This document shows positions 1-64,000 of a stretch of DNA of 64,000 nucleotides, piece after piece. Where the stretch lies: the NCBI GenBank assembly GCA_964016885.1, contig OZ024760.1:34844001-34908000 (forward strand), in the 5' to 3' direction. The notes below the pieces were generated by a model that ran no database searches, was not told the origin of the DNA, and saw only the letters and a program-made list of their open reading frames with translations. Each line of letters opens with the position of its first letter. Position 1 is the first letter of the stretch. This DNA comes from Eledone cirrhosa. Its lineage: Eukaryota. Both the position numbers and the translations under genes were made by a program.

Positions 1-630
1 ATTTACACTGTTTTTGTCTGGTTGATATTAAAAGAGTTATATCTACACCGTTTTGTCTGGGTTATATTAAAACGGTTATATCTACAGTGTTTTGTCTGGG
101 CTATATTAAAAGGGTTATATCTACACTGTTTTGTCTGGGTTATATTAAAAGGGTTATATCTACAATGTTTTGTCTGGGTTATATTAAAAGGGTTATATCT
201 ACACTGTTTTGTCTGGTTGATATTAAAAGGGTTATATCTACACTGTTTTGTCTGGGTTATATTAAAAGGGTTATATCTATTCTCTTTTGTCTGGGTTATA
301 TTAAAAGGGTTATATCTACACTGTTTTGTCTGGTTGATATTAAAAGGGTTATATCTACACTGTTTTGTCCCGGTTGATATTAAAAGTGTTATATCTACAC
401 TATTTTGTCTGGGTTATATTAAAAGGGTTATATCTACACTGTTTTGTCCTGGTTGATATTAAAAGGGTTATATCTACACTGTTTTGTCTGGGTTATATTA
501 AAAGGGTTATATCTACACTGTTTTGTCCTGGTTGATATTAAAAGGGTTATATCTACACTGTTTTGTCTGGGTTATATTAAAAGGGTTATATCTACACTGT
601 TTTTGTCTGGGTTATATGAAAAGAGTTAAT
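1..630. repeat. 39-bp minisatellite, left part (unit gggttatattaaaagggttatatctacactgttttgtct)
   Basis: Direct tandem periodicity. The ORF track shows the matching 13-aa repeat (VILKGLYLHCFVW). The array runs off the window start. Confidence 0.95.
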
Positions 631-635
631 ACAAC

Positions 636-818
636 GGTGGATTGGCAGTATCGGTAGAGAGACGGACACCATGCTTTGAAGCATAGAGTTACGTCCCTTT
701 ATGATCTGAGTTCAAATTCCGCCGAGGTTAACTTTGCCTTTCATCCTTACGGGGTCGATTAAATAAAGTACCAGTAATGTACTGGGTATTTTCTGGCCTT
801 GTGCCAAAAGTAGAAACA
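636..818 (+). mobile_element. tRNA-derived SINE (family 1) inserted in the 39-bp minisatellite
   Basis: Pol III A-box-like tggcagtatcgg and B-box gagttcaaattcc. The ~185-bp body is shared with copies at 5800, 6418, 60751 and 60947 and ends gtgccaaaagtagaaaca. Confidence 0.85.
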
Positions 819-2005
819 GTTACATTAAAAGGGTTATATCTACACTGTTTTGTCTGGTTCATATTAAAATGGTTATATCTACACTGTTTTGTCTGGGTTA
901 TATTAAAAGGGTTATATCTACACTGTTTTGTCTGGGTTATATTAAAAGGGTTGTATCTATACTGTTTTGTCTGGGTTATATTAAAAGGGTTATATCTACA
1001 CTGTTTTTGTCTGGCTTATATTAAAAGGGTTATATTTACACTGTTTTGTCTGGGTTATATTAAAAGGGTTATATCTACAGTTTTGTCTGGGTTATATTAA
1101 AAGGGTTATATCTACACTGTTTTGTCCTGGTTGATATTAAAAGGGTTATATCTACACTGTTTTGTCCTGGTCGATATTAAAAGGGTTATATCTACACTGT
1201 TGTTGTCTGGGTTATATTAAAAGTGTTATATCTACACTGTTTTGTCTGGGTTATATTAAAAGGGTTATATCTACACTATTTTGTCCTGGTTGATATTAAA
1301 AGGGTTATATATATACTGTTTTTGTCTGGGTTATATTAAAAGGGTTATATCTACACTGTTTTGTCTGGGTTATATTAAAAGGGTTATATTTACACTGTTT
1401 TGTCTGGGTTATATTAATAGGGTTATATCTACACTGTTTTGTCTGGGTTATATCTACACTGTTTTGTCTGGTTGATATTAAAAGGGTTATACCTACACTG
1501 TTTTGTCTGGGTTATATTAAAAGGGTTATATCTACAGTTTTGTCTGGGTTATATTAAAAGGGTTATATTTACACTGTTTTGTCTGGTTGATATTAAAAGG
1601 ATTATATTTACACTGTTTTGTCTGGTTGATATTAAAAGGGTTATATCTACACTCTGTTGTTTGGTTTATATTAAAAGGGTTATATCTATACTGTTTCGTC
1701 CTGGTTGATAGTAAAAGGGTTATATCTACACTGTTTTGTCTGGGTTATATTAAAAGGGTTATATCTACACTATTTTGTCTGGGTTTTATTAAAAGTGTTA
1801 TATCGACACTGTTTTGTCTGGTTGATATTAAAAGGGTTATATCTACACTGTTTTTGTCTGCGTTCTATTAAAAGGGTTATATCTACACTTTTTTGTCTGA
1901 GTTATATGAAAAGGGTTATGTCTACAGTGTTTTTGTCTGGTTGATATTAACAGGGTTTTACAATGTTTTTGTCTGGTTGATATTAAAAGGGATATGTCTA
2001 CACAG
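819..2005. repeat. 39-bp minisatellite, right part
   Basis: The same unit resumes after the SINE and degenerates near 1900-2005. Confidence 0.95.
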
Positions 2006-2832
2006 TTTGTGTAATACTCACTACATCACTGTTGATTCACACATCAGATACACAATTCGTCAACATGAATGTTCAACAGAGAATCCATATTCAAACACTG
2101 CTAATTATTTTCTCAGTCTATCCCAAGACACAAACAAACCTATTGATTGCTTCACATTCAGTTCATATGCTGATTGTTAACCGAAATATTGAATCTAAAA
2201 TCTAGAGTATGAATGATCTGGGGCAATTATTAAGTTGTTTATTCTCTGCTGCCAAATCTAATCTCTCTTTAACTGTACATTTGTAATAAGAGAAAAAAAG
2301 AAGAGATAAGATAGAACAATATTATCTTTTTTTAATTTTTTTTGTTTCTATCTCTTTTTTTCTATTATCATCCTTCAGTCTGGTTATTTCCGCAATAATG
2401 ATATTTTTTTTTATTTTTATATATTTATACATTTTGTTTGTCTTGATGTATTCTTTATTTCTTCTGTTACCTAACTCACTACAACAACAAAAAAGCCATT
2501 TTTCTTTCTTCAATATTTATTTATGTTTTTAAAAAAATTAGGAATTGCATTTTGTTCCTTTTTGATTGTTATTATTGATTTTTTTTTCATCAACTTTTGT
2601 TTTCTTTACTTAAAATCTAATTTTTTTGTTCCTAATTCTTTTATTCCGTGTGAATATAAATTTTATTACATTAAAAAAAAACAGATTGTGTATCTAAACA
2701 CAGTTTATAAAATAAATGATTTACAAAAGAAACAAAACAATAAATATTAGTCAGAGAAAAATCATCCCAGAGAAGTCATACACTGTTAATAACACACAAC
2801 AAGGAAGAAGGGCTGATGGTTGTTCCCTTTAA

Positions 2833-3001
2833 CCCTTTAGTATTTAAACCGGCCGTATCCAGCCAGAATTCTCTCACCTCTTTCTGTTCAAACCGGCTGT
2901 AACTAGCTGCTCATACTGATGTTAAGCTATTGTTCTCAAAATAAATAACATCAAAATCTCATAGATTCAATATTATGTGAGATAATAATAGTTGAAAAGG
3001 G
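2833..3001 (+). mobile_element. piggyBac-type MITE family A, copy 1 (internally shortened)
   Basis: TTAA at 2829-2832, then CCCTTTAG. The body matches 7378-7530 and is the reverse complement of 6620-6777. The right end is degenerate (aaaaggg|ttga). Confidence 0.7.
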
Positions 3002-3070
3002 TTGAAAACAATTGGGGGATAAAGGGTTAAAAACAATCGGGGGAGTAAAGGGTTAAAAACAATCGGGGGA
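2993..3070. repeat. ~25-bp tandem triplication of the MITE right terminus plus flank (aaagggttaaaaacaatcggggga)
   Basis: Three imperfect copies visible directly. Confidence 0.7.
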
Positions 3071-3200
3071 TTGTAAGTCGTTAGAGCATTAGACAAATGC
3101 TTTGCATTATTTTTTGTGGCTCATTACATTCTGAGTTCAAATCCTGCTATGGTCAACTATGTTTTCATAAATAAAATAAAGTCTTGGTCAACTATTGTGG
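3071..3200 (+). mobile_element. Degenerate tRNA-derived SINE related to family 1
   Basis: B-box ctgagttcaaatcctgc, followed by ggtcaact and aaataaagt as in family 1. Confidence 0.5.
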
Positions 3201-3289
3201 TCAATACAATCATTTCTGTAGTCTATATTAATATTACAGCTACTTTCATTTTAATGAAAATGAGAACCCAGCCATAGAAAATGAACCAA

Positions 3290-3398
3290 AAGCAGAGCAT
3301 ACAAACAAAACATGGTCACCTGACCTGTCTAGCCTCAGTATATGACAGTCTAACCCATGCAAACATGGAAAATAGACATTAGATGGTGATGATGATGA
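3290..3398 (+). mobile_element. Fragment of a dispersed repeat ending in ccatgc..catggaaaa..gacatt..(gat)n (family 3, retroposon-like tail)
   Basis: The reverse complement of this tail recurs at 4047-4100, 7143-7187, 55684-55730 and 62547-62600. Confidence 0.45.
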
Positions 3399-3499
3399 TT
3401 TGTGTGTGTTTAAGAAGGAAGGTATATTCAGCCAAGGTAACAGAAACAATAGTAGTATCAATATAATAATGTTAGAGCTGTGTTGATTCTGACGACGAA

Positions 3500-3745
3500 T
3501 GTTCTAGTTGTTTGATCAACTGGACAGTGTCTGAGCATTCCACAGATACGTATCTCTTTAACATAATTCTCAGGGAGACTTGGCATGCCATAGAGTATGA
3601 TAAAACGGGCTCTTTGAATTACAGGTGTAACCAATATTAGCCAGCTGAGGTAGACTTGAGCAATGTGAAATAAAGTGTCTTGCTCAAGGATACACAACAC
3701 ACAACTGTAAGATTGTCAGTTGAACATTCTAACCACTAAGCCACA
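3500..3745 (-). mobile_element. tRNA-derived SINE family 2
   Basis: Shares gagcattccacag and gcaatgtgaaataaagtgtcttgctcaagga with 7590-7775. It is the reverse complement of 53843-54140. Confidence 0.65.
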
Positions 3746-3774
3746 TATCTTCCAAAATATATGAATATAATAAT

Positions 3775-4046
3775 GTACCAGTAAAGTACTGGGGTCGATA
3801 TCCTCCTCCTCCAAAATTGCTGGCCTTGTGTCAGTGTTAGAACGAATTATATTTTAAGGTGGTGGCTTATCTGGAGCATCAGATGAAATACATTGCAGTA
3901 TTTTGTTACATGTTTTGGGTTCAAATTCTGTTGAGGTCAACTTTGTCTTTTATCCTTTCAAACTTCATACACTGAAGTACCAGTTATGTACTAGGGGTCA
4001 ATATCATTAATTTTTCACTTCCCCTAAAATTGCTGGTCTTGTGCCA
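3775..4046 (+). mobile_element. Older family-1-related SINEs: a 3' fragment (3775-3850) and a decayed full copy (3858-4046)
   Basis: gggttcaaattctg B-box, ggtcaactttg..tttatccttt, gtaccagt..gtact and aaaattgctggccttgtg motifs. Confidence 0.6.
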
Positions 4047-4260
4047 ATCATCATCATCACCGTCTAATGTTCAACATTTCCATGCAAGCATGGGTTAAAC
4101 GAGTTGTCCCTTAAGAAACAAGTCAGATCAGGTGACCATGTCTTGTTTATACAGAACTGATTCTGGTTAGGTTTCTATGGCTGGATGCCCTTCATAATGC
4201 CAACTACATTTACATTGTGGAGAAAGGGTGCTTTTTGTCATGGCACCAAGACGACAACTT
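4047..4260 (-). mobile_element. Family 3 dispersed repeat
   Basis: (cat)n...ttccatgcaagcatgggtt, then gctggatgcccttc, a motif also seen near 4695 and 4904. Confidence 0.5.
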
Positions 4261-4537
4261 CATAGTATGGGCTGGGACTGGGAAAAAGGGGTGTAAGGAT
4301 GTGGGTGAAGGGTGGAGTGGAAGATGTATGGAAGGGAAGGAGCGTAGAGTAGGGGGAAGAGGGGCATATAGATGTATGCTTCAACTAATGTTAAAAGGAA
4401 TTCTATTTATTACAAAATGTATACATGTGAATAAAACTGGAAATGTCTAATGTTCCTCCACAGTTGTCAATAATTCTTCCATTCCATCATTCCATTCCGT
4501 CGTCATTCAATTCTCTTCTATTCTAATTATTTTTTAG

Positions 4538-4621
4538 GTCTATAAAGTTGTGGTCAACTCTGCTGGACGGACGTGGTTCATCTTTCGACGTTACAATGAA
4601 TTCCATTCTCTTTATGAAAAA
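4538..4621 (+). CDS. SGK3: SGK3-like kinase exon (84 nt), PX domain: VYKVVVNSAGRTWFIFRRYNEFHSLYEK
   Basis: ttttttag acceptor and gtaaga donor, phase 0/0. Contains the PX signature RRY.EF..L and resembles the vertebrate SGK3 PX N-terminal half. Confidence 0.93.
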
Positions 4622-5050
4622 GTAAGAACATTATATTTTTTTCTCTCAATATCACCACTACCGTTCAAATGGTATTTTGGCTGAGTTTTTTACAGCTGGA
4701 TGCCCTTCCTGACACCAACCACGTTTACAGTGTGGAGCTGGGTGGTCATGTTATGAGAAGGATCTGGCCAGTTAGCTGTCTTCTACCCTGCTCATGGCAG
4801 AACCATATTTTGGTAACTGGGTGGTCTCATTATGAGGAAGGTGTGGCCAGTTGGCCATACCTTACCTTGCTCGGGGCCATGTTTTAGCTGGGCTTTTGTG
4901 GTTGCTGGATGCCCTTCCAAAACACCATGTTTCCAACAAGTATAACAAATAAAACAAACATTTGTTGGACTAAATTGTTGTTGGGTGTCCGTCGTTAGGT
5001 TCCTTGTACAAGCTTTAATTAGTTTTCTTTTTCTCTTCCTGTCTTAATAG

Positions 5051-5196
5051 GTGAGAAAGGTGCACCCAGATGCCAATTTAAAATTACCTGGAAAGAAAAT
5101 ATTTGGAAATTTAGACCCTGATTTTATTCGACAACGAAGAGATGGCCTGGATGATTTCATACAAAAATTAGTCACACATCCAAAACTTTCTATTCA
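5051..5196 (+). CDS. SGK3: SGK3-like exon (146 nt), PX domain: VRKVHPDANLKLPGKKIFGNLDPDFIRQRRDGLDDFIQKLVTHPKLSI(H)
   Basis: Long pyrimidine tract plus aatag acceptor and gtaagt donor, phase 0/2. LP.K..FG..DPDFI.QRR.GL..F PX motif. Confidence 0.95.
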
Positions 5197-5269
5197 GTAA
5201 GTTATGTTTTTGTTTTTAGTTTGTATTTGTTTTGTACAAGAGTTTTGAAATATGTGGAAATATATTTAA

Positions 5270-5696
5270 CCCTTTGCATATCACAATGCTTGAAAGCAAC
5301 CATTGTTCTACAAAACAAAACTGTTTTAAAGTGTTTATATTTATCTAAAAACATTTCATTGTAATTTCATGTAAGAACCTTTAAGTTATGCTCCAAACAC
5401 TAGCTTAATTCATGAAACCACATTAGCAACACATTCTTCAATAGTACAAAACAGCACTATGATTACATCACATTAAAAATTAAAGTCTGTATTTCAATAC
5501 TGCAAATTTTCATAAGGATTTGTTCAGTAGTGAAAACACTATCAATATTTGAATGAACAAACCAATTTTAAAATATTTTCTCTTAGATCATTACAGGATG
5601 TTAAGAGTTGATAATGTCTCATTTCTAAATCCTTCCAAATTCTTGATTACTTCAATAATTATAAACTGCCATCATTAGAAATATGATAACGAAGGG
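5270..5696. mobile_element. Second piggyBac-type non-autonomous element (family B)
   Basis: TTAA at 5266-5269 and 5697-5700 flank imperfect TIRs CCCTTTGCATATC...GATAACGAAGGG. Only one copy here. Confidence 0.5.
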
Positions 5697-5771
5697 TTAA
5701 ATTCCAGTGTTTGTCATCAAATTCTTGTTAGTTTGTCACAAACATTTGAACAAGTGACAGAAGTTGTAGTT

Positions 5772-6197
5772 ACAGCTGTCCCACTTTATACCATATTATG
5801 TGATTGGCAGTATCGGTAGAGGGTCGGACGCCATGCTTTGATGCACAGAGTTATGGCCCTTTCCATTCTGATTCAAATCCCACCAAGGTTAACTTTGCCT
5901 TTCATCCTTACGGGGTCGATAAAATAAAGTACCAGTAATGCACTGGGTAATTGCTGGCCCTGTGCCAAAAGAAGAAACAATTATATATATAACTTACTCT
6001 AAATAACAGCTGTCCCACTTTATACCATATTATATATATAACTTACTCTAAATAACAGCTGTCACACATCTATACCACATTATATATATATAACTTTCTC
6101 TAAATAACAGCTGTCCCACATCTATACTACATTATATATATATAACTTACTCTAAATAACAGCTGTCCCACATCTATACCATATCTTATATATAACT
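5772..6197. repeat. 49-52-bp minisatellite (aacttactctaaataacagctgtcccactttataccatattatatatat) split by a SINE
   Basis: aaataacagc recurs at 6001, 6050, 6102 and 6154. A partial unit at 5772-5799 precedes the SINE. Confidence 0.85.
5800..5980 (+). mobile_element. SINE family 1
   Basis: Full alignment to the 636 and 60751 copies, with A and B boxes. Confidence 0.85.
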
Positions 6198-6306
6198 TAT
6201 CATATATATTTGTGTAGAAGCCAATTCAAATATAAGCTAACCACACTATTTTGTGTCTGAATAACAGGTTAAATTCCAAGACCCGTGTATAAACCAAGGC
6301 TGTCAA

Positions 6307-6777
6307 CCCTTTACCATTTACATTACTCTATATATACTATTGTATTTTCATGGTAAACACTTTATCTCACATAACATTTACATTACTCTATATTTACTAT
6401 TATATTTTCGTGGTAAAGGTGGTAGATTGGCAGTATCGGTAGAGGGTCGTACACCATGCTTTGCAACACAGTTACGTCCCTTTACGGACTGAGTTCAAAT
6501 CCCGCTGAGGTTAACTTTGCCTATCATCCTTACAGGGTCTATAAAATAAAGTACCAGTAATGTACTGGGTAATTGCTGGCCTTGTGCCATAAGTAGAAAC
6601 AATTATATTTTCATGGTAAACACTTTATCTCACATAATATCGAATCTATGAGATTTTGATGTTATTTATTTTGAGAACAATACCTTAACATAGGTATGAG
6701 TGGCCAGTTACAGCTAGTTTGAAGAGAAAGAGGTGAGAGAATTCTGGCCAGATGTGGCTGGTTTAAATGCTAAAGGA
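6307..6777 (-). mobile_element. piggyBac-type MITE family A, copy 2, with an internal 60-bp duplication and a nested SINE
   Basis: Reverse complement of 7378-7584. Flanked by TCAA (6303-6306) and TTAA (6778-6781). Confidence 0.75.
6418..6601 (+). mobile_element. SINE family 1 with a 19-bp target-site duplication
   Basis: attatattttcgtggtaaa (6399-6417) and attatattttcatggtaaa (6602-6620), 1 mismatch. Confidence 0.88.
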
Positions 6778-7113
6778 TTAATCAACACATTATGTATAGA
6801 TGGTGCAGTTTGTTAGATTTCATGAGTAGAGGGTATGTTTATGAAGTTATAATATTTTGATTAGTGTACAGTTTCACAAAATATTGACCTTGAATATGTC
6901 TACTCCACATTTTATTATCAATGGCTTTTGTTTTGATTTTGTCACATATTTCTCAGTTTATAAACACAAGTATATAAAGTATATACATGAGTATATACAC
7001 TACTTTAAATGACAGCTTTCCCAGTTCTACTATATCTTCTCATATATAATTTCAAGGGACAAATATGTAACTTTAAATAACAGCCATCTCAGTTCAACCA
7101 CCTCTTCGTATAA

Positions 7114-7209
7114 GTATATATATATATATATATATATATACCTCATTGTCATTTTAATGTCTGCTTTCCTTGCTGGCAAGGGTTGGACTATATATATATA
7201 TATATATAT
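7114..7209. repeat. Two (TA)n microsatellites flanking a short family-3 fragment
   Basis: Direct. Confidence 0.8.
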
Positions 7210-7377
7210 CACTTTAAATGATTAAATACCATTTAATAGCATAGATTAACCTGTTTCATTTTACAAAACTGTTTAATTAGCAATCTTGAGTAGATTAAGC
7301 TTCTGACATTTTATGATAGCTCCTGGCGTTATGTTTAACCTGCGTTGTTTCTGAAGATGATTGTTCCAGTTGTTTAA

Positions 7378-7584
7378 CCCTTTAATGTTCAAACCGGACA
7401 AAAGCGGCCAGAATTCTCTACCTCTTTCTGTTGAAACTGGCTGTAACTGGTCGCTCAAACTGATGTTAAGGTATTGTTCTCAAAATAAATACTTTCAAAA
7501 TCTCATAGATTCGATATTGTGTGAGGTAAAGCGTTTACCATGAAAATATAATAGTATATATAGAGTAATGTGAATGCTAAAGGG
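7378..7584 (+). mobile_element. piggyBac-type MITE family A, copy 3 (207 bp, intact ends)
   Basis: TTAA|CCCTTTA...TAAAGGG|TTAA (7374-7377 and 7585-7588). A TTAA TSD with CCC termini is the piggyBac hallmark. No coding capacity. Confidence 0.8.
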
Positions 7585-7589
7585 TTAAA

Positions 7590-7775
7590 CAACAGAGCAG
7601 CCTGATCATGAAATTAATGTGCAAGTGGCTGAGCATTCCACAGGCACGTGTAACCATGAGACAGTATATGGCATGGCTGACCCTTTCAATTACATGTACG
7701 ACTCATATTTTGCCTGATACAGTTGACTGAAGCAATGTGAAATAAAGTGTCTTGCTCAAGGACACAGTGAACTGA
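7590..7775 (-). mobile_element. SINE family 2 (partial)
   Basis: gcaagtggctgagcattccacag and gcaatgtgaaataaagtgtcttgctcaaggacaca. Confidence 0.6.
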
Positions 7776-9879
7776 AGCAATGGAAACTATTCTTTGATTG
7801 TGGCAATATATGATTCTATGAATGGATGGACTGTGCTACTCTAATATTTATGAATGAAATTAATTCTGAGATATACCTCCTAGACTGGGGTGTAGAGTCC
7901 GTCATTCCCTACCACAGGTGAGATATACCACCTAGACTGGGGTGTTGTGTCTGTCATTCCCTACCACAGCTGTGATATACCGCCTAAACTGGGGTGTAGA
8001 GTCTATCACTCCCTACCACAGCTAAGATATACCACCTAGATAGGGGCGTAGAGTCTGTCACTCCCTACCACAGCTGAGATATACCACCTAGACTGGGGTG
8101 TTGTGTCTGTCATTCCCTAACACAGCTCAGATATACCACCTAGACTGGGGTGTAGAGTCTGTCACTCCTTACCACAGCTGTGATATACCACCTAGACTGG
8201 GGTGTAGAGTCTGTCACTCCTTACCACAGCTGTGATATACCACCTAGACTGGGGTGTAGAGTCTACCACTCCCTACCACAGCTGAGATATACCAGCTACA
8301 CTGGGGTATAGAGTCTATCACTCACTAGCACAGCTGAGATATACCACCTAGACTGGGGTTTAGTGGCTGTCATTCCCTACCGGAGCTGTCATATACCACC
8401 TAGACTGGAGTGTCACCCCCTACCACAGCTGTGCAATACCATTTAGACTGAGGTGTAGAGTCTGTCACACTCTACCACAGCTGAGGTATACCACCTAGAC
8501 TGGAGTGTAGAGTCTGTCACTCCCTACCACGGCTGAGATATACCACCTAGACTGGGGTGTAGAGTCTGTCACCCCCAGCTGAGATATACGACCTAGACTG
8601 GGGTGTAGAGTCTGTCACTCCCTACCACAGCTGAGGTATACCACCTAGTCTGGGGTGTAGTGTCTGTCATTCCCTACCACAGCTGTGATATACCACCTAG
8701 ACTGGGCTGTAGAATCTGTCACTCCCTACCACAGCTGTGATATACCACCTAGACTGGGGTGTAGAGTCTACCAATCCCTACCAGGGCTGAGATATACCAC
8801 CTAGACCGGGGTGTAGAATCTGTCACTCCCTACCACAGGTGAGATATACCACCTAGACTGGGGTGTAAAGTCTGTCAGCTCTCTACTAAAGCTGGGATAT
8901 ACCACCTAGACTGGGTGTAGAGTCTGTCACTCCCTACCACAGCTGAGATATACTACCTAGACTGGGGTATATGGTCTGTCACTCCCTACCACAGCTGAGG
9001 TATACCACCTAGACTGGGGTGTAAAGTCTGTCACTCCCTACCACAACTGAGATATACGATCTAGACTGGGGTGTAGTGGTTGTCATTCCCTACCGGAGCT
9101 GTCATATACCACCTAGACTGGGGTGTCACTCCCTACCACAGCTGTGATATACCACCTAGACTGAGGTGTAGAGTCTGCCACACCCTACCACAACTGAGGT
9201 ATACCACCTAGACTCGGGTGTAGAGTCTACGACTCCCTACCACAGCTGAGGTATACCACCTAGACTGGGGTGTAGAGTCTGTCACGGTCACTCCCTATTA
9301 CAGCTGGGTATACCACCTAGGCTGGGGTGTAGAGTCTGCCACTCCCTACCACAGCTGAGGTATACCACCTAGACTGGGGTGTAGAGTCTGTCACTCCCTA
9401 CAACAGCTGAGGTATACCACCTAGACTGGGGTGTAGAATCTACCACTCCCTACCACAACTGAGATATACCAGCTAGACTGAGGTGTAGAGTCTGTCACTC
9501 CCTACCACAGCTGTGATATACCACCTACACTGGGGTGTAGGGTCTGTCACTCCCTACCACAGTTGAGGTATACCACCTAGGCTTGGGGTGTAAAGTCTGT
9601 CAGCTCTCTACTAAAGCTGGGATATACCACCTAGACTGGGGTATAGGGTTTGTCACTCCCTACCACAGCTGAGGTATATCACCTAGACTGGGGTGAATAG
9701 TCTGTCACTCCCTACCACAACTGAGATATACGACCTAGACTGGGGTGTAGAGTCTGTCACCCCCACCTGGAATATACGACCTAGACTGGGGTGTAGAGTC
9801 TGTCACTCCCTACCACAGCTGTGATATACCACCTAGACTGGGGTGTAGAGTCTGTCAGCTCTCTACTAAAGCTGGGATA

Positions 9880-12800
9880 TACCACCTAGTCTGGGGTGTA
9901 GAGTCTGTCACTCCCTACCACAGCTGAGATATACCACCTAGACTGGGGTGTAGGGTCTGTCACTCCCTACCACAGCTGTGATATACCAGCTAGACTGTGG
10001 TGTAGAGTCTGTCACTCCCTACCACAGCTGTGATATACCACCTACGCTGTGGTGTAGAGTCTGTCACTCCCTACCACAGCTGAGGTATACCACCTACAAT
10101 GGGGTGTAGAGTCTAACCACTCCCTACCACAGCTGAGATATACCACCTAGACAGGGGTGTAGAGTCTTTCACTCCCTACCACAGCTGTGATATACCACCT
10201 AGACTGGGGTGTAGAGTCTGTCACTCCCTACCACAGCTGTGATATACCAGCTACACTGGGGTGTCACTCCCTACCACACCTGTGATATACCATTTAGACT
10301 GGGGTGTAGAGTCTGTCACACCCTACCACAGCTGAGGTATACCACCTACAATGGGGTGTAGAGTCTAACCACTCCCTACCACAGCTGAGATATACCACCT
10401 AGACAGGGGTGTAGAGTCTTTCACTCCCTACCACAGCTGTGATATACCACCTAGACTGGGGTGTAGAGTCTGTCACTCCCTACCACAGCTGTGATATACC
10501 AGCTACACTGGGGTGTCACTCCCTACCACACCTGTGATATACCATTTAGACTGGGGTGTAGAGTCTGTCACACCCTACCACAGCTGAGGTATACCACCTA
10601 CACTAGGGTGTAGAGCCTAACCACTCCCTAACACAGCTGAGATATACCACCTAGACAGGGGTGTAGAGTGTACCACTCCCTACCACAGCTGAGGTATACC
10701 ACCTAGACTGGGGTGTAGAGTCTGTCACTTCTTTCTGCGGCTGAGATATACCAGCTAGATTGGAATGTAGAGTCTGTCACTCCCTACCACAGCTGAGATA
10801 TACCACCTAGACTGGGGTGTAGAGTCTATCACTCCCTCCCACAACTGAGATACACCACCTTGACTGAGGTGTAGAGTCTGTCACTCCCTAGCACAGCTGA
10901 GATATACCACCTAGACTGGGGTTTAGAGTCATCACTCCTTACCACAGCTGAGATGTAGCACCTAGGCTGGGTTGTAGAGTCTGCCACTCCATACCACAGC
11001 TGAGGTATACCACCTAGACTGGGGTGTAGAATCTACCACTCCCTACCACAGCTGAGGTATACCATCTAGACTGGGGTGTATAGTCTGTCAACCCCAGCTG
11101 AGATAGACGACCTAGACTGGGGTGTAGAGTCTGTCACTCCCTACCACAGCTGAGATATACCACCTAGACTGGACTGTAGTGTCTTTCTCTATCAGCTGAG
11201 ATATAGCACCTCGGCTGGGTTGTAGAGTCTGACACTCCCTTCCACAGCTGAGATATACCACCTAGGCTGGGTTGTAGAGTCTGACACTCCCTTCCACAGC
11301 TGAGATATACCACCTAGACTGGGGTGTAGAGTCTGTCACTCCCAGCTGAGATATACCAGCCAGACTGGGGTGTAGAGTCTGTCACTCCCTACCACAGCTG
11401 TGATATACCACCTAGACTGGGGTGTAGAGTCTGTCACTCCCAGCTGAGATATACCAGCCCGACTGGGTTGTAGAGTCTATCACTCCGTACCAGAGCTGTG
11501 ATATACCACCTAGACTGGGGTGTAGAGTCTGTCACTCCCTACCACAGCTGTGATATACCACCTAGACTGGGGTGTAGAGTCTGTTACTCCCAGCTGAGAT
11601 ATACCATCCAGACTGGGGTGTAGAGTCTGTCAGCCCCTACTACAGCTTGGATATACCACCTAGACTGGGGTGTAGAATCAGTCACGCTCAGCTGAGATAT
11701 GCCATCCAGCCTGTGGGGTAGAGTCTATCAGCCCCTACTACAGCTCGGATATACCACCTAGACCTAGACTGGGGTGTAGAGTCTGTCACTCCCTACCACA
11801 GCTCAGATATACCACCTAGACGGGTGTAGAGTCTGTCAATCCCTACCACAGCTGAGGTATACCACCTAGACTGCGGTGTAGAATCTACCACTCCCTATCA
11901 CATCTGAGATATTCCACCTAGACTGAGGTGTAGAGTCTGCCACTCCCTACCACAGCTGAGGTATTCCACCTAGACTGGGCTGTAGTGTCTTTCACTCCCA
12001 GCTGAGATATAGCACCTAGGCTGGGTTGTAGAGTCTGACACTCCCTTCCACAGCTGAGATATACCACCTAGACTGGGGTGTAGAGTCTACCACTCCGTAC
12101 TGCAGCTGTGATATATCACCTAGACTGGGGTGTAGAGTCTGTCACTCCCAGCTGAGATATGCCATCCAGCCTGTGGTGTAGAGTCTATCAGCCCCTACTA
12201 CAGCTCGGATATACCACCTAGACCTAGACTGGGGTGTAGAGTCTGTCACTCCCTACCACAGCTAAGATATACCACCTAGACGGGTGTAGAGTCCGTCACT
12301 CCCTACCACAGCTGAGATATACCTCCTAGACTGGGTTGGAGAATCTGTCACTCCCTACCACAGCTGTGATATACCACCTAGACTGGGTTGTAGAGTCTGT
12401 CACTCCCTACCACAGCTGTGATATACCTCCTAGACTGGGGTGTAGAATCTGTCACTCCCTACCTCAGCTGTAATATACCACCTAGACTGGGTTGTAGAGT
12501 CTGTCACTCCCTACGACAGCTGTGATATACCTCCTAGACTGGGGTGTAGAATCTGTCACTCCCTACCTCAGCTGTAATATACCACCTAGACTGGGGTGTA
12601 GAGTCTGTCACTCCCTACCACAGCTCAGATATACCACCTAGACTGGGCTGTAGGGTCTGTCACTCCCTACCACAGCTGAGGTATACCACCTAGAATGGGG
12701 TGTAGAGTCTGTCACCTTCACCTGGGATATACGACCTAGACTGGGGTGTAGAGTCTTTCACTCCCTACCACAGTTGTGATATACCACCTAGACTGGGGTG

Positions 12801-15800
12801 TGGAGTCTGTCAGATCTCTACTAAAGCTGGGATATACCACATAGACTGGGGTGTAGAGTCTGTCACTCCCTACCACAGCTGAGATATACCACCTAGACTG
12901 GGGTGTAGGGTCTGTCACTCCCTACCACAGCTGTGATATACCACCTAGACTGTGGTGTAGAGTCTGTCACTCCCTACCACAGCTGTGATATACCACCTAC
13001 ACTGGGGTGTCACTCCCTACCACACCTGTGATATACCATTTAGACTGGGGTGTAGAGTCTGTCACACCCTACCACATTTGAGATATACCACCTACACTAG
13101 GGTGTAGAGCCTAACCACTCCCTACCACAGCTGAGATATACCACCTAGACAGGGGTGTAGAGTGTACCACTCCCTACCACAGCTGTGATATACCACCTAC
13201 ACTGGGGTGTCACTCCCTACCACACCTGTGATATACCATTTAGACTGGGGTGTAGAGTCTGTCACACCCTACCACAGCTGAGGTATACCACCTACACTAG
13301 GGTGTAGAGCCTAACCACTCCCTACCACAGTTGAGATATACCACCTAGACTGGGTGTAGAGTCTGTCACTCCCTACCACAGCTAAGATATACCACCTAGA
13401 CGGGTGTAGAGTCCGTCACTCCCTACCACAGCTGAGATATACCTCCTAGACTGGGTTGGAGAATCTTTTACTCCCTACCACAGCTGAGATATTCCACGTA
13501 GACAGCGGTGTAGAGTCTACCACTCCCTACCACAGCTTAGGTATACCACCTAGGCTGGGTTGTAGAGTCTGACACTCCCTTCCACAGCTGAGATATACCA
13601 CCTAGGCTGGGTTGTAGAGTCTGACACTCCCTACCACAGCTGAGGTATACCACTTAGACTGGGGTGTAGAGTCTGTCACCCCCAGCTGAGATCGACGACC
13701 TACACTGGGGTGTAAATCTGTGATTCCCTACCACAGCTGAGATATACCACCTAGACTGCGGTGTAGAGTCTGTCACTCCCTATTACAGCTGAGGTATACC
13801 ACCTGGACTGCGGTGTAGAATCTACCACTCCCTACCACATCTGAGATATTCCACCTAGACTGAGGTGTAGAGTCTACCACTCCCTACCACAGCTGAGGTA
13901 TACCACCTAGACTGGGCTGTAGTGTCTTTCACTCCCAGGTGAGATATAGCACCTTGGCTGGGTTGTAGAGTCTGACACTCCCTTCCACAGCTGAGATATA
14001 CCACCTAGACTGGGGAGTAGAATTTGTCACTCCCTACCACAGCTGTAATATACCACCTAGACTGTGTTGTAGAGTCTGTCACTCCCTACCACAGCTGTGA
14101 TATACCACCTAGAATGGGGTGTAGAATCTGTCACTTTCTACCACAGCTGACATATACCATCTGGACTGGGGCTTAGAGTCTGTCACTCTCTACCACAGCT
14201 GAGATATACCACCTAGACTGGGGTGTAAAGTCTGTGATTCCCTACCACAGCTGAGATATACCAGCTAGACTGGGGTGTAGTATCTGTCATTCCCTGCCAC
14301 AGCTGCTATATACCCCCTAGACTAGGGTGTAGAGTCTGTCACTCCCTACCACAGCTGAGATATACCACCTAGACTGGGGTGTAGAGTCTGTCACTCCCTA
14401 CCACAGCTGTGATATACCACCTAGACTGGGGTGTAGAGTCTGTCACTCCCTACCACAGCTGTGATATACCACCTAGACTGGGGTGTAGACTCTACCACTC
14501 CCTACCACAGCTGTGATATATCACCTAGACTGGGGTGTAGAGTCTGTCACTCCCAGCTGAGATATACCATCCTGACTGGGGTGTAGAGTCTGTCACTCCC
14601 TACCACAGCTGTGATATACCACCTAGACTGGGGTGTAGAGTGTGTCACTCCCTACCACAGCTGTGATATACCACCTAGACGGGTGTAGAGTCTGTCACTC
14701 CCTACCACAGCTGAGATACTCCACCTAGACTGGGGTGTAGAATCTGTCACTCTACCACAGCTGAGATACTCCACCTACACTGGGGTGTAGAATTTGTCAC
14801 TCCCTACCACTGCAGTGATATACCACCTAGACTGGGGTGTAGAGTCTGTCACTCCCTACCACAGCTGTGATATACCTCCTAGACTGGGGTGTAGAATCTG
14901 TCACTCCCTACCTCAGCTGTGATATATCACCTAGACAGGGGTGTAGAGTCTGTCACTCCCTACCACAGCTGAGGTATACCACCTAGACTGTGGTATAGAA
15001 TCTTCCACTCCCTACCACAGCTGAGATATTCCACCTAGACTGAGGTGTAGAGTCTGCCACTCCCTACTACAGCTGAGATATACCACCTAGACTGGGCTGA
15101 AGTGTCTTTCACTCCCAGCTGAGATATAGCACCTAGGCTGGTTTGTAGAGTCTGACACTCCCTTCCACATATGAGATATACCACCTAGACTGGGGAGTAA
15201 TTTGTCACTCCCTACCACAGCTGTTATATACCACCTAGACTGGAGTGTAGTGTCTCTCACTCCCTACCACAGCTGTGATATACCACCTAGACTGGGGTGT
15301 AGAGTCTGTCAGCCCCTACTACAGCTTGGATATACCACCTAGACTGGGGTGTAGAATCTGTCACTCCCTACCACAGCTGAGATATACTACCTAGACTTGG
15401 GTGTAGAGTCTGTCACTCCCTATCACTGCTGAGATACTCCACCTAGACTGGGGGTGTAGAATCTGTCACTCCCTACCACAGCAGTCATACACCACCTAGA
15501 CTCGGATGTAGAGTCGGTCACTTCCTACCACAGCTGACATATACCATCTGGACTGGGGCTTAGAGTCTGTCACTATCTACCACAGCTGAGATATACCACC
15601 TAGACTGTGTTGTAAAGTCTATCACTCCCTTCCACAGCTGAGGTATACTACCTAGACTGGGGTGTAGAATCTACCACTCCCTACCACAGCTAAGGTATAC
15701 CACCTAGACTGGGCTGTAGTGTCTTTCACTACCAGCTGAGATATAGCACCTAGGCTGGGTTGTAGAGTCTGACATTCCCTTCCACAGCTGAGATATACCA

Positions 15801-18800
15801 CCTAGACTGGGGAGTAGACTCTGTCCCTCCCTACCACAACTGTGATATACCACCTAGACTGGGGAGGAGAATCTACTACTCCCTTCCACAGCTGAGATAT
15901 ACCACCTAGACTGGGGTGTAGAGTCTGTCACTCACTACCACAGCTGAGATACTCCACCTAGACTGGGGTGTAGAATCTACCACTCCCTACCACAGCTGAG
16001 ATATTCCGCCTAGACTGAAGTGTAGAGTCTATCACTCCCTACCACAGCTAAGGTATACTACCTAGACTGGGCTGTAGTGTCTTTCACTCCCAGCTGAGAT
16101 ATAGCACCTAGGCTGGGTTGTAGAGTCTGTCACTCCCAGCTGAGATATACCATCCAGCCTGTGGTGTAGAGTCTTTCAGCCGCTACTACAGCTTGCATAT
16201 ACCACCTAGACTGGGGTGTAGAGTCTGTCACTCCCTCCACACCTGTGATATACCACCTAGACTGGGGTGTAGAGTCTACCACTCCATACCACAGCTGTAA
16301 TATACCACCTAGACTGTGTTGTAGAGTCTGTCACTCCCTACCACAGCTGTGATATACCACCTAGAATGGGGTGTAGAATCTGTCACTTTCTACCACAGCT
16401 GACATATACCATCTGGACTGGGGCTTAGAGTCTGTCACTCTCTACCACAGCTGAGATATACCACCTAGACTGGGGTGTAAAGTCTGTGATTCCCTACCAC
16501 AGCTGAGATATACCAGCTAGACTGGGGTGTAGTATCTGTCATTCCCTGCCACAGCTGCTATATACCCCCTAGACTGGGGTGTAGAGTCTGTCACTCCCTA
16601 CCACAGCTGAGATATACCACCTAGACTGGGGTGTAGAGTCTGTCACTCCCTACCACAGCTGTGATATACCACCTAGACTGGGGTGTAGAGTCTGTCACTC
16701 CCTACCACAGCTGTGATATACCACCTAGACTGGGGTGTAGACTCTACCACTCCCTACCACAGCTGTGATATATCACCTAGACTGGGGTGTAGAGTCTGTC
16801 ACTCCCAGCTGAGATATACCATCCAGACTGGGGTGTAGAGTCTGTCACTCCCTACCACAGCTGTGATATACCACCTAGACTGGGGTGTAGAGTGTGTCAC
16901 TCCCTACCACAGCTGTGATATACCACCTAGACGGGTGTAGAGTCTGTCACTCCCTACCACAGCTGAGATACTCCACCTAGACTGGGGTGTAGAATCTGTC
17001 ACTCTACCACAGCTGAGATACTCCACCTACACTGGGGTGTAGAATTTGTCACTCCCTACCACTGCAGTGATATACCACCTAGACTGGGGTGTAGAGTCTG
17101 TCACTCCCTACCACAGCTGTGATATACCTCCTAGACTGAGGTGTAGAATCTGTCACTCCCTACCTCAGCTGTGATATATCACCTAGACAGGGGTGTAGAG
17201 TCTGTCACTCCCTACCACAGCTGAGGTATACCACCTAGACTGTGGTATAGAATCTTCCACTCCCTACCACAGCTGAGATATTCCACCTAGACTGAGGTGT
17301 AGAGTCTGCCACTCCCTACCACAGCTGAGATATACCACCTAGACTGGGCTGAAGTGTCTTTCACTCCCAGCTGAGATATAGCACCTAGGCTGGTTTGTAG
17401 AGTCTGACACTCCCTTCCACATATGAGATATACCACCTAGACTGGGGAGTAATTTGTCACTCCCTACCACAGCTGTTATATACCACCTAGACTGGAGTGT
17501 AGTGTCTCTCACTCCCTACCACAGCTGTGATATACCACCTAGACTGGGGTGTAGAGTCTGTCAGCCCCTACTACAGCTTGGATATACCACCTAGACTGGG
17601 GTGTAGAATCTGTCACTCCCTACCACAGCTGGGATATACCACCTAGACTGGGGTGTAGAGTCTGTCACTCCCTACCACAGCTGAGATATACCACCTAGAC
17701 TGGGGTGTAGGGTCTGTCACTCCCTACCACAGCTGTGATATACCACCTAGACTGTGGTGTAGAGTCTGTCACTCCCTACCACAGCTGTGATATACCACCT
17801 ACGCTGTGGTGTAGAGTCTGTCACTCCCTACCACACCTCTGATATACCATTTAGACTGGGGTGTAGAGTCTGTCACACCCTACCACAGCTGAGGTATACC
17901 ACCTACAATGGTGTGTAGAGTCTAACCACTCCCTACCACAGCTGAGATATACCACCTAGACAGGGGTGTAGAGTGTACCACTCCCTACCACAACTGAGGT
18001 ATACCACCTAGACTGGGATGTAGAGTCTTTCACTCCCTACCACAGCTGTGATATACCACCTAGACTGGGGTGTAGAGTCTGTCACTCCCTACCACAGCTG
18101 TGATATACCAGCTACACTGGGGTGTCACTCCCTACCACACCTGTGATATACCATTTAGACTGGGGTGTAGAGTCTGTCACACCCTACCACAGCTGAGGTA
18201 TACCACCTACACTAGGGTGTAGAGCCTAACCACTCCCTAACACAGCTGAGATATACCACCTAGACAGGGGTGTAGAGTGTACCACTCCCTACCACAGCTG
18301 AGGTATACCACCTAGACTGGGGTGTAGAGTCTGTCACTTCTTTCTGCGGCTGAGATATACCAGCTAGATTGGAATGTAGAGTCTGTCACTCCCTACCACA
18401 GCTGAGATATACCACCTAGACTGGGGTGTAGAGTCTATCACTCCCTCCCACAACTGAGATACACCACCTTGACTGAGGTGTAGAGTCTGTCACTCCCTAG
18501 CACAGCTGAGATATACCACCTAGACTGGGGTTTAGAGTCATCACTCCTTACCACAGCTGAGATGTAGCACCTAGGCTGGGTTGTAGAGTCTGCCACTCCA
18601 TACCACAGCTGAGGTATACCACCTAGACTGGAGTGTAGAATCTACCACTCCCTACCACAGCTGAGGTATACCATCTAGACTGGGGTGTATAGTCTGTCAA
18701 CCCCAGCTGAGATAGACGACCTAGACTGGGGTGTAGAGTCTGTCACTCCCTACCACAGCTGAGATATACCACCTAGACTGGACTGTAGTGTCTTTCTCTA

Positions 18801-21800
18801 TCAGCTGAGATATAGCACCTCGGCTGGGTTGTAGAGTCTGACACTCCCTTCCACAGCTGAGATATACCACCTAGGCTGGGTTGTAGAGTCTGACACTCCC
18901 TTCCACAGCTGAGATATACCACCTAGGCTGGGTTGTAGAGTCTGACACTCCCTTCCACAGCTGAGATATACCACCTAGACTGGGGTGTAGAGTCTGTCAC
19001 TCCCAGCTGAGATATACCAGCCAGACTGGGGTGTAGAGTCTGTCACTCCCTACCACAGCTGTGATATACCACCTAGACTGGGGTGTAGAGTCTGTCACTC
19101 CCAGCTGAGATATACCAGCCCGACTGGGTTGTAGAGTCTATCACTCCCTACCAGAGCTGTGATATACCACCTAGACTGGGGTGTAGAGTCTGTCACTCCC
19201 TACCACAGCTGTGATATACCACCTAGACTGGGGTGTAGAGTCTGTTACTCCCAGCTGAGATATACCATCCAGACTGGGGTGTAGAGTCTGTCAGCCCCTA
19301 CTACAGCTTGGATATACCACCTAGACTGGGGTGTAGAATCAGTCACTCTCAGCTGAGATATGCCATCCAGCCTGTGGGGTAGAGTATATCATCCCCTACT
19401 ACAGCTCGGATATACCACCTAGACCTAGACTGGGGTGTAGAGTCTGTCACTCCCTACCACAGCTCAGATATACCACCTAGACGGGTGTAGAGTCTGTCAC
19501 TCCCTACCACAGCTGAGGTATACCACCTAGACTGCGGTGTAGAATCTACCACTCCCTATCACATCTGAGATATTCCACCTAGACTGAGGTGTAGAGTCTG
19601 CCACTCCCTACCACAGCTGAGGTATTCCACCTAGACTGGGCTGTAGTGTCTTTCACTCCCAGCTGAGATATAGCACCTAGGCTGGGTTGTAGAGTCTGAC
19701 ACTCCCTTCCACAGCTGAGATATACCACCTAGACTGGGGTGTAGAGTCTACCACTCCGTACTGCAGCTGTGATATATCACCTAGACTGGGGTGTAGAGTC
19801 TGTCACTCCCAGCTGAGATATGCCATCCAGCCTGTGGTGTAGAGTCTATCAGCCCCTACTACAGCTCGGATATACCACCTAGACCTAGACTGGGGTGTAG
19901 AGTCTGTCACTCCCTACCACAGCTAAGATATACCACCTAGACGGGTGTAGAGTCCGTCACTCCCTACCACAGCTGAGATATACCTCCTAGACTGGGTTGG
20001 AGAATCTGTCACTCCCTACCACAGCTGTGATATACCACCTAGACTGGGTTGTAGAGTCTGTCACTCCCTACCACAGCTGTGATATACCTCCTAGACTGGG
20101 GTGTAGAATCTGTCACTCCCTACCTCAGCTGTAATATACCACCTAGACTGGGTTGTAGAGTCTGTCACTCCCTACGACAGCTGTGATATACCTCCTAGAC
20201 TGGGGTGTAGAATCTGTCACTCCCTACCTCAGCTGTAATATACCACCTAGACTGGGGTGTAGAGTCTGTCACTCCCTACCACAGCTCAGATATACCACCT
20301 AGACTGGGCTGTAGGGTCTGTCACTCCCTACCACAGCTGAGGTATACCACCTAGAATGGGGTGTAGAGTCTGTCACCCCCACCTGGGATATACGACCTAG
20401 ACTGGGGTGTAGAGTCTTTCACTCCCTACCACAGTTGTGATATACCACCTAGACTGGGGTGTGGAGTCTGTCAGATCTCTACTAAAGCTGGGATATACCA
20501 CATAGACTGGGGTGTAGAGTCTGTCACTCCCTACCACAGCTGAGATATACCACCTAGACTGGGGTGTAGGGTCTGTCACTCCCTACCACAGCTGTGATAT
20601 ACCACCTAGACTGTGGTGTAGAGTCTGTCACTCCCTACCACAGCTGTGATATACCACCTACACTGGGGTGTCACTCCCTACCACACCTGTGATATACCAT
20701 TTAGACTGGGGTGTAGAGTCTGTCACACCCTACCACATTTGAGATATACCACCTACACTAGGGTGTAGAGCCTAACCACTCCCTACCACAGCTGAGATAT
20801 ACCACCTAGACAGGGGTGTAGAGTGTACCACTCCCTACCACAGCTGTGATATACCACCTACACTGGGGTGTCACTCCCTACCACACCTGTGATATACCAT
20901 TTAGACTGGGGTGTAGAGTCTGTCACACCCTACCACAGCTGAGGTATACCACCTACACTAGGGTGTAGAGCCTAACCACTCCCTACCACAGTTGAGATAT
21001 ACCACCTAGACTGGGTGTAGAGTCTGTCACTCCCTACCACAGCTAAGATATACCACCTAGACGGGTGTAGAGTCCGTCACTCCCTACCACAGCTGAGATA
21101 TACCTCCTAGACTGGGTTGGAGAATCTTTTACTCCCTACCAGAGCTGAGATATTCCACGTAGACAGCGGTGTAGAGTCTACCACTCCCTACCACAGCTTA
21201 GGTATACCACCTAGGCTGGGTTGTAGAGTCTGACACTCCCTTCCACAGCTGAGATATACCACCTAGGCTGGGTTGTAGAGTCTGACACTCCCTACCACAG
21301 CTGAGGTATACCACTTAGACTGGGGTGTAGAGTCAGTCACCCCCAGCTGAGATCGACGACCTACACTGGGGTGTAAATCTGTGATTCCCTACCACAGCTG
21401 AGATATACCACCTAGACTGGGGTGTAGAGTCTGTCACTCCCTACCACAGCTAAGATATACCACCTAGACGGGTGTAGAGTCCGTCACTCCCTACCACAGC
21501 TGAGATATTCCACCTAGACTGAGGTGTAGAGTCTACCACTCCCTACCACAGCTGAGGTATACCACCTAGACTGGGCTGTAGTGTCTTTCACTCCCAGGTG
21601 AGATATAGCACCTTGGCTGGGTTGTAGAGTCTGACACTCCCTTCCACAGCTGAGATATACCACCTAGACTGGGGAGTAGAATTTGTCACTCCCTACCACA
21701 GCTGTAATATACCACCTAGACTGTGTTGTAGAGTCTGTCACTCCCTACCACAGCTGTGATATACCACCTAGAATGGGGTGTAGAATCTGTCACTTTCTAC

Positions 21801-24800
21801 CACAGCTGACATATACCATCTGGACTGGGGCTTAGAGTCTGTCACTCTCTACCACAGCTGAGATATACCACCTAGACTGGGGTGTAAAGTCTGTGATTCC
21901 CTACCACAGCTGAGATATACCAGCTAGACTGGGGTGTAGTATCTGTCATTCCCTGCCACAGCTGCTATATACCCCCTAGACTAGGGTGTAGAGTCTGTCA
22001 CTCCCTACCACAGCTGAGATATACCACCTAGACTGGGGTGTAGAGTCTGTCACTCCCTACCACAGCTGTGATATACCACCTAGACTGGGGTGTAGAGTCT
22101 GTCACTCCCTACCACAGCTGTGATATACCACCTAGACTGGGGTGTAGACTCTACCACTCCCTACCACAGCTGTGATATATCACCTAGACTGGGGTGTAGA
22201 GTCTGTCACTCCCAGCTGAGATATACCATCCTGACTGGGGTGTAGAGTCTGTCACTCCCTACCACAGCTGTGATATACCACCTAGACTGGGGTGTAGAGT
22301 GTGTCACTCCCTACCACAGCTGTGATATACCACCTAGACGGGTGTAGAGTCTGTCACTCCCTACCACAGCTGAGATACTCCACCTAGACTGGGGTGTAGA
22401 ATCTGTCACTCTACCACAGCTGAGATACTCCACCTACACTGGGGTGTAGAATTTGTCACTCCCTACCACTGCAGTGATATACCACCTAGACTGGGGTGTA
22501 GAGTCTGTCACTCCCTACCACAGCTGTGATATACCTCCTAGACTGGGGTGTAGAATCTGTCACTCCCTACCTCAGCTGTGATATATCACCTAGACAGGGG
22601 TGTAGAGTCTGTCACTCCCTACCACAGCTGAGGTATACCACCTAGACTGTGGTATAGAATCTTCCACTCCCTACCACAGCTGAGATATTCCACCTAGACT
22701 GAGGTGTAGAGTCTGCCACTCCCTACTACAGCTGAGATATACCACCTAGACTGGGCTGAAGTGTCTTTCACTCCCAGCTGAGATATAGCACCTAGGCTGG
22801 TTTGTAGAGTCTGACACTCCCTTCCACATATGAGATATACCACCTAGACTGGGGAGTAATTTGTCACTCCCTACCACAGCTGTTATATACCACCTAGACT
22901 GGAGTGTAGTGTCTCTCACTCCCTACCACAGCTGTGATATACCACCTAGACTGGGGTGTAGAGTCTGTCAGCCCCTACTACAGCTTGGATATACCACCTA
23001 GACTGGGGTGTAGAATCTGTCACTCCCTACCACAGCTGAGATATACTACCTAGACTTGGGTGTAGAGTCTGTCACTCCCTATCACTGCTGAGATACTCCA
23101 CCTAGACTGGGGGTGTAGAATCTGTCACTCCCTACCACAGCAGTCATACACCACCTAGACTCGGATGTAGAGTCGGTCACTTCCTACCACAGCTGACATA
23201 TACCATCTGGACTGGGGCTTAGAGTCTGTCACTATCTACCACAGCTGAGATATACCACCTAGACTGTGTTGTAAAGTCTATCACTCCCTTCCACAGCTGA
23301 GGTATACTACCTAGACTGGGGTGTAGAATCTACCACTCCCTACCACAGCTAAGGTATACCACCTAGACTGGGCTGTAGTGTCTTTCACTACCAGCTGAGA
23401 TATAGCACCTAGGCTGGGTTGTAGAGTCTGACATTCCCTTCCACAGCTGAGATATACCACCTAGACTGGGGAGTAGACTCTGTCCCTCCCTACCACAACT
23501 GTGATATACCACCTAGACTGGGGAGGAGAATCTACTACTCCCTTCCACAGCTGAGATATACCACCTAGACTGGGGTGTAGAGTCTGTCACTCACTACCAC
23601 AGCTGAGATACTCCACCTAGACTGGGGTGTAGAATCTACCACTCCCTACCACAGCTGAGATATTCCGCCTAGACTGAAGTGTAGAGTCTATCACTCCCTA
23701 CCACAGCTAAGGTATACTACCTAGACTGGGCTGTAGTGTCTTTCACTCCCAGCTGAGATATAGCACCTAGGCTGGGTTGTAGAGTCTGTCACTCCCAGCT
23801 GAGATATACCATCCAGCCTGTGGTGTAGAGTCTTTCAGCCGCTACTACAGCTTGCATATACCACCTAGACTGGGGTGTAGAGTCTGTCACTCCCTCCACA
23901 CCTGTGATATACCACCTAGACTGGGGTGTAGAGTCTACCACTCCATACCACAGCTGTAATATACCACCTAGACTGTGTTGTAGAGTCTGTCACTCCCTAC
24001 CACAGCTGTGATATACCACCTAGAATGGGGTGTAGAATCTGTCACTTTCTACCACAGCTGACATATACCATCTGGACTGGGGCTTAGAGTCTGTCACTCT
24101 CTACCACAGCTGAGATATACCACCTAGACTGGGGTGTAAAGTCTGTGATTCCCTACCACAGCTGAGATATACCAGCTAGACTGGGGTGTAGTATCTGTCA
24201 TTCCCTGCCACAGCTGCTATATACCCCCTAGACTGGGGTGTAGAGTCTGTCACTCCCTACCACAGCTGAGATATACCACCTAGACTGGGGTGTAGAGTCT
24301 GTCACTCCCTACCACAGCTGTGATATACCACCTAGACTGGGGTGTAGAGTCTGTCACTCCCTACCACAGCTGTGATATACCACCTAGACTGGGGTGTAGA
24401 CTCTACCACTCCCTACCACAGCTGTGATATATCACCTAGACTGGGGTGTAGAGTCTGTCACTCCCAGCTGAGATATACCATCCAGACTGGGGTGTAGAGT
24501 CTGTCACTCCCTACCACAGCTGTGATATACCACCTAGACTGGGGTGTAGAGTGTGTCACTCCCTACCACAGCTGTGATATACCACCTAGACGGGTGTAGA
24601 GTCTGTCACTCCCTACCACAGCTGAGATACTCCACCTAGACTGGGGTGTAGAATCTGTCACTCTACCACAGCTGAGATACTCCACCTACACTGGGGTGTA
24701 GAATTTGTCACTCCCTACCACTGCAGTGATATACCACCTAGACTGGGGTGTAGAGTCTGTCACTCCCTACCACAGCTGTGATATACCTCCTAGACTGAGG

Positions 24801-27800
24801 TGTAGAATCTGTCACTCCCTACCTCAGCTGTGATATATCACCTAGACAGGGGTGTAGAGTCTGTCACTCCCTACCACAGCTGAGGTATACCACCTAGACT
24901 GTGGTATAGAATCTTCCACTCCCTACCACAGCTGAGATATTCCACCTAGACTGAGGTGTAGAGTCTGCCACTCCCTACCACAGCTGAGATATACCACCTA
25001 GACTGGGCTGAAGTGTCTTTCACTCCCAGCTGAGATATAGCACCTAGGCTGGTTTGTAGAGTCTGACACTCCCTTCCACATATGAGATATACCACCTAGA
25101 CTGGGGAGTAATTTGTCACTCCCTACCACAGCTGTTATATACCACCTAGACTGGAGTGTAGTGTCTCTCACTCCCTACCACAGCTGTGATATACCACCTA
25201 GACTGGGGTGTAGAGTCTGTCAGCCCCTACTACAGCTTGGATATACCACCTAGACTGGGGTGTAGAATCTGTCACTCCCTACCACAGCTGGGATATACCA
25301 CCTAGACTGGGGTGTAGAGTCTGTCACTCCCTACCACAGCTGAGATATACCACCTAGACTGGGGTGTAGGGTCTGTCACTCCCTACCACAGCTGTGATAT
25401 ACCACCTAGACTGTGGTGTAGAGTCTGTCACTCCCTACCACAGCTGTGATATACCACCTACGCTGTGGTGTAGAGTCTGTCACTCCCTACCACACCTCTG
25501 ATATACCATTTAGACTGGGGTGTAGAGTCTGTCACACCCTACCACAGCTGAGGTATACCACCTACAATGGTGTGTAGAGTCTAACCACTCCCTACCACAG
25601 CTGAGATATACCACCTAGACAGGGGTGTAGAGTGTACCACTCCCTACCACAACTGAGGTATACCACCTAGACTGGGATGTAGAGTCTTTCACTCCCTACC
25701 ACAGCTGTGATATACCACCTAGACTGGGGTGTAGAGTCTGTCACTCCCTACCACAGCTGTGATATACCAGCTACACTGGGGTGTCACTCCCTACCACACC
25801 TGTGATATACCATTTAGACTGGGGTGTAGAGTCTGTCACACCCTACCACAGCTGAGGTATACCACCTACACTAGGGTGTAGAGCCTAACCACTCCCTAAC
25901 ACAGCTGAGATATACCACCTAGACAGGGGTGTAGAGTGTACCACTCCCTACCACAGCTGAGGTATACCACCTAGACTGGGGTGTAGAGTCTGTCACTTCT
26001 TTCTGCGGCTGAGATATACCAGCTAGATTGGAATGTAGAGTCTGTCACTCCCTACCACAGCTGAGATATACCACCTAGACTGGGGTGTAGAGTCTATCAC
26101 TCCCTCCCACAACTGAGATACACCACCTTGACTGAGGTGTAGAGTCTGTCACTCCCTAGCACAGCTGAGATATACCACCTAGACTGGGGTTTAGAGTCAT
26201 CACTCCTTACCACAGCTGAGATGTAGCACCTAGGCTGGGTTGTAGAGTCTGCCACTCCATACCACAGCTGAGGTATACCACCTAGACTGGAGTGTAGAAT
26301 CTACCACTCCCTACCACAGCTGAGGTATACCATCTAGACTGGGGTGTATAGTCTGTCAACCCCAGCTGAGATAGACGACCTAGACTGGGGTGTAGAGTCT
26401 GTCACTCCCTACCACAGCTGAGATATACCACCTAGACTGGACTGTAGTGTCTTTCTCTATCAGCTGAGATATAGCACCTCGGCTGGGTTGTAGAGTCTGA
26501 CACTCCCTTCCACAGCTGAGATATACCACCTAGGCTGGGTTGTAGAGTCTGACACTCCCTTCCACAGCTGAGATATACCACCTAGGCTGGGTTGTAGAGT
26601 CTGACACTCCCTTCCACAGCTGAGATATACCACCTAGACTGGGGTGTAGAGTCTGTCACTCCCAGCTGAGATATACCAGCCAGACTGGGGTGTAGAGTCT
26701 GTCACTCCCTACCACAGCTGTGATATACCACCTAGACTGGGGTGTAGAGTCTGTCACTCCCAGCTGAGATATACCAGCCCGACTGGGTTGTAGAGTCTAT
26801 CACTCCCTACCAGAGCTGTGATATACCACCTAGACTGGGGTGTAGAGTCTGTCACTCCCTACCACAGCTGTGATATACCACCTAGACTGGGGTGTAGAGT
26901 CTGTTACTCCCAGCTGAGATATACCATCCAGACTGGGGTGTAGAGTCTGTCAGCCCCTACTACAGCTTGGATATACCACCTAGACTGGGGTGTAGAATCA
27001 GTCACTCTCAGCTGAGATATGCCATCCAGCCTGTGGGGTAGAGTATATCATCCCCTACTACAGCTCGGATATACCACCTAGACCTAGACTGGGGTGTAGA
27101 GTCTGTCACTCCCTACCACAGCTCAGATATACCACCTAGACGGGTGTAGAGTCTGTCACTCCCTACCACAGCTGAGGTATACCACCTAGACTGCGGTGTA
27201 GAATCTACCACTCCCTATCACATCTGAGATATTCCACCTAGACTGAGGTGTAGAGTCTGCCACTCCCTACCACAGCTGAGGTATTCCACCTAGACTGGGC
27301 TGTAGTGTCTTTCACTCCCAGCTGAGATATAGCACCTAGGCTGGGTTGTAGAGTCTGACACTCCCTTCCACAGCTGAGATATACCACCTAGACTGGGGTG
27401 TAGAGTCTACCACTCCGTACTGCAGCTGTGATATATCACCTAGACTGGGGTGTAGAGTCTGTCACTCCCAGCTGAGATATGCCATCCAGCCTGTGGTGTA
27501 GAGTCTATCAGCCCCTACTACAGCTCGGATATACCACCTAGACCTAGACTGGGGTGTAGAGTCTGTCACTCCCTACCACAGCTAAGATATACCACCTAGA
27601 CGGGTGTAGAGTCCGTCACTCCCTACCACAGCTGAGATATACCTCCTAGACTGGGTTGGAGAATCTGTCACTCCCTACCACAGCTGTGATATACCACCTA
27701 GACTGGGTTGTAGAGTCTGTCACTCCCTACCACAGCTGTGATATACCTCCTAGACTGGGGTGTAGAATCTGTCACTCCCTACCTCAGCTGTAATATACCA

Positions 27801-30170
27801 CCTAGACTGGGTTGTAGAGTCTGTCACTCCCTACGACAGCTGTGATATACCTCCTAGACTGGGGTGTAGAATCTGTCACTCCCTACCTCAGCTGTAATAT
27901 ACCACCTAGACTGGGGTGTAGAGTCTGTCACTCCCTACCACAGCTCAGATATACCACCTAGACTGGGCTGTAGGGTCTGTCACTCCCTACCACAGCTGAG
28001 GTATACCACCTAGAATGGGGTGTAGAGTCTGTCACCCCCACCTGGGATATACGACCTAGACTGGGGTGTAGAGTCTTTCACTCCCTACCACAGTTGTGAT
28101 ATACCACCTAGACTGGGGTGTGGAGTCTGTCAGATCTCTACTAAAGCTGGGATATACCACATAGACTGGGGTGTAGAGTCTGTCACTCCCTACCACAGCT
28201 GAGATATACCACCTAGACTGGGGTGTAGGGTCTGTCACTCCCTACCACAGCTGTGATATACCACCTAGACTGTGGTGTAGAGTCTGTCACTCCCTACCAC
28301 AGCTGTGATATACCACCTACACTGGGGTGTCACTCCCTACCACACCTGTGATATACCATTTAGACTGGGGTGTAGAGTCTGTCACACCCTACCACATTTG
28401 AGATATACCACCTACACTAGGGTGTAGAGCCTAACCACTCCCTACCACAGCTGAGATATACCACCTAGACAGGGGTGTAGAGTGTACCACTCCCTACCAC
28501 AGCTGTGATATACCACCTACACTGGGGTGTCACTCCCTACCACACCTGTGATATACCATTTAGACTGGGGTGTAGAGTCTGTCACACCCTACCACAGCTG
28601 AGGTATACCACCTACACTAGGGTGTAGAGCCTAACCACTCCCTACCACAGTTGAGATATACCACCTAGACTGGGTGTAGAGTCTGTCACTCCCTACCACA
28701 GCTAAGATATACCACCTAGACGGGTGTAGAGTCCGTCACTCCCTACCACAGCTGAGATATACCTCCTAGACTGGGTTGGAGAATCTTTTACTCCCTACCA
28801 GAGCTGAGATATTCCACGTAGACAGCGGTGTAGAGTCTACCACTCCCTACCACAGCTTAGGTATACCACCTAGGCTGGGTTGTAGAGTCTGACACTCCCT
28901 TCCACAGCTGAGATATACCACCTAGGCTGGGTTGTAGAGTCTGACACTCCCTACCACAGCTGAGGTATACCACTTAGACTGGGGTGTAGAGTCAGTCACC
29001 CCCAGCTGAGATCGACGACCTACACTGGGGTGTAAATCTGTGATTCCCTACCACAGCTGAGATATACCACCTAGACTGGGGTGTAGAGTCTGTCACTCCC
29101 TACCACAGCTAAGATATACCACCTAGACGGGTGTAGAGTCCGTCACTCCCTACCACAGCTGAGATATTCCACCTAGACTGAGGTGTAGAGTCTACCACTC
29201 CCTACCACAGCTGAGGTATACCACCTAGACTGGGCTGTAGTGTCTTTCACTCCCAGGTGAGATATAGCACCTTGGCTGGGTTGTAGAGTCTGACACTCCC
29301 TTCCACAGCTGAGATATACCACCTAGACTGGGGAGTAGAATTTGTCACTCCCTACCACAGCTGTAATATACCACCTAGACTGTGTTGTAGAGTCTGTCAC
29401 TCCCTACCACAGCTGTGATATACCACCTAGAATGGGGTGTAGAATCTGTCACTTTCTACCACAGCTGACATATACCATCTGGACTGGGGCTTAGAGTCTG
29501 TCACTCTCTACCACAGCTGAGATATACCACCTAGACTGGGGTGTAAAGTCTGTGATTCCCTACCACAGCTGAGATATACCAGCTAGACTGGGGTGTAGTA
29601 TCTGTCATTCCCTGCCACAGCTGCTATATACCCCCTAGACTGGGGTGTAGAGTCTGTCACTCCCTACCACAGCTGAGATATACCACCTAGACTGGGGTGT
29701 AGAGTCTGTCACTCCCTACCACAGCTGTGATATACCACCTAGACTGGGGTGTAGAGTCTGTCACTCCCTACCACAGCTGTGATATACCACCTAGACTGGG
29801 GTGTAGACTCTACCACTCCCTACCACAGCTGTGATATATCACCTAGACTGGGGTGTAGAGTCTGTCACTCCCAGCTGAGATATACCATCCTGACTGGGGT
29901 GTAGAGTCTGTCACTCCCTACCACAGCTGTGATATACCACCTAGACTGGGGTGTAGAGTGTGTCACTCCCTACCACAGCTGTGATATACCACCTAGACGG
30001 GTGTAGAGTCTGTCACTCCCTACCACAGCTGAGATACTCCACCTAGACTGGGGTGTAGAATCTGTCACTCTACCACAGCTGAGATACTCCACCTACACTG
30101 GGGTGTAGAATTTGTCACTCCCTACCACTGCAGTGATATACCACCTAGACTGGGGTGTAGAGTCTGTCAC
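9880..30170. repeat. Higher-order repeat domain A, period about 7,660 bp, about 2.6 copies
   Basis: Identical spurious ORFs at 12736, 20397 and 28056. Marker ctttctgcgg at 10731, 18340 and 25999. Boundaries are approximate. Confidence 0.9.
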
Positions 30171-32169
30171 TCACTACCACAGCTGAGATACTCCACCTAG
30201 ACTGGGGTGTAGAATCTACCACTCCCTACCACAGCTGAGATATTCCACCTAGACTGAAGTGTAGAGTCTATCACTCCCTACCACAGCTAAGGTATACTAC
30301 CTAGACTGGGCTGTAGTGTCTTTCACTCCCAGCTGAGATATAGCACCTAGGCTGGGTTGTAGAGTCTGTCACTCCCAGCTGAGATATACCATCCAGCCTG
30401 TGGTGTAGAGTCTTTCAGCCGCTACTACAGCTTGCATATACCACCTAGACTGGGGTGTAGAGTCTGTCACTCCCTCCACACCTGTGATATACCACCTAGA
30501 CTGGAGTGTAGAGTCTACCACTCCATACCACAGCTGAGATATACCACCTAGACTGGGGTGTAGAGTCTGTCACTCCCTACCACAGCTGAGGTATACCACC
30601 TAGACTGGGGTGTAGAAGCTACCACTCCCTACCACAGCTGAGATATACCACCTAGACTTAGGTGTAGTGTCTACCACTCCCTACCACAGCTGAGGTATAC
30701 CACCTAGACTGGGCTGTAGTGTCTTTCACTCCCAGCTGACATATACCATCTGGACTGGGGCTTAGAGTATGTCACTCTCTACCACAGCTGAGATATACCA
30801 CCTAGACTGGGGTGTAAAGTCTGTGACTCCCTACCACAGCTGAGATATACCACCTAGACTGGGGAGTAGAAATTGTCACTCCCTACCACAGCTGTGATAT
30901 ACCATCTAGACAGGGGTGTAGTGTCTTTCACTCCCATTGAGATATAGCACCTAGGCTGGGTTGTCGAGTCTGACACTCCCTTCCACATCTGAGATATACC
31001 ACCTAGACTGGGGTGTAGAATTTGTCACTCCCTACGACAGTTGTGTTATACCACCTAGACTGGGGTGTAGAGTCTGTCACTCCCTACCACAGCTGAGATG
31101 TACCTCCTAGACTGGGGTGTAGAATCTGTCACTCCCTACCTCAGCTGTGATATACAACCTAGACTGGGGTGTAGAGTCTGTCACTCCCTACCACAGCTGA
31201 GATATTCCACCTAGCCTGAGGTGTAGAGTCTACCACTCCCTACCACAGCTGAGGTATACCACCTAGACTGGGCTGTAGTGTCGTTCACTCCCAGCTGAGA
31301 TATACCACCTAGACTGGGGAGTAATTTGTCACTCCCTACCACAGCTGTGATATACCATCTAGACTGGGGTGTAGAGTCTGTCAGCCCCTACTCCAGCTTG
31401 AATATACCACCTAGACTGGGCTGTAGAATTTGTCACTCCCTACCACAGCTGAGATACTCCACCTAGACTGGGGTGTAGAATCTGTCACTCCCTACCACAG
31501 CTGAGATACTCCACCTAGACTGGGGTGTAGAGTCTCTCACTCCCTACCACAGCTGTGATATCCCACCTAGACTGGGGTGTATATTTAGTCAGCCCCTACT
31601 CCAGCTTGAATATACCACCTAGACTGGGGTGTAGAATCTGTCACTCCCTACCACAGCTGAGATACTCCACCTAGACTGGGGTGTAGAATCTGTCACTCCC
31701 TACCACAGCTGTGATACACCACCTATACTGGGGTGTAGAGTCGATCACTTCCTACCACATCTGAGATATACCACCTAGACTGTGTTGTAAAGTCTGTCAC
31801 TCCCTTCCACAGCTGAGGTATACCCCTAGACTGGGGTGTAGTATCTGTCATTCCCTGCCACATCTGTGATATACCACCTAGATTGGGGTGTAGAGTCTGT
31901 CACTCCCTTCTACAGCTGAGGTATACTACCTAGACTGGGGTGTAGAATCTACCACTCCCTACCACAGCTAAGGTATACCACCTAGACTGGGCTGTAGTGT
32001 CTTTCACTATCAGCTGAGATATAGCACCTAGGCTGGGTTGTAGAGTCTGACATTCCCTTCCACAGCTGAGATATACCACCTAGACTGGGGAGTAGACTCT
32101 GTCACTCTCTACCACAGCTGTGATATACCACCTAGACTGGGGTGTAGAATCTACTACTCCCTTCCACAG

Positions 32170-35100
32170 CTGAGATATACCACCTAGACTGGGGTGTAGA
32201 GTCTGTCACTCCCTACCACAGCTGAGATACTCCACCTAGACTGGAGTGTAGAATCTACCACTCCCTACCACAGCTGAGATATTCCACCTAGACTGAAGTG
32301 TAGAGTCTCCCACTCCCTACCACAGCTAAGGTATACTACCTAGACTGAGCTGTAGTGTCTTTCACTCCCAGCTGAGATATAGCACCTAGGCTGGGTTGTA
32401 GAGTCTAACACTCCCTTCCACAGCTGAGATATACCACCTAGACTTGGCGAGTAGAATTTGTCACTCCCTACCACAGCTGTGATATACCACCTAGACTGGG
32501 GTGTAGAGTCTACCACTCCGTACCACAGCTGTGATATATCACCTAGACTGGGGTGTAGAGTCTGTCACTCCCAGCTGAGATATACCATCTAGCCTGTGGT
32601 GTAGAGTCTTTCAGCCGCTACTACAGCTTGCATATACCACCTAGACTGGGGTGTAGAGTCTGTCACTCCCTACCACAGCTAAGATATACCACCTAGACGG
32701 GTGTAGAGTCTGTCACTCCCTACCACAGCTGAGATACTCCACCTAGACTGGGTTGTAGAGTCTGTCACTCCCTACCACAGTAGTGATATACCACCTAGAC
32801 TGGGGTGTAGAGTCTGTCACTCCCTACCACAGCTGAGGTATACCACTTAGACTGGGGTGTAGAGTCTGTCACTCCCAGCTGAGATAGACGACCTAGACTG
32901 GGGTGTAGAATCTGTCACTTTCTACCACGGCTGACATATACCATCTGGACTGGGGCTTAGAGTCTGTCACTCTCTACCACAGCTAAGATATACCACCTAG
33001 ACTGGGGTGTAAAGTCTGTGACTCCCTACCACAGCTGAGATATACCACCTAGACTGAGGTGTAGTATCTGTCATTCCCTGCCACAGCTGTGATATACCAC
33101 CTTGACAGGGGTGTAGAGTCTGTCACACCCTACCACAGCTTAGATATACCACCTAGACTGGGGTGTAGAGTCTGTCACTCCCTCCACACCTGTGATATAC
33201 CACCTAGACTGGGGTGTAGAGTCTACCACTCCATACCACAGCTGAGATATACCACCTACACTGGGGTGTAGAGTCTGTCACTCCCTACCACAGCTGAGGT
33301 ATACCACCTAGACTGGGGTGTAGAAGCTACCACTCAATACCACAGCTGAGATATACCACCTAGACAGGGGTGTAGTGTCTTTCACTCCCGTTGAGATATA
33401 GCACCTAGGCTGGGTTGTCGAGTCTGACACTCCCTTCCACAGCTGAGATATACCAACTAGACTGGGGTGTAGAATTTGTCTCTCCCTACGACAGTTGTGT
33501 TATACCACCTAGACTGGGGTGTAGGGTCTGTCATCCCCTACTACAGCTTGGATATACCACCTAGACTGGGGTGTAGAGTCTGTCACTCCCTACCTCAACT
33601 GAGATATACCATCTAGACTGAGGTGAAGAGTGTGCCACTCCCTCCCACAGCTGAGGTATACCACCTAGACTGGGGTGTAGAGTCTGTCACCCCCAGCTGA
33701 GATAGACGACCTAGACTGGTGTGTAGAATCTGTCACTTTCTACCACAGCTGACATATACCATCTTGACTGGGGCTTAGAGTCTGTCACTCTCTACCACAG
33801 CTGAGATATACCACCTAGACTGGGGTGTAAAGTCCGTCACTCCCTACCACAGCTGTGATATACCACCTAGACTGTGGTGTAGAGTCTTTCGCTCCCTACC
33901 ACAGCTGTGATATGTCACCTAGACTGGGGTGTAGGGTCTGTCATCCCCTACTACAGCTTGGATATACCACCTAGATTGGGGTGTAGAGTCTGACACTCCC
34001 TTCCACAGCTGTGATATACTACCTAGACTGAGGTGTAGAGTCTTTCACTCCCTACCACAGCTGTGATATACTACCTAGACTGAGGTGTAGAATCTGCCAT
34101 TCCCTACCACAGCTGAGGTATACCATCTAGACTGGGGTGTAGAGTCTGTCACCCCCAGCTGAGATAGACGACCTAGACTGGTGTATAGAGTCGGTCACTT
34201 CCTACCACAGCCTACATATACCATCTGGACTGGGGCTTAGAGTCTGTCACTCTCTACCACAGCTGAGATATACCACCTAGACTGGGGTGTAGTATCTGTA
34301 ATTCCCTGCGAAGCTGTGATATACCTCCTAGACTGGGGTGTAGAGTCTGTCACTCCCTACCTCAACTGAGATATACCATCTAGACTGAGGTGTAGAGTCT
34401 CTCACTCCCTACCACAGCTGTGATATACCACCTAGACTGGGGTGTATAGTTAGTCAGCCCCTACTCCAGCTTTAATATACCACCTAGACTGGGGTGTAGA
34501 ATCTGTCACTCCCTACCACAGCAGTGATATACCACCTAGACTGGGGTGTAGAGTCTATCACTCCCTACCACAACTGACATATACTACCTAGACTGAGGTG
34601 TAGAGTCTGCCACTCCCTACCACAGCTGAGGTATACCATCTAGACTGGGGTGTAGAGTCTGTCACCCCCAGCTGAGATAGACGACCAAGACTGGTGTGTA
34701 GAGTCGGTCACTTCCTACCACAGCCTACATATACCATCTGGACTGGGGCTTAGAGTCTGTCACTCTCTACCACAGCTGAGATATACCACCTAGACTGGGG
34801 TGTAGTATCTGTAATTCCCTGCGAAGCTGTGATATACCTCCTAGACTGGGGTGTAGAGTCTGTCACTCCCTACCTCAACTGAGATATACCATCTAGACTG
34901 AGGTGTAGAGTCTGCCACTCCCTCCCACAGCTGAGGTATACCACCTAGACTGGGGTGTAGTATCTGTCATTCCCTACCACAGCTCTGATATACCACCAAC
35001 TGTGGTTGTCACTCCCAACCACAGTTGTGTTATACCACCTAGACTGGGGTGTAGAGTATGTCACTCCCTACCACAGCTGTGATATACCACTTAGACTGGG

Positions 35101-38100
35101 GTGTAGAGTCTACCACTCCCTACCACAGCTGAGGTATACCACTTAGACTGGGGTGTAGAAGCTACCACTCCCTACCACGGCTGAGTTACCACCTAGACTG
35201 AGGTGTAGAGTCTACCACTCCCTACCACAGCTGAGGTATACCACCTAGACTGGGCTGTAGTGTCTTTCATTCCCATTGAGATATAGCACCTAGGCTGGGT
35301 TGTCGAGTATGACACTCCCTTCCACAGCTGCGATATACCACCTAGACTGGGGTGTAGAGTCAACCACTCCCTACCACAGCTGAGATATACCACCTAGACT
35401 GGGGTGTAGAATTTGTCACTCCCTACCACAGCTGAGATACTCCACCTAGACTGTGGTGTAGAGTCTGTCACTCCCTACCACAGCTGTGATATACCACCTA
35501 GGCTGGAGTGTAGAGTCTGTCACTCCCTACTACAGCTCTGATATACCACCTAGATTGAGGTGTAGTGTCTGCCACTCCCTACCGCAGTTGAGGTATACCA
35601 CCTAGACTGGGCTGTTATGTATTTCCCTGCTGAGCTATACCACCTAGGCTGGAGTGTAGAGTCTGTCACTCCCTACTATAGCTGTGATATATCATCTAGA
35701 CGTGTGTAGAATCTGTCTCTCCCAGCTGAGATATACCAGCCAGACTGTGGTGTAGAGTCTGTCACTCCCTACCACAGTTGACATATACCACCTTGACTTG
35801 GGTGTAGAGTCTGTCACTCCCTACTACAGCTGTGATATACCATCTAGACTGGGGTGTCACTCCCTACCACAGCTGTGATATACCATTTAGACTGGGGTGT
35901 AGAGTCTGTCATACCCTACCACAGCTGACGTATACCACCTAGACTGGGGTGTAGAGTCTACCACTCCCTACCACAGCTGAGATATACCACCTAGACTGAA
36001 GTGTACAGTCTGCCACTCCCTACCACAGATGAGGTATACCAGCTAGACTGGGGTGTAGAGTATGTTACCCCCAGCTTAGATAGACGACCTAGACTGTGGT
36101 GTAGAGTCGGTCACTTCCTACCACAGCTGACATATACCATCTGGGCTGGGGCTTAGAGTCTGTCACTCTCTACCACAGCTGAGATATACCACCTAGACTG
36201 GGTTGTAAAGTCACTCACTCCCTACCACAACTGTGATATACCACCTAGACTGGGGTGTAGAGTCATCACTCCCTACCACAGCTGTGATATACCACCTAGA
36301 CTGGGCTGTAGTGTCTTTCTCTACCAGCTGAGATATAGCACCTAGGCTGGGTTGTATAGTCTGACACTCCCTTCCACAGCTTAGATATACCACCTAGACT
36401 GGGGTGTAGAGTCTACCACTCCCTACCACAGCTGAGGTATACCACCTAGACTGGGGTGTAGAATTTGTCACTCCCTACCACAGCTGAGGTATACCACCTA
36501 GACTGGGGTGTAGAATCTACCACTCCCTACCACAGCTAAGGTATACCACCTAGACTGGGCTGAAGTGTCTTTCACTACCAGCTGAGATATAGCACCTAGA
36601 CAGGGGTGTAGAGCCTGTCAGTCTCTACCACAACTGAGATATACCACCTAGACTGGGGTGTAGAGTCTGTCACCCCCAGCTGAGATAGACGACCTAGACT
36701 GGTGTGTAGAGTCGGTCACTTCCTACCACAGCCTACATATACCATCTGGACTGGGGCTTAGAGTCTGTCACTCTCTACCACAGCTGAGATATACCACCTA
36801 GACTGGGGTGTAGAGTCTGTCACCCCCAGCTGAGATAGACGACCTAGACTGGTGTGTAGAGTCGGTCACTTCCTACCACAGCCTACATATACATATACTA
36901 CCAGCTGAGATATAGCACCTAGACAGGGGTGTAGAGCCTGTCAGTCTCTACCACAACTGAGATATACCACCTAGACTGGGGTGTAGAGTCTGTCACCCCC
37001 AGCTGAGATAGACGACCTAGACTGGTGTGTAGAGTCGGTCACTTCCTACCACAGCCTACATATACCATCTAGACAGGGGTGTAGAGCCTGTCAGTCTCTA
37101 CCACAACTGAGATATACCACCTAGACTGGGGTGTAGAGTCTGTCACCCCCAGCTGAGATAGACGACCTAGACTGGTGTGTAGAGTCGGTCACTTCCTACC
37201 ACAGCATATACTACCAGCTGAGATATAGCACCTAGACAGGGGTGTAGAGCCTGTCAGTCTCTACCACAACTGAGATATACCACCTAGACTGGGGTGTAGA
37301 GTCTGTCACTCCCTACCACAGCTGAGATACTCCACCTAGACTGGAGTGTAGAATCTACCACTCCCTACCACAGCTGAGATATTCCACCTAGACTGAAGTG
37401 TAGAGTCTCCCACTCCCTACCACAGCTAAGGTATACTACCTAGACTGAGCTGTAGTGTCTTTCACTCCCAGCTGAGATATAGCACCTAGGCTGGGTTGTA
37501 GAGTCTAACACTCCCTTCCACAGCTGAGATATACCACCTAGACTTGGCGAGTAGAATTTGTCACTCCCTACCACAGCTGTGATATACCACCTAGACTGGG
37601 GTGTAGAGTCTACCACTCCGTACCACAGCTGTGATATATCACCTAGACTGGGGTGTAGAGTCTGTCACTCCCAGCTGAGATATACCATCTAGCCTGTGGT
37701 GTAGAGTCTTTCAGCCGCTACTACAGCTTGCATATACCACCTAGACTGGGGTGTAGAGTCTGTCACTCCCTACCACAGCTAAGATATACCACCTAGACGG
37801 GTGTAGAGTCTGTCACTCCCTACCACAGCTGAGATACTCCACCTAGACTGGGTTGTAGAGTCTGTCACTCCCTACCACAGTAGTGATATACCACCTAGAC
37901 TGGGGTGTAGAGTCTGTCACTCCCTACCACAGCTGAGGTATACCACTTAGACTGGGGTGTAGAGTCTGTCACTCCCAGCTGAGATAGACGACCTAGACTG
38001 GGGTGTAGAATCTGTCACTTTCTACCACGGCTGACATATACCATCTGGACTGGGGCTTAGAGTCTGTCACTCTCTACCACAGCTAAGATATACCACCTAG

Positions 38101-41100
38101 ACTGGGGTGTAAAGTCTGTGACTCCCTACCACAGCTGAGATATACCACCTAGACTGAGGTGTAGTATCTGTCATTCCCTGCCACAGCTGTGATATACCAC
38201 CTTGACAGGGGTGTAGAGTCTGTCACACCCTACCACAGCTTAGATATACCACCTAGACTGGGGTGTAGAGTCTGTCACTCCCTCCACACCTGTGATATAC
38301 CACCTAGACTGGGGTGTAGAGTCTACCACTCCATACCACAGCTGAGATATACCACCTACACTGGGGTGTAGAGTCTGTCACTCCCTACCACAGCTGAGGT
38401 ATACCACCTAGACTGGGGTGTAGAAGCTACCACTCAATACCACAGCTGAGATATACCACCTAGACAGGGGTGTAGTGTCTTTCACTCCCGTTGAGATATA
38501 GCACCTAGGCTGGGTTGTCGAGTCTGACACTCCCTTCCACAGCTGAGATATACCAACTAGACTGGGGTGTAGAATTTGTCTCTCCCTACGACAGTTGTGT
38601 TATACCACCTAGACTGGGGTGTAGGGTCTGTCATCCCCTACTACAGCTTGGATATACCACCTAGACTGGGGTGTAGAGTCTGTCACTCCCTACCTCAACT
38701 GAGATATACCATCTAGACTGAGGTGAAGAGTGTGCCACTCCCTCCCACAGCTGAGGTATACCACCTAGACTGGGGTGTAGAGTCTGTCACCCCCAGCTGA
38801 GATAGACGACCTAGACTGGTGTGTAGAATCTGTCACTTTCTACCACAGCTGACATATACCATCTTGACTGGGGCTTAGAGTCTGTCACTCTCTACCACAG
38901 CTGAGATATACCACCTAGACTGGGGTGTAAAGTCCGTCACTCCCTACCACAGCTGTGATATACCACCTAGACTGTGGTGTAGAGTCTTTCGCTCCCTACC
39001 ACAGCTGTGATATGTCACCTAGACTGGGGTGTAGGGTCTGTCATCCCCTACTACAGCTTGGATATACCACCTAGACTGGGGTGTAGAGTCTGACACTCCC
39101 TTCCACAGCTGTGATATACTACCTAGACTGAGGTGTAGAGTCTTTCACTCCCTACCACAGCTGTGATATACTACCTAGACTGAGGTGTAGAATCTGCCAT
39201 TCCCTACCACAGCTGAGGTATACCATCTAGACTGGGGTGTAGAGTCTGTCACCCCCAGCTGAGATAGACGACCTAGACTGGTGTATAGAGTCGGTCACTT
39301 CCTACCACAGCCTACATATACCATCTGGACTGGGGCTTAGAGTCTGTCACTCTCTACCACAGCTGAGATATACCACCTAGACTGGGGTGTAGTATCTGTA
39401 ATTCCCTGCGAAGCTGTGATATACCTCCTAGACTGGGGTGTAGAGTCTGTCACTCCCTACCTCAACTGAGATATACCATCTAGACTGAGGTGTAGAGTCT
39501 CTCACTCCCTACCACAGCTGTGATATACCACCTAGACTGGGGTGTATAGTTAGTCAGCCCCTACTCCAGCTTTAATATACCACCTAGACTGGGGTGTAGA
39601 ATCTGTCACTCCCTACCACAGCAGTGATATACCACCTAGACTGGGGTGTAGAGTCTATCACTCCCTACCACAACTGACATATACTACCTAGACTGAGGTG
39701 TAGAGTCTGCCACTCCCTACCACAGCTGAGGTATACCATCTAGACTGGGGTGTAGAGTCTGTCACCCCCAGCTGAGATAGACGACCAAGACTGGTGTGTA
39801 GAGTCGGTCACTTCCTACCACAGCCTACATATACCATCTGGACTGGGGCTTAGAGTCTGTCACTCTCTACCACAGCTGAGATATACCACCTAGACTGGGG
39901 TGTAGTATCTGTAATTCCCTGCGAAGCTGTGATATACCTCCTAGACTGGGGTGTAGAGTCTGTCACTCCCTACCTCAACTGAGATATACCATCTAGACTG
40001 AGGTGTAGAGTCTGCCACTCCCTCCCACAGCTGAGGTATACCACCTAGACTGGGGTGTAGTATCTGTCATTCCCTACCACAGCTCTGATATACCACCAAC
40101 TGTGGTTGTCACTCCCAACCACAGTTGTGTTATACCACCTAGACTGGGGTGTAGAGTATGTCACTCCCTACCACAGCTGTGATATACCACTTAGACTGGG
40201 GTGTAGAGTCTACCACTCCCTACCACAGCTGAGGTATACCACTTAGACTGGGGTGTAGAAGCTACCACTCCCTACCACGGCTGAGTTACCACCTAGACTG
40301 AGGTGTAGAGTCTACCACTCCCTACCACAGCTGAGGTATACCACCTAGACTGGGCTGTAGTGTCTTTCATTCCCATTGAGATATAGCACCTAGGCTGGGT
40401 TGTCGAGTATGACACTCCCTTCCACAGCTGCGATATACCACCTAGACTGGGGTGTAGAGTCAACCACTCCCTACCACAGCTGAGATATACCACCTAGACT
40501 GGGGTGTAGAATTTGTCACTCCCTACCACAGCTGAGATACTCCACCTAGACTGTGGTGTAGAGTCTGTCACTCCCTACCACAGCTGTGATATACCACCTA
40601 GGCTGGAGTGTAGAGTCTGTCACTCCCTACTACAGCTCTGATATACCACCTAGATTGAGGTGTAGTGTCTGCCACTCCCTACCGCAGTTGAGGTATACCA
40701 CCTAGACTGGGCTGTTATGTATTTCCCTGCTGAGCTATACCACCTAGGCTGGAGTGTAGAGTCTGTCACTCCCTACTATAGCTGTGATATATCATCTAGA
40801 CGTGTGTAGAATCTGTCTCTCCCAGCTGAGATATACCAGCCAGACTGTGGTGTAGAGTCTGTCACTCCCTACCACAGTTGACATATACCACCTTGACTTG
40901 GGTGTAGAGTCTGTCACTCCCTACTACAGCTGTGATATACCATCTAGACTGGGGTGTCACTCCCTACCACAGCTGTGATATACCATTTAGACTGGGGTGT
41001 AGAGTCTGTCATACCCTACCACAGCTGACGTATACCACCTAGACTGGGGTGTAGAGTCTACCACTCCCTACCACAGCTGAGATATACCACCTAGACTGAA

Positions 41101-42409
41101 GTGTACAGTCTGCCACTCCCTACCACAGATGAGGTATACCAGCTAGACTGGGGTGTAGAGTATGTTACCCCCAGCTTAGATAGACGACCTAGACTGTGGT
41201 GTAGAGTCGGTCACTTCCTACCACAGCTGACATATACCATCTGGGCTGGGGCTTAGAGTCTGTCACTCTCTACCACAGCTGAGATATACCACCTAGACTG
41301 GGTTGTAAAGTCACTCACTCCCTACCACAACTGTGATATACCACCTAGACTGGGGTGTAGAGTCATCACTCCCTACCACAGCTGTGATATACCACCTAGA
41401 CTGGGCTGTAGTGTCTTTCTCTACCAGCTGAGATATAGCACCTAGGCTGGGTTGTATAGTCTGACACTCCCTTCCACAGCTTAGATATACCACCTAGACT
41501 GGGGTGTAGAGTCTACCACTCCCTACCACAGCTGAGGTATACCACCTAGACTGGGGTGTAGAATTTGTCACTCCCTACCACAGCTGAGGTATACCACCTA
41601 GACTGGGGTGTAGAATCTACCACTCCCTACCACAGCTAAGGTATACCACCTAGACTGGGCTGAAGTGTCTTTCACTACCAGCTGAGATATAGCACCTAGA
41701 CAGGGGTGTAGAGCCTGTCAGTCTCTACCACAACTGAGATATACCACCTAGACTGGGGTGTAGAGTCTGTCACCCCCAGCTGAGATAGACGACCTAGACT
41801 GGTGTGTAGAGTCGGTCACTTCCTACCACAGCCTACATATACCATCTGGACTGGGGCTTAGAGTCTGTCACTCTCTACCACAGCTGAGATATACCACCTA
41901 GACTGGGGTGTAGAGTCTGTCACCCCCAGCTGAGATAGACGACCTAGACTGGTGTGTAGAGTCGGTCACTTCCTACCACAGCCTACATATACATATACTA
42001 CCAGCTGAGATATAGCACCTAGACAGGGGTGTAGAGCCTGTCAGTCTCTACCACAACTGAGATATACCACCTAGACTGGGGTGTAGAGTCTGTCACCCCC
42101 AGCTGAGATAGACGACCTAGACTGGTGTGTAGAGTCGGTCACTTCCTACCACAGCCTACATATACCATCTAGACAGGGGTGTAGAGCCTGTCAGTCTCTA
42201 CCACAACTGAGATATACCACCTAGACTGGGGTGTAGAGTCTGTCACCCCCAGCTGAGATAGACGACCTAGACTGGTGTGTAGAGTCGGTCACTTCCTACC
42301 ACAGCATATACTACCAGCTGAGATATAGCACCTAGACAGGGGTGTAGAGCCTGTCAGTCTCTACCACAACTGAGATATACCACCTAGACTGGGGTGTAGA
42401 GTCTGTCAC
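32170..42409. repeat. Higher-order repeat domain B, period exactly 5,100 bp, 2 copies
   Basis: ORF pairs 33089/38189, 35193/40293 and 36211/41311. Printed lines match column for column. Confidence 0.95.
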
Positions 42410-45400
42410 CCCCAGCTGAGATAGACGACCTAGACTGGTGTGTAGAGTCGGTCACTTCCTACCACAGCATATACTACCAGCTGAGATATAGCTCCTAGAC
42501 AGGGGTGTAGAGCCTGTCAGTCTCTACCACAACTGAGATATACCACCTAGACTGGTGTGTAGAGTCGGTCACTTCCTACCACAGCCTACATATACCATCT
42601 GGGGTGTGATATACCATATACAGCTGTGATATACCATTTAGACTGGGGTGTAGAGTCTGTCATACCCTACCACAGATGAGGTATACCACCTAGACTGGGG
42701 TGTAGTCGCCCACTCCCTACCACAGCTGAGATATACCACCTCGGCTGAGGTGTACTGTCTGCCACTCTCTACCACAGCTCAGGTATACCACCTAGACTGG
42801 GGTGTAGAGTATGTCACTCCCTACCACAGCTGTGATATGCCACCTAGACTGGGTTGTAGAGTCTTTCAGCCCCTACCACAGCTGAGATATACCTCCTACA
42901 CTGGGGTGTAGAATCTGTCACTCCCTACCACAGCTGTGATATACCACCTAGACTGGGGTATAGAGTCTGTCACTCCCTAGCACAGCTGTGATATACCACC
43001 TAGACTGGGGTGTAGTCTACCACTCCCTACCACAGCTGAGATATACCACCTAGACTGAGGTGTAGAGTCTGCCACTCCCTACCGCAGTTGAGTTATACCA
43101 CCTAGCATGGGCTGTTATGTATTTCACTCCCTGCTGAGCTATACCACCTAGGCTGGGTTGTAGAGTCAGTCACTCCCTTCCACAGCTGAGATATACCACC
43201 TAGTCTGGGGTGTAGAATTTGTCACTCCCTACCACAGCTGAGGTATACTACCTAGACTGGGGTGTAGAGTCTACCATTCCCTACCACAACTGAGATATAC
43301 CACCTAGACTGGGGTGTAAAGTCTACCACTCCATACCACAGCTGAGATATACCACCTAGACTGGGGTGTAGAATCTGTCACTCCCTACCACAGCTGTGAT
43401 ATACCACCTAGACTGGGGTGTACAGTCTGCCACTCTCTACCACAGCTCAGGTATACCACCTAGAATGTGGTGTAGAGTTTTTCAGCCCCTACCACAGCTG
43501 AGATATACCTACTAGACTGGGGTGTAGAATCTGTCACTTCCTGCCACAGCTGTAATATACCACCTAGACTGGGGTGTAGAATCTGTCACTCCCTACCACA
43601 ACTGAGGTATACCACTTGGACTGGGGTGTAGAAACTGTCACTCCCTACCACAGCTGACATATACCACCTAGACTGGGGTGTAGGTTCTGTCACTCCCTAC
43701 CACAGATGAGGTATACCACCTAGACTGGGGTGTAGAATCTGTCACTCCCTACCACAGCTGTGATATACCACCTAGACTGGGGTGTAGAGTCTATCACTCC
43801 CTATCATAGCTGAACTATACCACCTAGACTGGGATGTAGAGTCTGTCACTCCCTACCAGAGCTGAGCTATACCACCTAGACTGGGATGTAGTGTCTGTCA
43901 CCCCCAGCTGACATATACGACCTCGACTAGGCTGTAGAGTCTGTCACTCCCTACCACAGCTGAGGTGTACCACCTAGACTGGGGTGTCGAGTCTGTCACT
44001 CCCTACCACAGCTGTGATATACCACCTAGACTGGGGTGTAGTGTCTACCACTCCGTACCACAGCTGAGATATACCACCTAGACTGGGGTGTAGAGTCTGT
44101 CACACCCTACCACAGCTGAGGTATACCACCTAGACAGGGCTGTAGTGTCTTTCACTCACAGCTGAGATATAGCACCTAGGCTGGGTTGTAGAGTCTGTCA
44201 CTCCCTACCACAGCTGAGATTTACCACCTAGACTGGGGAGTAGACTCTGTCACTCCCTACCACAGCCGTGATATACCATCTAGACTGGGGTGTAGAGTCT
44301 GTCACTCCCTACCACAGCTGTGATATGCCACCGAGACTGGGGTGTAGAGTCTTTCAGCCCCGACTACAGCTTTGATATACCACCTAGACTGGGGTGTAGA
44401 GTCTGTCACTCCCTACCACAGCAGTGATATACCACCTAGACTGGGGTGTAGAGTCTACCACTCCCTACCACAGCTGAGATATACCACCTAGACTGAGGTG
44501 TAGAGTCTGCCACTCCCTACCACAGCTGAGGTATACCACCTAGACTGGGCTGTTATTTAGTTCACTCCCTGCTGAGCTATACCACCTAGTCTGGGGTGTA
44601 GAATTTGTCACTCCCTACCACAGCTGTGATATACCATTTAGACTGGGGTGTAGAGTCTGTCATACCCTACCACAGCTGAGGTATACTATCTAGACTGGGG
44701 TGTAGAGTCTACCACTGCCTACCACAGCTGAGATATACCACCTAGACTGAGGTGTACAGTCTGCCACTCTCTACCACAGCTCAGGTATACCACCTAGATT
44801 GGGATGTAGAGTCTTTCAGCCCCTACCACAGCTGTGATATACCACCTAGACTGGGATGTAGAGTCTACCACTCCGTACCACAGCTGAGATATACCACCTA
44901 GACTGGGGTGTAGAGTCTACCATTCCGTACCACAGCTGAGATATACCACCTAGACTGGGGTGTAGAATCTGTCACTCCCTACCACAACTGAGGTATACCA
45001 CTTGGACTGAGGTGTAGAAACTGTCACTCCCAGCTGACATATACCACCTAGACTGGGGTGTAGATTCTATCACTCCCTACCACAGCTGAGGTATACCACC
45101 TAGACTGGGGTGTAGAGTCTGTCACTCCCTACCACAGCTGAGCTATACCACCTAGACTGGGATGTCACTCCCTACCACAGCTGTGATATACCATTTAGAC
45201 TGGGGTGTAGAGACTGTCATACCCTACCACAGCTGAGGTATACCACCTAGACTGGGGTGTAGAGTCTACCACTCCCTACCACAGCTGAGATATACCACCT
45301 AGACTGGAGTGTAGAGTCTGCCACTCCCTACCACAGATGAGGTATACCACCTAGACTGGGGTGTAGAATCTGTCACTCCCTACCACAGCTGTGATATACC

Positions 45401-45769
45401 ACCTAGACTGGGGTGTAGAATCTGTCACTCCCTACCACAGCTGTGATATACCACCTAGACTGGAGTGTAGAGTCTGTCACTCCCTAGCACATCTGTGATA
45501 TACCACCTAGATTGAGGTGTAGAGTCTGCCACTCCCTACCGCAGTTGAGGTATACGACCTAGACTGGGCTGTTATGTATTTCACTCGCTGTTGAGGTATA
45601 CCACCTAGGCTGGGTTGTAGAGTCAGTCACTCGCTTCCACAGCTGAGATATACCATTTAGACTGGGGTGTAGAGTCTGTCATACCCTACCACAGCTGACG
45701 TATACTACCTAGACTGGGGTGTAGAGTCTACCACTGCCTACCACAGCTGAGATATACCACCTAGACTGA

Positions 45770-48700
45770 GGTGTAGAGTCTGTCACTCCCTACCACAACT
45801 GAGGTATACCACCTAGACTGGGGTGTAGAATCTGTCACTCCCTACCACAGCTGACATATACCACCTAGACTGGGGTGTAGGTTCTGTTACTCCCTACCAC
45901 AGCTGAGGTATACCACCTAGACTGGGGTGTAGAGTCTATCACTCCCTATCATAGCTGAGGTATACCACCTAGACTGAGGTGTAGGTTCTGTCATGCTCTA
46001 CCACAGCTGAGCTATAGCACCTAGACTGGGGTGTAGAGTCTATCACTCCCTTCCACAGCTGAGATATACCACCTAGACTGGAGTGTAAAGTCTACAACTC
46101 CCTACCACAGCTGAGATATACCACCTAGACTGGGGTGTAGAGTCTGTCACTCCCTACCACAGCTGAGCTATACCACCTAGACTGGGATGTAGAGTCTGTC
46201 ACCCCCAGCTGAGATATACGACCTAGACTGGGCTGTAGAGTCTGTCACTCCCTACCAAAGCTGAGATATACCATTTAGACTGGGGTGTAGAGTCTGTCAC
46301 TCCCTACCACAGTTGAGGTGTACCCCCTAGACTGGGGTGTAGAGTCTGTCACTCCCTACCACAGCTGTGATATACCACTTAGACTGGGGTGTAGAGTCTA
46401 CCACTCCGTACCACAGCTGAGATATACCACCTAGACTGGGGTGTAGAGTCTGTCACTCCCTACCACAGCTGAAGTATACCACCTAGACTGGGGTGTAGAA
46501 TCTACCACTCCCTACCACAGCTGAGCTATACCACCTAGACTGGGATGTAGAGTCTGTCACCCCCAGCTGAGATATACGACCTAGACTGGGCTGTAGAGTC
46601 TGTCACTCCCTACCAAAGCTGAGATATACCACCTAGACTGGGGTGTAGAGTCTGTCACTCCCTACCACAGTTGAGGTGTACCCCCTAGACTGGGGTGTAG
46701 AGTCTGTCACTCCCAGCTGAGATATAGCACCTAGGCTGGGTTGTAGAGTCTGACATTCCCTTCCACAGCTGAGATATACCACCTAGACTGGGGTGTAGAC
46801 TCTGTCACTCCCTACCACAACTGAGGTATACCACCTAGACTGGGGTGTAGAATCTACAACTCTGTACCACCTAGACTGGGGTGTAGAGTCTGTCACTCCC
46901 TACCACAACTGAGGTATACCACCTAGACTGGGGTGTAGAATCTACCACTCCCTACAAGAGCTGAGATATACCACCTAGACAGAGGTGTAGAGTCTGCCAC
47001 TCCCTACCACAGCTGAGATATAGCACCTAGTCTGGGGTGTAGAATTTGTCACTCCCTACCACAGCTGTGATACATCATCTAGACGGATGTAGAATCTGAA
47101 ACTCCCAGCTGAGATATACCAGCCAGACTGTGGTGTAGAGTCTGTCACTCCCTACCACAGCTGACATATACCACCTTGACTGGGGTGTAGAGTCTGTCAC
47201 TCCCTACCACAGCTGAGATATACCACCTAGACTGGGGTGTATAGTCTGTCACTCCCTACCACAGCTGTGATATACCACCTAAACTGAGGTATAGAGTCTA
47301 CCACTCCCTACCACAGCCGAGGTATACCACCTAGACTGGGCTGTAGTGTCTTTCACCCCCAGCTGAGATATAGCACCTAGGCTGGGTTGTAGAGTCTGAC
47401 ATTCCCTTCCACAGCTGAGATATACCACCTAGACTGGGGTGTAGACTCTGTCACTCCCTACCACAGCTGTGATATACCACCTAGACTGGGGTGTAGAGTC
47501 TACCACTCCGTACCACAGCTGAAATATACCACCTAGACTGGGGTGTAGAGTCTGTCACTCCCTACTACAACTGAGGTATACCACCTAGACTGGGGTGTGG
47601 AATCTACCACTCCCTACCACAGCTTGGATATACCACCTAGGCTGGGGTGTAGAATCTGTCACTCCCTACCACAGCAGTGATATACCACCTAGACTGGGGT
47701 GTAGAGTCTGTCACTCCCTACCACACCTGACATATACCTCCTAGACTGGTGTGTAGAATCTGTCACTCCCTACCACAGCTGTGATATACCACCTAGACTG
47801 GCGTGTAGAGTCTACCATTCCGTACCACAGCTGTGATATACCACCTAGACTGGGGTGTAGAATCTGTCACTCCCTACCACAGCTGTGATATACCACCTAG
47901 ACTGGGGTGTAGAGTCTGTCAGCCCCTACTACAGCTTGGATATACCACCTAGACTGGGGTGTAGAATCTGTCACTCCCTACCACAGCAGTGATATACCAC
48001 CCAGACTGGTGTAGAGGCTGTCACTCCCTACCACAGCTGAGATATACCTCCTAGACTGGTGTAGAGTCTGTCACTCCCTAGCACAGCTGTGATATACCAC
48101 CTAGACTGGGGCATAGAGTCTACCACTCTGTACCACCTAGACTGGGGTGTAGAGTCTGTCACTCCCTACCACAACTGAGGTATACCACCTAGACTGGGGT
48201 GTAAAATCTACCACTCCCTACAAGAGCTGAGATATACCACCTAGACAGAGGTGTAGAGTCTGCCACTCCCTACAACAGCTGAGATATAGCACCTAGTCTG
48301 GGGTGTAGAATTTGTCACTCCCTACCACAGCTGTGATACATCATCTAGACGGATGTAGAATCTGAAACTCCCAGCTGAAATATACCAGCCAGACTGTGGT
48401 GTAGAGTCTGTCACTCCCTACCACAGCTGACATATACCACCTTGACTGGGGTGTAGAGTCTGTCACTCCCTACCACAGCTGAGATATACCACCTAGACTG
48501 GGGTGTAGAGTCTGTCACTCTCTACCACAGCTGTGATACATCATCTAGACGGATGTAGAATCTGAAACTCCCAGCTGAGATATACCAGCCAGACTGTGGT
48601 GTAGAGTCTGTCACTCCCTACCACACCTGACATATACCACCTAGACTGGGGTGTAGAGTCTGTCACTCCCTACCACAATCGTGATATACAACCTAGACTG

Positions 48701-51700
48701 GGGTGTAGAGTCTATCCTTCCCTACCACAGCTGTGATATACCACCTAGGCTGGGGTGTCTAGTCTGTCACTCCCTACCACAGCTGTGATATACCACCTAG
48801 ACTGGGGTGTAGAATCTATCACTCCCTACCACAGCTGACATATACCACCTAGACTGGGGTGTAGGTTCTGTCACTCCCTATCACAGCTGAGGTATACGAC
48901 CTAGACTGGCGTGTAGAGTCTACCACTCCCTACCACAGCAGAGATATACCACCTAGACTGGGGTGTCACTCCGTACCACAGCTGTGATATACCATTTAGA
49001 CTGGGGTGTAGAGTCTGTAACACCCTACCACAGCTGTGATATACCATTTAGACTGGGGTATAGAGTCTGTCAGCCATTACTACAGCTGGGATATACCACC
49101 TAGACTGGGGTGTAGAATCTGTCACTCCCTACCACAGCTGTGATATACCACCTAGACTGGGGTGTAAAGTCTGTCACTCCCTAACACAGCTATGATATAC
49201 CACCTAGACTGTGGTGTAGAGTCTGTCACTTCCTACTACAGTTAGGATATACCACCTAATCTGGGGTGTAGAGTCTGTCACTCCCAACCACAGCTGAGGT
49301 ATTCCACCTAGACTGGGGTGTAGAGTCTGTCACTCCCTACCACAGCTGACGTATACTACCTAGACTGGGGTGTAGAGTCTACCACTGCCTACCACAGCTG
49401 AGATATACCACCTAGACTGAGGTGTACAGTCTGCCACTCTCTACCACAGCTCAGGTATACCACCTAGATTGGGGTGTAGAGTCTTTCAGCCCCTACCACA
49501 AATGTGATATACCACCTAGACTGGGGTGTAGAGTCTGTCACTCCCTAGCACAGCTGTGATATACCACCTAGACTGGGGTGTAGAGTCTACCATTCCGTAC
49601 CACAGCTGAGATATACCACCTAAACTGGGGTGTAGAGTCTGTCACTCCCTACCACAACTGAGGTATACCACCTAGACTGGGGTGTAGAATCTGTCACTCC
49701 CTACCACAGCTGACATATACCACCTAGACTGGGGTGTAGGTTCTGTTACTCCCTACCACAGCTGAGGTATACCACCTAGACTGGGGTGTAGAGTCTATCA
49801 CTCCCTATCATAGCTGAGGTATACCACCTAGACTGAGGTGTAGGTTCTGTCATGCTCTACCACAGCTGAGCTATAGCACCTAGACTGGGGTGTAGAGTCT
49901 ATCACTCCCTTCCACAGCTGAGATATACCACCTAGACAGGAGTGTAAAGTCTACAACTCCCTACCATAGCTGAGATATACCACCTAGACTGGGGTGTAGA
50001 GTCTGTCACTCCCTACCACAGCTGAGCTATACCACCTAGACTGGGATGTAGAGTCTGTCACCCCCAGCTGAGATATACGACCTAGACTGGGCTGTAGAGT
50101 CTGTCACTCCCTACCAAAGCTGAGATATACCATTTAGACTGGGGTGTAGAGTCTGTCACTCCCTACCACAGTTGAGGTGTACCCCCTAGACTGGGGTGTA
50201 GAGTCTGTCACTCCCTACCACAGCTGTGATATACCACTTAGACTGGGGTGTAGAGTCTACCACTCCGTACCACAGCTGAGATATACCACCTAGACTGGGG
50301 TGTAGAGTCTGTCACTCCCTACCACAGCTGAAGTATACCACCTAGACTGGGGTGTAGAATCTACCACTCCCTACCACAGCTGAGCTATACCACCTAGACT
50401 GGGATGTAGAGTCTGTCACCCCCAGCTGAGATATACGACCTAGACTGGGCTGTAGAGTCTGTCACTCCCTACCAAAGCTGAGATATACCACCTAGACTGG
50501 GGTGTAGAGTCTGTCACTCCCTACCACAGTTGAGGTGTACCCCCTAGACTGGGGTGTAGAGTCTGTCACTCCCAGCTGAGATATAGCACCTAGGCTGGGT
50601 TGTAGAGTCTGACATTCCCTTCCACAGCTGAGATATACCACCTAGACTGGGGTGTAGACTCTGTCACTCCCTACCACAACTGAGGTATACCACCTAGACT
50701 GGGGTGTAGAATCTACAAATCTGTACCACCTAGACTGGGGTGTAGAGTCTGTCACTCCCTACCACAACTGAGGTATACAACCTAGACTGGGGTGCAGAAT
50801 CTACCACTCCCTACAAGAGCTGAGATATACCACCTAGACAGAGGTGTAGAGTCTGCCACTCCCTACCACAGCTGAGATATAGCACCTAGTCTGGGGTGTA
50901 GAATTTGTCACTCCCTACCACAGCTGTGATACATCATCTAGACGGATGTAGAATCTGAAACTCCCAGCTGAGATATACCAGCCAGACTGTGGTGTAGAGT
51001 CTGTCACTCCCTACCACAGCTGACATATACCACCTTGACTGGGGTGTAGAGTCTGTCACTCCCTACCACAGCTGAGATATACCACCTAGACTGGGGTGTA
51101 TAGTATGTCACTCCCTACCACAGCTGTGATATACCACCTAAACTGAGGTATAGAGTCTACCACTCCCTACCACAGCCGAGGTATACCACCTAGACTGGGC
51201 TGTAGTGTCTTTCACCCCCAGCTGAGATATAGCACCTAGGCTGGGTTGTAGAGTCTGACATTCCCTTCCACAGCTGAGATATACCACCTAGACTGGGGTG
51301 TAGACTCTGTCACTCCCTACCACAGCTGTGATATACCACCTAGACTGGGGTGTAGAGTCTACCACTCCGTACCACAGCTGAAATATACCACCTAGACTGG
51401 GGTGTAGAGTCTGTCACTCCCTACTACAACTGAGGTATACCACCTAGACTGGGGTGTGGAATCTACCACTCCCTACCACAGCTTGGATATACCACCTAGG
51501 CTGGGGTGTAGAATCTGTCACTCCCTACCACAGCAGTGATATACCACCTAGACTGGGGTGTAGTGTCTGTCACTCCCTACCACACCTGACATATACCTCC
51601 TAGACTGGTGTGTAGAATCTGTCACTCCCTACCACAGCTGTGATATACCACCTAGACTGGCGTGTAGAGTCTACCACTCCGTACCACAGCTGTGATATAC

Positions 51701-53095
51701 CACCTAGACTGGGGTGTAGAATCTGTCACTCCCTACCACAGCTGTGATATACCACCTAGACTGGGGTGTAGAGTCTGTCAGCCCCTACTACAGCTTGGAT
51801 ATACCACCTAGACTGGGGTGTAGAATCTGTCACTCCCTACCACAGCAGTGATATACCACCCAGACTGGTGTAGAGGCTGTCACTCCCTACCACAGCTGAG
51901 ATATACCTCCTAGACTGGTGTAGAGTCTGTCACTCCCTAGCACAGCTGTGATATACCACCTAGACTGGGGCATAGAGTCTACCACTCTGTACCACCTAGA
52001 CTGGGGTGTAGAGTCTGTCACTCCCTACCACAACTGAGGTATACCACCTAGACTGGGGTGTAAAATCTACCACTCCCTACAAGAGCTGAGATATACCACC
52101 TAGACAGAGGTGTAGAGTCTGCCACTCCCTACCACAGCTGAGATATAGCACCTAGTCTGGGGTGTAGAATTTGTCACTCCCTACCACAGCTGTGATACAT
52201 CATCTAGACGGATGTAGAATCTGAAACTCCCAGCTGAAATATACCAGCCAGACTGTGGTGTAGAGTCTGTCACTCCCTACCACAGCTGACATATACCACC
52301 TTGACTGGGGTGTAGAGTCTGTCACTCCCTACCACAGCTGAGATATACCACCTTGACTGGGGTGTAGAGTCTGTCACTCTCTACCACAGCTGTGATACAT
52401 CATCTAGACGGATGTAGAATCTGAAACTCCCAGCTGAGATATACCAGCCAGACTGTGGTGTAGAGTCTGTCACTCCCTACCACACCTGACATATACCACC
52501 TAGACTGGGGTGTAGAGTCTGTCACTCCCTACCACAATCGTGATATACAACCTAGACTGGGGTGTAGAGTCTATCCTTCCCTACCACAGCTGTGATATAC
52601 CACCTAGGCTGGGGTGTCTAGTCTGTCACTCCCTACCACAGCTGTGATATACCACCTAGACTGGGGTGTAGAATCTATCACTCCCTACCACAGCTGACAT
52701 ATACCACCTAGACTGGGGTGTAGGTTCTGTCACTCCCTATCACAGCTGAGGTATACGACCTAGACTGGCGTGTAGAGTCTACCACTCCCTACCACAGCAG
52801 AGATATACCACCTAGACTGGGGTGTCACTCCGTACCACAGCTGTGATATACCATTTAGACTGGGGTGTAGAGTCTGTAACACCCTACCACAGCTGTGATA
52901 TACCATTTAGACTGGGGTATAGAGTCTGTCAGCCATTACTACAGCTGGGATATACCACCTAGACTGGGGTGTAGAATCTGTCACTCCCTACCACAGCTGT
53001 GATATACCACCTAGACTGGGGTGTAAAGTCTGTCACTCCCTAACACAGCTATGATATACCACCTAGACTGTGGTGTAGAGTCTGTCACTTCCTAC
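45770..53095. repeat. Higher-order repeat domain C, period 3,859 bp, about 1.9 copies
   Basis: gttctgttac at 45881/49740 and gtagaggctg at 48011/51870, with scattered substitutions between copies. Confidence 0.88.
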
Positions 53096-53706
53096 CACAG
53101 CTGTGATATACCATTTAGAATGGGGTGTAGAGCCTGTCACACCCTACCACAGCTGAGGTATACCACCTAGGCTGCGGTGTAGAGTCTTTCACTCCCAGCT
53201 GAGATATACCACCTAGGCTGGGGAGTAGCGTCTGTCACTCCCTACCACAGCTGTGATATACCACCTAGACTGCGGTGTCACTCCCTTCCACAGCTGTGAT
53301 ATACCATTTATACTAGGGTGCAGAGTCTACCACTCCCTACCACAGCTGAGATATACCACTTAGACTGGGGTGTAGAGTCTGTCACTCCCTACCACAATTG
53401 TGATATACAACCTAGACTGGGGTGTAGAGTCTATCCCTCCCTACCACAGCTGTGATATACCACCTAGGCTGGGGTGTATAGTCTGTCACTCCCTACCACA
53501 GCTGTGATATACCACCTAGACTGGGGTGTAGAGTCTGTCACTCCCTACTACAGTTAGGATATACCACCTAATCTGGGGTGTAGAGTCTGTCACTCCCAAC
53601 CACAGCTGAGGTATTCCACCTAGACTGGGGTGTAGAGTCTGTCACTCCCTACCACAGCTGAGATATACCCTCCAGACTGGGGTGTAGAATCAGCTACTTC
53701 CTTTCA

Positions 53707-53725
53707 TTTTTTTTTTTTTTTTTTT
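53707..53725. repeat. Poly(T)19 tract just past the satellite end
   Basis: Direct. Confidence 0.9.
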
Positions 53726-53842
53726 CACTTTTTATTGCCACCAAAATTGTAATTTGTTGGATACAGTTTCTTTCTTCCTACCAGAAAGTACTTACAAAAA
53801 TGTATTAATTTGCAGTATAAATTCCACATTACACAACCATAA

Positions 53843-54140
53843 GGTGGATGTCTGAGGCAGAATGGTTAGGGTTCTGGGATGTCAATCATAAGGTTGTGAG
53901 TTCAATTTCCGCATATTGTGTCCTTGTGCAAGACTCTTTACTTCACATTACTTCAGTTCATTCAGCTGGAGGAAATAAGTTGTGCCTGTAATTCATGGAG
54001 GCCAGCCTTTTCAAAGCATTGTGTCATACCAAATCTCCTTGAGAACTATGTTAACAGTGCATTTATCTGTGGAATGCTCAGCCACTTGTAGATTCATTTC
54101 CCAAGCAGACTGTTCCATTGATTTAATCAACTGGAGCACT
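53843..54140 (+). mobile_element. SINE family 2, near full length
   Basis: A-box-like ggcagaatggttagg, B-box gagttcaatttcc, then tgtgtccttgtgcaagac. Reverse complement of the 3500 and 7590 copies. Confidence 0.65.
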
Positions 54141-54370
54141 CATAAGATACAACAGACAGCCAACTCACAACTGGAGCAGATATCAGATACAACAGACAGC
54201 CAACTCACAACTGGAGCAGATATCAGATACAACAGACAGCTAACTCACAACTGGAGCAGATATCAGATACAACAGACAGCCAACTCACAACTGGAGCAGA
54301 TATCAGATACAACAGACATCCTACTCATAACTGGAGTAGACATCATCAGAAACAGACATCCAACTCACAC
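54128..54370. repeat. 40-bp minisatellite, about 6 copies (caactggagcagatatcagatacaacagacagccaactca)
   Basis: ctggag at 54131, 54171, 54211, 54251, 54291 and 54331. Confidence 0.92.
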
Positions 54371-54416
54371 ATTTCCACATACTTATCACTCATCGGTATA
54401 TTTTCTTTATTTCCAG

Positions 54417-54510
54417 CCCAGATGTTCGAGCTTTTCTATCGCTAGACAATTCTAGAAATGCCCAAGAAACTGTTGATACGGAAAATTTCTACGACTCTGA
54501 TCCCATCATG
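54417..54510 (+). CDS. SGK3: SGK3-like exon (94 nt): (H)PDVRAFLSLDNSRNAQETVDTENFYDSDPIM
   Basis: Strong acceptor and gtaaat donor, phase 2/0. HPDVRAFL matches the end of the SGK3 PX domain. Confidence 0.9.
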
Positions 54511-54611
54511 GTAAATATATTTATATTCCTATGGTTGTTTTCCTTTCTATCTATGGTAGTTAATATTGCACTACAATGTCTCAACTCTTTTGATACCAAA
54601 CTGCCTAAAAC

Positions 54612-55295
54612 TGTAGACAGACATAGATAGACATAGTCTTAAGTACAGTCATAAGTGTAGTTCAGTTGTGATGTCATATATTGACACAGTCATAAGTATA
54701 GGATAATTATGATATCATGTAGACAGTCTTAAGTACAGTCATAAGTATAGAATAGTTTGCTGTTTTAAGACTTTATTGCTTTCTCCTTGTTAACTACTTA
54801 ACCCTGCAATGGTCGCCCCGCAGCCCCAGAAGACTGGCCTCCCTGGCTGACAGAATAGAGAAGGCGTTTCCCCAGAGGATGGTGAGGGAGACGTGCTGGA
54901 AGAGCCATTCCAGCTCACATGGCTCACATCTGTGGGTAGCCAACTCTGTACCAATGGTGGTGAGTAGGGAGGTGGTCCTAGGGACAAGGACACCAGAAGT
55001 CTCCGACTCTGTCATAACTGTAGGACAGTTGAGATTGTCATATAGATAGACACAGTCATAAGTACAGTCACAAATGTAGGACAGTTGTGATGTCATATAT
55101 AGACACAGTCATAAGTACAGTCACAACTGTAGGACAGTTGTGATGTCATAGATAGACACAGTCATAAGTACAGTCACAACTGTAGGACAATTGTGATATC
55201 ATAGATAGACACAGTCATAAGTACAGTCACAACTGTAGGACAGTTGTGATGTCATAGATAGACACAGTCATAAGTGAAGGACAGCTGTGATGTCT
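54612..55295. repeat. 53-bp minisatellite with an internal hairpin (decayed 54612-54750, regular 55009-55295)
   Basis: gacacagtcataagt at 55049, 55102, 55155, 55208 and 55261. Confidence 0.88.
54752..55008 (-). mobile_element. 3'-terminal fragment of a CRE-like (restriction-like endonuclease) non-LTR retrotransposon
   Basis: Minus frame reads ETSGVLVPRTTSLLTTIG...EPCELEWLFQHVSLTILWGNAFSIL, resembling the CRE C-terminal ET.G..G....L..IG...LFQR.S..I.RGNA..IL pattern. A downstream minus-strand AATAAA lies near 54775. Confidence 0.6.
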
Positions 55296-55730
55296 AATAT
55301 AAATATCAGATATTTTCTACTAGATCATTACAGTATGTTCAGAATTAAAGGGATTTAGTTCATCATATCGACTACAATCCTTTATTTTTTTGTTCAAATT
55401 TAAACTTAATATTTATATTTTAGTAATTCTATTTTCTTGTCTTTCTCCATTGGTTATTTGTTTAGACTGGAAGTTAGTAAATATCTGTTCATTGTTGAAA
55501 TAAAAGTCTGATTCTCTCAGAAACTAGGAAACCTATTTATAAGTCTCCATTGCAGTATATGTTTCAGGCTGTCGTATATATTAAATGGATTATAGCTTAG
55601 TAGATTACACTTCTTAATGGGATTTACTCTAGATTATTTATTCTCACTACAAATATATATTTATTATACATCACTTTCATTATCATCATCATCATCATAC
55701 ATCCATCTTTCCATGTTGTCATGAGTTGTC

Positions 55731-58289
55731 CCAGACCATGTCAACACTGTTACTTGGAGTCGTTTATCATCCTCCAAATTACCATCAGGACACTCAATTT
55801 TGTGATATCCTCGGAGTTGCTGCCAGGAAAACAGTCACTTATGTTTTTATTGCAGGGTACTTCAATCGTCCTGAGATTGATTGGGAAACCTTTCGTTGGC
55901 TGCAAAGTGCAAATGACTTCCTTGAGCTAGTGCTGGACTCGAACTGGTCCTCGAACTGGTCCTCGAACTGGACCTACTCTTCACTACCCCCGAAACGGTC
56001 ATTAGTGTTACTACTCAGGAAGCTTTAGGTGACTCTGATCATGCTGTGATCATTGCCAATCTATCCCTCATGGGCAGTAACAAAAACCACAACCATCTCC
56101 AAACTGGTCACTTTAACTAAAATAAAGCAGACTGGAACTGTTACTGCACCGAGTTGCAACATCCAAACTGGCTTGAGTTCTACGACTCTGGAGATGTCAA
56201 TACTGTACTCCAGAACATCCTGAACTCAATATGGACAGCATGTGCATCATTGGTGCCACGTAAGCAGAAAAAACATCCCAAACTGCAATTTGGGAGAATG
56301 CAGCAGTCCGTCTTGCCAGAAAAGAACATTGTAATGCTGAACGTGAGTACAAACTGCATAAATCAGATATCAATAGGAAGAAGCGAAATAAATCATCCAA
56401 CCATCTCATGTAGGTGACAAAAAAAGGCAGTGCTTCAATTTGAGCAGCGCATGGTAACCAGCCCTGACAGTAAGGTGTTCTGGAAGTATGTTCACTCAAA
56501 GCAGAGGCCTTACTCTCCAGTTGGTCCTCTTTGCAATCCCCACACAAGCCAGGTTACTGATGACCCCAAGGAATGCGCAGAGCTCATTACTGAATGCTAT
56601 GCAGGCATTTTCACTATTGAAGACCAGAGTGTAGCGTCTCCACCACCTCTGACATCGGATTATATTACAACTATGGAGTTTACACCTGCAATGCTACGAC
56701 GTCACCTTAAAAATAAACGCAACCATGCCTCTCCTGGTCTTGATGGTGTTACGTACCTGCTTCTAAAATGTGGTGAGTACTTCCTTCTGCACCAGCTGTC
56801 ATGCTTCTTCCAATTCTGTCTGAACAATGGTGCTACTCCAGATCAGTGGAAAACTGCCAGTGTCATTCCTCTGTTCAAAAAGGGTGACCGCACATCACCT
56901 GTGAACTATCGTCCAGTCAGTCTTACTAGCTGCATTGCCAAACTGATGGAATCCTGTGTCAGAGAAACGCTTTGGAACTTCTGGAACTCTCACAGTCTTA
57001 TCCAGCCCTCGCAATTTGGATTTATCCCTAACTCCAGCTGTTGTGATCAACTTATCGAGTTAATGAAGACATCACCCGGATCACTGATGGCAGCTCATGG
57101 TTGGATGTTATTTACCTTGTGCCACACAAAAGACTTATGGCAAAACTCTTTGCAATGGGTGTGAAGGATGATCTTTTTAACTGGTTGAATCCCTTCATTC
57201 TCAGTCGAAGAGAGGTAGTCACGGTTCTAGGACAGCATTCCTCACCATATGAGATGTCATCTGGTGAACCACAGGGATCTCTTCTTGGCCCCCTTTTGTT
57301 TGTGGCATAGATGCTGAAATATGCAGATGACATCAAGCTGTACCTTGAGATAAAAAGGACAGATCCTGAACACTATAGATCTTGCCTGCAATCTGACCTG
57401 GACACAATGCAACAATGGATCACAGACAGGCAACTCAAGCTGTCTATGGACAAGTGTACCACCATGCATTTTGGGAGTAAAAACCCAGCGTCCACATACT
57501 CCCTCCACAACACTAAAATCAAGAAGTCTTCTTGTGAACGTGACCTGGGCATTATGGTCAGCAGCGATTTGCGTTGGACGAAGCACGTCTCTAAAATTGT
57601 CAAGAAGGCCGAGGATGTCTTAGCATCACTCAGCAAGACCTTTGTCAGCTGCTCTCCAGCTATTTATTTAGAGCTGTATATAGCTATGGTGCGGCCACAC
57701 TTAGAATTTGCATCACCAGTCTGGAACCCCTATCTTGCTCAGAACATTGACTGTCTGGAAACTGTTGAGAGACGTGCAACCAAGTGAACACCCTCCATCA
57801 GGCATCTACCATACTCTGAACACTTTGCTTCCCTGGGCATGGATACATTGAAGCTCCGACGTCTGGCATCTGACTTGGTAAACACCCACAAAATTACTAA
57901 CCATCTTGCCAACAACAACCCTGAGTACCTTTTTGATTTCCATGTGTCTAACACACGTGGCCATGCCTACAAAGTCAGAAAACAAGCCAGCTCCCATGAC
58001 TTTCGGAAACATTTTTTCATGTTCAGAGTTGCTGAAGCATGGAACAAACTACCTGCATCAGTTGTTAGCTGTTAGGATGCTGCATCCTTTAAAACCTCCA
58101 TGCTTCCTGAGATTCGCCAACACTACACCTAATATTTCCTCTCCATACACACGCACACATGTATATCATGACTCATACACTATTCACTTCCCTGACATTT
58201 GTATATTATTCTATGTACTATACATGCACCTTTGACGAGTTATGTGCACCTGAGCACTGAACACAATAATTTCATTATTATTCTTATTA
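55731..58289 (+). mobile_element. 5'-truncated, disabled CR1/L2-group LINE (APE remnant plus reverse transcriptase)
   Basis: GVVYHPP, GYFNRPEIDW and LGDSDH (endonuclease). PGLDG, WK...VIPLFKKGD..SPVNYRPVSLTS, QFGF, VPHKRL, PQGSLLGPLLF, YADD, ERDLG, VRPHLEFASPVWNP. Frameshifts, stops at 57308 and 57785, and an (att)n tail. Confidence 0.92.
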
Positions 58290-58564
58290 CTTGAGTAGGC
58301 TGGAGAATCATGTCTTTTTCATGTGTTTCATATTTTGTTATGGTTTTTATAGCTGTGTTTCATTCCTAACACCAACTACTTTACAGCGTGTACTGGGTGC
58401 ATGTTATCATGGCACCAGCTCTAGCAATGGAACATACTCAGCAAGACTGTATAGTCCTGTTAATGTTTGTTTTTTTTGTTCACCAAATTCTCTGTAAATT
58501 TTAAATGATTTAAAAAAGGCTTTGGCTTACTTAAAAGTAAATGAAACCTACACATAACTGTTTC

Positions 58565-58690
58565 TAGTTTAGGCACAAGGCTATCAATTTTGATGGGAGG
58601 AGAAAGTCAATTAGATTTACCCAGTACTTAACTGGTACTTCATTGTATCAACCCTGAAAGGTTGAAAGGCAAAGTTGACTTTGGTGGAAA
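58565..58690 (-). mobile_element. Family-1-related SINE 3' half
   Basis: ggcacaaggc, cccagtacttaactggtact and tgaaaggcaaagttgac are the reverse complement of the SINE body. Confidence 0.65.
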
Positions 58691-58758
58691 AAAGACAGAC
58701 AGGCAGACAGAAAGGCTGGACAGTTAATAATATATTATGTTATTTGTTAATGTTTCAG

Positions 58759-58808
58759 AATGATAAAGATAGTAATCCTGTCAATCTCGGTCCCAGTGAG
58801 AAACCAAG
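58759..58808 (+). CDS. SGK3: SGK3-like exon (50 nt): NDKDSNPVNLGPSEKP(S)
   Basis: tttcag acceptor and gtaggt donor, phase 0/2. NLGPS is the conserved pre-kinase motif of SGKs. Confidence 0.9.
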
Positions 58809-58815
58809 GTAGGTA

Positions 58816-58853
58816 TTACTACTACTACTACTACTAATAATAATAATAATAAT
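58816..58853. repeat. (TAC)n(TAA)n compound microsatellite
   Basis: Direct. Confidence 0.85.
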
Positions 58854-58904
58854 ATTTATATCCACAAAGTCAGACCAAATCGTTTTCACTAGTTATATTA
58901 ATAT

Positions 58905-59995
58905 TTTCTTTATTAACCACAAGGGTTGATATAAAGTATAACATTAAGGACAGCACAGGACATCACAAATGGGCATTTCTGCATGTAAAAAAAACAAAAA
59001 CAAAATTATATGTATAAAAAACAATAGAGGGGAGACTTCCGAGGGTCACTCATGGAAAAAGCCCACAAAAAAGCCTTGGTTACCCTGACTGCTAGGGCAA
59101 GCACCCTCTTCCAGTTTTCCTCCTATGATACTACAGGCACACACTCAGGGTAGACCCATTCACACGGGCCATTCTTGCCTCTCTTACCCACCTTTCAACA
59201 AACTGGCTGGAAGGCAGCACTTCCCTCTCCACCCTAATTTTCCTTTACAGGTGAAACCTGAAAAAGTTAATGAGGGCGTCACCGAAGAGGAAAGTGCCCA
59301 TCTTCAACCCTTTCAGACACGTCTACCATACAACCTCTTTTATCATGGCCACCAGGCAGATAAAAACTGCTTGCCCCTCTTGGTTAAAGGAGGGCAGCGG
59401 GGCAATCCTCACGATCGACTCAGCTGATAGCCGGATCTGTCCTACATGCGACAGCAGGTGTTCGATATAAACCCACTTGGACACTGGAAGAGGGCATGCA
59501 GAACGGTTTCATCGCCCTGCGTGCATCTCAGTCAGGTCTAGCTGACAGCACTTCCATGCCTGTAGAGTTTATCCTGAACTGGCAAAGCTCCCCGGTAGCA
59601 CTGCCAGACCAGAGATTTCTAGAAGTTGTCTATGAGCCCCGGCCTGAAAGTTCTCCTGAAGAGATTGGCTAGTTGATTTTCCTCGATGCCCACAGTCTCC
59701 CCGAGGATGTCATAGCTCTTTCCCCCCACTAATCCTCTATAGAATACCAATGTGGAGTTTCCACCATTCGCATCGCCTGACTGGTAAAGGGCTGTGAGCA
59801 CTTGAAGACCCAGGACTGCAACTCCGTCAAGGAGACGAACTGGGGAAAAACGCATCTACCAAACGGCGTCCACACCTGATTACCATTGAGGAAGAGGTGG
59901 AGATGCCGTAACCTGAGCACATGTCTGTGCATCATCAGCCACGGCATGCCTAGACCTCCGCATAGCGGGTGTTGACAGCAGATGGACCGCTTGTA
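58905..59995 (-). mobile_element. 3' fragment of an L1/Tx1-clade LINE (disabled)
   Basis: Minus strand reads SICCQHPLCGGLGMPWL (post-RT GGLG motif) and later DETVLHALFQCP (CCHC zinc-knuckle end)...KEVVW. AATAAA near 58910. Confidence 0.75.
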
Positions 59996-60053
59996 ATTGA
60001 TTCTGATTTAGACACAAAGCTAATAATAATATTAATAATATTTATACCCACAG

Positions 60054-60111
60054 TGTCAGGCCAAGTGATTTTGAATTTTTGAAAGTTATCGGAAAAGGCA
60101 GTTTTGGAAAG
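60054..60111 (+). CDS. SGK3: SGK3-like exon (58 nt): (S)VRPSDFEFLKVIGKGSFGK
   Basis: cacag acceptor and gtaaat donor, phase 2/0. Glycine-rich loop GKGSFGK. Confidence 0.96.
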
Positions 60112-60750
60112 GTAAATACTTAGTCTCTTCCTCCTTCTTCTTCGTCTTCGTCTTCGTCTTCTTCTATCATTGGGTGATGGGAGATCTCCACCCACCGACT
60201 AGCCCTCTCATGCGCCTGATTTAGGATCCCAGGCTAGGACCTTTTCTACAAACCTCAACCAGATCTACCTTGCATGGTCACAAGTCCTGTCATCAGCTTG
60301 CTCCCATGACAGGCCCATGTCCTCCCTGGTCCTCCTCCACAAACCTCAACCAGATCCTGGCATCCCTGCCTCACTTTCTACACCACCCAAGAGAGACTCT
60401 CCCACTTTATTCTTGGTTCATATAAGTATTTGTTAGTTTTTAAATGAATACATTGCTATCCCCCTCCCTCCCTTTAAATATTTCTTATCTCAACCTCTAT
60501 TCTATTATTCTCTTGTTTTCTAATTTTGTGATATTGATTTGCTTATTTAATGCATCTATTATTACGTATATTCTGCTCCTGACATTCTTGCCTGTTATTA
60601 TTATTATTTATTGCATTACCTAGCACAGCTCTGTGCACCTTGGGTATGTGCAGTATTGTTTTTGGTGTTATTTCTATTGTATTGAGGTTTCCTTTCATAA
60701 TGTGCCTAGTGGGGCTATTTTCTTCTTTTTCATCATCATTATTATGATTT

Positions 60751-60933
60751 GGTGGATTGGCAGTATTGGTAGAGGGTCGGACGCCATGCTTTGATGCATA
60801 GAGTTACGGCCCTTGCCATTCTGAGTTCAAATCCCGCCGAGGTTAACTTTGCCTTTCATCCTTACGGGGTCGATAAAATAAAGTACCAGTAATACACTGG
60901 GTAATTGCTGGCCTTGTGCCTAACGTAGAAACA
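60751..60933 (+). mobile_element. SINE family 1 (subtype like the 5800 copy)
   Basis: Full length, flanked by attattatgattt. Confidence 0.88.
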
Positions 60934-60946
60934 ATTATTATGATTT

Positions 60947-61130
60947 GGTGGATTGGCAGTATCGGTAGAGGGTCGGACACCATGCTTTCCAGCATAGAGT
61001 TACCTCCCTTTATGATTTGGGTTCAAATCCTGCCGAGGTTAACTTTGCCTTTCATCCTTACAGGGTCGATAAAATAAAGTACCAGTAATACACTGGGATA
61101 ATTGCTGGCCTTGTGCCAAAAGTAGAAACA
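60947..61130 (+). mobile_element. SINE family 1 (subtype like the 636 copy), head-to-tail with the previous copy
   Basis: Full length, flanked by attattatgatt(t). Confidence 0.88.
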
Positions 61131-61199
61131 ATTATTATGATTCTTATTGTTGTGGTTGCCGTAATTGTTACTCAAACAATTATCTCTTTCGTTGTACAG

Positions 61200-61415
61200 G
61201 TAATGTTGGCTCGTCACAGAACAGAAGGTAAAATTTATGCCATCAAAGTACTGCAAAAGAAGGCTGTGATGAAACGCAATGAAGTACGACATATCATGTC
61301 TGAAAGAAATGTCCTTGTACAGAACGTCAAACATCCTTTCCTCGTTGGCCTCCATTATTCTTTCCAAACACCCGACAAACTTTATTTCGTACTGGACTAT
61401 GTTAATGGTGGAGAG
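61200..61415 (+). CDS. SGK3: SGK3-like exon (216 nt): [21 protein letters not shown]...[42 protein letters not shown]
   Basis: tacag acceptor and gtaata donor, phase 0/0. Catalytic Lys (AIK), alphaC Glu (ERNVL) and SGK-typical [16 protein letters not shown]. Confidence 0.97.
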
Positions 61416-62154
61416 GTAATATTCAAAACAAAAACAGTTGGGTTTATTTTATTTAGAAGGCTACAACAATGGTAAGATAACATTAACCCCTTCAGTGCCA
61501 CTGACAAGATAACTCGTCCTAACGTTTGAACTTCTTTCCAACAGTTCATAACTTCAAAGCTAGATGGGGTTACTAGTTTATTGATGTGACGCTTGTCAAT
61601 CAAAATAGTCATTTTACTGAAAAAAACAACAACACAGCAGCTGTAGCTGTGTAAAATATACACAGCAGTCAAATATTAAATGTTAAATATATGATGATAA
61701 CAAAGATGTTTCAATGGTACCTTGGAGTTATTTAGTCCTTAATATTTCGCAAAATATCCCTTCATCAAAAGAAGTGTTGAGTAAACTAATTCAGAGTAGG
61801 GTACTTTACCCAGAAACATTAAAGACTATCAAGGAACTCCAAGGTAACGTTCTAACATCTTTGTTATATTTTTTATGTTTAATGTCCTCTTTACATTGCT
61901 GTAGCCTTCTAAAATAAAAAAAAACACTATTTTGTACACTTCACACAACGCTTGAAATAAACTACAACAGCATCTTAAAAATATTGAAATGTCCAATTAT
62001 ATGTTAATAGCAGTAAGGTAATAATGTAAACCAAAATATAGACATTTTTATGTTGACTTTTCCGTGCTAACAGGGGTTGGATGGGACTTTTGAAGGCAAT
62101 GTTTTACTGCCAGATGTCCCCTTCCTAACATTAAGCCTTGTAGTTGCTTCTTAC

Positions 62155-62290
62155 TGATATGGTGTACCTATTGTAAACCAGATACACAGGGATATGGTGT
62201 ACTTATTCTAAACCAGATTCATACTAGGATATGGTGTACCTATTGTAAACCAGAATGAGGGATATGGTGTACCTTTTCTAAACCAGATAC
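62155..62290. repeat. 33-37-bp minisatellite, 4 copies (ggatatggtgtacctattgtaaaccaga...)
   Basis: gatatggtgtac at 62156, 62191, 62228 and 62261. Confidence 0.85.
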
Positions 62291-62725
62291 ATACATAATA
62301 TAGAATTATTTAAAACAAAAACATGAATGTTTCCCATTGAAATGTCCTTTTTTTATGTTTGAGAAAATACAAAGAGAGAGTTTATAGAGTTTAAATCATA
62401 GGATTAATGATAACAGCGATGACTTGGACAGGATTATACCTGTAATTAGTCGTACCTCATCCCTTTCACTCAGGAAAAATACCTTGGAGCTAATACAACG
62501 GTTGCAGATACATGCTGGATAGTAAATAAATATGAGATGCCTATATTATCATCATCATCATTTTAATTCATTTTCTCCATGTTAGCATGGGTTGGAGGGG
62601 TCCTTTTCAACACAGCATCTCTCACCTCACCACATTCATAATATTTGTGTGTGTGTCTGTGTATTCAAGTTGAATGTGTTGCATGTTTTGACAATAACAT
62701 TAATAAAAATTCTTTTCTTGTGCAG

Positions 62726-62838
62726 CTGTTTTTCCATTTACAACGAGAACGATTCTTCCCAGAACCAAGAGCTCAGTTTTATGCTGCAGAAATGGCCAGT
62801 GCCCTTGGATATCTTCATTCCCTTAATATTATCTACAG
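62726..62838 (+). CDS. SGK3: SGK3-like exon (113 nt): [37 protein letters not shown](R)
   Basis: tgcag acceptor and gtcagt donor, phase 0/2. Near-identical to the SGK1/3 sequence as recalled. Confidence 0.97.
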
Positions 62839-62956
62839 GTCAGTTAATACTATCTATAGGTCGGTTAATATTATCTAAAAGTCACTTAATATTATCTATA
62901 GGTCAGTTAACATTACCTACAGGTCAGTTAATATTATCTGTAGGTCAGTTAATATT
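62823..62956. repeat. 21-bp tandem repeat (ttaatattatctacag|gtcag), 6.4 copies, spanning the exon/intron junction
   Basis: Units start at 62823, 62844, 62865, 62886, 62907, 62928 and 62949 (partial). Confidence 0.92.
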
Positions 62957-63129
62957 CATGGCACTAGTACTACCACTTTACCGAGTGGACTGGGTGCTTC
63001 TTGTCATGGCACCAGTACTACCACTTTACAGATTCGACAAGATGCTTATTGTCATGGCACCACTATGACCATAGTAACAAAACGTTGATAATTTTTATTA
63101 TATCATAATTTCCTGATCTATTTTTACAG

Positions 63130-63166
63130 AGATCTCAAACCTGAAAATATCTTACTGGATTCTCAG
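63130..63166 (+). CDS. SGK3: SGK3-like exon (37 nt): (R)DLKPENILLDSQ, catalytic loop
   Basis: tttttacag acceptor and gtaaac donor, phase 2/0. The next (DFG) exon was not found in the window. Confidence 0.95.
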
Positions 63167-63774
63167 GTAAACTAAATATTATTTTATATATAATCATATT
63201 TTTAAAAGAATTATGAATTTTAAATGTATGTTAGCTTCAGGTTAACAGCTTCAACCGAAGCTATTAACATAGAAAAAAAGTCTAATAAGTTTTACATAAA
63301 AGTCCTGAGAAAGAGAAGGAAAGGGACAGTGTCACCTGTTGGATGCTCTCCACTTTCTTCTCTATCTGTCTGATATGTTCAAATTGTTTGACTATTTTTT
63401 ATAGTCAAATACCTCAATTAAAGCTAATGTACATTCAAAATTATTTTATATCTTTCATGTCAGATTTCTTTCATGTATTGCATAAATATTATTTCTATTG
63501 TCATATATTTTTGTGGTTGGTTGAAATTACTTATACTACGTCTACTTCAGCAGTGTTATAAGCTGGTAGGTTTTAAAGAGAGTTACCTCCTCTGGTATTA
63601 TCTGCTTAGTCAGATGCCAGAATTTTCTTGGTATTCATCAAGTGGTAGCAAACACCAAAGTCCTTCAAAATGAATTGATAGGTGCTTGAGTGGTATGTAG
63701 TGAGTGTTTTGTTTTAAATATATTAGCCTTCACCACTGTGCATAACTGTCATCTTTTTGTTTCATTTATATTGT

Positions 63775-63900
63775 GGTCAAGGCAGTGAATTAGCAAAGCT
63801 GGTAGAATGTCAGATAGAATGCTTTACAGCATTCGTTCCAGCACTCAACACTTTGAGTTCAAATCCTGCCATACTTTTGAGGTTGGAAAATAAAGTTCAG
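63775..63900 (+). mobile_element. Decayed family-1-related SINE
   Basis: ggcagtgaattagca head, tgagttcaaatcctgcc B-box and aaaataaagt. Confidence 0.5.
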
Positions 63901-64000
63901 AATTCTTTCTTTCTTACATTCCCTCTATCAATCTCTCAAATTCTGTTGAAGAAGGCAATTGTGTTTAGACAAGGAGAAGGATGGGCTCCACCAGGTATCA

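What the first reader, a model, noticed from the sequence alone, without database searches (positions are those of the whole stretch)
7866..53691. A 46-kb satellite array inside one intron of an intact kinase gene
Seen: about 900 same-orientation 52-bp monomers fill about 93% of a phase-2 intron that splits the PX domain. I saw no transposon insertions in the array, although the flanking introns carry a repeat element roughly every 0.5-1 kb. The exons on both sides are stop-free with intact splice sites. Known: satellite-filled giant introns are documented in Drosophila Y fertility genes, where dedicated RNA-binding proteins are needed for expression. Inference: this is a young or actively homogenised array that Pol II must transcribe in full, so it could act as a length-polymorphic delay or attenuator of SGK expression.
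Basis: partly seen in the sequence, partly recalled or inferred. Interest (0 to 1): 0.75.

Follow-up and report, generated by a model that had tools for sequence, protein, structure and literature searches.

The report
Jumping-gene tail satellite fills kinase intron
A 46,000-base run of a 52-base repeat, which matches the stop codon and tail of an old jumping gene, fills one intron of an intact kinase gene in an octopus-like genome; it was likely copied in from other arrays and grew in place as tolerated filler, and nothing here shows that it times or dampens the gene.

Summary
Observation confirmed: about 890 same-strand units (7866-53702) fill 93% of a 49,220-bp phase-2 GT-AG intron between single-copy, in-frame exons of an SGK-like gene, with no foreign insertion. 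The unit is the last two codons, stop codon and first 43 bases of the 3'UTR of an old reverse-transcriptase/restriction-like-endonuclease LINE, and the array ends in that LINE's tail. Most dispersed copies sampled carry one unit. Others carry 4 to several thousand (about 97 kb on C4, 273 kb on C10). Arrays on several chromosomes share the same consensus and joint although their LINE flanks have each decayed 23-32%, so units were likely copied between loci (or are constrained) rather than born at each site. Local growth went by 2-8 kb block duplications. Two are near-perfect, so the true length is uncertain (at least 29-33 kb). The delay/attenuator idea has no support: an unrelated 170-kb array begins 2.5 kb upstream of the first exon seen, and two more (41 kb, at least 28 kb) lie beyond it. 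Splicing could not be checked (no RNA run). The scan has noted the same phenomenon for other LINE families in this genome; I found no note on this family. A known kind of thing.

The parts
7866..53702 (+). Satellite array, about 890 units, mostly 52 bp, in LINE-sense orientation (same strand as the gene)
9919..9970 (+). Example unit in LINE register: two last codons, TGA stop at unit positions 7-9, then 43 bases of 3'UTR
   Evidence: sequence; frame and stop seen in LINE-flanked copies
13841..30172 (+). Block duplication, period 7,659 (13841-22513 vs 21500-30172, one mismatch); a third, 97.5% identical copy starts near 10410
32170..42409 (+). Block duplication, period 5,100, one mismatch in 5,140 bp
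45770..53489 (+). Block duplication, period 3,859, 97.9% identical
53653..53702 (+). Last unit: 15% diverged, carries the LINE-type base at unit position 42; likely the relic's own original unit end
53703..53766 (+). Remnant of the LINE 3'UTR (T-rich tract and terminal motif); the poly(A)-like hexamer seen in several other copies is mutated here
   Evidence: alignment with single-unit copies
5197..54416 (+). 49,220-bp GT-AG phase-2 intron
4538..4621 (+). Exon, PX-like region (84 bp); no start codon, upstream exon not located
5051..5196 (+). Exon before the giant intron (146 bp), single copy in the genome
54417..54510 (+). Exon after the giant intron (94 bp); only the self-hit covers it; also present in a related organism's run
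58759..58808 (+). Exon (50 bp)
60054..60111 (+). Exon (58 bp), kinase glycine-rich loop
61200..61415 (+). Exon (216 bp), kinase N-lobe
62726..62838 (+). Exon (113 bp)
63130..63166 (+). Exon (37 bp), catalytic loop
1..2008 (.). End of an unrelated 39-bp array of about 170 kb (G000:C21:34,676,251-34,846,008)

Best explanation
The array is a satellite made from the stop codon and first 3'UTR bases of an old reverse-transcriptase/restriction-like-endonuclease LINE; it ends in that LINE's tail inside the intron, and was likely seeded by homology-guided copying of ready-made units into a decayed LINE copy, then grown by unequal exchange, as tolerated, functionless filler. Steps: (1) Shown: the unit is the LINE end, and the window's 3' junction runs into LINE tail. 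(2) Shown: the same 52-bp unit with the same derived joint occurs at relics on C1, C2, C4, C10, C20, C23 and here. (3) Inferred: a tandem joint arose rarely, and tracts of young units were pasted into old relics by ectopic gene conversion or templated break repair. (4) Shown in the assembly: later growth by 2-8 kb block duplications; unequal crossover is inferred. (5) Inferred: the intron is still spliced at its ordinary ends and the array has no regulatory role. Odds: step 1 about 0.95, step 3 about 0.6, step 5 about 0.8.
For: Origin: of 13 other loci examined, the 5' flank reads as the end of an ORF that stops inside the first unit in 8 clearly and in 2 as a short remnant; 3 show none, as does the window. 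All 24 non-self loci fetched by flank similarity (23 distinct) carry one whole or partial unit followed by a pyrimidine-rich tail. L076 has reverse transcriptase (tblastn E 1e-23), thumb, knuckle and endonuclease homology in order, ending at the unit; the sister-family query has Pfam RVT_1 at 40.3 bits, cut-off 29.6. The satellite consensus differs from the majority of 25 single-unit copies at 2 of 52 positions. Copying between loci: flanks of 6 arrays with the 52-bp unit are 23-32% diverged from the LINE majority and form no clade, yet array interiors are 2-11% diverged and their consensus differs from the window's at 0-2 positions. At the 27 positions not used in the search, 3 such loci show 0 private changes where about 16.7 are expected for growth from the local decayed unit (Poisson P 6e-8; 0.003 if the two shared changes are counted). 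Terminal units are mostly more diverged than interiors, and 8 of 12 last units keep the LINE-type base at position 42. No special role: an unrelated 170-kb array and two more (41 kb, at least 28 kb) lie within about 280 kb upstream. No AATAAA on either strand of the array and no GTRAGT. Both flanking exons are single-copy, and the 2 exon differences listed for a related organism are synonymous (38 rows were not shown).
Against: No 52-bp haplotype with 3 or more changes is shared between the window and any other array; the longest exact match is 103 bp, about two consensus units. No donor tract was identified. The expected old-to-young gradient inside terminal units is weak: first units have 23 differences in the outer half and 21 in the inner half; last units have 37 and 14, against interior rates of 0.5 and 1.56 per unit for the two halves. 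Two old, 16-17% diverged arrays (L157, L158) already hold the derived joint, which fits an ancestral multi-unit LINE. The window has no LINE remnant on the 5' side and no target-site duplication of 6 bp or more. Loci were found by similarity to the window (C10 and L041 strongly so), n is small, the flank tree is poorly resolved (95-133 columns, no starred branch), and the Poisson test assumes equal mutation rates in flank and array. Absence of function is not shown directly.
Confidence: 0.6

Rival explanations
1. A LINE subfamily already carried a short multi-unit tail; each array grew in place from it, and the shared consensus is kept by constraint (a bound protein, or exchange that favours consensus-like units).
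For: Old mixed arrays L157 and L158 contain both ancestral and derived joints. Similar 42- and 46-bp variant units occur at several loci. L075 has 2-3 units. No donor tract was found.
Against: Flanks of array loci share no more derived changes than single copies do (4.0 vs 3.3 per pair) and form no clade. Neutral in-place turnover predicts about 17 private consensus changes where 0 are seen, so an extra, untested constraint is needed.
Confidence: 0.25
2. The array has been co-opted as a length-tuned delay or attenuator of SGK expression.
For: 46 kb of extra template would add roughly 12-45 minutes at 1-4 kb per minute (rates recalled). The array lies on the sense strand and holds 5 CAG|GTGAG and 134 AGGTAT words that could act as decoy or recursive sites.
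Against: The unit is LINE debris also amplified at other loci. An unrelated, larger array lies next door. No polyadenylation signal in the array. Introns of 50-100 kb did not attenuate in the Drosophila study (PMC11207136, passages).
Confidence: 0.07
3. The length, or the link between the flanks, is an assembly artefact.
For: 8,142 bp of exact match at period 7,659 and a near-exact 5,100-bp repeat are hard to resolve with reads shorter than about 17 kb. No listed contig spans the 3' junction, where the tool skipped repeats.
Against: No N gap. Consecutive single-copy exons stay in frame across the array. The variant spectrum differs from the C4 and C10 arrays. Each duplication holds one difference and there is a 97.5% third copy. 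Collapsing both near-perfect blocks still leaves 33 kb, and all three 29 kb.
Confidence: 0.08

Closest known systems
Satellites from retroelement 3' ends: cetacean common satellite (L1 3' end), chicken HinfI (CR1 ORF2 end plus 3'UTR), pea PisTR-A (Ogre 3'UTR), as listed in PMC9659126 (passages read)
   Same: Monomer homologous to the 3' end of a retrotransposon; HinfI also spans ORF end and 3'UTR.
   Different: Here the parent is a restriction-like-endonuclease LINE with one unit per typical copy, the unit is only 52 bp, junctions with the parent survive at many loci, and this array is intronic.
Ogre-derived satellites of Lathyrus sativus (PMC7004042, abstract)
   Same: Short arrays inside dispersed retrotransposon copies that occasionally expand into long arrays.
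   Different: There the elements are LTR elements that carry the tandem array, and expansion is pericentromeric. Here most copies sampled have one unit, and this array lies about 0.5 Mb from a contig end, in a gene.
SINE-derived satellites of squamates (PMC10702118, abstract and passages)
   Same: Tandem repeats of one segment of a dispersed retroelement at many loci; linked to subtelomeric regions.
   Different: Those derive from SINEs and, by the abstract, have not amplified as far as typical satellites; here arrays reach 46-273 kb.
Drosophila Y-loop gigantic genes kl-3 and kl-5 (PMC6508621 abstract; PMC11207136 passages)
   Same: Satellite-filled intron that must be transcribed if the gene is expressed.
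   Different: Megabase introns of simple repeats making up over 99% of the locus, with dedicated RNA-binding proteins. Here 49 kb, a 52-bp unit, and no evidence of a dedicated programme.

Membership tests
Retrotransposon-derived satellite DNA | Long head-to-tail array of a short unit | tested here: met
   about 890 units on one strand
Retrotransposon-derived satellite DNA | Unit homologous to a defined part of a dispersed element | tested here: met
   2 of 52 differences from the majority of 25 single-unit copies
Retrotransposon-derived satellite DNA | Parent sequence retained at the array junctions | tested here: met
   3' tail kept in the window; 5' ORF remnant absent here but present at 10 of 13 other loci and at the C10 array
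Retrotransposon-derived satellite DNA | Heterochromatic or centromeric chromatin | not testable with these tools
   needs ChIP or FISH
Restriction-like-endonuclease (RLE) non-LTR retrotransposon (parent) | Reverse transcriptase upstream of the C-terminal domain | tested here: met
   tblastn E 1e-23 in L076; Pfam RVT_1 above cut-off in the sister family L132
Restriction-like-endonuclease (RLE) non-LTR retrotransposon (parent) | Zinc knuckle followed by a PD-(D/E)xK-type endonuclease after the RT (layout from PMC5678591, passages) | tested here: inconclusive
   Cys/His knuckle and PD...D...K pattern seen by eye in translations; Pfam gave no significant family for 6 of 6 pieces
Restriction-like-endonuclease (RLE) non-LTR retrotransposon (parent) | Single ORF; target-site duplication | tested here: inconclusive
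   no intact copy of the parent found; no shared word of 6 bp or more at the window's junctions
CRE clade | Placement by RT phylogeny with named CRE elements | not tested
   label rests on recalled motif resemblance; named hits were uncharacterised or hypothetical proteins, apart from one labelled a ubiquitin hydrolase
Drosophila Y-loop intron gigantism | Megabase introns, over 99% of the locus satellite | tested here: not met
   49,220 bp, 93% of one intron
Drosophila Y-loop intron gigantism | Simple-sequence satellite | tested here: not met
   52-bp complex unit
Drosophila Y-loop intron gigantism | Dedicated RNA-binding proteins and stage-specific transcription | not testable with these tools
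   no RNA run listed
SGK3-like kinase (PX plus AGC kinase) | Intact kinase motifs, activation loop and C-terminal hydrophobic motif | tested here: met
   seen in translations; motif identities recalled
SGK3-like kinase (PX plus AGC kinase) | N-terminal PX domain and orthology | not tested
   no profile or database comparison obtained; exon sizes 84, 146, 94, 50, 58 resemble recalled vertebrate SGK3 sizes, unchecked

The most novel reading that the evidence does not exclude
The 52-bp unit is a homing satellite: it targets dead copies of its own parent LINE by homology, possibly helped by cuts or reverse transcription from the abundant sister RLE LINE family, and turns relics in introns into 50-270 kb arrays. 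Octopus intron gigantism would then be nucleated at predictable sites.
Probability: 0.15. Interest if true: 0.65.

Novelty: new member of a known kind. Interest (0 to 1): 0.33.

Why it matters
It is a clean record of how a satellite starts from the end of a LINE and spreads: single-unit relics, short arrays and 46-273 kb arrays coexist, with junctions intact. The mismatch between young units and old flanks gives a countable test of in-place growth against copying between loci. If the gene is expressed, it also shows that an ordinary-looking kinase gene tolerates tens, perhaps hundreds, of kilobases of satellite in its introns. That would make this genome a place to test whether such arrays affect expression at all. 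It does not by itself show a new regulatory mechanism.

Tried and rejected
RNA: no RNA holder was listed, which is no evidence either way. Laying 4 runs on the 5' junction gave 0 records even for the runs that match the 3' flank, so it was no test. At the 3' junction the tool skipped 53660-53736, so presence of the array in organism B is unknown. A database comparison of the spliced kinase was not obtained, so the gene name and the junction in annotated orthologues stay open. The first coding exon was not found in window 2009-4537 or in 280 kb upstream, so the 170-kb array is probably, not certainly, intronic. Pfam on 6 endonuclease pieces gave nothing significant. A protein search with one sister-family piece gave no hit among 897 candidates. 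A pattern for array 3' ends found only 2 places, one of them useful. RNA folding of three units is unremarkable, z -1.33. Hammerhead/retrozyme and Helitron/MITE origins were considered and dropped once the flank proved to be a LINE ORF end. Retrotransposition of young arrays was rejected for loci with 5' flanks, since those flanks are old. Papers: searches listed nothing on octopus satellites of this kind; searches listed nothing on satellites from CRE/RLE 3' ends (listings only; the library lacks most subscription journals and Repbase). No supplements were read. Scan notes: the sequence and near-place look-ups returned nothing.
Full report
1. Observation. The array is real as assembled. TRF reports period 52 from 7866. 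I count 892 anchors on the + strand and none on the - strand; 661 are spaced 52 bp apart. Those units are 91.8% identical to their consensus and 14.4% apart pairwise. The intron is 5197-54416 (49,220 bp, GT-AG, phase 2) and the array fills 93.1% of it. Eight exons join into 266 stop-free codons with 7 of 7 GT-AG introns, and the rest of the kinase, its C-terminal motifs and a stop follow in the next 10 kb. The exons on both sides are single-copy. A related organism's run carries the downstream exon, and the two exon differences listed are synonymous (38 rows not shown). There is no foreign insertion in the array, against 22 repeat blocks in 16.2 kb of flank. The window is G000:C21:34,844,001-34,908,000 of a 35.4-Mb contig in a 3.0-Gb genome. 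I call it octopus-like from the nearest named protein hits and recalled SINE features. The name SGK rests on recalled motifs.

2. Internal structure. The array is built of nested blocks: period 7,659 (8,142 bp exact, then one mismatch, plus a 97.5% third copy), 5,100 (1 mismatch in 5,140), 3,859 (97.9%) and 2,252 (94.7%). These show recent growth by large duplications, or for the two near-perfect ones possibly assembly over-expansion. Collapsing them leaves 33 kb, or 29 kb with the third.

3. What the unit is. A 25-base word of the unit has 4,598 exact hits genome-wide, against 0 for the reversed control; 194 are in this array. At other loci the arrays start and end at the same points. Their 5' flank translates as the end of an ORF whose stop codon lies at unit positions 7-9: clearly at 8 of 13 loci, as a short remnant at 2, absent at 3 and in the window. 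A search with that flank gave 1,518 candidates, 40 scored. All 24 non-self loci fetched (23 distinct) have one whole or partial unit, most followed by a pyrimidine-rich tail. The window's 3' end aligns with that tail, with the terminal hexamer mutated. Longer copies match a sister family with 36,879 candidate hits, whose protein has Pfam RVT_1 and 92 database relatives. Copy L076 shows RT, thumb, knuckle and endonuclease homology in order, ending at the unit. This layout is that of restriction-like-endonuclease LINEs (PMC5678591, passages); the CRE label is recalled and untested, and Pfam did not recognise the endonuclease pieces.

4. Other arrays. The same 52-bp unit forms arrays of 7-31 units on C1, C2, C4, C10, C20 and C23, of about 97 kb on C4 and about 273 kb on C10 (ends located and interiors sampled, not read in full). 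Other relics carry units of 46, 50, 54 or 67 bp with different joints, which look like separate births.

5. How it spread. The satellite consensus is 2 of 52 bases from the majority of 25 single-unit copies, which are themselves 21% diverged on average. The flanks of six arrays with the 52-bp unit are 23-32% diverged and do not cluster (weak tree). Their interiors are 2-11% diverged, with consensus 0-2 changes from the window's. Growth from each locus's own decayed unit predicts about 16.7 private changes at the 27 positions not used in my search in three loci; none is seen. Last units often keep the LINE-type base (8 of 12). I infer that young units were copied into old relics by homology. 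Against this: no shared multi-change haplotype or tract over 103 bp with the window's array, only a weak gradient within terminal units, two old arrays that already hold the derived joint, small n, and loci chosen by similarity. Constraint on the unit is the main rival. The lead for copying between dead copies came from earlier scan notes on other LINE families; I tested it only on this family.

6. Function. The array has no AATAAA on either strand and no GTRAGT, though it has 5 CAG|GTGAG and 134 AGGTAT words. An unrelated 39-bp array of about 170 kb ends 2.5 kb before the first exon seen; a 55-bp array of 41 kb and a 31-bp array of at least 28 kb lie further up. The first exon was not located. 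The Drosophila precedent concerns megabase simple-repeat introns (PMC6508621, abstract), and 50-100 kb introns did not attenuate in that system (PMC11207136, passages). No RNA run was listed, so splicing and expression are untested. A transcription delay of tens of minutes would follow physically (rate recalled) but nothing marks it as selected.

7. Known and new. Satellites from retroelement 3' ends are known (PMC9659126 passages; PMC7004042 abstract; PMC10702118 abstract and passages). This scan has unreviewed notes of 40-84 kb intronic arrays from RTE LINE tails and of joints copied between elements in this genome; none was returned for this sequence. My paper searches (listings only) showed no description of this family or of an RLE-LINE parent, within a limited library.

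8. Verdict. Real feature, LINE-tail satellite, new member of a known kind. The regulatory reading is unsupported; the copying mechanism is likely but unproven. Interest 0.33.

Noticed in passing
window 1-2008 and G000:C21:34,676,251-34,846,008: 39-bp array of about 170 kb directly upstream, probably in an earlier intron of the same gene. It is interrupted 37 times by near-identical 172-195 bp SINE copies of about two types, apparently co-amplified with the array.
   Followed up: partly
G000:C21:34,564,010-34,638,762: A 31-bp array of at least 28 kb and a 55-bp array of 41 kb; four large unrelated arrays lie within about 335 kb near this contig end.
   Followed up: no
G000:C10:41,464,300-41,737,767 and C4:176,922,600-177,019,606: Arrays of the same 52-bp unit of about 273 and 97 kb. 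Both keep the LINE ORF remnant at the 5' end; neither shows the LINE tail at the 3' end, and the C4 one runs into RTE-like sequence. Gene context not checked.
   Followed up: partly
L030, L032 (G000:C2:278.07 and 279.02 Mb): Two arrays 1 Mb apart share a 54/52/50-bp variant with its own joint and 3 multi-change haplotypes, a hint of local copying between neighbouring relics.
   Followed up: partly
window 54128-54369: 40-bp minisatellite of 6 copies before the acceptor; organism B's contig skips 186 bp of it with 27 other letters between, so it is much shorter there.
   Followed up: partly
window 54841-55018 (- strand): 3' fragment of the sister RLE LINE family in the next intron (tblastn E 1e-13).
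   Followed up: no
window 55730-58130: About 2.4 kb of a broken LINE with endonuclease- and RT-like coding sequence on the + strand, by eye.
   Followed up: no
L132 (G000:C28:88,982,500-88,990,499): Fairly intact member of a very abundant RT+RLE LINE family (36,879 candidate hits), with a weak PHD-like match upstream, below the Pfam cut-off.
   Followed up: partly
window 7866-53702: CpG observed/expected is 0.077 although GC is 50%; the consensus unit has no CpG.
   Followed up: no
G000:C21:34,666,889-34,670,000: Nearly intact RTE-like LINE (open frames of 571 and 451 codons) among several older RTE copies upstream of the 39-bp array.
   Followed up: no
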